In this document: positions 1 to 32,000 of the stretch, piece after piece
Layout of the letters: the number at the start of each line of letters is the position of its first letter
How positions within the stretch are numbered: the first letter of the stretch is position 1
Origin: an uncultured bacterium
GTDB taxonomy: Bacteria > Auribacterota > JACPWU01
Direction: 5' to 3'
Assembly (NCBI GenBank): GCA_964640155.1
Contig: CAZXEQ010000001.1
Location: 396,403 to 428,402, forward strand
DNA: 32,000 nucleotides
The notes under the pieces: model-generated
What the model saw: the letters and a program-made list of their open reading frames with translations, nothing else
Told to the model about the DNA's origin: nothing
Database searches by the model: none
Program-made: the position numbers and the translations under genes

Positions 1-3000
1 GCGCAGGTTCCCTTCGTATGCGATCAAAAAGAACGGATTCATCTGATAATCCAAGAGACAGAGAAGAACCTATCTGCATTATTTTATAAGCTTTGTTCTG
101 GAGAGGTTCTTTTAGAAGAACATGATCCCATGAGCCTGGCAATAGAGGATCTGTAACTCCAAGCAAACTTTCCCAACTATTGATCATTCTTTCAATTCCC
201 AAGTTAGAATTCCAAAAAATATTATGAATATGATAAGAAGTCCATCTTGTCTTCAAAATTTCATAATTACTTGAATTTTTGAAAAATGCTTTAGCGTCAT
301 AAGTAGCGATCTCTTTTGATCCTTGTATCACTCTAATTGTATCTTTTCGGATATCCCAATGAAGAGAAATCGAAGCAGACCATGATGTCTTCTTAAGAGT
401 GTCTCTTAATAAGTTATGATCGAGAACTTGATCTCTTCTTGAGAATACAAGACCTCTCATATGATCAGCTCTTGCATCAAATCCTGAAACTCCATAAATC
501 CCTTGAAGAAGCGTTGTAAAAGCAGCGCGATAATAATGCTCTCTTACATCATCACTTTTAGCTAAAGCCGCACGTGTTAGAAAAACATCTACCTTGTCAT
601 AAGCAAACAGCACATATCCCTTCTCAAGGGTAATAGAATCTCCAACGTTGATACGCGTTTGAACAACATAATACGATCTTGATCCTAAAAGTTCCGCGTT
701 AAGCATAAAATGAAGCTTTCCAGAGTTTAATTTCTCTTTCAAATCAGCCCAAGAATCTAATCCTAAACTTTCAAACCACGGACGAAGACGCGCTTCACCT
801 CCCAAAACATCCAAAACAGAACCATTCACTTCAAACAGATCTTTTCCTCGGCCTTGTAATTCTTTAAGTCTAGTTTCTAAAACTTGATCTTGATCATGAA
901 CTGTTATATTTGCTTTTTCACTCCTTAAAATAACTTCTCTAAAAGCATTTTTCAATTCCAGAAAAAGCTGCTCTCGAGAATAAGTTAAAGCCATTTTCCC
1001 AACATAAATCTTCCCTTCTTTAACAATAATTCCTGGATCAGATTCCGAATCAATTACTACTTCAAAAGAAGATGGGTTTTTTCCCGTAAGAAATGCAAAG
1101 GCCTTAATAGCCCAATCGTGTAAAACTTCTGTGGAACCCTGTGGATGAACTCTTGCCATTCTCAATGAATCAAAGCTTAAGGAAAAATGCTCAAGAAGAA
1201 ACAAAAAATGAGAATAATCTTTTTCTAGATAATCCGAAGGAAGATGCACTTTAATTCCTATAGAATTAAGAGAAATCACAATTTTCCCTTGAAAATCTTT
1301 CAAGATACTGACATAGAATTTTTTCAAAGTTTGAATATATGGATCTTGTCCCAATGATGCAATCAATTTAGTAATCCATTTGGGCTGAAAATATGGATTT
1401 TGTCTCAGAGCATCTAACCATTTTTGCTTATCTACATCCTTCGTTTGTTTTAAAAGCTTTTCATAAAATTTTAAAACTTTTTCTTCTTCCTTTTCATTTT
1501 TCAGAATGGATTCGATTAAATTTGGATGACTCAACAAAAGTTCCCAGACTTTTTTCTTCACTTTATCCGCAATTTGTCCGGCCCTATCCTCTATTTCATC
1601 ATCCAATTGCAGAAGAGGATCCTTTTTCCAAGATTCCGTCATTCTCCTTAAATAATTCCAATCTTCCTCAAGAGCTGCTTGCTCCAAAATCCAAACCATT
1701 AAATCACTCAATTCGCCACATCCATCCTTTGCGTTTTCTCGACTTTGAGCATCTCGATTGTAAAAAGGTTCGTGCTGAACAGCATCTGTATGAGGGAGAT
1801 ACCCTATCCGCTCTATTAAAGGATGAACCAACGTCTGAGCTAAAATGGAAGCAGATACAGATTGCACAAAAGCTTCCGTCACATACACCCTAATAACCGC
1901 TTCTGCTTTTTCTTCAATTATATCTGTCCATTCATAAATAGGTCGGGTGCGCCCTTTTAATCGGAAACCCTTATCATCACCCATATTTATCACACAAACT
2001 TCTACGCGCCCTTCTTTAAAAACTTTGTGGCCTATTTTTAAAGGGACTTTCACATTTTGACCAAACAAAATAGCGCGAGCAATTTTTTTATGAAGACCTT
2101 CATAAAAAGGAGGAATATCTGAATTCCTCAAAGCTTCCGGAATTTTTTTCTGATTCATTTCATCACGTTGCATCACACGAATGGGATTTTTAGCAGCCAA
2201 ACCTTTCAGCTCTTTCGCTTCCAATTTAGTTAAATGGGCCTCCCCCGGAGCATGTTTAGTAGCAATTGCAGCTTGCCTTTGTCCCAAGCGTAAGCCTTCT
2301 TGAAGTAAATTCTGGAGATTACTTCGAGCTAAAGGTTCTTTTAAAAACGCCCCTATCTTTTTTGCCAATTCGTTGGGATCAAATCCTGACAATCTTCTCA
2401 TTTCCAAAATATTTTTTTGAATCAAATCTTCTATACGGAGAACGAATAAATGAGTTGAATGATTTCTAAGTAAATCTATCAAAGCATAAATAGCGTTGTC
2501 TATTCTCTCACCCTTCAAATCATTCAGAATCACTTCTAAAGTATCTCGAATAGAGACATGCTGAAATTCAAGCTCCTTATCATATTCATTTTTGATAATG
2601 ATATCCGCATCTCGACGTTCTTGATCTATTGTATAACGAAAAATAAAATTTCTTGTTTTCGGAAAATCTTTTACAAAGCGAACTTCCTCCATTTGAACTT
2701 TGCGGATTGATTCTAAAAAAGCCTTTTTTGCACTTTTAAAATATTTCTTACGATTTTTTGGAGTTCTTGCACGCTCAGATTTAAGAATCCATTTCAAGAC
2801 AGACGAAGCTAAGTCCTCTGACAAAGATTCTTCTGTTAATTTCCTTAACTGCTGAATATTATTAGCTTTTCTTGAAAGTCGGGCCAGTTGAAGTATATTT
2901 TTTTGCTGCATGAAAGGCCGAAGCCTTTCAACCAATATATCCTCATGAATTTCCATAAAAACATGAATATCTGCTTCCATAGGCTCAGTGGTTAAATCTG

Positions 3001-6000
3001 AAAATTTGTCTCGTCCATTTAATGAATACGCTCCTTCAACAATGACCAGTTTCTTTCCCTTTTTCTTTGCCTGTTCAACTTCTTTTTCCAAAGAAGATCG
3101 CTTTGAATAATCATCTGCATGAATAATAAAAATTTCAGAGGGTTTAATATCATTCAAACCCCATTGGGCAATTGCATCCACCCATGCTGTTTTTCCTGAT
3201 CCGGGGCGGCCTCCTACACGCACAATAACAGGCCCCTTTCTTTTAGACTTTATCGCGGATACTTTCATAAATAAATCGCCATAAGCCTCTCTAACTTCTT
3301 TTCTCTGAACTCCCCAACGGTTTTTAATCTTTTTACGATAAGGATATGTTCCTGACCGTAAGGTTCCTTTCCTTAATCCAAATCCATCTCTTTGTTCAAA
3401 CCTTTCTATATCGTCTATCGTTAATATTCCTTCTTCTCCAGGAAGTGTCACATGTATATCTCTTTCTGTTATCCATCTTTCACCTTTAGCCCCATGCAAA
3501 ATTTTATGACAAGCAATTGAAAGAATGCTCGCGATTTTTTGGAAACGCTGAAGCATCACTGAATCTATATTTTCATCTACATCTAATTCTGTCTGGGAAG
3601 CTGAAGCAACTTCTTTTGGAAGGGGTTGATAAGCATCTATTCCTTCTTCCATATAAGCATTCAAAACATGTTCTAAATCTGATAATGTTTCGACTCTATT
3701 GCTCTGCCCTTTAAGTTGCGGAATTTCCTCAGATAAGACTTTATTGATAAGCTTTCTAGCCTCATCATAACCAAACGCATCCATGACTCCATCTCCTAAG
3801 CAACGGACCGAGATATTGCTTATCCTACTGTATTGAAAGTTTAAAATATCTAATACTTGCGCTAAAGCCATCGGTTTTTCAGAAACTCGATCAAGATCCA
3901 CAAAAACAACACGATAATCTCCTTCTGCGGTTTTAATCATCATGATATTTTCTGGGGTAGGATCATCAATGATATGCCCATTTAAAACCTTCCACATGTC
4001 TAAAACGCCAGAAACAGCAGAGCGATAAAGCTTGTCCATTGCTTTAAAATAATCGGCTTCTGAAATAACTCGTTGGGCCTTCTGTGTTGCAAGATCTAAG
4101 CATAGTCTCTTTAAAGAAACTGCCTTTACCTTGCCTTCAGAATAAACTGTCACTTTCTCTCCCCCATTTAACTGTACATCCACATGAGGACCAATACTTG
4201 GATGCATACCTGCTGCTTTTAAAGCAAAACCAGCTTCTCTAGCCCTACGACGAGCTTCAGGAGTAACATCAGTTTGAGACCTAAAAACTTTCAAAATAAA
4301 AATATATTCATTTTTCTGAGAAATTTGTGCTCCCGATTGAACAACCACTTCGTAAACACGCTTTCTACTACCTTCATCTCCCCACAAACGAATTTCAATA
4401 GAAGCAATATCTTCAGGAGCTATAGAAATGCCATAAATAGAACGTAACGCCTCAATCACCATCGGTTGAACTTTTTCTCCTTGAAATCTCATAGTTTTAA
4501 TCAGTGCTCTTTGAATTACTTCTGTGTCACGATCTCCAATTTTTTCTTGGCGAAAATGCATTTTGGAAATTAATATATCTTTGAACTTTGAATCTTCAAC
4601 CCCAGACGCCTCATATCGATCGTCTAATTCTTTTCGAGCAGCTTGATAAAACAAACCCTTTGGATCATTGAAATGAATAGGTTCTACATTTTCTAATTCT
4701 TCAACACTCATACAAGCAATTTCACATTGAGCCAAGGCATGTGCAGAAGTCCCTTCTAAAGCTGCATCTACGGCACAAGCAATGGCATGAGCATGTTGAA
4801 TATCTGTTTCTGTAAATATTTGATCTTCTCCATCGAATTTTCCCTTATTAAAAATTAAATCTGCTATAATTTTTGCTTCAGTATATTCATGCCGTCTCAA
4901 AATTCTTTTCGCCTCTTTACCAATATCATCCTGATCCATTCTTTTTAATAAATCTTTACGAGTTTTAATTTTTCGACTGAGGAGATCCCAATAGGCCAGA
5001 TCTCCTCCATGATCTTTACTTGGTTCAATTTTCCCCAAAGGGTAAAATTGACTTTCACTTCCTTCTTCAATTGCTAAATTGGCATACTCTGTTTTTGGAG
5101 TTTTCTTTAAAACTTTTAAAACCACAGCTACTCTTTTTTGTAAATAGATCTCTTTTTCTTGAAGAGTTTCACCTGGAGGCCAATTTTCATCTTTTCGACC
5201 TTTGGCTGGGATTTTGAGGGCGGAAGGTTTAGTAGCACGTACCAGAGAAGATTCTTCGGGATATTCCAAAAATTTTCCTGCTACATCCTCTTTTAATTTA
5301 TCAAGAATAGGATTCCTAATTTGACGAGTACACGTGATATTGCCCATCCTTTTAATCACTTCAAATATAGCCAAAAATGCTTTGACCTGAGAAATCCCTT
5401 CATCGCTGCCAAAATAGCCCTTAAGAAATTGTTCAGCTAAGCTTTGCCCTTGAGCTGGATAAGCTTGATATAGGTGCATAGTGATAAACCAAAGCTCATA
5501 GTAAAGATATCCCAAGTCTTGAGCTGCCGTTAATCCCTCTCTTTTGATAACAGAATCTAAATCATGCAAAACAGGTAGCTGACCATTTAGGATAGAAATA
5601 TTGTTATAATGCAAAAATCGATGAATAAATCCTGAGTCATGAAATTGTCGAACAACTCTTCCATATGCCATTAAAGAGTGCGGATCAAAATGCTTAAATC
5701 TTTTATCAACTTCCATCCCATCACTTAAACCGAAAGCAATAAAAGCTGTTTTTCTTCCATTCAATTCGACTCCTGGATACTCTCCCCAAACCAGTGGATA
5801 TTTTGTTTGAGCAACGCCCGAAAGAGAAGTCCGAGGAGATAAAAGAGTTGCCATTTGATATAACATTTGAGTATTTAAAAATTCTTCTAACACCCCTTTT
5901 AACCAAGCACCTCCTTGTGGGATATCACTATAGGGAATTCTCATTAAATTCCCGCCCAAATCAAATCCCATAGACTCACCCACCCCCGATCCTGCATGAG

Positions 6001-9000
6001 CAATTAAGGGTTTTCTTGCATCAAAAACAACTCCTTTTGCTTGAACATCCTTCATGGGATTATCATCATAAAGGAAACGAGGCAGATACTGAGAACGGTC
6101 TCCCAAAGAAATTTCAACAGAACGAGTATTCTTTTGTGTTTTAACATTTGTGGAAGCACAAACTGCAATTTTCAAAATCATATTTCTAACATTTTGATTT
6201 TTAATTTCATCCACATGAATTTCTTCTGCCTCTTTTTCTCCAATCAATAACTCTTTATTTACATATAGAGTAATCAAACGATCTCCTTGAGGGACAATAA
6301 CTCGCCTTGTGAATCTAAGAACCCTTTCTTTTAAACGTTTTTCTTGCTCTTCAATTACAGCGAGATAAAATTTTCTTTCAACATCATTTGGATGATGTGG
6401 TTGTATTTGACTAAGCTCTTCATCACTCATTAAAGGAATCACTAATTTCATCAAAGGATGTAAAGCCCCATTGATATGGGCGTCCAAAGCAGAAGTGATG
6501 GCATGTCGTCGATCACGATCGGACTCCTGAAAAGTTCTTTCACCTTCAGGTTTTTCCAAATCTTCGTCAATCAATTGACGAAGTAAAACATTTTCGACAT
6601 ATTCATGACGACGAAGAATTTCGATAATTTTCTGAAATCTTGCTGGGTCTGTTTTTTCTAATGCATAGATGCCATCATAAAGATCTTCACGGACATAAAT
6701 AGCTTGAATATCCCCACTGTCCCAAAACTTACAAAAGGCAAAGTCATTGTTATGTTCTGGAGGGAATTTATTTCTTTCCAAACGTTCGATCTTTAACCCT
6801 TGATAAACATTGGGATCAAGCCTTTTCAAAACCTCATTCACTTGATCTTCGCCTATGGGTTGAGATATTTTTTTGCCTTGGCCTGGGATCGCAAAAGCCC
6901 CTTCTTTTTCTAAAGAGATTCCGAAATTCCAAAGATAATGAAGAAATAATGTCAGTACAAAAACTCCTACTAAAACACCTGGGTTTATTGCAGAGGTAAA
7001 ACTCAAGAGTGCTAGAGGAGAAAAGATAAAAAGACCATTCTTAAATTGAAGCCAAAGCATTTCAAGCTTTGCATCTTTACTTCCTGGCAAATGAAGAACA
7101 GAAAAGATGATAGCCGTCACAAAGACTGGAACAAAAAGTGCCAGAGGAGCTACTCCTAGTACAGGATTCAGTGCCAAGATAAGAGGCAAACTCACCAGGA
7201 TTGAAAATGCATTTTCAAACGCGGGGCCCCATTTTGGATAACCAGGCAAATGCTTTAGCCATAGGAAAAGGGCTTTCCTTCCCCCGCGAAGTTCTTCAGA
7301 TGTAGCTGACACCACAACAGCTTGTGGTGAAACTACTTGACCTAAACTTTCTGGAGAAACTCCTTTTTCAACTAAAAATGCTTTCAATACCACTTTAAAA
7401 GGAGGAACAAGTGCAGGAGTTTGCTCATCTAACATTCTATAAAAATAACTATCTCCCCTCCCAGCTTTATCCAATAACGGATAAGCTGCTTGTAGCATCT
7501 CCAATCCATGCTCAGGATACAGTGTTAAAACACCTTGAAAAATCTCGTATAACACCCATCTTAGCTGATCTCTTGACTGGAAAGCGGTTAGATGTCCTGC
7601 CAATATCAGCAGAATATCTACCAGTTGTGTATAGGTGCTTACCAAATCTACATCAATTAATTTTCCTTCAATTACATCTACTTCTCGAGAAATTTCACGA
7701 GAAGTCATTTCTAAAATTTTTCTTATTTTATCTGCTGTTATTTGATGAAGAGCACCATCTTCGTCTTCCATGTGAGAGTCTAAAGCATGCTCTCCTAAAA
7801 AATTTACAACTACATTTCCTCCATGAGGGTCATCAATAAAAGACTTTCGCCCTGTCGCTTCCCAAGCTCTTAAATAAATTCGGACAATATTACGTAAAAG
7901 AATGGATCTCATCATTAAAGCTTCTGTCGAGGAAAGATCTCTAGATGCCTCTAAATTTCTTACTTGTTGAACAATCCTTGACCATCTCAAGCCTTTAACT
8001 ACATCATCGCTCATGACCCATACTTCCCCTCCCCCAAGTGTTCCTTTTTCAGGAGACCAGGTAGCACCCAACGCAGGATAAAGACCTTTTTCATAAAGCA
8101 TTCTTGCCATTTCATTCATCATCTGAATTTGAAAATTCCCCCATTGTTGAACAACCGCGAGAAAGAAATTAGGTTGTGTTACTTCGATAACGATTTTATG
8201 CTGTTTGCCAGTGCTTAAGATCACTTTCACTTGATAAACATGTTTCATGCCATCTTGATCTACTTTAAAGCCAATCACTTCAACAGGTCCTTCTCCTAAC
8301 TCAAGTCCATGTGTGTTCATCAAAGTTTCTTCAATAAAATTATCTGCGAAGGCTGCTTCTAAAAAATGATGATCTGGTTCTTTAACCGTTGATGATCCAT
8401 GACTCCAAATAATTTGTCTCTGACTTCTTCGAGCAAGCTCAGTTTGCACAGCACTATAAAAAGCTTGATCTTGATCGTTAGGATGAGTTTCTTGAATTTT
8501 TTGTAATTCACTTTTTCTCATAAGCAAAATGACATGTTTCATAAGAGGGTGAAAAGTGGTAGGGTTAGGATTTTCTAAACTTCCACTTCCAATAGCAGCA
8601 TCAACCGCAGAGGTTAAAAAATGCTTTTGAGCTTCATCACCTGTCGCTAAAACACCTTCTCGAATCAATTGAGGAATTAAAACATTCTCAACATATTCAT
8701 GCCGTTTAATGATTAATTGAGCAACAGGATTTTTTTGAATGCGATTCCAAAGACTTCGACGAATTTGAACTTTGTAAGTTTTTTTGTCATTGCGAGCCGC
8801 AGGCGAAGCAATCTCAACCAATCTTGCAAAATCATCTCCCTTCCCATCAAAAGATTCGACAATTTCAAATGGGAGATTTTCATAATCGTGACTCCCATCT
8901 CTTTTCAAACGTTCCAAAATCGCATCAATTTTTGCAGCGGCTGGAGGACCTTGAGCATGCGTTTCACCTGAGCCAGGGGCTTTGAGAGCTCCTGGTCTTG

Positions 9001-12000
9001 GAGAGGCCGTTGCCTGTCTTCCTCTAATTCCATCAAACCAAAATGCCATGAAATGACAACTTGGAGAAAATAAAGTTTGAATATCACTTTGAGTCAGTAA
9101 TTCTCTAAAATTTAAAGTAGGAGGTTTTTTCTTAAGTGCTGCATCGATTCTTCCGGGATCGTCAACTTTTAGACTTTTTTGTGAAAGAATTTCCCAACGA
9201 AGCATGACTTGAAAAAAAGGGGACAAATCTGGATTTCTTAAAGCTCGATCTAAAATCCAAAGTCTTTCACGGCGCTCACTGAATCTTCCCTCACGTTCAC
9301 AAAATTTTTGCAAAGAAAGATGAAATTGGCCCAAATCACTTTCAGTCCAGAAATCACCTGGAGCGAAAAGATAGGACGCCTCTCTTCTTACAATCTCTGC
9401 CTCAAGATGAAGATATTTATAAATAGCATCAAAATATTTTTTTCGAAAGGCTTCGTCGCTGACTAGCTTGCGATCTATCTCATCGGAACTTGTATATCTT
9501 GGGAAAAGTTCGTTTTTTAAAGCTTGAAATTCTTCCCTCACTTTTTTTTGTTCAATCATTTTCCCCGCCCGAATACAAAACATTTTCAAAGAAGCTGAAC
9601 GTTCTTTGGAATAGCGTAAAAACTTTGCTACGTGAACTCGGATCACATTCCCAGTTACTTCAATCGGAAAAGATTCGTCCCGCTCTTCGGGTTCTGGCGT
9701 CTCATTTATTTCAAAATGAAAAGAAGAATTTTTATTTTGAATAGCTTCTAGTAATATTTCAAAATCCTCAGAGAAAGATGGACTTTCTGGTATTTGTCTT
9801 TTTGGCATTTGTTGAGCATATTTTCTCAAAATCCTAAGAATTTTATCTTTCGGTGTCTTATCTCTATCGATCTGCCAATTATGCACATAATGAAACAAAA
9901 TTGTGATACCCGTAACCCCTATCAAAAGAGGAATCTGTGCCACAGAAAAACCAAGAAACGTCACAACAATCATTAAGGGGGAGAATAATGCCCCTCCCAT
10001 CCAAAAATATTGAACAAAAAGTTCCCACTTAGAACCAGAACCTGATTTAGGGAAATGAAATAAAGAGAATAGAGTTGGAAATCCTAGAGCAAAAACAAAA
10101 TGATAAAATAAATCGCTTCTAGTTATAAAAGGAAGACCCGTCACAGCAGTGAGAATCGCAAAGAGTCCAAAATTAAGTAGAATTACAAAAACATTTTCAA
10201 AGGTCGGGCCCCATTTTTCATAATTTTTTAAATGTCTAAGCCAAGGGAAAAGGGCAAATTTTTCAAAAACAACTCTTGCCTCATCAGGCCTTAAAATATT
10301 TTTTGCAAAACCTATCTCTCCTTTTAGCACCTTATCCATATCTACAGCATCCAAACATAAACTTAATAGAAAAGGTTTACCAACACTTAGTTTTTTTTCT
10401 ATCCGAGAGCGTGAATTTGAACCCAATCCTGATGTTTCTTTTTCTAGTTCAAAACGAATCACCACTTGAAAGACAGGAGATAGTTCTGGATTTTCCAACA
10501 TCCGATCAAGGGCAAAAAACCTTAAACTTACATCATCATAAGGACGACCTCCATTCCATCTAACAACATCTGATGTTGACTGGTTAGGATCGTGAGCATA
10601 ACCATGGTTTTTAAAATACTCTAAACAAGCACGATCCTTCTGCATTCTCAACGTCAAATTATTTTGACTCCAAGTAAAATAGAGGCCTTGCAACCAAGGA
10701 TCTGCTTTGAAATTCTCATAAACTGTTTGAGCTGTTTCTTCCTTTGGATAAAGTTTCTTTTTCTGCTGTATTAACTCTCGCATCTTTTCTTGTTGTTCTA
10801 AAAAACCAGAAAAGCTAATGCAAAAAATCTCCAAATCTAAAGAACCCCCTTCATCCCCCGGCATAAAAGCGGCATAATCTAAAACAACTTTACCTTTTAT
10901 TAGTTGAATGGGAGGACTTGATGCTTCTGGTTTAGGAGTAACACCCAAAAACGGACCATTCTCTACTTCAATATCACCCGCTTTCAAGAGCTCTATCAAA
11001 TAATAAAATTTTTGTTTCTCAGTAAAATCATTTGTTTTGTCGTGAAATTTCTGGAAAATAGCTAAAATTTCTAATTGTGTATTGTCTAAATTGGGTACTT
11101 CTATAGATTGATGTTCAACCTTTCTTTCAACACTTTCACCATTCATAACTTTATTCCAAAGAGACAAAAACTCATTCCAAAAGAAATGAAGGGTAAATGA
11201 AAGAGCAAGAACCCATCCAAAAATAATTTGATTCATAATCAACGCAGGAAAACCTAAAACAAAAACAGATAAAATGAGAGGAGAAAGAATAAACAATCCA
11301 CTTATCAGCTGATCATGAAAAACCTTACTTTTTTCATTCCATGCAGTCCCCGGTAAATGAGACAAAGCAAATACGAATGGCAAAGCTATTGCTGAAACAA
11401 TCCGAATCATCGGACTAGGATGGTTGATAGCTTCAATACAGAAAGATTTTGTTGCAGCAACCCAAGGGCGAGATTCATCTAAAATTCCCCACTCAAAGAG
11501 CTTCATTGCAATCGCAAAAGGCGCTGCACTCCATCCAACTGCCCACAAATTTTCAAAAATGGGGCCCCATTTTGAATAACCAGGCAAATGCTTAAGCCAA
11601 GGGAAAAGGGCTTTATCATCTTGAATTGTTTGAGGGTTTCTTCTTTGAAGCTCTTGTTGAACCGCATTATAAAATTCTTTTCGAGTATCATTCGGATGCT
11701 TCTCTTGGATGGCCTCAAGCTCTGATTTTTTCATAACTTGAATCACACGCTTCATCAAGGCATGGACAGAATTGGGTTTTCTCTGGTCAATACTCCCATC
11801 CCCAATTCTTTCATCTACAATAGAGGCAAGTGTATGTGCTTGGGTTAAATCATCCGAATTCAAAGCGCCTAGCCTAAACAATCGAGGAATTACAACATGT
11901 TGTAGCCAAGCATGACGTCTCAAAATCAATTGAGCATCAGAATCTTCTTTAATTTGATTCCAAAGATGTCGATGAATTTTAAGAGTAGGTTTGAATTGAT

Positions 12001-15000
12001 GTGTTGAGGGATCTTGAACAGAAATCAATCGAACTAAGCTACCTTCGTCTTCTAAAGAATCCACAACCTCAAAAGGAATACACGCATATTCAGCGATATC
12101 TTCTTTTCGAAGAGCTGTAAGCATCGCATCAATTTTTGCAGGATCAGGAGGACCTTGAATGCGTGTCTCTCCCTGCCCAGGAATTTTAAAAACAACTAGA
12201 TCTAAACCCTCTTGCCATCTCTGTGTTTCCTCTGATTTTCTCATCTGAAAATCTTTAATGCGTTCTGCTAACTCCAGGGGATCCATTTTTCCATCGAATA
12301 GGTATCCTCGGGGAAGTTTTCCCATAATCTCCTCAAGTAATTGCGGATTGTCCGGAAATTCCTCCAAGAAAACTTCAAAAAGAAAGTCCATATTCTCGCC
12401 CGAAAATCTATGAAAAAATTCATCGGCAATCAAAAGAAGGATTTTGACGATATCATCAGAAGGAATCACAACATCTGCATCTATTAGGTAAAAGCCTCGA
12501 GGGAAATCTGCAATTAATCTTTCAATATTCTCTTGTGTCACAACTTGATCTTTAGGCCAGTCCACCATTAAATTTCCAAGAAAAGAATCAAAAATAAACA
12601 TTTTTTTCTCAGAAGTTTTCCATACATGAATATAAAATCGAGCTAAAGCTTTAAATAAATCTCTCCTTAATTTGTAATACACCTCAGCGGACATTCTTTT
12701 TTCATCAAATTCTTTTTTCAATGCTCTGATTAAATTCCCTCCATTTTTACCTTCAACATATTCCTCACTGAAAACCCAGACTTTTTTTGTATGCCTGACT
12801 TCTTGAATTTCTCCCTCCCACATTCCTCCAAAACCTGGATAGCACCCCTTTTCAGACCACATTTGAGTTTGTTCTACAATCATTGAGGATTGTGTATGGT
12901 GAGCACTTTCATCAAACCCTTCGTAAAATCTAGGTTGTGTGACTTTAAAAACAATTGTTTTTATTCCTCCCCCCTTCAAAGGCAATATCAACTGATAAAC
13001 ATGTTTCATTGCATTTTTTCGCAAAGAAACAGGAATAACTTGAATTGGAGCTTGCTTATCCAAATCAACTTCTTCTCCATAAATATTAATAAGAGATGTT
13101 TCGAGAAAACCATCCTTTAAAGCTCTCAAAATGAGATCTCGATCCCGGGGAGGAGTAGGTGCAGCAATTCTCTTCCACTCTAAACGACGAATGACTTTTT
13201 CCCTTTCTCCTAGCTCACGTTTAGCTGCTTTCTGAAAGGCTCCTGCTGGGTCATTCGGATGCCTGCTTTTAACTGCTTTTAATTCTTCATTGTTCAACAA
13301 AGGAATCGTATGCTTCATTAAAGCATGATAAGAAGTTTTTTCTAGTTGAGCATCAATACGGGAAGCAATGGCATGGGCTTCTCTAACTTGATCTTCTTCT
13401 AAAGTTTCAAAATCAGATTTTCCAACATTGGCAGGCAAACCTCGCTTTAAACTGGGAACAAGCACATATTCAATATATTTACGACGTATCAAAATGAGCA
13501 AAGCCTCTTGATCGTTTTTAATTCGATTCCAAAGATGACGATGAATTTTAATTTCCCCATATTCATGATCATAATAAGCAAGATCTTGAGCTAGCCCCTT
13601 AGGCAATACATCGACGACATCAAAATAACTAGAAAGATCTTCATTCGATGTTTTCAATTTTTCGAGTTCTCGGAATTTTTCTGAATCTCGCCACTCGTTT
13701 AAAACAAAGTCTACCGCATAGTTCATTCTTCCTTCGGGAATCGGGTTTTTGACCAGATCGCGTCTTTGAGTCATTTCTGGGATATAGGAAGTCAAAAATT
13801 GGTAAGCTTCTCTTCCAAGAGCTCCTCCCCCATTTTCAAAAACAGCTTTTGAAGCCACACGTAAAAAGTCTTCGGCAGGTATCATTTGAAGGTGATAAGA
13901 GCCCATGGCTCCATCGGCTAAAACTTGAATGCCCTGGTCCAGCCACAATGCCTTTGAGCTTTTAGAAACAAAACTTAAAACAAAAGCCTCTTTCCCTTTC
14001 TTCACTAAAACAAAACGCGCTTTCCCAGACACAATCTCTCTAGGGAAAAATCGCAAATCAGCAATGTCAGGGAAATCTTTTTTCAAGGCCGCATGCCTTT
14101 TTGCCAAAACTTCCGCAATATTGGAAATTTGTCCTGCTATGGCTTCTCCTCCTGCGGTCATTTCAAATTCTATACGAAGGGTGGACTCTAATTGTCTGGC
14201 GACATCGGCATCACCAACCAGAGCATGCAAAAGAGAGCCTTGATGAAGTGTATGGGAAGTAGAAGCTAACTTTTGCTCAAATGCTGAGGTTTTCCCTAAC
14301 ATTCGAGCACGATAGAGAGCTTCCGTCTTCTGGTCTACTCCTTGGGTTTGAGGTGTAATGACGGTATATGAAATATTTTCATTTTCAAAAAACTGTGTGA
14401 AAGAATCTGTATGAAATCCACCTGTGACAAGGACGACAACAGATCGGTTTGTTTCTTTCATCCTTTTCAACGTGTTCTCGTAAAGGATGTGATCTCTTTT
14501 TTGAGCCAATTCATAAAACTTCTCGAATGGGGAAAGATCAAAAGAGACAGGACCTGCAATTTTTTCTAACCATAATATTTTTTCATCTTTTATTTCTAAA
14601 AATTCTTTTAACTCTTTTCGACTTAACTTAAGAGAAATCAGTTTTTCAACAAGACAAAGAGTTTGTACTTCTTTCCAAAATTGCTTTTCTTCAGAAGATT
14701 GAAACAACTGATCCGCTACAAGAAGTTCAAGCTGTTTTATTTCATTAGAAATTTTTGCATGATCAAGTTTTGCCCCCAACTTCACAAAGTCAATGTATTG
14801 AGACAAGTCCGGATAAGATTTAAGCGTCTCTTCTCCTACCAAATTTTTCATCTCTGCAAAATAAACATCGTCCTTTATACGCCCCAGTCGATATTCCAAC
14901 CCCTTACGAATCCATTCTTGAAGCTCTTCTCTTGGGAGTTGTTGACTCAGTTTCTCATTAAGCAAATTTCTTTCTTTTTCTATCTTCTCAGGTTTTAACT

Positions 15001-15799
15001 CTTTCTGAAGTTGCATCATTTTTTGAAAACGCGTCAGATTAGGGAAGGAAGAGATTTGGACAGAATGAGACATTTTAAAAAGAAAGTTTAAATAACTTTT
15101 AAAAGAAATATTACCTTTTTGATAACTCCTATATTTTTTAAGAAAAGACTGTTTTTCAGAAGAAATATTTTTTAAAAAATCTCTATTTTTTGTTTCGCAG
15201 ATTTTCAACCACTGTTTTGCCTGCTTTTGAAAAGCTGCGCAAGATTGATAAGCCTCTTTATTTTCCAAATAAATTTTTTCATCCTCAATCCCAAAAATTT
15301 CTGGTTTCCATTCTGGATGAATAATCGAAAAAAATTCTGGACCTGTGAATTTAGCTTTGCTCAAAAAATAATCAGCCGCATCTTCCTTAATCTGCCGTTC
15401 GGGAAAACTCGAGAAAAACTCAGAATCAATAGGTCCCGTGGCTCCCTCCATTCCAATTAAAATTCCCTTTTCAATTTCACCCGGCGCATTACTTTCGAGA
15501 AAACCATAAATACGTTCTAAAATCTGAGAAATATGTTTTTGAGCCTGAACATCCACGTGAAGATCTTGAATATGAATCACCCAAGGGGCAGAATCACGAG
15601 ATAAATCACTCCAAGATTTTTGAATATTCCCTAATTCAGAAGGAAGAGACAGCTCTCTTTTGGGGGCTATGCCACTACTTAATCTATTTGTAGACAATGA
15701 ATTATGACTTTCCTCAAGAAGCGCACAAACATCTTGAGAAAATTGATTAAAAACAAAAAAAAGCAGTACCAATATCTTCAAACCAGAGTTATTTTTCAT
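1..15799 (-). CDS. Giant multidomain membrane protein; N-terminus complete, C-terminus beyond the left window edge (>5,266 codons in window)
   Basis: ATG at 15799-15797, with an alternative in-frame GTG at 15835 just after an in-frame TGA. Reading the minus strand in the frame whose codons sit on plus-strand triplets starting at positions equal to 2 mod 3, I found no TAA/TAG/TGA down to position 2. The ORF track has no minus-strand ORF in this frame, consistent with an ORF lacking a stop in the window. All listed ORFs in 1-15.8 kb are 60-166 aa and in other frames. The product begins MKNNSGLKILVLLFFVFNQFSQDVCALL (signal/anchor-like) and reads as coherent protein with recognisable repeated modules throughout. 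Confidence 0.85.
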   Translation of the reverse strand, partial: MKNNSGLKILVLLFFVFNQFSQDVCALLEESHNSLSTNRLSSGIAPKRELSLPSELGNIQKSWSDLSRDSAPWVIHIQDLHVDVQAQKHISQILERIYGFLESNAPGEIEKGILIGMEGATGPIDSEFFSSFPERQIKEDAADYFLSKAKFTGPEFFSIIHPEWKPEIFGIEDEKIYLENKEAYQSCAAFQKQAKQWLKICETKNRDFLKNISSEKQSFLKKYRSYQKGNISFKSYLNFLFKMSHSVQISSFPNLTRFQKMMQLQKELKPEKIEKERNLLNEKLSQQLPREELQEWIRKGLEYRLGRIKDDVYFAEMKNLVGEETLKSYPDLSQYIDFVKLGAKLDHAKISNEIKQLELLVADQLFQSSEEKQFWKEVQTLCLVEKLISLKLSRKELKEFLEIKDEKILWLEKIAGPVSFDLSPFEKFYELAQKRDHILYENTLKRMKETNRSVVVLVTGGFHTDSFTQFFENENISYTVITPQTQGVDQKTEALYRARMLGKTSAFEQKLASTSHTLHQGSLLHALVGDADVARQLESTLRIEFEMTAGGEAIAGQISNIAEVLAKRHAALKKDFPDIADLRFFPREIVSGKARFVLVKKGKEAFVLSFVSKSSKALWLDQGIQVLADGAMGSYHLQMIPAEDFLRVASKAVFENGGGALGREAYQFLTSYIPEMTQRRDLVKNPIPEGRMNYAVDFVLNEWRDSEKFRELEKLKTSNEDLSSYFDVVDVLPKGLAQDLAYYDHEYGEIKIHRHLWNRIKNDQEALLILIRRKYIEYVLVPSLKRGLPANVGKSDFETLEEDQVREAHAIASRIDAQLEKTSYHALMKHTIPLLNNEELKAVKSRHPNDPAGAFQKAAKRELGEREKVIRRLEWKRIAAPTPPRDRDLILRALKDGFLETSLINIYGEEVDLDKQAPIQVIPVSLRKNAMKHVYQLILPLKGGGIKTIVFKVTQPRFYEGFDESAHHTQSSMIVEQTQMWSEKGCYPGFGGMWEGEIQEVRHTKKVWVFSEEYVEGKNGGNLIRALKKEFDEKRMSAEVYYKLRRDLFKALARFYIHVWKTSEKKMFIFDSFLGNLMVDWPKDQVVTQENIERLIADFPRGFYLIDADVVIPSDDIVKILLLIADEFFHRFSGENMDFLFEVFLEEFPDNPQLLEEIMGKLPRGYLFDGKMDPLELAERIKDFQMRKSEETQRWQEGLDLVVFKIPGQGETRIQGPPDPAKIDAMLTALRKEDIAEYACIPFEVVDSLEDEGSLVRLISVQDPSTHQFKPTLKIHRHLWNQIKEDSDAQLILRRHAWLQHVVIPRLFRLGALNSDDLTQAHTLASIVDERIGDGSIDQRKPNSVHALMKRVIQVMKKSELEAIQEKHPNDTRKEFYNAVQQELQRRNPQTIQDDKALFPWLKHLPGYSKWGPIFENLWAVGWSAAPFAIAMKLFEWGILDESRPWVAATKSFCIEAINHPSPMIRIVSAIALPFVFALSHLPGTAWNEKSKVFHDQLISGLFILSPLILSVFVLGFPALIMNQIIFGWVLALSFTLHFFWNEFLSLWNKVMNGESVERKVEHQSIEVPNLDNTQLEILAIFQKFHDKTNDFTEKQKFYYLIELLKAGDIEVENGPFLGVTPKPEASSPPIQLIKGKVVLDYAAFMPGDEGGSLDLEIFCISFSGFLEQQEKMRELIQQKKKLYPKEETAQTVYENFKADPWLQGLYFTWSQNNLTLRMQKDRACLEYFKNHGYAHDPNQSTSDVVRWNGGRPYDDVSLRFFALDRMLENPELSPVFQVVIRFELEKETSGLGSNSRSRIEKKLSVGKPFLLSLCLDAVDMDKVLKGEIGFAKNILRPDEARVVFEKFALFPWLRHLKNYEKWGPTFENVFVILLNFGLFAILTAVTGLPFITRSDLFYHFVFALGFPTLFSLFHFPKSGSGSKWELFVQYFWMGGALFSPLMIVVTFLGFSVAQIPLLIGVTGITILFHYVHNWQIDRDKTPKDKILRILRKYAQQMPKRQIPESPSFSEDFEILLEAIQNKNSSFHFEINETPEPEERDESFPIEVTGNVIRVHVAKFLRYSKERSASLKMFCIRAGKMIEQKKVREEFQALKNELFPRYTSSDEIDRKLVSDEAFRKKYFDAIYKYLHLEAEIVRREASYLFAPGDFWTESDLGQFHLSLQKFCEREGRFSERRERLWILDRALRNPDLSPFFQVMLRWEILSQKSLKVDDPGRIDAALKKKPPTLNFRELLTQSDIQTLFSPSCHFMAFWFDGIRGRQATASPRPGALKAPGSGETHAQGPPAAAKIDAILERLKRDGSHDYENLPFEIVESFDGKGDDFARLVEIASPAARNDKKTYKVQIRRSLWNRIQKNPVAQLIIKRHEYVENVLIPQLIREGVLATGDEAQKHFLTSAVDAAIGSGSLENPNPTTFHPLMKHVILLMRKSELQKIQETHPNDQDQAFYSAVQTELARRSQRQIIWSHGSSTVKEPDHHFLEAAFADNFIEETLMNTHGLELGEGPVEVIGFKVDQDGMKHVYQVKVILSTGKQHKIVIEVTQPNFFLAVVQQWGNFQIQMMNEMARMLYEKGLYPALGATWSPEKGTLGGGEVWVMSDDVVKGLRWSRIVQQVRNLEASRDLSSTEALMMRSILLRNIVRIYLRAWEATGRKSFIDDPHGGNVVVNFLGEHALDSHMEDEDGALHQITADKIRKILEMTSREISREVDVIEGKLIDVDLVSTYTQLVDILLILAGHLTAFQSRDQLRWVLYEIFQGVLTLYPEHGLEMLQAAYPLLDKAGRGDSYFYRMLDEQTPALVPPFKVVLKAFLVEKGVSPESLGQVVSPQAVVVSATSEELRGGRKALFLWLKHLPGYPKWGPAFENAFSILVSLPLILALNPVLGVAPLALFVPVFVTAIIFSVLHLPGSKDAKLEMLWLQFKNGLFIFSPLALLSFTSAINPGVLVGVFVLTLFLHYLWNFGISLEKEGAFAIPGQGKKISQPIGEDQVNEVLKRLDPNVYQGLKIERLERNKFPPEHNNDFAFCKFWDSGDIQAIYVREDLYDGIYALEKTDPARFQKIIEILRRHEYVENVLLRQLIDEDLEKPEGERTFQESDRDRRHAITSALDAHINGALHPLMKLVIPLMSDEELSQIQPHHPNDVERKFYLAVIEEQEKRLKERVLRFTRRVIVPQGDRLITLYVNKELLIGEKEAEEIHVDEIKNQNVRNMILKIAVCASTNVKTQKNTRSVEISLGDRSQYLPRFLYDDNPMKDVQAKGVVFDARKPLIAHAGSGVGESMGFDLGGNLMRIPYSDIPQGGAWLKGVLEEFLNTQMLYQMATLLSPRTSLSGVAQTKYPLVWGEYPGVELNGRKTAFIAFGLSDGMEVDKRFKHFDPHSLMAYGRVVRQFHDSGFIHRFLHYNNISILNGQLPVLHDLDSVIKREGLTAAQDLGYLYYELWFITMHLYQAYPAQGQSLAEQFLKGYFGSDEGISQVKAFLAIFEVIKRMGNITCTRQIRNPILDKLKEDVAGKFLEYPEESSLVRATKPSALKIPAKGRKDENWPPGETLQEKEIYLQKRVAVVLKVLKKTPKTEYANLAIEEGSESQFYPLGKIEPSKDHGGDLAYWDLLSRKIKTRKDLLKRMDQDDIGKEAKRILRRHEYTEAKIIADLIFNKGKFDGEDQIFTETDIQHAHAIACAVDAALEGTSAHALAQCEIACMSVEELENVEPIHFNDPKGLFYQAARKELDDRYEASGVEDSKFKDILISKMHFRQEKIGDRDTEVIQRALIKTMRFQGEKVQPMVIEALRSIYGISIAPEDIASIEIRLWGDEGSRKRVYEVVVQSGAQISQKNEYIFILKVFRSQTDVTPEARRRAREAGFALKAAGMHPSIGPHVDVQLNGGEKVTVYSEGKVKAVSLKRLCLDLATQKAQRVISEADYFKAMDKLYRSAVSGVLDMWKVLNGHIIDDPTPENIMMIKTAEGDYRVVFVDLDRVSEKPMALAQVLDILNFQYSRISNISVRCLGDGVMDAFGYDEARKLINKVLSEEIPQLKGQSNRVETLSDLEHVLNAYMEEGIDAYQPLPKEVASASQTELDVDENIDSVMLQRFQKIASILSIACHKILHGAKGERWITERDIHVTLPGEEGILTIDDIERFEQRDGFGLRKGTLRSGTYPYRKKIKNRWGVQRKEVREAYGDLFMKVSAIKSKRKGPVIVRVGGRPGSGKTAWVDAIAQWGLNDIKPSEIFIIHADDYSKRSSLEKEVEQAKKKGKKLVIVEGAYSLNGRDKFSDLTTEPMEADIHVFMEIHEDILVERLRPFMQQKNILQLARLSRKANNIQQLRKLTEESLSEDLASSVLKWILKSERARTPKNRKKYFKSAKKAFLESIRKVQMEEVRFVKDFPKTRNFIFRYTIDQERRDADIIIKNEYDKELEFQHVSIRDTLEVILNDLKGERIDNAIYALIDLLRNHSTHLFVLRIEDLIQKNILEMRRLSGFDPNELAKKIGAFLKEPLARSNLQNLLQEGLRLGQRQAAIATKHAPGEAHLTKLEAKELKGLAAKNPIRVMQRDEMNQKKIPEALRNSDIPPFYEGLHKKIARAILFGQNVKVPLKIGHKVFKEGRVEVCVINMGDDKGFRLKGRTRPIYEWTDIIEEKAEAVIRVYVTEAFVQSVSASILAQTLVHPLIERIGYLPHTDAVQHEPFYNRDAQSRENAKDGCGELSDLMVWILEQAALEEDWNYLRRMTESWKKDPLLQLDDEIEDRAGQIADKVKKKVWELLLSHPNLIESILKNEKEEEKVLKFYEKLLKQTKDVDKQKWLDALRQNPYFQPKWITKLIASLGQDPYIQTLKKFYVSILKDFQGKIVISLNSIGIKVHLPSDYLEKDYSHFLFLLEHFSLSFDSLRMARVHPQGSTEVLHDWAIKAFAFLTGKNPSSFEVVIDSESDPGIIVKEGKIYVGKMALTYSREQLFLELKNAFREVILRSEKANITVHDQDQVLETRLKELQGRGKDLFEVNGSVLDVLGGEARLRPWFESLGLDSWADLKEKLNSGKLHFMLNAELLGSRSYYVVQTRINVGDSITLEKGYVLFAYDKVDVFLTRAALAKSDDVREHYYRAAFTTLLQGIYGVSGFDARADHMRGLVFSRRDQVLDHNLLRDTLKKTSWSASISLHWDIRKDTIRVIQGSKEIATYDAKAFFKNSSNYEILKTRWTSYHIHNIFWNSNLGIERMINSWESLLGVTDPLLPGSWDHVLLKEPLQNKAYKIMQIGSSLSLGLSDESVLFDRIRREPA
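2590..3260 (-). other. P-loop nucleoside-kinase-like domain (uridine kinase / PRK family-like)
   Basis: GPVIVRVGGRPGSGKTAWV (Walker A, nt about 3188-3214) ... IFIIHADDYS ... KKLVIVEGAYSL ... ADIHVFMEIHEDILVERL ... RRDADIIIKNEY. The order and spacing match the Udk/PRK layout as I remember it. Confidence 0.6.
3880..4400 (-). other. Protein-kinase-like domain 4 (motifs most complete)
   Basis: RKRVYEVVVQSG...EYIFILKVFRS (beta3 Lys) ... EARRRAREAGFAL ... NGHIIDDPTPENIMM (catalytic loop) ... YRVVFVDLDRV (DFG-equivalent). I re-derived this codon by codon from 3886..3975. Confidence 0.6.
4600..4960 (-). repeat. HE-x-x-E/HPND module copy 5 (HFND variant)
   Basis: GKEAKRILRRHEYTEAKIIADL ... IQHAHAIACAVDAALEG ... 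CMSVEELENVEPIHFNDPKGLFY. Confidence 0.55.
5500..6060 (-). other. SelO/YdiU-like pseudokinase-fold domain with substituted active-site residues (tentative)
   Basis: DLGGNLMRIPYSDIPQGGAWLKGVLEEFLNTQML...SPRTSLSGV ... KRFKHFD ... GFIHRFLHYNNISILNGQLPVLHDLD is colinear with the remembered E. coli YdiU segments [33 protein letters not shown]...PTTRALSIV ... LRFGHFE ... [21 protein letters not shown]. The LKGAG lysine and the TDN aspartate are not conserved here. Confidence 0.45.
6340..6900 (-). repeat. Linker motif plus HE-x-x-E/HPND module copy 4
   Basis: AIPGQGKKISQPIGEDQVNEVLKRL ... ARFQKIIEILRRHEYVENVLLRQL ... RRHAITSALDAHING ... HPLMKLVIPLMSDEELSQIQPHHPNDVERKFY. Confidence 0.6.
6920..7275 (-). 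other. CPBP/Abi-like intramembrane protease core 3
   Basis: ALFLWLKHLPGYPKWGPAFENAF ... IIFSVLHLPGS (FxxxH) ... LTLFLHYLWNF (HxxxN). By my count the motif spacing is about 43 and about 52 residues. Confidence 0.55.
7600..8260 (-). other. Protein-kinase-like domain 2 (ABC1/UbiB- or APH-like catalytic loop)
   Basis: MKHVYQVKVILSTGKQHKIVIEV ... GRKSFIDDPHGGNVVVN (compare HxDxHPGN of atypical kinases) ... GKLIDVDLV (DFG-equivalent). Confidence 0.55.
8440..8985 (-). repeat. Linker motif plus HE-x-x-E/HPND module copy 3
   Basis: KAPGSGETHAQGPPAAAKIDAILERL ... LPFEIVESFDG ... VQIRRSLWNRIQKNPVAQLIIKRHEYVENVLIPQL ... KHFLTSAVDAAIG ... HPLMKHVILLMRKSELQKIQETHPNDQDQAFY. Confidence 0.6.
9870..10255 (-). 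other. CPBP/Abi-like intramembrane protease core 2
   Basis: ALFPWLRHLKNYEKWGPTFENVF ... TLFSLFHFPKSG (FxxxH) ... ITILFHYVHNW (HxxxN). Confidence 0.5.
11165..11615 (-). other. CPBP/Abi-like intramembrane protease core 1 (about 4 TM helices)
   Basis: ALFPWLKHLPGYSKWGPIFENLW (motif 1-like, E-N in place of E-E) ... LPFVFALSHLPG (FxxxH) ... LSFTLHFFWNEF (HxxxN). Hydrophobic helices lie between the motifs. Confidence 0.55.
11640..12190 (-). repeat. Linker motif plus HE-x-x-E/HPND module copy 2 (variant RRHAWLQH)
   Basis: KIPGQGETRIQGPPDPAKIDAMLTAL ... IPFEVVDSLED ... LKIHRHLWNQIKEDSDAQLILRRHAWLQHVVIP ... QAHTLASIVDE ... HALMKRVIQVMKKSELEAIQEKHPNDTRKEFY. Confidence 0.6.
12440..13020 (-). other. 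Protein-kinase-like domain 1 (catalytic loop degenerate)
   Basis: MKHVYQLILPLKGGGIKTIVFKV ... FIFDSFLGNLMVDW ... FYLIDADVV. It is colinear with kinase-like domains 2 and 4, but the loop reads D-S-F-L-G-N instead of DDPxxxN. Confidence 0.45.
13180..13560 (-). repeat. HE-x-x-E/HPND module copy 1 (degenerate: RRKYIEY)
   Basis: The translation reads EIKIHRHLWNRIKNDQEALLILIRRKYIEYVLVPSL...REAHAIASRIDAQL...HALMKHTIPLLNNEELKAVKSRHPNDPAGAF. It is colinear with the four other copies. Confidence 0.6.
14340..15600 (-). other. N-terminal domain of the giant protein, paralogous to the N-terminus of the 1511-aa protein; tentatively erythromycin-esterase/ChaN/TraB-GumN/TIKI-like
   Basis: The motifs WVIHIQDLHVDVQAQ, ILIGMEGATGPID and VVVLVTGGFHTDSFTQFF..ISYTVITPQT align with VIMIQDPHCVIDAQ, FIAVEGAQGEIN and CALIVGGFHIDGLKQLF..ISYVVLTPTT in the 25256..29791 product. 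The His...Glu...GGxH layout resembles the bipartite signature of the EreA/ChaN/TIKI superfamily. That comparison is from memory, not a search. Confidence 0.45.
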
Positions 15800-15885
15800 C
15801 AGGAATAAAGGTCTTTGTTGGGGTATTTTTCGCACTCATATATATGCCATATGAATAAGCGTAAGTCAAATCCCAAAGCAGAAAA

Positions 15886-15904
15886 GTTAATTTCTATAAT
15901 TAAC
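15886..15904. promoter_or_regulatory. Inverted repeat GTTAATT-N5-AATTAAC in the divergent giant-gene/asnC-type intergenic region (possible operator)
   Basis: A perfect 7-nt inverted repeat is visible in the sequence. A TTGACT -35-like hexamer for the minus strand lies nearby at 15864-15869. Confidence 0.25.
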
Positions 15905-15988
15905 TCATTTAGAACATGTTATATCTAACTATTGATTTTAGCATATTTTTTTGATATTGTGCCTTTCTAATATTGAAAGGGAGGAAAT

Positions 15989-16471
15989 ATGGACCCACTT
16001 TTAGAGATTCTAGAAAAAGATGCTCGCATTTCTGCCGAAGAAATTGCAAAGATGACAAAAAAAAGTGTGAGTGATGTTAAAAAACTCATTCAAAAATATG
16101 AAAAAGAAGGTGTCATTCTTCGATATAAAACGGTTCTTAACAAAGAATTAATCAGAACAAGTTCTGAAGTACGTGCCCTCATCGAAGTCAAAGTCACACC
16201 GCAAAGAGATGTAGGTTTTGACGCCATTGCCCAAAGAATTTACAATTTTCCAGAAGTCAAAAGTTGTTATCTCATGTCCGGGGGATATGATTTATTAGTC
16301 ACAGTCGAAGGGAAAGATCTTCAATCTGTAGCTTCTTTTGTCTCTGAAAAATTATCAACCTTAGGAAGTGTTCATGGGACCGTCACTCACTTCTTATTAA
16401 AGAAATATAAAGAAGATGGTGATATGCTTTTAAAAGCAGAAGGCGAAAAAAGAATGGCAATTTCGTTTTAA
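15989..16471 (+). CDS. Lrp/AsnC family transcriptional regulator
   Basis: 160-aa ORF with a strong SD (AGGGAGG) 7 nt upstream. It has an N-terminal HTH (ARISAEEIAKMTKKSVSDVKKLIQKYEKEGVI) and a C-terminal RAM/AsnC_trans_reg-like half (ALIEVKV...YDLLVTVEG). Confidence 0.85.
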   Translation: MDPLLEILEKDARISAEEIAKMTKKSVSDVKKLIQKYEKEGVILRYKTVLNKELIRTSSEVRALIEVKVTPQRDVGFDAIAQRIYNFPEVKSCYLMSGGYDLLVTVEGKDLQSVASFVSEKLSTLGSVHGTVTHFLLKKYKEDGDMLLKAEGEKRMAISF

Positions 16472-16587
16472 AGAACAGAGGCATGAGGCACGAAGCAGAA
16501 AGCAGGATTAAAGATTGATTCGTTTTTCATGCTTCCTGTTTCATGCTTCTCTCTTCAAAAATACTTGAAATAAATAAAAGAAAAACC

Positions 16588-17754
16588 ATGAAAAACCGAA
16601 AAAACATTCCCATCTCCACTCGTGTTGAAGCCCTTCCACCATCAGGTATTCGGGCTTTTTTTGATTTAGTTATTGGGATGAAAGACATTATTTCACTTGG
16701 CGTCGGAGAACCCGATTTTGACACGCCCTGGTCTGTTCGTGAATCTGCCATTTTTTCAATCGAACATGGGCACACCACTTATACTTCCAATAAAGGACTT
16801 TTAGAATTGCGTAAAGCCATTGCGCAACATTTGAAGAAAAATTTTGCTCTCGATTATGATCCAGAAAATGAGATTTTAATTACAGTGGGCGTCAGCGAAG
16901 CCATGGACTTGGCCATTCGCGCTCTTTTAAATCCAAAAGAAAAAGTGATTATTCCAGAACCTTGTTATGTCTCCTATCATCCTATGGTTTATTTAGCTGG
17001 GGGGGATCCTATTTATATTCCCACACAAAAAGAGAACGGATTTAAAGTTCAGCCTAAAGATATTGAAAAAACTTCAAAAGAAAAACCTAAAGCCATGATT
17101 TTCAATTACCCCTCTAATCCTACAGGTGCTTCTTATGATAAGAACGAACTTAGCAAGTTAGCAGAAGTATCAAAGAAAATGGATTTGTATGTCATCAGTG
17201 ATGAGATTTACAGCGATCTCTCTTATGAGAAGCCTCATACTTCTTTTGCAAGCTTTCCTGGAATGAAAGAACGAACATTACTTTTGAATGGTTTCTCTAA
17301 GGGTTATGCCATGACGGGTTGGCGCATTGGTTACGCTGCTGGACCTCAAGACTGGATTGCAGCTATGACCAAAATCCATCAATACACCATTATGTGCGCT
17401 CCAATTATGGGACAATGGGCTGCCTGTGAAGCTTTGAAAAATGGGCAAACTGCGATTTCGTTGATGAAGAAAGAATATGAACGCCGCAGAAATTTTGTTA
17501 TCGAAAGTTTGAATGAAATGGGCCTGAATTGTCACAAACCTGAAGGGGCTTTCTATGCATTTCCATCTATTCAAAAAACGGGTATCAACTCGATGGATTT
17601 TGCCAAACGTTTGCTTGAAGAGCAAAAGGTTGCTCTGGTTCCAGGCACTGCTTTTGGACCTTCAGGAGAAGGCTTCGTAAGAATATCCTACGCCACAAGT
17701 TTCGAAAAACTCAAAGAAGCAATGAAGAGAATAAAAATATTTATTAATTCATAA
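16588..17754 (+). CDS. Pyridoxal-phosphate-dependent aminotransferase, class I/II (aspartate aminotransferase-like)
   Basis: Typical features: STRVEALPPSGIR near the N-terminus, NYPSNPTG, and the PLP-lysine motif NGFSKGYAMTGWRIGY. The ORF is open from the ATG at 16543, but the ATG at 16588 (MKNRKNIPIS) gives the usual N-terminal length. Confidence 0.85.
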   Translation: MKNRKNIPISTRVEALPPSGIRAFFDLVIGMKDIISLGVGEPDFDTPWSVRESAIFSIEHGHTTYTSNKGLLELRKAIAQHLKKNFALDYDPENEILITVGVSEAMDLAIRALLNPKEKVIIPEPCYVSYHPMVYLAGGDPIYIPTQKENGFKVQPKDIEKTSKEKPKAMIFNYPSNPTGASYDKNELSKLAEVSKKMDLYVISDEIYSDLSYEKPHTSFASFPGMKERTLLLNGFSKGYAMTGWRIGYAAGPQDWIAAMTKIHQYTIMCAPIMGQWAACEALKNGQTAISLMKKEYERRRNFVIESLNEMGLNCHKPEGAFYAFPSIQKTGINSMDFAKRLLEEQKVALVPGTAFGPSGEGFVRISYATSFEKLKEAMKRIKIFINS

Positions 17755-17789
17755 ATCTGTTATTTACAAATTTCCACACCTAATTTAAA

Positions 17790-18416
17790 TTAATTTTTAT
17801 TTTCTCTTTTAAGCACAAATTTCACAGGAACTTGTAGAATCCGAGGACTCGCCTTTTCAAAATGCCATTCCCGAAGTGTTTTTATAACGGCTTCATCTAA
17901 AATTGAATAACCAGAAGTTTGAATAATACGAATATTTGAAACTTCTCCCTGATCATCAATATTCAATTGAACAATGGTTTCTCCTTCCCAACCATTTAAT
18001 ATAGCCACACGCGGATATCTGGGTGGCGGATAAAGTCCTTCTTTTTGATCCAATAAAACCCAAGCCCCTGAGATTTGAGGTAAAGGGACAACATAAAATT
18101 GTGCTCGGGATTTATGATTTTGTTTCTTAGGCTCTAGGATTTCTTTTTTCTGATTTTGAATTTGTCCCTCTTCCAAATCCTGATCTTCTTCATTTAACTG
18201 AGGATGAGAAGAGAAAGGAATATTCTTTCGAGTCTCAGGGGTTGGAAGAGTTTGTTGTTCTCCCCCACCACCACGAACAACAAACTCCATCTCAACACTT
18301 CCATTGCCTGTTTGAACAAGAGAAGGCTTCAGAGGCGAAGAAGCAAAAAATATAATTCCTCCCACCCCTAAGGCATGAAAAAATGTAGATAAGCCAATGG
18401 AAACAAGCATTTTCAT
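17790..18416 (-). CDS. tonB: Energy transducer TonB
   Basis: N-terminal TM anchor (MLVSIGLSTFFHALGVGGIIFF), a charged/Pro-containing spacer, and a C-terminal TonB domain (YPRVAILNGWEGETIVQLNIDDQGEVSNIRIIQTSGYSILDEAV). The track start at 18434 is a TTG, so I prefer the ATG at 18416. Confidence 0.75.
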   Translation of the reverse strand: MKMLVSIGLSTFFHALGVGGIIFFASSPLKPSLVQTGNGSVEMEFVVRGGGGEQQTLPTPETRKNIPFSSHPQLNEEDQDLEEGQIQNQKKEILEPKKQNHKSRAQFYVVPLPQISGAWVLLDQKEGLYPPPRYPRVAILNGWEGETIVQLNIDDQGEVSNIRIIQTSGYSILDEAVIKTLREWHFEKASPRILQVPVKFVLKRENKN

Positions 18417-18461
18417 TTTATAACCGTTTTGCAAACCAAACTAAGCATCCCGCGTCACAAA

Positions 18462-20321
18462 TTAGAACTCTGCCTTCACCCCTCCAAACGCCAAAATTCC
18501 TGGCGCTGGGAAACCAGAGGCTTCTTCATAATCATCATCCAGAAGATTTTCAATTTTCACATAAGGGCGAAAATGTTCATTCCACTGATAAGAAAGAGCA
18601 GCATCGACTTTGACATACCCTGCCAGATTAATCTCAAAATCCGTTCTTTCTCCCACCAAAGTCACATCCGAAGCAAATGTCCATTTGCACCACTCCAATG
18701 TCACTCCCAGAGAGCCTTGATCATCAGGACGACGAGGCAAAGCTGCACCTGTAATATCATTTTCAGCATCCAGATGTGTCCAACTTCCTCGAAGTGTCAT
18801 CCAATTCCATGGCTTCACAAAACCAGATAATTCCACACCATCGATGCTGGCCGCTGAAATATTATTGGCATGACCGATGAAAGGATCGATAGAAATCACT
18901 TCAAAGTCGATCAAATCATCATAATCATTTTGAAAATAAGCCACATCGAATCCTATCCTTTGTTCAAAAAAAGTTTGTTCCAAACCCACTTCCCAACCCT
19001 TGGATTGTTCTGCCTCTAGAGCTAAATTTCCAAAACTTGGGAAAACAAGTTCATTCACACTTGGCGCACGAAAACCTTCTCCCCAGCTGGCACGAAGCTT
19101 CGTCATTCTAGGGAAAACCCAGAAAGCGCCTGACACTTTTGGAGAAACTTCTGTATCAAACAAGCTGTGATCTTCTACACGGACACCCGGAACAATAAAA
19201 AGTCTCTCCCAAAAATTAAATTGATCCTGAACATAAAAAGCAAAATGATGAAGATCTTCCTGATAATGAAAATCCCCATTGGTGGGACTTCCTGTGGTTT
19301 TATTAGCCCCTTCTTCATCTTGATATTCTAAACCCACTGTAATGGTTTGAATATCTCCCCAGAAAAAATTATGTTGCCACTGCACCGTTCGAATCTCATT
19401 GGTAATACGAGATAATAAGGGCAAAGCAATCTCACCAGCATTAATCGGATCTGTATCAATCAATTTCTCATGAACAAAAGACAGGGTCAGGTATTGCTCC
19501 CACCATTCTCTGATCCAATGATCTGCTTTAAGTGCTGTTAATTGAGATTCTGTACGCAAAAATCGATTTGGATCTGGAATCGTCAAACCAAAATCTTGAA
19601 TTTCTTTTCCAGCACGAATAATTCTTGTAATCAAATCCAAACGCAATTCTTCAGATACATTCATACCTACGTTGCCACTGAAATGAACATTCTCATAACC
19701 ATCATTGTCAAATTCACCATCCGTGGTCAGATAAGAATTAGACAAAGAAAAGTCAAAAATCCCTTTTGCCCCAGAAGCTAAAATAGAGCCGCTTCCTGTG
19801 GAATTACTTCCTCCATAAGCATCTAAGGAAACTTTTGTATCTCCCTTTCCTTTTTTCGTAATAATATTAATGACTCCACCCATTGCATCAGAACCATAAA
19901 GCGTGCTTTGCGGACCTCGAATCACTTCAACACGTTCAATGTTATTCGTCATCAAATGTCCAAAATCAAAACTCCCAACAGTAGGAGCATTCACATCCAC
20001 TCCGTCAATCAACACAAGTGTTTGTGCAGAACTTGCTCCACGAAGGAAAGCAGTAGCATTAGCCCCATGGGTTCCATTGCGTATGATTTGAGTTCCTGGG
20101 ACGTCTCTTAAAACTTCCAAAACTGTTTCTTGTTTTGACTGATCAATTTCTTCTGCATCAATTAAACTATAAGATTGGGTCACATGGCTCACGGGTGTAT
20201 CCATACGTGTTGCCGTCACAAGAATTGGTTCTGATGTTTCTACATCTGCCGTTAAATAAATCCCTTGAAAAAGTACCGCTAAAACTGCAATACCGTTAAT
20301 AAATGACCCCCGCCCCCTCAT
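18462..20321 (-). CDS. btuB: TonB-dependent outer-membrane receptor, BtuB-like (vitamin B12/corrinoid)
   Basis: Signal peptide, plug motifs (ILVTATRMDTPVS, FLRGASSAQTLVLIDGV, IEVIRGPQSTLYGSDAMGGVINI), a long beta-barrel and a terminal aromatic residue (GGVKAEF). An AAGGAG SD lies upstream. The gene sits in an operon behind a cobalamin riboswitch. Confidence 0.85.
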   Translation of the reverse strand: MRGRGSFINGIAVLAVLFQGIYLTADVETSEPILVTATRMDTPVSHVTQSYSLIDAEEIDQSKQETVLEVLRDVPGTQIIRNGTHGANATAFLRGASSAQTLVLIDGVDVNAPTVGSFDFGHLMTNNIERVEVIRGPQSTLYGSDAMGGVINIITKKGKGDTKVSLDAYGGSNSTGSGSILASGAKGIFDFSLSNSYLTTDGEFDNDGYENVHFSGNVGMNVSEELRLDLITRIIRAGKEIQDFGLTIPDPNRFLRTESQLTALKADHWIREWWEQYLTLSFVHEKLIDTDPINAGEIALPLLSRITNEIRTVQWQHNFFWGDIQTITVGLEYQDEEGANKTTGSPTNGDFHYQEDLHHFAFYVQDQFNFWERLFIVPGVRVEDHSLFDTEVSPKVSGAFWVFPRMTKLRASWGEGFRAPSVNELVFPSFGNLALEAEQSKGWEVGLEQTFFEQRIGFDVAYFQNDYDDLIDFEVISIDPFIGHANNISAASIDGVELSGFVKPWNWMTLRGSWTHLDAENDITGAALPRRPDDQGSLGVTLEWCKWTFASDVTLVGERTDFEINLAGYVKVDAALSYQWNEHFRPYVKIENLLDDDYEEASGFPAPGILAFGGVKAEF

Positions 20322-20360
20322 ATGTATTCTCCTTTTTAAATTTAAAACTTTAAATATTTC

Positions 20361-20984
20361 TTACAGCACCTTCGTATATTCATAAAAAATCACCACAGCA
20401 ATAAATGTCGCGATCTCCATCACTTCCTCAAATAGCCATAATTGATTTCGCAAAAATCGAAACCAACTCCACAAAGAAAGCAAGGCAACACCTAAAATAA
20501 AAATCCCCAATGGACCACAAACCACACTTAATAGAATACAAATGAGTAATGCCCAAAATACATCTTCCCACTCATAGTTTTTAGAATCTCTTCGTTTTAG
20601 AACAAAAGCCCAACCTCCACTCGACAAAGTCACAGCAAGACAAATTGTAATCCAGCGTAAAGGCAAAGGAACAAAACAAAAAGCCAAGCCTTTCACACAC
20701 CACAAGAGAATGACTAAAAATTGATTTTGAGAAATTTCTAAAAGAGAATTTAATTGTCTTTTCTGCCGGATTAAAAATAAAAGTACAAATAAAATGACAT
20801 TTCTAAAATAAGGATGTATTCCAATCTTGATAAGATTCTGATCCAGAATCACTAAAAGGGTGCTGATAAGAATTCCAATCACAGGGAAAAGACAAAGAGA
20901 TCGAGAGCGTTCTTCTTTTGTAATGTCAGTTAACTTCCACTTTAAGAAAGTGAGAAGGCCCAATGCAATTTTAAAAAATCTCAT
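20361..20984 (-). CDS. Small polytopic membrane protein, first gene after the B12 riboswitch (weak CobS-like N-terminus; function unresolved)
   Basis: 207 aa with about 6-7 hydrophobic helices. The N-terminus LTFLKWKL...RSLCLFPVIGILIS resembles the CobS start (FLTRLP...FPLVG), but I see no counterpart of the HLDGLAD-type motif. Confidence 0.6.
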   Translation of the reverse strand: MRFFKIALGLLTFLKWKLTDITKEERSRSLCLFPVIGILISTLLVILDQNLIKIGIHPYFRNVILFVLLFLIRQKRQLNSLLEISQNQFLVILLWCVKGLAFCFVPLPLRWITICLAVTLSSGGWAFVLKRRDSKNYEWEDVFWALLICILLSVVCGPLGIFILGVALLSLWSWFRFLRNQLWLFEEVMEIATFIAVVIFYEYTKVL

Positions 20985-21028
20985 TATGAATCCTTTAGGT
21001 CTAGAGGGATAAGGGCAAGATAGGCAAT

Positions 21029-21060
21029 AAAAAAACCCAAACCGAAAATTCGGAATGGGT
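21029..21060 (-). terminator. Intrinsic terminator of the riboswitch expression platform
   Basis: The minus strand reads ACCCAUUCCGAAUUUUCGGUUUGGGU followed by a U run. Confidence 0.7.
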
Positions 21061-21296
21061 TATCTTAGAATTTTAAAAAGAAACACTTTGCCTGTAAAAT
21101 ATTTTTTCATCTTAACCTTCCCACGAAGGAACCTATTGTTTTTTGATTTACTTAGGTCTTCTGACTCCTGGATCATCCTACTCCCTTCGCCTTCCCATCC
21201 CAATCGCTATCAGAACAGTGGCCTTGAAGGTTTTGTCCCCAGTTACAGCGGCGGGGCCGCGCTCGGTTCTCACAAGCTTCCCTTAAAGTAAACATC
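21029..21296 (-). promoter_or_regulatory. Cobalamin (B12) riboswitch with terminator expression platform
   Basis: The minus strand reads AAGGGAAGCUUGUGAGAACCGAGCGCGGCCCCGCCGCUGUAACUGGGGAC...AAGGCCACUG...GGGAAGGCGAAGGGAG...CCAGGAGUCAGAAGACCUAAG. The last segment is the B12 box, at plus 21151-21166. An intrinsic terminator follows, before the ATG at 20984. Confidence 0.85.
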
Positions 21297-21299
21297 GCC

Positions 21300-21329
21300 A
21301 TTAGAGCAAACTTATCATCGAAACGTCAA
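21300..21329 (-). promoter_or_regulatory. Candidate sigma70-type promoter for the riboswitch operon
   Basis: The minus strand has TTGACG (plus 21324-21329), an 18-nt spacer, then TCTAAT (plus 21300-21305), just upstream of the aptamer. Confidence 0.45.
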
Positions 21330-21367
21330 TGCAAATCGGAACTAAGCGCGCTATACGTATGTTTTTC

Positions 21368-21494
21368 ATAAAAGTATGTTCTTTTAAGAAGTAGCGGGTC
21401 CTGCCACTCGACAGCCCCATCGTGCTCACTAAAAGTTGCGCTCGATGGGGCACCCCGTCGAGTGTCACCCACATTATAAAAAACATACTTTTAT
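21368..21494. other. 127-nt imperfect long hairpin with a GC-rich core (unclassified structured element)
   Basis: The outer stem pairs ATAAAAGTATGTT with AACATACTTTTAT. The inner stems pair CACTCGAC with GTCGAGTG and CCCCATCG with CGATGGGG around a 20-nt loop. The element lies between two divergent promoters. Confidence 0.4.
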
Positions 21495-21529
21495 TCACAA
21501 GATCAGCTGCGCTGAAATTCTCATTTTTC

Positions 21530-21558
21530 TTGCTTTTGACTAAAGATTTTCATATAAT
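21530..21558 (+). promoter_or_regulatory. Candidate sigma70-type promoter for the proline-rich protein gene
   Basis: TTGCTT (21530-21535), a 17-nt spacer, then TATAAT (21553-21558). A GGTGGA SD lies 8 nt before the ATG at 21611. Confidence 0.5.
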
Positions 21559-21610
21559 TTTTTCGTTATATTTGTATGGGGGCTTAACCTTAAATCGTAG
21601 GTGGACTGCC

Positions 21611-23455
21611 ATGCGTAAGCCTTTTTGTTTTTTGTTTGCTCTTCTTGTCTTCTCTTTTGTTCAATCCCAAACCTCTTTTTCAGATTCTTATCGTCCAGGA
21701 ACTCTTGATTTTGCTTTTGATGCCGGTTCTGATCCTGGACAAAACACATCTTATACGTTGAATATTTATGCTCCAGGCGTTGTAAGGGTCATGGCTGTTT
21801 GGAGAGGTCCTGCGCCGGCTTTAACATTACTTGTTCGTGGCCCTGGAGCCAGAACTTATCAGGCAAGAATGGATGGAACTTCACCCCTTATTCTCAACTT
21901 TTATGTATCTCCAAGACAATTATCAATCGGCACAACATGGCAGATTACCATTTTAAACTTAACAGGTTTAGGTGGTGGCTACGGACGTGTTTATATTCAA
22001 TTCCCCATACCGACACCCCCTCCGGCACCCCCTGTTAGATTTGATTATGCACATTACTATTATTATTATGGATTTTGGTATGAAATCCCTTTTATACATA
22101 TTCATACGGATTGGTGTGGACATTATAGAGGCGGCCCAGGCTGGGATAGACCTAGACCGAGACGACCAGGGCCAGGAGATGGCCGACGCGGTGGACCTGG
22201 AACTCCTCCAGGGGGATCCAGACCTACTCCTCCATCTGGCGGAAGACCAACAGCACCTCCAGGCACTGGGATGAGACCCACTGCTCCTCCGAGCACTGGA
22301 AGACCTGCGCCTACACGACCTCCACTAGGAGGTTTTAGACCTGATGATCGCATCGACCCTGAAAGACTTCGCACGGCTATACCCATTACTACTCGTCCTC
22401 CCAGACCTCCATTAGGTGGATTTCGTCCTGATGATCATATTGATCCAGATGTGATTCGCACCGCAGTACCCATTACCACTCGTCCTCCAAGACCTCCGTT
22501 AGGTGGGCTCAGACCTGATGATCACATTAATCCAGATGTGATTCGCACCGCAGTACCCATTACCACTCGTCCTCCAAGACCTCCGTTAGGTGGGCTCAGA
22601 CCTGATGATCACATTAATCCAGATGTGATTCGCACTGCTGTGCCTATTACAACAAGACCTCCTAGACCAGCATTTACTTTACCCCCAGGAGCTTTAACAA
22701 TTGCTCCTTTGACAACTCGTCCCCCAACTCCATTGGGGACATTTCCTCCTGGGATCACAACTAGACCTCCTGTCAGAACTTTGGGACCTATTACCGTTAT
22801 ACCGACTTTTACTTTTCCTAGAACAACAAGCAGTCCTAGAACTTTAATGCCTATTGATCCAGGACTGACATTACCTCCAGATATTTTAACAGGACCTCCG
22901 ATTACGCCTCCTCCATCTGAGATTCCGATATGGACAATGCCTCCTTCAGAAATTTCACCTGATGTACATCCAGATCGATGGAATGACGAAAGAAAAGAAG
23001 AACGATTTCCACAAAAAGGGTATGAGGATTCACAGAGATATCCTAAGCCTGAATATCAACCCCCTGTTGTTCAACCTTATTTCCCAGAAGAAAAAAGGGA
23101 TTTTCCTAAGTGGGAACAACCCTCGCATGAGAAACAAGCTCCTTATATTCCTGAAGCCCAAGAGCAATTTCCTCAGAAGGGTTATGAAGACCCAGGACAA
23201 TACTCTAAACCTGAGTATCAAGCTCCCATTCAACCTTCTTATCAGGAAGAAAAATATGCACCTCCTATACAAGAAGCTCCACCTATGGACCAACCGAAAT
23301 ATGAGGCTCCTCCTGTGTATGAACAACCTTCATATCAGGGAAAAGAGAGTTTTCCTCAAGATAATCAATATTCTGATTCTGGAGGAAAGAACGAGAATTT
23401 TGCAGGGCCCACTCAAGCAGATATGAAAGAAGATTTTAATCAAGGGAAGTACTAA
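21611..23455 (+). CDS. Secreted proline-rich repeat protein
   Basis: The ATG at 21611 gives MRKPFCFLFALLVFSFVQSQ (signal peptide). The track's upstream extension to 21422 runs through the promoter. A compact N-terminal domain (about 130 aa) is followed by a Tyr run (YAHYYYYYGFWY), then a long P/G/R/T-rich region with 29-aa repeats and a Y/P/E/Q-rich tail. Confidence 0.8.
   Translation: MRKPFCFLFALLVFSFVQSQTSFSDSYRPGTLDFAFDAGSDPGQNTSYTLNIYAPGVVRVMAVWRGPAPALTLLVRGPGARTYQARMDGTSPLILNFYVSPRQLSIGTTWQITILNLTGLGGGYGRVYIQFPIPTPPPAPPVRFDYAHYYYYYGFWYEIPFIHIHTDWCGHYRGGPGWDRPRPRRPGPGDGRRGGPGTPPGGSRPTPPSGGRPTAPPGTGMRPTAPPSTGRPAPTRPPLGGFRPDDRIDPERLRTAIPITTRPPRPPLGGFRPDDHIDPDVIRTAVPITTRPPRPPLGGLRPDDHINPDVIRTAVPITTRPPRPPLGGLRPDDHINPDVIRTAVPITTRPPRPAFTLPPGALTIAPLTTRPPTPLGTFPPGITTRPPVRTLGPITVIPTFTFPRTTSSPRTLMPIDPGLTLPPDILTGPPITPPPSEIPIWTMPPSEISPDVHPDRWNDERKEERFPQKGYEDSQRYPKPEYQPPVVQPYFPEEKRDFPKWEQPSHEKQAPYIPEAQEQFPQKGYEDPGQYSKPEYQAPIQPSYQEEKYAPPIQEAPPMDQPKYEAPPVYEQPSYQGKESFPQDNQYSDSGGKNENFAGPTQADMKEDFNQGKY
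22310..22668 (+). repeat. In-frame 87-bp tandem repeat array (about 4 copies; copies 22451-22537 and 22538-22624 identical)
   Basis: The unit encodes VIRTAVPITTRPPRPPLGGLRPDDHINPD. Unit boundaries fall at 22364, 22451, 22538 and 22625. The flanking copies are diverged or partial. Confidence 0.9.
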
Positions 23456-23467
23456 TTTGTTTGGATT

Positions 23468-23508
23468 AAAAAGAGGGAGTCCAGTTTGAGGCTGGATTCC
23501 CTCTTTTG
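23468..23508. terminator. Bidirectional intrinsic terminator between convergent genes
   Basis: AGAGGGAGTCCAG-tttgagg-CTGGATTCCCTCT forms a 13-bp stem, flanked by an A run upstream and a T run downstream. Confidence 0.7.
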
Positions 23509-23529
23509 CTTGAAGAACGACTTACGCCT

Positions 23530-25182
23530 TCAGTTTATTCTCTCTAAAATCACTGCCTTACCTTCTTCCTGATAAACAGCCCTAAAATACCGCTCATCTT
23601 GCAAAGTTTTAAAGTTATAGGGAATTCCAAATCCATAAAAAATTAAATTTCCATTTGTTCCCATATTCTCTGAAACAAAAAGATGTGTCGCATTATAGCG
23701 TTTCATCAAGGCAATAGCTTCTTCGGGATTATCTGTCGTGTAAATACGATAAACATCCATGGGAACGGTATAATTATTCTGACTGATAAAAGGATAAGTT
23801 ACATTTCTTAATGGGAAAGCCATGCCCAACAAAGCCCTTCCTCCCGAAAAACCTCCAAACATTTGAGCACGATAATAATCTGCAATAATACGATCTGTAG
23901 GTTTGGAATGTTCACGAAACCACTGGCCTGCACGAATTTCTTCCATTGTAAAACCAGCATTCTTCATGCGATCCGAAAAACCAAAATTGATCTGAATGTC
24001 GATGAGCATTAAAATAAAAATCAATGGGATAGGAATTATGCTAAAAACTTTTTTTCTAGAAAATCCCATGTTAAATAATTTTCGAACAGAATCCATCATC
24101 ATCAAGCCAAAACCTACCGCTAAAGGCTGTGCTAGGAAACAATAAAATCGAAAACCTTCCAAAGGTTTCCAAACGGTTGACCAAGCAAGTTCGTCTTTTT
24201 TGAAAAGAGATAGAATTGTTTCATTATGAGTTTCAAAAAGAGGGACCAATGCCCAGAAAAAAACCACCCACCCATATTTCAAAGGATTCTTTTTTCCAGA
24301 AAAGATTCTAAAAACAATCAGAAGAAAAAAATACAAGCCCGCAATCCCAGCTACAATGCCATAATCACTCAGTTTCTTTCCTGCTGCATAATTCCCACAA
24401 GAGGTCACAATCGATTTAATCCACCACCAATAAAGATTCGTCGGATACCACCAAAAAATGGTTATTAATTGAGAAATGGCAATCACAAAAATAAGATCAA
24501 TCCATAGTTTAAATTTTGCAATTTTTTCAAAAGAAAGAGCAACTGTAACGAGGGCCAAATAAACGAGAAGTAAAAAATAAAAGAGATGTGTCATGAAACA
24601 TACAGCTAAAAGTCCACCTAATATAAGAATACGAAACCATTTTGCAAGACAACTTGAACGTGCAGAACTTCTCCATTCCACGTGCTTAATCCATAAAAGT
24701 AAAACCAAAGGCGTCATAAATAAAACAAATGACTGCACATCACAAATCCCAGTCCAAAAAACAAATGAAGGCGTCAGAGCAAGAAACAACGTGGCTAAAA
24801 TAGCTACCCCCGTTCCCATCAAAAATCGGCAGAAAACATAGAGAGAAAGAGGCGCCAGAGACTCTATCCAGGGGACAATACGAGAAGCTACTGTTGGTAA
24901 ATCCTGATGAGAAATTTTTGCAAGACCATTTAAAGCATGAAGTCCAAGAGGGGGATACCAAAAAGGGACATAACCATAAGATTCATAGCGAATATCATGG
25001 TCTGTGATATGACCATGATCCAAAATATTTTGAGCCATGGTTAAGCGATACCAAATATCTGCTTCAAAAGTTAAAAGATGAGGGTCTTGTTCCAAACGAG
25101 GTAAAAGACGAAAATAAAGCCCGCTAGCATAAATAATCACAAGAAATAAAATTTCAAATAGAATTTTTGATTTTTTTGTCAT
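23530..25182 (-). CDS. GT-C fold membrane glycosyltransferase, STT3/AglB-like (divergent)
   Basis: 550 aa with about 11-13 TM helices. The first loop, LTFEADIWYRLTMAQNILDHG...DHDIRYESYGYVPFWYPPLG, resembles the STT3/AglB EFDPYFNYR...YPxG region. The soluble C-terminal domain has RIIADYYRAQMFGG where WWDYG would sit, followed by EEAIALMKRYNATHLFVS. Confidence 0.55.
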   Translation of the reverse strand: MTKKSKILFEILFLVIIYASGLYFRLLPRLEQDPHLLTFEADIWYRLTMAQNILDHGHITDHDIRYESYGYVPFWYPPLGLHALNGLAKISHQDLPTVASRIVPWIESLAPLSLYVFCRFLMGTGVAILATLFLALTPSFVFWTGICDVQSFVLFMTPLVLLLWIKHVEWRSSARSSCLAKWFRILILGGLLAVCFMTHLFYFLLLVYLALVTVALSFEKIAKFKLWIDLIFVIAISQLITIFWWYPTNLYWWWIKSIVTSCGNYAAGKKLSDYGIVAGIAGLYFFLLIVFRIFSGKKNPLKYGWVVFFWALVPLFETHNETILSLFKKDELAWSTVWKPLEGFRFYCFLAQPLAVGFGLMMMDSVRKLFNMGFSRKKVFSIIPIPLIFILMLIDIQINFGFSDRMKNAGFTMEEIRAGQWFREHSKPTDRIIADYYRAQMFGGFSGGRALLGMAFPLRNVTYPFISQNNYTVPMDVYRIYTTDNPEEAIALMKRYNATHLFVSENMGTNGNLIFYGFGIPYNFKTLQDERYFRAVYQEEGKAVILERIN

Positions 25183-25255
25183 AATTCAAAACTCGAGAAA
25201 GAGAAGCTTAGGAAATCAAGTGTATACAAGATTAAAAGAAATGATAAGCAGAAAA

Positions 25256-28200
25256 CTAAGCAGCAGACATCATCAGAGGATGAGGCCGACTTGGATAAAC
25301 TCGAACAGAAGATTCTCTAACAAAACTAGTTGGTCTAAAAATATAGTGATCTCCTTGCGAATAAATTAAGACTCTTAAAATTTCATCGGGAATTTCCTGA
25401 GCGAGAAGGGAATATTCCGCAGAACTTAAAATAATTTCTAAATTATCCGTTTTAGCCTGATCTAATTTCATCGTTAAAAATCTTGCAACCAATGAATCCT
25501 TTACACGTTGAAATTTAGGTATGGCTATTTTATAGTTAAAGAAAATTCCCCAAAGTTCATTTAAAACGTCTATTTTATCTTTTCTTCCCGTCTCAATTTC
25601 TAACCATAGATTTAATGCCTGAGCAGGAGCCATATAAAAAAAATCTCTGAAAGTAATAATCTGCTCTTTGTCTGAAAACAAAGCGCGATTCAAATCAATT
25701 TGACCCTGCCCATACGTTTTAATAAAAAACCATATATTATCTCTGACTGTAGGTGACGCATAGGCAAAACCATATCTTCTTGCAAAAGCTCTCTCTAGTT
25801 CAGGATAAACATCTTTTCCACTTGCATCCTTTACATCCACCCCATTCGGATTTTTATTCGAATAAAGCCAAAGACGTTTCAATTGTTCTTCTAAATCTAA
25901 AGATTCAAAAAATAATCTATCGTTCTCAATAGCCTTTGTCTCCGATTCTTCTACAGTTTGACTCAAAACATCCAAAGCATGATCAATTTCATGACGCAAA
26001 ACATCTTGAAAAAGAACTTGATCTAAAAAAGCCAATGGTGAAATTTCTATAGTATTTTGAGAAGTCTGGGGTAAAAATTGAATACGTCCTAGAGTATCAA
26101 CTTGAATTGTGATTTTAATTTCTATCCCTTTAGGAGGAGGTTGAGACCAAAAATTCTGACGTTTAAACAAACCTCGTTTCCCTATTAAACTTTTCCGAAT
26201 AAATCTTTTCAAGAATCGAACCTGACTTTTTGAAAGGCTTTCAACTGCTCGAGAGTCTATTTGAATTTTATACCCTCCTCCAGTTACCCTGACTTCAATA
26301 TCCCCTTGCAAAAGGTTTTTTACAAGATCCAGAACTTTAGAAGAATAATAACCCTCCAAACGCTGGACATAACTCTCTATGGCCATGGGATGTTCAATAT
26401 GAACCTTATGGCGAAGAGAAAGAGAAGTCAGCATATGTATTATAGGTAAACCAACTTTTGCTTCTTCTTCTCGTCTTGCTCGAATAATATTTCCCTGACG
26501 CCAAGCATTTTCTAATTGTTCGAAGGCAGCTGAATCAATCTTAGATAATACCAGGCAAGCTGTTCGAATCCAGCCTAGATGTTGATCCAGAGGACGATTG
26601 ATAACATCTCGTATAGAGCTTGTTTCTTTTGATCCGATAGCAATCAAATATCCTTCCAAAATTTGAAAGAGAAATGGAGCGACAAAGCGTGGGATCCCAG
26701 TTGACCGAGTTTGTTTGATTTTCTCAAAAAGTACGCGCAAAATCTGACTTCGAATATTAACAGAAGCCGCCATCAATATAGCAAGAGCCGCACCATCTAT
26801 TTTTTCAGTAGGATCTTCAAGATCGAAAACCACTTCTAAATCTTTATTATTCAGAACAACATGCTCTAAAAGTCTTTGTGTTTGCCAAAGCCAATTTGTA
26901 AAAACTTTCCCTGCATCTGTTTTGAATAGACTATCCTCTCCAAATATAGATGTTAAGAAAGGGTTTTCATGAATTTTTATACGCCAAGTCGAAAAAAACC
27001 GCTCATCAAAAATACGATTCAGTAAAACTGTATACTCTCTAAAACCTAAATCAAGAAACCATCCAGGATGAAAACCTGCCAAACGTGCATCATCACAGAT
27101 CAAACTCCACACAAAAGGAAGCATCTCTTTTGGAATAGTAAAAATCCGTTCGATCAATTCATCTACTTCTAAGTCTAGTTTGTTTTCTTCATCTGCCTTT
27201 CTCTTCAACCTGTTCCTCTTAGCTTCCAATAATAGTTCTCTTAAAGAGTTTTCAGCTGCTGAAGAAACTTTTAGAGCCTCAGAAAAAATAAGCTTATCTA
27301 CATTTCCAGAATCGACCCCATTTTGATTTTTAGAAGAAAAGTCGTCCAAGAGTACGCCCTTTTCTTCATCGCTAAGATGGGTAAAGTATTCTCGATTACG
27401 CTCTATCACCTTTCGTCTATTACTTTCTTGTTGGCCATTCGTTCCACATGCATAATCAAATCCCTCACGAAGAGCATATTTTAAAAGAACTTTATCTAAA
27501 AAGGCAATGGGATGAACTTCTACTCGATAAGCGCTCTGCCGAGGAGAAAAACTTCCAAGTGTATCTGAACCAGCAATTCGAATTTGAAAAACAGCAGCAG
27601 GGGGGAAAGCTATTCCTGGCTTTGAACGTGACAATTCAGATAAAGCTTCAATCATCATTCCTCTTAAAAAATCTATTTCTTCATTTTCTAAACCATTCAT
27701 CTCGATTGCACTCATGAGACCCGCCCCTGGATGAACAACCAATTGAAAATCGCATGAAATATTACCTTCCATCATTTTGCGAATTAATTTAACTCGTTTT
27801 CTACCGTAGGCTAATTGGAGTTCTTCCCAATGAATCAATGAAGAATTTACTTTTACTTCATGAGCCCTAATGGCGGAAACATTCACACCAGCAATATAAA
27901 TCCTTTTCATTAATTCATCATCAGCGCCAAATGAAACAGTGGGTGGTTTCTTTACATTTCGTATAAGTTGAAACCGATATAAAAATCCATACACTTCTAC
28001 TTCAAGGCTTACTTCTTCCCCTAATGGGGTGTTCTCCCACTTTGCATGGGTAATTTCTTCACATAATTTTTGCAACACATGTACTGTCAAAACCAAATCT
28101 TTATATTTGTGTTCTAATTTTGGAATCAAAGCCTCTAAAGCAGCGGGAGCAGCTCCTTCTCGTAAACCATCTATTAATCCATTCGGGAAAGTACTCATGA

Positions 28201-29782
28201 CATCCAAATGATGAACATTTCTTTCTAAGAAAAAATCCAAAGATGTTCTCTTTGCAAGCAATAAATCAATATAGTTACTGCTATTAATATTTTTTGTTGT
28301 AGGGGTCAAAACAACATATGAAATCCCCTTTTTTTGAAAAAGTTGTTTCAATCCATCAATGTGAAAACCTCCAACAATGAGAGCGCATGCTTTTGCATCT
28401 CTTTTTTGTAATTCTTTGAAGGTATTGTCAAAAAGAATCTGATCTCGTTTGGTTGTTTCTTGATAAAAAGATTCACAAGATAAAAACATCTTTCTAAAAG
28501 AATGCCCTTCTAATCGAATGCCATGAGCATCCAAAAAATTCTTAATTCGCTCTTCCATTTTTCTGAAATTCTCTATTTCACTTCGATATTTTTGCCATTC
28601 TCTTTTGGTCAGTTGAAGCTCAGAAAGATTTTGAAGAAGTCTCAAATCATCTGCTAATTTCAAATATTCTCTTGCGTCAGCCGAAGAGCCCATTCTTGAT
28701 TTTAACTCTTCTAAGACGGATTGTATGTTTTGCCATAACTCAGTCTGATTGATTTTGTTTTTGTGATGAATGAACTCACGATATTTTTGAAGCCGCGGGA
28801 AATCTTGAAGAGTAACACCACCCTTTAAAGTTAAACTTTCCAAATAAGAGAAAAATTCTTCTGCTCTTATCTTGCCCAATCGAAAAGCCAATGACTTTTC
28901 TATCATGAGGGCTAAATCCTCTCTTGATAATTTTTCTGTGAGGTGTTTGACCAAAGCTTGTTCCTCTTGATGAACTTTTTCCTGATCTAAAGTTTGTGCT
29001 AATTCTAAAGTCTGAAGAAAACATAAAAATGAAATGTAACTATCCAAAGTCATATTTTCTTGGATAGCTTCTTCTTTCAAAAGCTTGGTATAGTCCTCAA
29101 AAGAAAGATTTCCCTCTCGATATTTTTTATCTTCATCGAGCAAGTGGATTAACTTTTTAGAAAGAATTTTGGATTTTAAATTCTCTAATATATTTTCATA
29201 AGACTGAAGTTCATGGAGTATTTTTGACTTTTGGTTGTGGGATTCTTGAAATAGTTTTAAGCTTTTGAAATAGGCATCTGGATCTTCCACACCGATTAAT
29301 GGAAGAATCTGCTTTTGACAGGAAGAAAAAAATTCGCTTCCTTTAATGAGTGATTTTTTTAAAAGATATGAGGCAATCACTTCTTTTTGTTCTGCATTTC
29401 TAATTGATTTTAAAAGACTTAGATTAATCTCTCCCTGGGCTCCTTCTACTGCAATAAATCCCAAAGAAATATTTTGTTTTATTAAAAACTTTAAGAGTTC
29501 TACTTCATTTCTCTGAGCATCAATAACACAATGCGGATCTTGAATCATAATTACGAGCTGATCTGCATCACCTTTAAAACGTTCCTCAACGTGACCTAAG
29601 CGAGATGGGACCGTGAGCTCAAGAGTTTTATTTATTTTGTTAAGGGTAACGGGATAAGTTTGAAAAGAAATAGAAGAAAGAAGAGAAAAATCAGGTTGGG
29701 ATCCCAAAACACAGAAATGACCCTGTATAAAAAGAAGTGCAAGAAATAAGGAAAGTGTTTTTCTAAAAAATCTGCAGGCCAT
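25256..29782 (-). CDS. Large secreted/anchored protein (about 1508 aa), paralog of the giant protein N-terminus, with two internal zincin-like repeats (one has HExxH)
   Basis: The track ORF starts at a TTG at 29791. The first ATG is at 29782 (MACRFFRKTLSLFLALLFIQG, signal-like). The N-terminal 500 aa are colinear with the giant ORF N-terminus. The internal repeat pair is EVHPIAFLDKVLLKYALREGFDYACG...NQNGVD and EISPLAFLDQVLFQDVLRHEIDHALD...NPNGVD. Confidence 0.8.
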   Translation of the reverse strand: MACRFFRKTLSLFLALLFIQGHFCVLGSQPDFSLLSSISFQTYPVTLNKINKTLELTVPSRLGHVEERFKGDADQLVIMIQDPHCVIDAQRNEVELLKFLIKQNISLGFIAVEGAQGEINLSLLKSIRNAEQKEVIASYLLKKSLIKGSEFFSSCQKQILPLIGVEDPDAYFKSLKLFQESHNQKSKILHELQSYENILENLKSKILSKKLIHLLDEDKKYREGNLSFEDYTKLLKEEAIQENMTLDSYISFLCFLQTLELAQTLDQEKVHQEEQALVKHLTEKLSREDLALMIEKSLAFRLGKIRAEEFFSYLESLTLKGGVTLQDFPRLQKYREFIHHKNKINQTELWQNIQSVLEELKSRMGSSADAREYLKLADDLRLLQNLSELQLTKREWQKYRSEIENFRKMEERIKNFLDAHGIRLEGHSFRKMFLSCESFYQETTKRDQILFDNTFKELQKRDAKACALIVGGFHIDGLKQLFQKKGISYVVLTPTTKNINSSNYIDLLLAKRTSLDFFLERNVHHLDVMSTFPNGLIDGLREGAAPAALEALIPKLEHKYKDLVLTVHVLQKLCEEITHAKWENTPLGEEVSLEVEVYGFLYRFQLIRNVKKPPTVSFGADDELMKRIYIAGVNVSAIRAHEVKVNSSLIHWEELQLAYGRKRVKLIRKMMEGNISCDFQLVVHPGAGLMSAIEMNGLENEEIDFLRGMMIEALSELSRSKPGIAFPPAAVFQIRIAGSDTLGSFSPRQSAYRVEVHPIAFLDKVLLKYALREGFDYACGTNGQQESNRRKVIERNREYFTHLSDEEKGVLLDDFSSKNQNGVDSGNVDKLIFSEALKVSSAAENSLRELLLEAKRNRLKRKADEENKLDLEVDELIERIFTIPKEMLPFVWSLICDDARLAGFHPGWFLDLGFREYTVLLNRIFDERFFSTWRIKIHENPFLTSIFGEDSLFKTDAGKVFTNWLWQTQRLLEHVVLNNKDLEVVFDLEDPTEKIDGAALAILMAASVNIRSQILRVLFEKIKQTRSTGIPRFVAPFLFQILEGYLIAIGSKETSSIRDVINRPLDQHLGWIRTACLVLSKIDSAAFEQLENAWRQGNIIRARREEEAKVGLPIIHMLTSLSLRHKVHIEHPMAIESYVQRLEGYYSSKVLDLVKNLLQGDIEVRVTGGGYKIQIDSRAVESLSKSQVRFLKRFIRKSLIGKRGLFKRQNFWSQPPPKGIEIKITIQVDTLGRIQFLPQTSQNTIEISPLAFLDQVLFQDVLRHEIDHALDVLSQTVEESETKAIENDRLFFESLDLEEQLKRLWLYSNKNPNGVDVKDASGKDVYPELERAFARRYGFAYASPTVRDNIWFFIKTYGQGQIDLNRALFSDKEQIITFRDFFYMAPAQALNLWLEIETGRKDKIDVLNELWGIFFNYKIAIPKFQRVKDSLVARFLTMKLDQAKTDNLEIILSSAEYSLLAQEIPDEILRVLIYSQGDHYIFRPTSFVRESSVRVYPSRPHPLMMSAA
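25830..26140 (-). other. Zincin-like module with intact HEIDH motif in the 1511-aa protein
   Basis: LRHEIDHAL is encoded at about 25976-26002. The degenerate sister copy (REGFDY) lies at about 27446-27475. Confidence 0.45.
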
Positions 29783-29858
29783 GTTTCTCAAGATTAAAGA
29801 GTTGACAGGGATCCCCCCCCTCTTACCACGTCACCTTAGCCCTAGAAATTATTTATTT

Positions 29859-29886
29859 ATTTTAACATCAAAAAAATGAATGTCAA
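29859..29886 (-). promoter_or_regulatory. Candidate promoter for the 1511-aa gene / GT-C operon
   Basis: The minus strand has TTGACA (plus 29881-29886), a 16-nt spacer, then TAAAAT (plus 29859-29864). Confidence 0.45.
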
Positions 29887-29947
29887 AAGTATCTATTTTT
29901 TGTACATGTTAGTACATTTTATTCTTAAAAAAACTATTCTCAAATTC

Positions 29948-29976
29948 TTGCATTTCTTACGAAATGGAGTTAAATT
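29948..29976 (+). promoter_or_regulatory. Candidate promoter for the Lon-N-domain gene
   Basis: TTGCAT, a 17-nt spacer, then TAAATT. An AAGAGGGGA SD precedes the ATG at 30011. Confidence 0.4.
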
Positions 29977-30010
29977 ATAAATAGAAGCTTTTGCTTAAGA
30001 GGGGAAAAGT

Positions 30011-30664
30011 ATGAAAGCTCAAACGGTTCATCCTATTAAAGTAGAAATTGGAGAAGAAGTCCCTGTATTTCCTCTTCCTAATTCTGTTCTTTTCCCTTAT
30101 GCCGAACTCCCCTTGTACATTTTTGAACCACGTTATAAACAAATGCTTGAAGACTGTATCCAGGGAAATTCTCTTTTGGCCATTGCCCTTCTGAAAAAAG
30201 GTTGGGAACAACATCAAGAGCCCTTGCCCTGTTATGACACGGTTGGCGTAGGATACGTGAAATTTTCAGTTCAAGATCAAGAGGGCAATTTTAATATGAT
30301 TCTGAAAGGGATTGGCCCTGCCAAAATTGTAGAATATGTACAATGGGAACCCTATCGTATTGCCAAAGTAAGTCCCCTCACAAGTAAACAGGAAGAATCT
30401 CAAAACATTTTGTCACAAATGAGAAAACTATCAAAACTCTTTTCTGAAAAAGCATTTCGCACAAAGAGAATGACGGAAGAGGAAATTCACGCGATTGAAA
30501 AAATGACGGATCCTGAAGAGCTTTTTGGTTTAGCTGCTCACACAGCCCATATTGACTTCTACACTAAGCAAAGTCTTTTAGAGACAGTCAATACAAGCGA
30601 AAAATTTGATCGATTGATCAAAATACTTGAAGATGAATTGTTGAAACTCAAAGCAAAATCTTAA
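30011..30664 (+). CDS. LON substrate-binding (Lon N-terminal) domain protein
   Basis: The opening VPVFPLPNSVLFPYAELPLYIFEPRYKQML is the classic start of the Lon N-terminal domain. At 217 aa it has no AAA+ or protease part. Confidence 0.8.
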   Translation: MKAQTVHPIKVEIGEEVPVFPLPNSVLFPYAELPLYIFEPRYKQMLEDCIQGNSLLAIALLKKGWEQHQEPLPCYDTVGVGYVKFSVQDQEGNFNMILKGIGPAKIVEYVQWEPYRIAKVSPLTSKQEESQNILSQMRKLSKLFSEKAFRTKRMTEEEIHAIEKMTDPEELFGLAAHTAHIDFYTKQSLLETVNTSEKFDRLIKILEDELLKLKAKS

Positions 30665-30682
30665 TTCATTTTTTCTTCTATA

Positions 30683-31732
30683 TTAAAAAATAAGATTATA
30701 AATCCATCCCAAAATTAAAATCTGTGGAACACAAATTAAAAGCATCCACAAAGCTGTTCGTTTTCCAAGATTGGACCAAACCAAACCAATCTCTGTGTAA
30801 TCTGTAGCAACTCCTGCCATCAAAAAAACAAAACTATTTCCTAAAGCTCCTGTTTGTCGATAAATTTCAAACGCCAAGGGAGCAGATCCTTCCGAGCATA
30901 TTTCTATAAGAGTTGCACAAGTTAAGGTGATAAAAAGACCTATAAAATCAGGCCCTAAAAATCGATGAAAAATCCCGGGAGGAACATAAGCTGAAGTTGC
31001 GCTTGCAATCACAAATCCTAAAACCATCCACCACAATACCATTTGAGAGAGTTCCCATATCCCCTTCACAACACCTCGAGCATCTTGAATCAATCCAGGC
31101 CAACTAAAACAATATTCTTCCCATCTTCTAGAAATATCTTTTCTAATAGAAAAATCTTCATTCACAGAAACGCTATGAATATTTTTTTCAATCTTTCCTT
31201 TGGTTTCTAACTTTTGAAAAATAAAACCTGTCGTTAAGGCAATCAGAAAAGCCGAAACAACAATAAGAAATCCTTTGATACCAAAAAAAGCAAATAGCAA
31301 AAAAGTAATCGGAATATTTGCCCATGGACTTGCAAGTAAAAAACTAACCACAGACGGACCACTTGCCCCTTTTTTATGTAGCTGCATTCCTAAAGCCAGA
31401 ATACCATGGCTACAAGCACTCATTAAAAATCCTAAACCAACAGAATAAAAAATAGTTCGCTTATGTTTTTGCGCTAATAATTTTGAGATATATGTTTTAG
31501 GGATGTAATAATCAATCATTCCTCCCAAAACAAGACCTATCGCCATTGCCCACCAAATCATTTTTATATAATGTCCAAAGGCGTTATTAAATGGTTTCAA
31601 AATGGGAATAAAAAGCCCTAAAAATAAAACAAATAAAAGGCTGGCTGTAATCAACAGTAGCTTGTCTTTATACCAATGCCATTTTTTTTGAGAAGATTCA
31701 CAACAAGAATGCTCGTGAGAAATATTTTCCAT
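30683..31732 (-). CDS. Permease of the ArsP_1/UPF0718 (SO_0444-like putative metal transporter) family
   Basis: His/Cys-rich N-terminus (HEHSCCESS), polytopic, with the MSACSHGILALG...GPSVVSFLLASPWAN signature typical of this permease family. The start lies 1 nt after the upstream gene's stop. Confidence 0.65.
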   Translation of the reverse strand: MENISHEHSCCESSQKKWHWYKDKLLLITASLLFVLFLGLFIPILKPFNNAFGHYIKMIWWAMAIGLVLGGMIDYYIPKTYISKLLAQKHKRTIFYSVGLGFLMSACSHGILALGMQLHKKGASGPSVVSFLLASPWANIPITFLLFAFFGIKGFLIVVSAFLIALTTGFIFQKLETKGKIEKNIHSVSVNEDFSIRKDISRRWEEYCFSWPGLIQDARGVVKGIWELSQMVLWWMVLGFVIASATSAYVPPGIFHRFLGPDFIGLFITLTCATLIEICSEGSAPLAFEIYRQTGALGNSFVFLMAGVATDYTEIGLVWSNLGKRTALWMLLICVPQILILGWIYNLIF

Positions 31733-31733
31733 T

Positions 31734-32000
31734 TTATATACGCCTATTTAAAAAAAGACCTACCAAAACACAAAGAAAAAGAGTGACGCCAAAAGTACAT
31801 ACAATCGCAGCACCCGTAGGAAGATCTAAATAATAAGAAGCTGTAATTCCAGCGATACTGGTCAAAACCCCCAAAATCCATCCAAAAGTTAAGCGACGAC
31901 CCACCCCATGAAAAAGCCATGCAGCACAGACAGAAGGAACCACAAGAAAAGCAAAAACAAGTAAAATACCACCTATTTCAACTGAGCTTGTCACCACAAA
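31734..32000 (-). CDS. Metal ABC transporter permease (ABC-3, ZnuB/MntB-like), C-terminal part; 5' end beyond the window
   Basis: The C-terminal TM helices end in YYLDLPTGAAIVCTFGVTLFLCVLVGLF, typical of the family. The frame stays open to position 32000. Confidence 0.65.
   Translation of the reverse strand, partial: FVVTSSVEIGGILLVFAFLVVPSVCAAWLFHGVGRRLTFGWILGVLTSIAGITASYYLDLPTGAAIVCTFGVTLFLCVLVGLFLNRRI

Follow-up and report, generated by a model that had tools for sequence, protein, structure and literature searches.

A 5,277-residue modular protein of an uncultured, probably Auribacterota, bacterium and its placement in a large family with a constant N-terminal head

A 15.8 kb minus-strand frame that fills half of the window (the whole 32,000-nucleotide stretch of DNA that was analysed) is one real gene of 5,277 codons. 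By sequence comparison, this giant protein is placed in a very large unnamed family whose members combine a constant signal and head domain with a variable body. The head, of ~530 aa, looks like a hydrolase of the TIKI/ChaN type, and the body consists of repeated kinase-like, membrane and novel modules.

One open frame across half of the window

Translating the minus strand by machine, from the ATG at 15799 down to base 2, gave 5,266 codons and zero stops, within an open stretch (15835..2) of 5,278 codons. About 392 stops would be expected by chance from the base composition, and the probability of finding none is ~1e-177. The remaining five frames over the gene contain 15-58 stops per 500 codons. 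Stop-codon recoding was rejected as an explanation of the frame's length, all three stops having been counted as stops. The order GC1>GC2>GC3 holds in every 500-codon block, so the coding signal is uniform throughout the gene. The initial annotation had proposed a single frame open from 15799 to the window edge, encoding more than low-complexity filler, and both proposals were confirmed. It had also advised searching to the left for the true stop. This was located with the database protein P0001, which is 100% identical to the window translation (5,000 aa queried) and equal to it over the first 5,266 residues. P0001 is encoded on a 621-kb contig and ends 11 residues past the window edge (...REPA inside, RLSLRRFDVAA outside), and the gene's final 11 codons and its stop therefore lie outside the window.

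The same half of the window had been described as seemingly gene-free, with short open reading frames only. Four ORFs of at least 100 aa are indeed listed in 1-15800, the longest of 166 aa. The listing omits ORFs that leave the source at either end, as the initial annotation had suspected when it supposed that the caller needs a stop inside the window, and the apparent lack of genes is thus an artefact.

It is very improbable that the frame itself is an artefact of assembly or annotation, whether a chimera, a repeat collapse or a set of genes fused by sequencing errors. The sequence is of metagenomic origin and the protein does contain internal repeats, which would favour such an origin. However, the longest DNA repeat within the gene is 86 nt, at 71-80% identity, with no near-identical repeats, and the copies are 20-58% identical at the protein level. 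Repeats so diverged make a collapse unlikely. Sequencing errors would also be likelier to create stops than to erase ~392 of them. Two orthologous syntenic loci were found. One (L006), from an independent assembly, shows an identical gene order together with a colinear orthologue of 4,263 aa. The other (L001), in a Ca. Auribacterota MAG, is syntenic with the window at 81-87% nucleotide identity; in this third assembly the 5' end of the gene recurs and the start Met is conserved. Judged from this relative, the source organism is most likely a Candidatus Auribacterota bacterium, of the PVC group. A dN/dS of 0.13 against L001 (585 codons, head region) shows that the head is under purifying selection, which together with the uniform coding signal argues against an artefact. 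A defence-system or phage origin was likewise rejected, with 0 PADLOC matches, 0 tRNAs and nothing nearby that points to a mobile element.

Module map, head domain and family

The features assigned are as follows; all lie on the minus strand, and residue numbers are those of the giant protein.

15716..15799, minus: start codon and signal-peptide-like N-terminal hydrophobic helix, aa 1-28 (hydrophobicity, model, start Met conservation)
14135..15715, minus: head domain, aa 29-555 (family alignment, AF2 model, weak Pfam, Foldseek, dN/dS 0.13)
13751..14134, minus: linker domain, aa 556-683, with 50% identity to that of the orthologue, otherwise unique (sequence comparison)
13145..13750, minus: A1, first copy of a new His/Glu/Asp-rich helical domain (internal repeats)
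12215..13144, minus: K1, protein-kinase-like, complete K952/D1071/N1076/D1107 (repeats, residue mapping, fold)
11615..12193, minus: A2 (internal repeats)
11144..11614, minus: T1, four-helix membrane module with WGPxFEN, FxxxH-LP and HxxxN (hydrophobicity, motifs)
10256..11122, minus: X1, repeated soluble module without known fold (internal repeats)
9866..10255, minus: T2, membrane module (hydrophobicity, motifs)
9005..9850, minus: X2 (internal repeats)
8390..8998, minus: A3 (internal repeats)
7370..8368, minus: K2, kinase-like, E2539 in place of the beta3 Lys, D2657/N2662/D2716 retained (residue mapping)
6902..7276, minus: T3, membrane module (hydrophobicity, motifs)
6290..6907, minus: A4, best-conserved module between orthologues, 65% (orthologue comparison)
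5240..6289, minus: K3, pseudokinase-like, F3395 for the catalytic Asp and D3260 for the beta3 Lys, 51% conserved in the orthologue
4565..5230, minus: A5 (internal repeats, A5-K4 model)
3560..4564, minus: K4, kinase-like, complete K3837/D3946/N3951/D3968, the copy that was modelled (model, mapping)
2810..3244, minus: P-loop domain, nucleoside/uridine-kinase-like, Walker A GRPGSGKT at aa 4197-4204 (motif, weak NCBIfam)
2..2809, minus: C-terminal ~950 aa, without a recognisable family, identity to the orthologue 30-49% (orthologue comparison)
25256..29791, minus: second head-family protein, 1,511 aa

The N-terminal hydrophobic helix (aa 5-25 or 9-27) has the lysines K2 and K8, followed by ILVLLFFVF and then by the acidic EES. 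The head behind it was modelled with AF2 at pLDDT 81.7. In it, an alpha/beta core is combined with a helical insertion of ~275 aa (aa 174-449); in the head family alignment H81, E118, R435 and G460-G461-x-H463 are invariant and D79 is mostly conserved. The domain occupies the extreme N-terminus and bears the family motifs IHIQDxH, vEGA.G, FY..A..RD and TGGFHT. There is no Pfam or NCBIfam model of the head. The head profile scores P0001 at E 2.4e-167, and an exhaustive HMMER search retrieved 10,486 cluster representatives at E<=1e-3, 7,428 of them at E<=1e-30. The head was N-terminal in 149 of the 150 top matches, and the N-terminal ~500 aa are all that 82 giant proteins have in common. Most of the relatives found are Omnitrophota proteins with enzyme cargo. 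The cargo of relatives includes PGM, PFK, enolase/TIM/PGK, SecA and AAA+ domains, which are normally cytoplasmic. Ten short head proteins (650-960 aa), possibly cut by contig ends, had no Pfam domains.

The head resembles the TIKI/TraB-PrgY-GumN/ChaN/Ere superfamily in its alpha/beta core and in the apparent layout of a candidate active site: a (D)-x-His after an early strand, a Glu ending the next strand, and an Arg and a G-x-x-His near the C-terminus. ChaN and HopBA1 have both been described as TIKI folds, with a 2His/2Glu site (PMC6254334), and the order of H81, E118 and H463 in the head appears to be the order described there. The same two proteins were the highest-probability Foldseek matches of the head model (E 0.49). 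The alignment with E. coli YbaP by hhalign had a probability of 0.18, with the R...GxxH motif in register. Among 21 heads searched against Pfam, ChaN/TraB models matched six, weakly: Cofac_haem_bdg matched five (best E 3e-4), DUF5694 two and TraB_PrgY_gumN one (4.9e-5). The window's own head had no Pfam match to these superfamily models and no match in a PDB profile search. The likeness thus stays below significance in every single test, and the head differs from the superfamily in its helical insertion and in its fusion to thousands of residues of cargo.

The body of the 1,511-aa paralogue in the window is built on an internal repeat of another kind, with HExxH in one copy. No BLAST-level similarity was found between this body and the giant protein. 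A relationship of module A to the HExxH repeat was considered and rejected (hhalign probability 0.06).

Modules of the body

The body extends over ~4,700 aa after the head in P0001 and comprises five A, four K, three T and two X modules, one P-loop domain and the C-terminal region of ~950 aa. Ten overlapping 600-aa tiles searched with Pfam, NCBIfam and PADLOC gave nothing past threshold and only weak P-loop matches. The A domain is marked by the motifs RHEYVE...H...D...HxLMK...HPND, and each K module is preceded by a copy of it. No internal repeats were found in the C-terminal 1,200 aa, and a scan of genomes with the final 500 aa as query gave no match. Set beside its orthologue, the gene shows how such giants enlarge: entire modules, the A3-K2-T3 block among them, are duplicated and inserted. 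Among the proteins compared, the exact module set is found only here and in one orthologue (P0002), which alone has the body modules in common with the giant protein, except for module A, also found in P0154 and P0160.

The K modules are predicted to adopt a bilobal, protein-kinase-like fold. The model of A5-K4 (AlphaFold, pLDDT 76) had 100 matches in the PDB at E<=1e-3 and probability 1.00, all of them protein kinases or pseudokinases, with WaaP giving the best structural superposition (TM 0.53). By motif order and model secondary structure, K1 and K4 have the complete set of beta3 Lys, catalytic Asp, Asn at +5 and metal-binding Asp, whereas the set is incomplete in K2 (E2539) and K3 (D3260, F3395). 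The fold is that of the bacterial eukaryotic-like kinases (PknB, and the LPS core heptose kinase WaaP), and K1 and K4 also have in common with kinases of the PknB/WaaP type the beta3 Lys, the D-x4-N catalytic loop and the DxD metal-binding motif. Unlike these kinases, the K modules escape detection by sequence profiles (no kinase family match in Pfam at E<=0.1 or in a PDB profile search at E<=10), follow an A domain, and are degenerate in two of the four copies. The P-loop domain, recognised by its Walker A motif, matched the NCBIfam models PRK09270 (E 1.6e-6) and udk (E 6e-5), both far below the curated cut-offs, and Pfam Zeta_toxin/AAA at E ~0.01. Structure thus bears out what the initial annotation had called kinase-like, and the Walker A motif with the weak nucleoside/uridine-kinase matches bears out its P-loop.

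The three membrane-embedded cores seen at the outset within a mosaic of enzyme-like domains are three homologous four-helix hydrophobic modules. In five aligned copies of the T module, F82-x3-H86, H143-x3-N147, E21 and N22 (F-E-N) are invariant (alignment numbering). In the four-TM core, helix a begins with the Glu, helix b ends with FxxxH and helix d contains HxxxN. A comparable motif layout has been described for CPBP cores (PMC6588880; PMC11980579), and like the CPBP/Rce1 intramembrane glutamic proteases the T modules combine four TM helices with a conserved His in two of them. They differ in having FEN instead of EExxxR, which is absent from the five copies (the second Glu and the Arg are missing), in lying three times inside a giant protein, where CPBP/Rce1 is a separate enzyme, and in having no HMMER link to such families (no Rce1/CPBP match in Pfam or PDB profile searches at E<=10). 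The protease-like character first claimed for the protein therefore stands in part: the head is TIKI/ChaN-like and the T modules are CPBP-like in their FxxxH and HxxxN motifs, but neither link is statistically significant.

Working, topology and relation to other giant proteins

Folds and motifs suggest a working model in which the giant protein is probably an envelope-tethered, modular multi-enzyme membrane assembly, equipped with an active head and active kinases. The signal at the N-terminus would direct the growing chain to the Sec/SRP machinery. Tethering in the inner membrane would fall to the three T bundles. Because each bundle has an even number of helices, all soluble modules would lie on the face of the head. 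The head may be a TIKI/ChaN-type hydrolase (protease or esterase), since it keeps the His-Glu...Arg...His used by active superfamily members. K1 and K4 are predicted to be active phosphotransferases of the bacterial eukaryotic-like-kinase type, and the degenerate K2 and K3 may be scaffolds or regulators.

The topology cues conflict. Signal features favour export, and the distribution of K/R in the five T copies favours cytoplasmic termini: the termini and the b-c loop have 28 K/R in 280 residues and the opposite side 3 in 64. We lean slightly towards the extracytoplasmic face for the soluble modules because of the family-wide signal features. Exported kinase-like and P-loop domains would be without ATP. 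It is a sizeable, if somewhat doubtful, possibility that the bulk of the protein is a cytoplasmic, membrane-tethered scaffold for signalling or phosphotransfer, in which the N-terminal helix and the T bundles would only tether and K1, K4 and the P-loop domain would use cytoplasmic ATP. The Lys/Asp/Asn/Asp sets of K1 and K4 and the nucleoside-kinase-like P-loop domain imply a need for ATP, and the cargo of relatives is usually cytoplasmic. Such a scaffold may feed an FHA-GGDEF (c-di-GMP) output, whose gene directly follows the giant gene at the orthologous locus; that gene is convergent and is not co-transcribed. ChaN, Tiki and PrgY/TraB are extracytoplasmic proteins, which argues against a cytoplasmic location. 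So does the N-terminus, whose charges and hydrophobic core are typical of a Sec signal or an N-in anchor and place the head outside: among 172 family members, 95% have the more positive N-flank and 87% are strongly hydrophobic. Between the N-terminal helix and aa 1415 there is no second hydrophobic segment that could return the chain.

It is quite unlikely that the protein is instead a secreted polyprotein or effector carrier, cut by its own head and T hydrolases into enzymes whose place of action would be the cell surface or the interior of another cell, where ATP is present. The signal-like N-terminus throughout the family, the lack of any further hydrophobic segment in 56% of long members, the two kinds of putative hydrolase module and the pattern, known from polymorphic toxins, of a hypervariable body after a conserved N-terminal module would all fit. 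Cleavage has also been raised before for Omnitrophota giants with C39/S8 domains. MARTX toxins, which carry a TIKI-family endopeptidase effector, RRSP (PMC6254334), are likewise giant (3,500-5,300 aa) and modular; they are secreted and have variable internal enzyme modules. In MARTX, however, the TIKI-like module is cargo, whereas here it is the conserved N-terminal part, and the giant protein lacks RTX-type repeats, a cysteine protease autoprocessing domain and a T1SS context. No cleavage sites, toxin domains or translocation repeats were recognisable, both protease assignments are putative, and the window has no secretion-system genes. Auribacterota are inferred to be fermenters in the abstract of PMC9324843, the text of which makes no mention of giant genes.

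Giant multi-enzyme proteins, among them the 'Archaeovorins' and a 'multi-enzyme metabolic cluster' class, have been described in Omnitrophota (Seymour et al. 2023, PMC10066038; Nielsen & Lui 2026, bioRxiv 10.64898/2026.06.07.730766; West-Roberts et al. 2023, bioRxiv 10.1101/2023.11.21.568195). The protein studied here resembles them in its very long single ORF, signal-like N-terminus, scattered TM helices, enzyme-like mosaic, DNA-diverged internal domain repeats, few annotated domains, topology paradox and PVC-related uncultured host. Those in the papers have at least 10,000 aa or ORFs >20 kb, whereas this one has 5,277 aa and belongs to a different phylum, Auribacterota. It has no Pfam domain past threshold and no SecA, dockerin or C39/S8 peptidase, and none of the Archaeovorin/dockerin domain sets (glycosyl transferases/hydrolases, methyltransferases, NUDIX, SecA_DEAD; TSP3 repeats) was found with Pfam. 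N-terminal regions of the Omnitrophota giants are said in these papers to 'generally lack identifiable domains', and the head, TIKI/ChaN and CPBP go unmentioned there. The early impression that no described family has this domain combination thus holds for the exact module set; it fails for the protein as a whole, which falls in a huge family defined by the head and has published giant multi-enzyme counterparts in neighbouring phyla.

A broader reading, rather unlikely as it stands, is that signal and head, the latter a TIKI-type hydrolase, form a general device for the export, anchoring or self-processing of giant polyproteins whose cargo acts outside the producer's cytoplasm. Such a system, equally speculative in its extent, would span Omnitrophota, Elusimicrobiota, Auribacterota, Planctomycetota and relatives, with more than 10,000 protein clusters. 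Its fast-changing cargo, including otherwise cytoplasmic enzymes and kinases, might then work at the cell envelope or within a partner cell, which is just as tentative. No description of a signal-plus-head system was found in the literature searched.

Giant genes in uncultured bacteria are an acknowledged gap in knowledge, and surveys have called them sequence-unique, with N-termini devoid of identifiable domains. The head provides a concrete handle: its structure is predicted with confidence, four of its invariant residues are candidates for catalysis, and it has more than 10,000 cluster representatives. Giant proteins of several phyla that are otherwise unrelated are united by this domain, for which neither Pfam nor NCBIfam has a model, and its conservation at the N-terminus makes the family searchable and classifiable. 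The location and processing of its cargo can be tested on a protein of manageable size.

Reading frame, gene end and genomic setting

Read by machine translation from the ATG at 15799 down the minus strand to base 2, the frame has 5,266 codons and no in-frame stop, which confirms the single open frame described in the initial annotation; with the codons before the ATG, the open stretch runs from 15835 to 2. Base composition (G+C of the DNA ~37%) predicts ~392 stops in that length, with a probability of ~1e-177 for none, and each of the other five frames has 15-58 stops per 500 codons. The order GC1>GC2>GC3 holds in all 500-codon blocks of the gene. Stop-codon recoding has been ruled out as the cause of the long frame because all three stop codons were counted as stops. 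The ORF listing for 1-15800 contains just four ORFs of at least 100 aa (longest 166 aa) and by its own description leaves out ORFs running off the end of the source. The apparent gene-free half is therefore an artefact, as had been suspected from the lack of a stop in the window. The true stop, expected beyond the left edge, was located in P0001, an unannotated copy of the protein already in NCBI (620,977-bp contig) with 100% identity across the 5,000 residues queried. Residues 1-5,266 of P0001 are the window translation; 11 more follow, for a total of 5,277 aa.

Internal repeat copies of the giant share 20-58% protein identity and, judged from sequence, are old. The longest DNA repeats within the gene are 86 nt at 71-80% identity, which makes assembly collapse or repeat chimerism a very unlikely source of the frame. 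The same locus is present in two independent assemblies, L001 (a Candidatus Auribacterota MAG) and L006 (a Logan assembly). The giant gene is real, and its first description was largely right.

L001 is the closest named genome. It is syntenic with window 14046-18216 at 81-87% nucleotide identity, and over 585 aligned head codons its giant gene gives a dN/dS of 0.13. Judging from this relative at 81-87% identity, the source most likely belongs to the same PVC-group phylum, Ca. Auribacterota. A paper on Auribacterota (PMC9324843) makes no mention of giant genes. In L006, upstream neighbours matching the window (CobS-like, TonB-dependent receptor, TonB, aminotransferase, AsnC) are followed by P0002, a colinear 4,263-aa orthologue.

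Features of the window beside the giant gene
15800-15988, AT-rich 189-bp intergenic region flanked by the divergently transcribed giant and AsnC-family regulator genes
17790-20984 (-), block of TonB, TonB-dependent receptor and a 207-aa multi-pass membrane protein
21422-23455 (+), 677-aa proline-rich ORF
23530-25182 (-), 550-aa ORF, same strand as the 1,511-aa paralogue and 74 bp downstream of it
25256-29791 (-), 1,511-aa paralogue with a TTG start

The non-giant part of the window consists of ordinary bacterial genes, including the AsnC regulator, an aminotransferase, TonB, a TonB-dependent receptor, a Lon-substrate-binding-domain protein and an ArsP-type permease; no tRNA genes were found in the window. 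The 189-bp intergenic region holds no obvious Shine-Dalgarno sequence before the giant's ATG. The AsnC regulator, divergently transcribed beside the giant gene and present in all three loci, might control it. The TonB/receptor/207-aa block, aminotransferase and AsnC are kept upstream of the giant gene in L006, where the counterpart of the 207-aa protein has a faint CobS match. The 550-aa ORF has a weak Pfam match to STT3 (oligosaccharyl-transferase; E 7e-4), so it may encode a membrane glycosyltransferase, perhaps co-transcribed with the paralogue. The 677-aa ORF, without a match in a Pfam scan, has a hydrophobic N-terminal segment and tandem ~30-aa units (TTRPPRPPLGGxRPDDHIxPDVIRTAVPI); G+C rises to 0.49 there (0.37 elsewhere) because of proline codons.

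The head family and its candidate activity

When the giant's first 5,000 aa were used as query, 82 other giants of 2,758-7,727 aa were matched, most from Omnitrophota and some labelled Elusimicrobia, Chlamydiae or Verrucomicrobiae. They align solely to query ~10-520, always at their own N-terminus, and the Pfam domains of their bodies vary widely and are mostly metabolic (phosphoglucomutase, phosphofructokinase, enolase/TIM/PGK, hexokinase, SecA_DEAD, AAA+, UbiB, Pkinase, methyltransferases). An exhaustive HMMER census with a 21-sequence head profile against representatives of 50%-identity clusters matched 10,486 representatives at E<=1e-3 and 7,428 at E<=1e-30. In 149 of the 150 best-scoring ones, the head begins by residue ~30. 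A further member, P0074 (5,549 aa), lies on a contig equal in length to that of P0001 and presumably identical with it. The paralogue also belongs to the family (head HMM E 1e-128; head 28% identical to the giant's). A Pfam scan found no domain in it; its body contains an internal repeat (aa 662-827 and 1149-1319), of which the second copy has a true HExxH (LRHEIDHAL) and the first is degenerate. Outside the giant, the linker, X, K, T, P-loop and C-terminal parts were found solely in P0002, and A also in P0154 and P0160, with the limit that searches with internal segments missed the giant itself, so that negatives for internal modules of very long proteins do not equal absence. These distributions show a family in which a conserved head is followed by a lineage-specific body.

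The AlphaFold model of the head is confident (mean pLDDT 81.7, pTM 0.74). It shows an alpha/beta core with an insertion of ~275 aa made up of helices only, besides an N-terminal helix and a disordered spacer. In L001 (~3352-3492; window ~15066-15074), a 44-aa insertion after aa 243 indicates that the helical insert tolerates indels. Invariant residues are H81 (IHIQDxH), E118 (vEGA), R435 (FY..A..RD) and G460-G461-x-H463 (TGGFHT). When 21 heads were scanned one by one against Pfam, the ChaN model Cofac_haem_bdg matched 5 (best E 3e-4), DUF5694 matched 2 and TraB_PrgY_gumN matched 1 (4.9e-5). Foldseek gave no significant match to the PDB; the top-probability entries were ChaN 2g5g (0.41) and HopBA1 5t09 (0.25), both listed as TIKI-superfamily folds, whose active members have a His-Glu or 2His-2Glu catalytic site (PMC6254334). 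Compared as profiles, the head and E. coli YbaP, which is a bona fide member of the TraB family, gave no significant match (probability 0.18), with R435...GGFH463 in register with the YbaP R...GalH. These several weak signals point to, and do not prove, membership in the TIKI/TraB/ChaN/erythromycin-esterase superfamily. The head probably represents a divergent TIKI-type hydrolase that is competent for catalysis.

Modules of the body

Pfam, NCBIfam and PADLOC have no model over threshold anywhere in the giant, including the linker, X modules and last ~950 aa. Module borders were drawn by self-comparison and with HMMs built from repeat copies.

Module map of the giant (aa)
1-28, signal-like helix
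29-555, head
556-683, linker
684-885, A1
886-1195, K1
1203-1395, A2
1396-1552, T1
1560-1848, X1
1849-1978, T2
1984-2265, X2
2268-2470, A3
2478-2810, K2
2842-2966, T3
2965-3170, A4
3171-3520, K3
3524-3745, A5
3746-4080, K4
about 4186-4330, P-loop domain
4331-5277, C-terminal region (~950 aa) without family assignment

The giant and P0002 are colinear, and P0002 is shorter by about 1,000 aa. Identity is 52% in the head, 50% in the linker, 65% in the A4 module (the best conserved), 51% in K3, 46% in A5, 45% in K4, 44% in the P-loop domain and 30-49% in the C-terminal region. P0002 lacks positional counterparts of A1, A2 and the block A3-K2-T3, which indicates that the gene evolves as entire modules are gained or lost.

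The AlphaFold model of A5-K4 (pLDDT 76) has 100 PDB matches at E<=1e-3, all of them protein kinases or pseudokinases (PknB, PknA, JAK2 JH2, WNK) or WaaP, a sugar kinase that gives the best superposition (TM 0.53, rmsd 6.5 A). The catalytic-loop Asn is invariant across the A-K unit alignment.

Active-site positions of the kinase-like modules
K1: beta3 K952; catalytic D1071; N1076; metal-binding D1107
K2: beta3 E2539 (Lys lost); catalytic D2657; N2662; metal-binding D2716
K3: beta3 D3260 (Lys lost); F3395 (catalytic Asp lost); N3400; metal-binding D3413
K4: beta3 K3837; catalytic D3946; N3951; metal-binding D3968

Although K3 is degenerate, it and its partner, the A4 module, are well conserved, which would suit a structural or regulatory pseudokinase. 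Module A (~200 aa, mostly helical) has no detectable relative outside the head family, and kinship with the paralogue's HExxH repeat was ruled out (hhalign probability 0.06). Its invariant polar residues, R113, E118 (H-E-x-x-E), H148, D155, H164 and H186-x-N188-D189 in the numbering of alignment A4, suggest a candidate metal or catalytic site. In the hydrophobic, four-helix T module, the invariant motifs are W-G-P-x-F-E-N where helix a starts, F-x-x-x-H-(L/F/I)-P where helix b ends and, within helix d, H-x-x-x-N. Two of three motifs and their layout resemble CPBP/Rce1 (PMC6588880; PMC11980579), but motif 1 is not EExxxR, and HMMER found no link to Pfam or the PDB. T is a candidate intramembrane hydrolase but does not qualify as CPBP. 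Within the P-loop domain lies the Walker A motif GRPGSGKT, and the domain gives weak nucleoside/uridine-kinase matches under cut-offs (PRK09270, E 1.6e-6; udk, E 6e-5).

Topology and significance

The giant's N-terminus has a basic n-region, a hydrophobic core and then an acidic region, as in a Sec signal or N-in anchor. Strongly hydrophobic N-terminal segments occur in 87% of 172 relatives, many of them ending in an A-x-A-like site, and the N-flank is more positive in 95%. These family-wide features predict an exported head. No hydrophobic segment was found in aa 30-1415 of the giant and each T has four helices, so all soluble modules are expected on the same side as the head; a crude hydropathy scan detects no further TM in 56% of long relatives. 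Since the signal features extend across the family, the balance tips slightly towards an exported, envelope-tethered giant.

Placement of the soluble modules on the cytoplasmic face is nearly as likely, although it conflicts with the predicted export of the head. Three points speak against export, the first being that the kinase-like and P-loop domains need ATP. Taken over all five T modules, K/R number 28 in the 280 residues of the termini and b-c loop versus 3 in the 64 on the other side, an excess that favours cytoplasmic termini. In L006, the gene directly after the giant orthologue (19276-20151 (-), convergent) encodes FHA-GGDEF, a phospho-threonine reader fused to a diguanylate cyclase. 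The same topology paradox has been stated for Omnitrophota giants. A polyprotein or effector is a possible but unsupported reading.

The giant is not a new kind of thing, since neighbouring phyla are already known to have giant modular membrane proteins with little annotation. The earlier remark that no described family with its domain combination is recognised holds in part, for the A, K, T and X set. In the two main papers on giant genes of Omnitrophota, N-terminal regions are described as generally without identifiable domains, and the head domain, TIKI, ChaN, TraB and CPBP are not mentioned. Relative to the papers searched, what is new is a conserved, structurally defined N-terminal head that ties together more than 10,000 clusters of long proteins, its probable nature as a TIKI-type hydrolase, and a set of A, K, T and X modules so far seen only in the giant and its orthologue (A alone in two others), in a phylum where giant genes had gone undiscussed.

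What the first reader, a model, noticed from the sequence alone, without database searches (positions are those of the whole stretch)
3880..13020. Repeated atypical protein-kinase-like domains with graded motif decay
Three colinear domains share a kinase-like layout:
- 12440-13020: FIFDSFLGNLMV and IDADVV (the degenerate one)
- 7600-8260: IDDPHGGNVVVN and IDVDLV
- 3880-4400: ILKV, IIDDPTPENIMM and FVDLDRV

The DDP-x-x-x-N loops recall ABC1/UbiB, RIO and APH-type kinases. Each domain directly follows an HE-x-x-E/HPND module, so the pair looks like a duplicated functional unit. A mixture of apparently intact and decayed active sites within one chain suggests catalytic plus scaffold copies.
Basis: partly seen in the sequence, partly recalled or inferred. 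Interest (0 to 1): 0.65.

Follow-up and report, generated by a model that had tools for sequence, protein, structure and literature searches.

The report
New kinase-fold domains in giant protein
A 5,277-residue membrane protein from an uncultured bacterium (closest match Candidatus Auribacterota) carries three, possibly four, copies of a very rare domain that no sequence database recognises; structure prediction places it in the protein-kinase fold, with the sugar kinase WaaP as the best match.

Summary
They lie on the minus strand, inside one 15.8-kb ORF (window 15799..2, 5,277 aa, protein P0001).

The three regions are homologous:
- K1 vs K2: BLASTP E 2e-31.
- K2 vs K4: E 1e-4.
- All three link through shared relatives at 1e-12 to 1e-17.

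No Pfam, NCBIfam, PADLOC, PHROGs or PDB sequence search recognises them. A profile search of 1.84 billion representative proteins found only 13 relatives.

AlphaFold2 on a 15-sequence family alignment gave a confident K4 model (pLDDT 89.8, pTM 0.88). Foldseek against the PDB returned 328 hits at E<=1e-3. WaaP ranked first, and every one of the top 50 was a protein kinase or pseudokinase. The kinase-like reading is therefore supported.

"Graded motif decay" is not supported. The catalytic-loop Asp and Asn are invariant in all 15 family sequences, and all three window copies keep the DFG-like Asp. The only loss is the beta3 Lys in K2, which is Glu.

The HPND module precedes the K domains often, but not always.

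The parts
2..15799 (-). Giant ORF (protein P0001, 5,277 aa). It starts at ATG 15799. The last 11 codons and the stop lie beyond the window start.
   Evidence: A stop-free frame runs from 15835 to 2. P0001 from the representative library matches it exactly from M13 onward and adds 11 C-terminal residues. The syntenic orthologue P0002 (4,263 aa) has the same neighbouring genes.
12236..13144 (-). K1, kinase-fold domain (P0001 886-1188). Key residues: G-loop K932, beta3 K952, candidate alphaC E976, catalytic D1071 and N1076, DFG-like D1107.
   Evidence: HMM envelope; residue mapping; BLASTP to K2 E 2e-31.
7409..8374 (-). K2, kinase-fold domain (P0001 2476-2797). Key residues: G-loop K2519, beta3 position E2539 (Lys lost), candidate alphaC E2563, catalytic D2657 and N2662, DFG-like D2716. 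A ~45-aa insert lies between the catalytic Asn and the DFG-like Asp.
3662..4528 (-). K4, kinase-fold domain (P0001 3758-4046). This is the copy that was modelled. Key residues: G-loop K3813, beta3 K3837, candidate alphaC E3855, catalytic D3946 and N3951, DFG-like D3968.
   Evidence: AlphaFold2 pLDDT 89.8, pTM 0.88. Foldseek against the PDB returns only kinases, with WaaP first.
5246..6277 (-). K3, a candidate fourth and highly diverged kinase-like domain (P0001 3175-3518) that follows module A4. It reads FIHRFLHYNNI...PVLHDLDS: no catalytic Asp (HRF), Asn and DLD kept. Not proven.
   Evidence: Only weak matches, though in register: PpkA 5hnv at E 0.03-0.09 over the catalytic loop to DFG; hhalign to the K family E 0.037, probability 1.4%. 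It is 52% identical to the orthologue's copy.
13148..13663 (-). Module A1 (HPND module), directly before K1.
11612..12118 (-). Module A2. It is followed by membrane module T1, not by a K domain.
8384..8914 (-). Module A3, directly before K2.
6278..6835 (-). Module A4, directly before K3.
4592..5083 (-). Module A5 (HFND variant), about 20 aa before K4.
11144..11641 (-). Membrane module T1 (about 4 hydrophobic helices).
   Evidence: Hydropathy; alignments.
9836..10285 (-). Membrane module T2.
6866..7303 (-). Membrane module T3, directly after K2.
2576..3538 (-). P-loop region resembling nucleoside/uridine kinases. Walker A GRPGSGKT lies at 3188-3211.
   Evidence: Weak NCBIfam PRK09270 match, E 3.9e-5, far below the curated cut-off; weak Pfam P-loop hits; motif position.
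13736..15799 (-). N-terminal domain with a hydrophobic leader. It is shared with the paralogue at 25256-29791 and with proteins of several candidate phyla.

Best explanation
The three regions (K1, K2, K4) are copies of one previously unclassified family within the protein-kinase-like (PKL) superfamily. It is a compact, WaaP/RIO-style bilobal domain with a very short activation segment and no APE motif.

Shown:
- The three copies are homologous.
- The fold is a kinase fold.
- Residues sit at the canonical positions and spacings: a G-loop followed by Lys-x-Val-Tyr, a beta3 Lys, an alphaC Glu candidate, a catalytic D-x4-N loop, and a metal-binding Asp in a hydrophobic-Asp-x-Asp motif.

Inferred:
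- The Asp and Asn are invariant in all 15 family sequences, and the DFG-like Asp is in 14 of 15. This holds even between copies that share only about 28% identity. The copies are therefore most likely active ATP-dependent phosphotransferases rather than decayed scaffolds.
- The absent activation segment, WaaP as the best structural match, and a relative fused to sugar-phosphate enzymes all suggest a sugar, lipid or other non-peptide substrate, or an unconventional protein substrate.
- The domains are strung along a 5,277-aa membrane protein, together with five HPND modules, three 4-helix membrane modules and a P-loop kinase-like region.

The substrate, and the side of the membrane on which the domains act, are unknown.
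For: Homology:
-.

Rarity and lack of annotation:
- 13 hits in 1.84 billion representatives.
- No Pfam, NCBIfam, PADLOC or PHROGs match.

Fold:
- AlphaFold2 with a 15-sequence alignment gave pLDDT 89.8 and pTM 0.88.
- Foldseek against the PDB gave 328 hits at E<=1e-3. WaaP 6dfl_A is first (E 6.5e-7, TM 0.48/0.55). PknB, JAK2 JH2, PknG, PknA, the CurKC kinase domain, YopO and WNK1/3 follow. All of the top 50 are kinases.
- The predicted secondary-structure order is the canonical one: beta1-beta2-beta3-alphaC-beta4-beta5-alphaD-alphaE-catalytic loop-beta7-beta8-D-x-D.
- Spacings in K4 are K75-E93 = 18, D184-N189 = 5 and N189-D206 = 17 residues. From memory, the PKA equivalents are 19, 5 and 13.

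Conservation:
- D184 and N189 are invariant. K51, G131 and D206 are nearly invariant across the 15 domains.
- All five K1/K2/K4-type copies in the two orthologous giants keep the Asp and Asn, although K1 vs K1' is only 29% identical.
- hhalign places WaaY's GDPHRGN...IIDLSG on the family's DP...N...DLD in register.
- Relative P0012 fuses the domain to ribulose-phosphate 3-epimerase, GatZ-like, APH and B12/radical-SAM domains.
Against: - No sequence or profile method links the family to any kinase at a significant level:
  - PDB hmmsearch: best kinase is WbdD at E 2.2.
  - hhalign to E. coli WaaP and WaaY: probability 0.4% and 5.6%.
- The fold assignment rests on one predicted model, of one copy (K4), built from a 15-sequence alignment.
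- Foldseek TM-scores are modest (0.3-0.55) and rmsd values are large.
- K2 lacks the beta3 Lys. The alphaC Glu column is acidic in only 9 of 15 members.
- The orthologue's K4 copy has Glu at both Asp positions of the D-x-D motif.
- The N-terminal leader, together with membrane modules that each appear to have an even number of helices, would put all soluble domains outside the cytoplasm. ATP supply there is a problem (inference).
- No biochemical data exist.
Confidence: 0.7

Rival explanations
1. The domains have the kinase fold but are pseudokinases. They would act as nucleotide-binding or purely structural docking modules of the giant protein, without phosphotransfer.
For: - K2 has Glu at the beta3 Lys position.
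- The orthologue's K4 copy has E-L-E in place of D-L-D.
- The candidate K3 has HRF/HLF and no catalytic Asp.
- JAK2 JH2 pseudokinase structures are prominent among the fold hits.
- The alphaC acidic residue is not conserved across the family.
Against: - The catalytic Asp and Asn are invariant in all 15 sequences. The metal-binding Asp is present in 14 of 15, despite 17-30% pairwise identity. This pattern is expected for catalysis, not for scaffolds.
- K1 and K4 retain every canonical residue.
Confidence: 0.17
2. The domains use the kinase fold for a different nucleotide-dependent reaction, such as AMPylation (as in SelO), glutamylation (as in SidJ) or plain ATP hydrolysis (as in Bud32). The examples are from my own knowledge of those families.
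For: - The family is too divergent to be recognised by any kinase profile.
- It has an unusual near-invariant Lys in the G-loop.
- It lacks an activation segment.
Against: - The active-site layout is the ordinary phosphotransferase one (D-x4-N plus D-x-D at canonical spacing).
- None of the top 50 structural matches is a SelO-like or SidJ-like entry.
- Nothing positive points to an alternative chemistry.
Confidence: 0.1
3. The kinase resemblance is a coincidence of short motifs, and the domains have a non-kinase fold.
For: - No significant sequence or profile match to any kinase.
- The first AlphaFold2 run, with only three sequences, was uninformative (pLDDT 42).
Against: - The confident second model matches kinases exclusively.
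- The motifs fall on the expected secondary-structure elements, in the expected order and spacing.
Confidence: 0.03

Closest known systems
WaaP / Kdo-kinase type lipopolysaccharide kinases (Pfam PF06293; structure 6DFL)
   Same: - Best structural match (E 6.5e-7, TM 0.48/0.55).
- Compact bilobal kinase fold with no long activation loop.
- Catalytic D-x4-N loop and an I-D-L-x motif.
- E. coli WaaY's GDPHRGN...IIDLSG aligns in register with the family's DP...N...DLD.
   Different: - No member reaches any score against PF06293, even at E<=10.
- hhalign probability to E. coli WaaP and WaaY is 0.4-5.6%.
- Identity to 6dfl_A is 13%.
- These domains sit as repeated modules inside a giant membrane protein, not as ~230-270-aa single-domain enzymes (E. 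coli WaaY 232 aa, WaaP 265 aa).
- They carry a conserved G-loop Lys.
RIO, Bud32, APH and ABC1/UbiB atypical kinases
   Same: - PKL fold.
- Hinge of the type E-x-(I/V)-x-G.
- Catalytic Asp and Asn five residues apart.
- Short or absent activation segment (based on my knowledge of these families).
   Different: - No match to PF01163, PF01636 or PF03109.
- None of these families appears among the top 50 fold hits.
Hanks-type bacterial Ser/Thr kinases (PknB, PknA, PknG, YabT) and WNK kinases
   Same: - Ranks 2-4, 8, 9 and 28 (the bacterial kinases) and ranks 21, 25, 31 and 38 (WNK) among the fold hits.
- The family's near-invariant Lys in G-x-x-K-x-V-Y has the same local pattern as WNK1's GSFKTVY. 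I confirmed that WNK1 sequence against PDB entries. That this is WNK1's catalytic Lys233 is from my own knowledge.
   Different: - No HRD motif, APE motif or activation loop.
- Most family members also keep the beta3 Lys that WNK kinases lack. Only K2 and P0012 lack it.
- TM-scores are 0.3-0.4.
Giant multi-domain bacterial proteins of candidate phyla (for example the Omnitrophota giant genes, bioRxiv 10.1101/2023.11.21.568195)
   Same: - Very long ORF with many transmembrane segments.
- Domains too divergent for HMM annotation, recognised only by structure prediction.
   Different: - A different protein. The only 'kinase' mentions found in that paper's main text concern pyruvate-diphosphate kinase domains of Archaeovorins, and nothing resembling the modules described here was found.
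- The closest genome match here is Ca. Auribacterota, not Omnitrophota.
- At 5.3 kaa it is far shorter than the >30 kaa proteins described there.

Membership tests
Protein-kinase-like (PKL) superfamily (fold level) | Bilobal fold: N-lobe beta-sheet plus alphaC, and a helical C-lobe carrying the catalytic loop and the beta7-beta8 hairpin | tested here: met
   K4 model pLDDT 89.8. Foldseek found 328 PDB hits at E<=1e-3, and all of the top 50 are kinases. For K1 and K2 the fold is inferred from homology to K4.
Protein-kinase-like (PKL) superfamily (fold level) | Catalytic loop with Asp and Asn five residues apart | tested here: met
   D184 and N189 are invariant in 15 of 15 family sequences. K1 has D1071/N1076, K2 has D2657/N2662 and K4 has D3946/N3951.
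Protein-kinase-like (PKL) superfamily (fold level) | Metal-binding Asp after beta8 (the DFG equivalent) | tested here: met
   D206 is present in 14 of 15 sequences, including all three window copies. It is Glu in the orthologue's K4 copy.
Protein-kinase-like (PKL) superfamily (fold level) | beta3 Lys paired with an alphaC Glu | tested here: inconclusive
   The beta3 Lys is present in K1 and K4 and in 13 of 15 family members, but is Glu in K2. An acidic residue at the candidate alphaC position is present in all three window copies but in only 9 of 15 members.
Pfam PF06293 (lipopolysaccharide kinase, Kdo/WaaP) | Score above the family's gathering threshold, or at least a significant profile match | tested here: not met
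   No hit for any of the 15 members at E<=10 or for the whole protein. hhalign to E. coli WaaP and WaaY gave probabilities of 0.4% and 5.6%.
Pfam PF01163 (RIO1), PF03109 (ABC1/UbiB), PF01636 (APH), PF00069 (Pkinase) | A significant profile match | tested here: not met
   No hit at E<=10 for any member. The PDB profile search returned no kinase below E 2.
WNK-type kinases (catalytic Lys in the G-loop) | Lys at the third-Gly position of the G-loop, combined with no beta3 Lys | tested here: inconclusive
   The G-loop Lys is present in 14 of 15 members, and its local pattern matches WNK1's GSFKTVY. The beta3 Lys is also kept in most members; only K2 and P0012 lack it.
CPBP / Rce1-type intramembrane proteases (for the T modules, not the K domains) | A Glu in one helix, FxxxH in the next, and HxxxN in a later helix (motifs recalled from memory) | tested here: inconclusive
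   E30, F91, H95, H152 and N156 are invariant in five T copies. However, there is no Pfam hit and no PDB profile hit.

The most novel reading that the evidence does not exclude
The K domains may found a new kinase family in which the near-invariant G-loop Lys, as in WNK kinases, is the main ATP-anchoring residue. That would leave K2 active without a beta3 Lys. The whole 5,277-aa protein has no recognisable domain. It may be an extracytoplasmic or exported multi-enzyme machine that phosphorylates envelope glycans or lipids, or targets in another cell. Its parts would be several kinases, three intramembrane-protease-like modules, five HPND modules and a P-loop kinase.
Probability: 0.15. Interest if true: 0.75.

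Novelty: new variant of a known kind. Interest (0 to 1): 0.5.

Why it matters
- It adds a sequence family to the protein-kinase-like superfamily that no current profile library detects. The family is very rare: 13 clusters among 1.84 billion representatives.
- It gives the first functional handle on a 5,277-aa protein of a candidate phylum that otherwise has no annotation at all.
- Three or four kinase-fold copies in one membrane-embedded chain is an unusual architecture. The copies keep their catalytic residues at about 28% identity. That offers a natural experiment on how kinase domains diverge after internal duplication.
- The conserved G-loop Lys, together with the copy lacking the beta3 Lys, gives a concrete and testable question about ATP anchoring.

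Tried and rejected
Homologue searches that found nothing:
- Three word-indexed searches: the 1,760-aa region, A3+K2, and the 15-sequence alignment.
- Both metagenome-contig scans, with the K3 alignment and with the A-module alignment.

Profile libraries with no hit for the K domains:
- Pfam, NCBIfam, PADLOC and PHROGs scans of the giant protein and its relatives gave no significant hit for the K domains or the other repeated modules. The only annotation-like matches were weak P-loop / nucleoside-kinase hits in the P region.

PDB sequence and profile searches:
- Searches with K4, K3, the K1/K2/K4 profile, the 15-sequence profile, module A, the N domain and the T module gave nothing significant.
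- An FtsH match at E 0.02 to the K profile was rejected as noise. It covers 63 residues and disappeared with the larger profile.

Structure prediction:
- The first AlphaFold2 run, with only the three window copies, was unusable (pLDDT 41.9) and was not searched.

Other checks:
- hhalign of every other module of the giant protein against the K family found no further hidden copies.
- I considered Omnitrophota as the source, but the closest genome hit is Ca. Auribacterota.
- The ORF on the plus strand at 1393-1893 lies inside the giant gene and has no family match, so I treated it as spurious.

Full report
**What is at the locus.** The finding lies inside one very long minus-strand reading frame, stop-free from 15835 to the window start.
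- A protein from the representative library, P0001 (5,277 aa), matches the frame exactly from the ATG at 15799. It adds only 11 residues beyond the window.
- I use P0001 numbering below.
- A syntenic orthologue, P0002 (4,263 aa), sits next to the same AsnC-type regulator, aminotransferase, TonB and TonB-dependent receptor genes on another contig.
- The best genome match for the N-terminal domain is a Candidatus Auribacterota MAG, at 78% identity.

**The observation.** The three regions are real repeats:
- K1 vs K2: BLASTP E 2e-31.
- K4 vs K2: E 1e-4.
- K4 vs K1: E 0.004.
- All three link to the stand-alone relative P0003 at 1e-12 to 1e-17.

HMM envelopes give the true limits:

| Domain | Window coordinates |
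|---|---|
| K1 | 12236-13144 |
| K2 | 7409-8374 |
| K4 | 3662-4528 |

**Architecture of the protein.** Self-comparison and module HMMs give this order:

N-terminal domain - A1 - K1 - A2 - T1 - B1 - T2 - B2 - A3 - K2 - T3 - A4 - K3 - A5 - K4 - P-loop region - C1 - C2

- A is the ~170-aa module ending in H(P/F)ND.
- T is a four-helix membrane module.
- B is a repeated module of unknown nature.
- The orthologue P0002 lacks A1, A2 and the A3-K2-T3 block. Its K1-type domain follows the N domain directly.

**How rare and how unannotated the K domain is.**
- Pfam, NCBIfam, PADLOC and PHROGs recognise nothing in the K domains, or almost anywhere else in the 5,277 residues.
- A profile built from K1, K2 and K4 was scored against 1.84 billion representative proteins. 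It found only 13 proteins at E<=1e-3:
  - the protein itself;
  - the orthologue;
  - a 979-aa fragment with an A-...-A-K arrangement;
  - a 3,159-aa multi-enzyme fusion;
  - an 863-aa protein next to a 2,752-aa one;
  - several 280-650-aa stand-alone proteins.
- None of the ten shorter relatives has any significant Pfam match, and none of the 15 K-domain sequences matches any Pfam kinase family.

**Is it a kinase fold?**
- Sequence methods say nothing. PDB phmmer and hmmsearch runs gave no significant kinase hit. None of the 15 family members touches a Pfam kinase model, even at E<=10.
- AlphaFold2 with only the three window copies failed (pLDDT 41.9).
- With the 15-sequence family alignment, the K4 model was confident: pLDDT 89.8, pTM 0.88, and 195 of 286 residues above 90.
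- Foldseek against the PDB returned 328 matches at E<=1e-3.
  - First was WaaP (6dfl_A, E 6.5e-7, TM 0.48/0.55).
  - PknB, JAK2 JH2, PknG, PknA, the CurKC kinase domain, YopO, WNK1/3 and YabT were among those that followed.
  - All 50 listed hits are kinases or pseudokinases.
- The predicted secondary-structure order is the canonical one: beta1, beta2, beta3, alphaC, beta4, beta5, alphaD, alphaE, catalytic loop, beta7, beta8, D-x-D. A helix follows about 10 residues later, so there is no activation loop or APE motif.
The core interpretation stands.

**Scoring the catalytic residues.** In the 15-sequence alignment:
- The Asp and Asn of the catalytic loop are invariant.
- The Lys that opens beta2 (G-x-x-K-x-V-Y), a hinge Gly and the Asp after beta8 are nearly invariant.

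Mapped onto the window:

| Position | K1 | K2 | K4 |
|---|---|---|---|
| G-loop Lys | K932 | K2519 | K3813 |
| beta3 | K952 | **E2539** | K3837 |
| alphaC Glu candidate | E976 | E2563 | E3855 |
| Catalytic Asp | D1071 | D2657 | D3946 |
| Catalytic Asn | N1076 | N2662 | N3951 |
| DFG-like Asp | D1107 | D2716 | D3968 |

- In I-D-D-P-x-x-x-N, the second Asp has the D-x4-N spacing. K1's IFDSFLGN keeps it.
- What K1 lacks is only the preceding acidic residue and the Pro. Both vary across the family.
- 'Graded decay', and the 'catalytic plus scaffold' reading built on it, are therefore not supported.
- K1, K2 and the orthologue's K1' are only 27-29% identical overall, yet all keep these residues. 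That pattern argues for catalysis.
- Against that, the orthologue's K4 copy has E-L-E in place of D-L-D.

**A possible fourth copy.** The region after A4 (K3, window 5246-6277) reads FIHRFLHYNNISILNGQLPVLHDLDS.
- It gives weak but in-register matches to the PpkA kinase catalytic loop and DFG (E 0.03-0.09). It also matches the K family's N...DLD segment (hhalign E 0.037, probability 1.4%).
- It has Phe where the catalytic Asp should be, in both orthologues. It is nevertheless well conserved between them (52% identity).
- If it is a kinase fold, it is the true pseudokinase-like copy. I could not model it, so this remains open.

**The A-K pairing.**
- A modules sit directly before K1, K2, K3 and K4, and before the K domain in fragment P0004.
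- But A2 precedes a membrane module, the orthologue's K1' has no A module, and stand-alone K proteins have none.
- The modules are also related differently. A2 is closest to A3 (46-51% identity), while K1 is closest to K2. This points to module shuffling rather than duplication of a fixed pair.
- Across nine A copies the invariant residues are an Arg, His, Asp and His, then H-x-N-D. The HExxE string is not invariant.
- The function of module A is unknown. Its profile finds nothing in the PDB.

**Likely mechanism.**
- Shown: a kinase fold with a complete and conserved phosphotransfer site in K1 and K4.
- Inferred: ATP-dependent phosphorylation of a substrate that does not need an activation-segment platform. 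Three things point that way:
  - WaaP is the top fold match;
  - WaaY aligns in register with the family's catalytic motifs;
  - relative P0012 fuses the domain to sugar-phosphate and radical-SAM enzymes.
- These make a sugar, lipid or other small-molecule acceptor somewhat more likely than a canonical protein substrate.
- K2 may rely on the G-loop Lys. Its local pattern matches WNK1's GSFKTVY (sequence confirmed; the catalytic role of that Lys in WNK1 is from my own knowledge).
- Topology is unresolved. A hydrophobic N-terminal leader, together with membrane modules of about four helices each, would place all soluble domains on the same, possibly extracytoplasmic, side. That is awkward for ATP-using enzymes unless the protein is exported into another cell.

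**Verdict.**
- The domains are real and homologous, and they have the kinase fold.
- By sequence they do not belong to any described kinase family.
- I rate this a new variant of a known kind.
- The 'decay gradient' should be dropped.
- Interest is moderate. The surprise lies less in finding kinase-like domains than in their rarity, their multiplicity within a wholly unannotated giant membrane protein, and the conserved G-loop Lys.

Noticed in passing
window 11144-11641, 9836-10285, 6866-7303 (minus strand): Three ~150-aa membrane modules, each with about four hydrophobic helices. Across five copies (three here, two in the orthologue) they share invariant W-G-P-x-F-E-N, F-x-x-x-H-x-P and H-x-x-x-N. 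The Glu / FxxxH / HxxxN pattern recalls CPBP (Rce1/Abi) intramembrane proteases. No Pfam or PDB profile hit supports this.
   Followed up: partly
window 25256-29791 (minus strand): A second large ORF (1,511 aa, no Pfam or NCBIfam hit). It shares the ~470-aa N-terminal domain of the giant protein (28% identity, E 1e-46). It also contains an internal ~150-aa repeat; the second copy carries HEIDH (an HExxH motif) and the first a degenerate version. The strand-then-helix layout around that motif resembles the RHEYVE region of module A.
   Followed up: partly
window 13736-15799 (minus strand); loci L010-L049: The N-terminal domain (motifs VIHIQDLH, MEGA, GGFH) is widespread. Forty loci were found in MAGs of Auribacterota, Elusimicrobiota, Omnitrophota, FCPU426, Firestonebacteria, Goldiibacteriota and Planctomycetes-type bacteria. 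None has K, A, T or B modules within 10 kb. The motif pattern loosely recalls TraB/Tiki-type proteases. This was not tested beyond a negative PDB profile search.
   Followed up: partly
window 2576-3538 (minus strand), Walker A at 3188-3211: A P-loop region (GRPGSGKT) with weak similarity to nucleoside/uridine kinase families (NCBIfam E 3.9e-5, far below the curated cut-off). If real, the same chain may carry a second, unrelated kind of kinase.
   Followed up: partly
window 2-15799 (minus strand): The whole 5,277-aa protein has no significant Pfam, NCBIfam, PADLOC or PHROGs domain. Modules A (x5), B (x2), C1 and C2 remain entirely uncharacterised. Across nine copies, module A keeps an invariant set of Arg, His, Asp, His and H-x-N-D, which suggests a metal or active site.
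   Followed up: partly
window 21422-23455 (plus strand); tandem repeat 22310-22668: A proline-rich ORF (677 aa) in a region of raised G+C (about 0.45, against 0.36 elsewhere). It contains 4.1 copies of an 87-bp repeat encoding TRPPRPPLGG(L/F)RPDDHI(N/D)PDVIRTAVPIT. No family match.
   Followed up: no
window 23530-25182 (minus strand): A 550-aa polytopic membrane protein with a weak, sub-threshold match to the STT3 oligosaccharyltransferase N-terminal domain (E 7e-4). It lies between the proline-rich ORF and the 1,511-aa paralogue.
   Followed up: no
P0012 (3,159 aa, from the representative library): A distant K-family member is fused in one chain to ribulose-phosphate 3-epimerase, GatZ/KbaZ-like, APH phosphotransferase and B12-binding/radical-SAM domains. 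This hints that the K family acts in small-molecule or sugar metabolism.
   Followed up: partly
L003 (orthologue locus) versus the window: Module content differs between the syntenic orthologues. The window protein has an extra A1, A2 and A3-K2-T3 block. Conservation is very uneven along the chain: A4 70%, N 53%, K3 52%, K4 44%, K1 29%, B1 25% identity.
   Followed up: partly

Follow-up and report, generated by a model that had tools for sequence, protein, structure and literature searches.

A predicted pseudokinase domain of an uncatalogued protein-kinase-like family within a giant mosaic membrane protein

Among proteins with a kinase fold but no HRD aspartate are SelO, which carries out AMPylation with a flipped ATP, and SidJ, which carries out an adenylation-dependent glutamylation. 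Time and again, proteins of this fold that lost the aspartate but retained the residues for nucleotide binding have proved to hide an enzymatic activity or to be switches under nucleotide control. Structural work on SelO reportedly showed that the gamma-phosphate of the flipped ATP is held by a lysine and two arginines. Here we consider a domain of a giant bacterial protein that a preliminary description, made from the sequence alone, had assigned to the SelO/YdiU family as a possibly inactive or re-purposed copy.

The domain is encoded in a 32,000-nucleotide stretch of DNA from an uncultured bacterium, called the window in what follows; the features are collected in Table 1. The giant protein is read from one open frame of 5289 aa in the genome (its database record, P0002, has 5277 aa), with a probable ATG start at 15797-15799 and a stop 35 nt past the window start. 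It is a mosaic membrane protein in which there are also a P-loop NTPase, three membrane blocks of four helices each and three kinase-like modules that contain the Asp; its hydropathy profile gives about four helices per block, apparently an even number, and a signal-like N-terminus. Directly upstream of the domain lies the fourth copy of a module with the signature HE-x-x-E...HPND. Asp-containing kinase-like modules follow this module three times in the giant protein, and the flagged domain fills the equivalent slot. As a general partner of the domain the module was ruled out, being confined to two of the 46 proteins of the family described below, the giant protein itself and P0003 (E<=0.001). 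A Pfam search of the giant protein, cut into three pieces, and of the domain by itself matched neither a kinase nor a SelO family, and the literature searched on Omnitrophota-like giant proteins mentions no pseudokinase or SelO-like domain.

Table 1. Features of the giant protein and of its kinase-like domain, in window coordinates
Feature	Position	Residues	Strand	Basis or conservation
Giant ORF	2..15835		minus	one open frame; 5278 aa in window
HE-x-x-E...HPND module, fourth of five copies	6317..6757	3027-3173	minus	self-BLAST, module HMM
Predicted protein-kinase-like domain	5246..6298	~3180-3530	minus	AF2 model, fold matches, family, hhalign
Candidate ATP-binding lysine, in AKGVVFD	6035..6037	K3267	minus	invariant, 41/41 family members
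Arginine aligned with VAIK/SelO beta3 lysine in Pkinase/SelO register	5939..5941	R3299	minus	basic in 14/41
alphaC glutamate, after PQGGA motif	5882..5884	E3318	minus	Glu 39/41, Asp 2/41
Arginine in KRFKHF	5699..5701	R3379	minus	paired with SelO RFGHFE in the preliminary description
Catalytic loop	5600..5623	H3405-R-F3407-L-H3409-Y-N-N3412	minus	N3412 kept in 37/41
DFG-equivalent motif	5555..5566	H3424-D3425-L-D3427	minus	D3425 invariant, 41/41

The region flagged in the preliminary description, 5500-6060, encodes residues ~3259-3445 and lies inside a larger domain, which the structural model shows with a bilobal protein-kinase-like (PKL) fold. The AF2 model, calculated from a 41-sequence alignment, has a pLDDT of 89.7 and a pTM of 0.89; it was used instead of a model from three sequences that was unusable (pLDDT 39). 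Searching the PDB with it, Foldseek returned 107 matches at E<=0.001, and every one among the matches listed is kinase-like. A family profile of 23 sequences gave 329 PDB matches at E<=10. Protein kinases make up the best 60 of these 329 with a single exception; the alignments span alphaE, the catalytic loop and the DFG motif and go down to E=3e-4.

The family to which the domain belongs comprises 46 proteins among 1.84 billion, and no Pfam or NCBIfam model reaches its cut-off on them. Where a source name is given, the members come from Omnitrophota or Margulisiibacteriota; many are giant, and some are free-standing proteins of 288-475 aa. Across the 41 members used for residue counts, a lysine, a glycine and an aspartate are invariant, and a glutamate, an asparagine and a histidine nearly so, a pattern that indicates purifying selection on an active-site-like constellation. 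The position of the HRD aspartate, F3407 in the window domain, is filled in every member by a non-acidic residue, aromatic or otherwise (Asp or Glu in 0 of 41), and by the usual sequence definition, the lack of a catalytic HRD aspartate, the family is predicted to be one of pseudokinases. H3405, H3409 and H3424 are strongly conserved, and position 3427 is Asp or Glu in 31 of the 41. There are conserved arginines as well, at R3186 (34/41) and R3238 (38/41), and R3379 stands at or next to an arginine column, conserved in 29/41, that follows the beta5-like GFVILG strand.

Profile comparisons show that this uncatalogued family is related to the small atypical kinases Kdo/WaaP, Bud32/PRPK and RIO and to the Hanks kinases. 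With hhalign, the family matched Kdo/WaaP at 97.6% (E 4.3e-12, 242 columns) and the Hanks kinases (Pkinase) at 96.2% (E 2e-9). An HMM made from 30 Kdo sequences of the same phylum as the bacterium matched 22 of the 35 family domains on which HMMs were tested at E<=0.01, and the window domain with E 6.8e-5. The catalogued model PF06293 (21.3-bit cut-off) did not match the window domain and matched two of 23 members weakly, at best with E 0.0098 and 15.8 bits; the best NCBIfam matches to the window domain, below threshold, were Kdo kinase (0.021) and Bud32 (0.08).

The preliminary description had read the lysine of the SelO motif LKGAG as changed to glycine (LGGN), and BLASTP does pair K107 of E. 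coli SelO with G3294, in a column that is unconserved in the family and with K3267 28 residues upstream. This reading, however, rests on one of two competing registers of the N-lobe: the Pkinase and SelO registers put the beta3 lysine at the unconserved R3299, whereas the Kdo register puts it near K3267. K3267 is invariant, and the domain may have its lysine unchanged. The second proposed change, from TDN to YNN, does not stand as a substitution within a SelO either, for in this column the 41 members include 18 with Gly, 10 with Asn and three with Asp. Because K3267 and D3425 are invariant and the HRD position is never acidic across the family, the supposed substitutions are family traits.

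The SelO assignment itself was founded on four colinear segments resembling E. coli YdiU, and these are real: all four are present in the sequence of E. coli K-12 SelO, which shares with the domain the motifs PYS-x4-G-x-A-x-L-x5-E-[FS]-L, P-[RT]-T-x-LS-x-V, RF-[KG]-HF-[DE] and H-x2-[LM]-x2-[ND]-N-[IM]-S-[IL]-L. The BLASTP alignment of the domain with SelO covers 142 residues at 23% identity and scores 26.6 bits, a pairwise E of 0.001; their Smith-Waterman score of 59 is reached by two of 2000 shuffles (mean 35.3, sd 5.0). The similarity of this single pair is above chance, yet the relatives do not share it: the other 34 family domains have a median score of 36, equal to the shuffle mean, with 47 the next best, and the 52%-identical orthologue P0003 is without the RFKHFD and LGGN segments. 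A diverged member of SelO/YdiU (PF02696) with its catalytic lysine and aspartate substituted would also account for the match of one of 23 family members to PF02696 at E=0.039 and for an hhalign alignment of the family with 81 SelO sequences that is colinear over 260 columns (E 0.0026). That alignment, however, reaches 11.5%, against 97.6% for Kdo and 31.9% for the SelO-Kdo control, and a SelO HMM matches none of the 35 family domains at E<=0.01; the SelO alignment came from 80 loci of 47-93% identity in genome contigs. PF02696 (22.8-bit cut-off) finds nothing at E<=10 in a 387-aa stretch or in the whole genome; a search of 79 genomes from the phylum at E<=0.001 was likewise negative, while the control genomes were found. 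A narrow HMM of enterobacterial SelO (at least 79% identity) gives the giant protein -1.8 bits, its sole match being to residues 3287-3329. In the structure comparison, Bud32 and WaaP match the domain model better than SelO, which is absent among the best 60 PDB chains for the family profile and from Foldseek ranks 1-50. Membership of SelO is already largely refuted and in our judgement very improbable; we infer that the likeness is one of superfamily, to which comes some coincidence peculiar to this sequence. The preliminary description was therefore right about the kinase-like superfamily and wrong about the family name, and its notion that the domain is inactive or re-purposed still holds in that the whole family is without the HRD aspartate, though not as a copy of SelO. 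A motif match can evidently flag the correct superfamily and yet name the wrong family.

We consider it reasonably probable, from the sequence conservation and the model, that this PKL domain of a Kdo/WaaP-Bud32-RIO-related family binds ATP-Mg2+ and acts as a pseudokinase-type switch or scaffold. K3267, E3318, N3412 and D3425 would bind ATP-Mg2+, classical base-assisted phosphotransfer would not take place, and the domain would most likely serve as a nucleotide-dependent switch or scaffold within the giant mosaic membrane protein. In terms of function, a nucleotide-binding pseudokinase or an atypical transferase module is most likely. Counted against this are the disagreement of the registers over the beta3 lysine, and the signal-like N-terminus and apparently even number of helices per membrane block, with which the domain would not necessarily face the ATP-containing cytoplasm. 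An active enzyme with non-canonical chemistry, performing nucleotidyl or phosphoryl transfer through H3405, H3409, H3424 or D3427 or with assistance from the substrate, is rather less probable but worth weighing. Any of the three conserved histidines, or D/E3427, could be an alternative catalytic residue and the domain perhaps an enzyme; a missing base together with nucleotide- and Mg-binding residues that vary little or not at all is the pattern seen in SelO, and the several conserved arginines (R3186, R3238 and the one after the beta5-like strand) fit as well. However, many pseudokinases retain nucleotide-binding residues without catalysis, a specific sequence link to SelO is lacking and no acidic residue is conserved at the position of the SelO TDN. 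The top named cluster in the ESM Atlas, "MchC protein" (score 0.90), 35% of whose members carry PF02696, speaks for an enzyme, but by the calibration of the Atlas the first family is probably wrong here, since four of the ten best matches agree and 162 features are shared, fewer than 170. It is unlikely that these proteins form an undescribed family of enzymes with a kinase fold that works inside the mosaic membrane giants of ultra-small, Omnitrophota-like bacteria and, in the manner of SelO, SidJ or the viral NiRAN domain, puts a kinase-like ATP site lacking the catalytic aspartate to a reaction other than that of a kinase, for instance nucleotidylation or an adenylation-dependent ligation. 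Very doubtful, finally, is a decayed relic that no longer binds nucleotide, with the three other kinase-like modules as its intact counterparts. Its slot after the HE-x-x-E/HPND module and the missing catalytic aspartate would fit such decay, yet hhalign matches the domain to the other kinase-like modules at 12%, which argues against a recently decayed paralogue, and a relic would hardly have its own 46-protein family with free-standing members and such constant residues.

As a predicted nucleotide-binding pseudokinase-type module, the domain offers a first functional handle on one part of the giant proteins of Omnitrophota-like bacteria, membrane proteins that for the most part lack annotation. 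The family is compact and folds well in the model, and its free-standing members could be expressed.

Compared with known systems, the domain resembles SelO (PF02696; 6eac, 6iii, 6k20) in being a kinase-like fold without the HRD aspartate that keeps the glutamate, the asparagine and the metal-binding aspartate. The alphaC glutamate (E3318) and the metal-binding aspartate (D3425; DYG in SelO) are, however, common to the whole kinase superfamily, and it is the window domain in particular that carries the four short colinear motifs, a resemblance that its relatives do not share. In the SelO catalytic loop, HGVMNTDN, it is the asparagine that the family keeps, at N3412, while the position of the aspartate is N3411 in the window domain. 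The SelO signatures GHQFG...LGDGRA, LKGAG and NTDN are unconserved in the family, for which no evidence of the C-terminal helical domain of SelO was found, and of the SelO arginine pair R3379 is present in the domain and its partner missing.

The Hanks kinases (PF00069) are likewise near relatives: the family profile matches PDK1, PERK, PknA, PpkA and others, and the domain's HRF-L-H-Y-N-N aligns with HRD-L-K-P-x-N and its HDLD with DFG. Unlike them, the domain has neither the HRD aspartate nor a GxGxxG loop of canonical length nor an activation segment and APE region, and the position of the VAIK lysine is unconserved in the family. With Bud32/PRPK, the KEOPS kinase/ATPase, and with RIO, it shares a compact C-lobe and the absence of a long activation segment, and about 180-190 of its 351 residues superpose on these proteins; the sequence match is not significant, although the sub-threshold NCBIfam matches include Bud32, and these kinases, unlike the domain, retain the catalytic aspartate. 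Kdo/WaaP/KdkA (PF06293; WaaP, 6dfl) gives the best profile-profile match. It differs from the family in the HxD catalytic aspartate, which is missing in 41 of 41 members (F3407 aligns to the Kdo H-x-D), in the ordered beta-hairpin (~3287-3301) and PQGGA that precede alphaC in the family domain, and in the embedding of that domain in giant multi-domain membrane proteins. The two are alike in an insertion between the lysine strand and alphaC and in the loop H-x-x-L-H-x-x-N, which is followed in both by the metal-binding aspartate.

A single open reading frame on the minus strand fills the first 15.8 kb of the window; its translation is stop-free for 5278 residues inside the window and comprises 5289 codons in the genome, the frame ending 35 nt past the window, and the database record of this giant protein has 5277 aa. 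Self-comparison shows a modular protein with five HE-x-x-E...HPND modules, three kinase-like modules that contain an aspartate, and three membrane blocks, each with about four helices. The HPND module (HRHLW...RRHEYVE...H-A-x-x-S-x-x-D...HALMK...HPND...FY) has no Pfam match and, among the 46 proteins of the family described below, occurs only in the giant protein and its closest relative, P0003. The kinase-like domain considered here immediately follows the fourth HPND module and occupies the slot that holds the sibling kinase-like modules behind three other HPND copies.

Features of the giant gene and its surroundings
Feature	Position (nt)	Strand	Residues or remark
Giant open frame	2-15835	-	
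Signal-like N-terminus	15722-15799	-	13-38
HPND modules (five)	13186-13615, 11621-12059, 8408-8846, 6317-6757, 4598-5041	-	~145 aa each
Sibling kinase-like modules (three)	12365-13195, 7435-8410, 3805-4588	-	~880-1156, 2476-2800, 3750-4010
Kinase-like domain	5246-6298	-	~3180-3530
SelO-like segments within it	5500-6060	-	~3259-3445
P-loop NTPase segment GGRPGSGKT	~2950-3250	-	~4195-4290
Class I/II aminotransferase	16543-17754	+	adjoins giant gene
Large ORF	21422-23455	+	677 aa
Large ORF	25256-29791	-	1511 aa

The sibling modules keep the aspartate in an x-D-x-x-x-x-x-N loop (FIFDSFLGN, IDDPHGGN, IDDPTPEN), with IDAD, IDVD and VDLD, respectively, downstream; in the second, IVIEVTQ stands where the others have VFKVTQ or ILKVF, and the beta3 lysine appears to be replaced by glutamate. 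Pfam matches to the P-loop NTPase segment are all sub-threshold (nSTAND_NTPase5 0.013, Zeta_toxin 0.039, AAA 0.077). AAA_17, ADK, Zeta_toxin, HATPase_c and methyltransferase domains are also carried by other family proteins. The N-terminus resembles a Sec signal peptide, with MKNNSGLK ahead of a hydrophobic run and VCA after it, and the number of helices seems to be even in each membrane block; taken literally, this would put all ATP-using modules outside the cytoplasm.

The closest named relatives of the adjoining aminotransferase come from MAGs labelled Chlamydiae (75%) and Omnitrophota (63-66%). P0180, a copy of the aminotransferase at 81% identity, is located on a contig of 28,968 bp, and P0003 is recorded on a contig of equal size, so the neighbourhood may be conserved. 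Neither of the two large ORFs has a Pfam family at E<=0.001. Two papers on giant Omnitrophota proteins describe multi-transmembrane mosaic giants; text searches of both gave no mention of pseudokinase or SelO-like domains.

The preliminary description had noted four segments colinear with E. coli YdiU/SelO. All four are present, in the same order, in the K-12 sequence. Together with a BLASTP match of the single pair (26.6 bits, E=0.001, 23% identity over 142 residues) and a Smith-Waterman score of 59, reached by 2 of 2000 shuffles (mean 35.3, sd 5.0), this confirms the motif observation. The signal is nonetheless peculiar to the giant protein's domain and not common to its family: the 34 other family domains have a median score of 36 against SelO, equal to the shuffle mean, the next best reaches 47, and the RFKHFD and LGGN segments are absent from the 52%-identical orthologue. 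The SelO profile PF02696 has no match at E<=10 in the domain or in the whole genome (2.44 Mb, 97% complete), and none at E<=0.001 in the 79 species genomes of the phylum, in a search that recovered the control genomes. An ESM Atlas feature search ranked a 'MchC protein' cluster first (0.90; 35% of its members with PF02696) and Kdo clusters next (0.86-0.87), a result that serves as a lead only, since by calibration the first-ranked family is probably wrong here.

A word-indexed search returned only the giant protein itself and one 4263-aa relative (52% identity), and a same-genus genome holds a copy at 81% identity. Full HMMER over 1.84 billion representatives finds 46 proteins of 288 to 5531 aa at E<=0.001, 10 of them at E<=1e-10; the named members are MAG proteins from Candidatus Omnitrophota or Omnitrophica, with one from Margulisiibacteriota. 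No qualifying Pfam family was assigned to any of ten small or mid-sized members, and the kinase-type Pfam matches among 23 members are all sub-threshold: two to the Kdo/WaaP lipopolysaccharide kinase family (Kdo; 0.0098), one to Pkinase (0.0028) and one to SelO (0.039). For the window's domain the NCBIfam matches, all sub-threshold, are Kdo kinase (0.021) and Bud32 (0.08); other members match Bud32, Kdo kinase or LanKC, likewise below threshold.

In an alignment of 41 sequences (A5), K3267 (AKGVVFD), G3295 and D3425 (HDLD) are invariant; R3238, G3268, P3306 and G3308 (PQGGA), E3318, H3399, G3402, N3412 and Y3474 are near-invariant, and H3405, H3409, H3424 and D/E3427 are often kept. The catalytic loop reads H-x-[FYW...]-L-H-x-G-N, and the position of the HRD/HxD aspartate, F3407 in the giant protein, is acidic in none of the 41 (Phe 11, Tyr 10, Trp 4, Ser 4, others). 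The column of the aspartate of SelO's TDN holds mostly Gly (18) or Asn (10), with Asp in three. The apparent substitutions, first taken as a possible sign of an inactive or re-purposed copy, are therefore characters of the family and not the decay of one copy.

Profile comparison places the family near Kdo. Alignments were built for Kdo (30 domains from the phylum), Pkinase (20 domains from the phylum), SelO (81 sequences: E. coli and 80 loci, 47-93% identity) and the sibling modules. With hhalign the family matches Kdo over 242 columns (97.6%, E 4.3e-12) and Pkinase (96.2%, E 2.3e-9), against 11.5% (E 2.6e-3) for SelO and 12.1% (E 2.4e-3) for the sibling modules, which as a set give Pkinase 84%, Kdo 70% and SelO 0.4%. 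The controls were Kdo with Pkinase (97.9%, E 4.1e-13), SelO with Kdo (31.9%, E 4.9e-4) and SelO with Pkinase (0.4%, E 0.14). At E<=0.01 the Kdo HMM matches 22 of 35 family domains (the window's at 6.8e-5), the Pkinase HMM 12 and the SelO HMM none. The family profile has 329 matches to PDB sequences at E<=10, and the best 60, which cover alphaE, the catalytic loop and DFG, are protein kinases except for one ribosomal protein; phmmer against PDB gave a single suggestive match, to the catalytic loop of the Ser/Thr kinase PpkA (E=0.034), with HRF opposite HRD and DLD opposite DFG. Kdo/WaaP-family domains are common in the phylum: 28 of 41 sampled genomes have them, in many cases several in a row within proteins of 500-1000 aa. 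The window's genome and its three family relatives have none at E<=1e-8.

With three aligned sequences the predicted structure was unusable (pLDDT 39); with 41 it reached pLDDT 89.7 and pTM 0.89. Foldseek with this second model yields 107 PDB matches at E<=0.001, and every match listed is kinase-like (Bud32/PRPK, WaaP, the RNase L pseudokinase domain, ROCK), and the top 1000 chains are consistent with this. SelO is a near neighbour, with the largest residue coverage of the top ten rows, but not the best match. The predicted structure does not set it apart from other atypical kinases. The SelO-like reading is partly supported: the idea of an inactive or re-purposed copy survives in the family-wide lack of the catalytic aspartate, and membership of SelO, against which the PF02696 and hhalign results speak, we regard as very improbable.

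The N-lobe register bears on which lysine is meant. The Kdo alignment puts the beta3 lysine, at low confidence, within ~11 residues of K3267 and makes residues ~3287-3301, an ordered beta-hairpin in the model, an insertion ahead of alphaC; a similar insertion separates beta3 from alphaC in RIO kinases. In the alignments with Pkinase and SelO, H-x-G-x-G (3280-3286) instead becomes the Gly-rich loop and the hairpin beta2-beta3, so that the VAIK/LKGAG lysine falls on R3299, where only 14 of 41 members have a basic residue. The Kdo/RIO register is the more probable of the two, because the match behind it is the stronger one, the best structural neighbours fit it, and it would give the invariant lysine a partner in the near-invariant glutamate.

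Fold, relationships and conserved residues are established; function is a matter of inference. The domain most probably binds ATP-Mg2+ through K3267, E3318, N3412 and D3425 and would lack phosphotransfer assisted by a base. We lean towards a nucleotide-dependent switch or scaffold of the pseudokinase type. A dead relic is improbable, given active-site-like residues that are invariant throughout the 46 proteins. The main rival, possible but distinctly less probable than the switch or scaffold, is an enzyme with non-canonical chemistry; SelO and SidJ provide precedents, and some weight comes from His and Arg residues that are conserved and from selection acting on the free-standing homologues. 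The domain represents a new kinase-fold family, Kdo/Bud32-like and lacking the catalytic aspartate, distinct from SelO.
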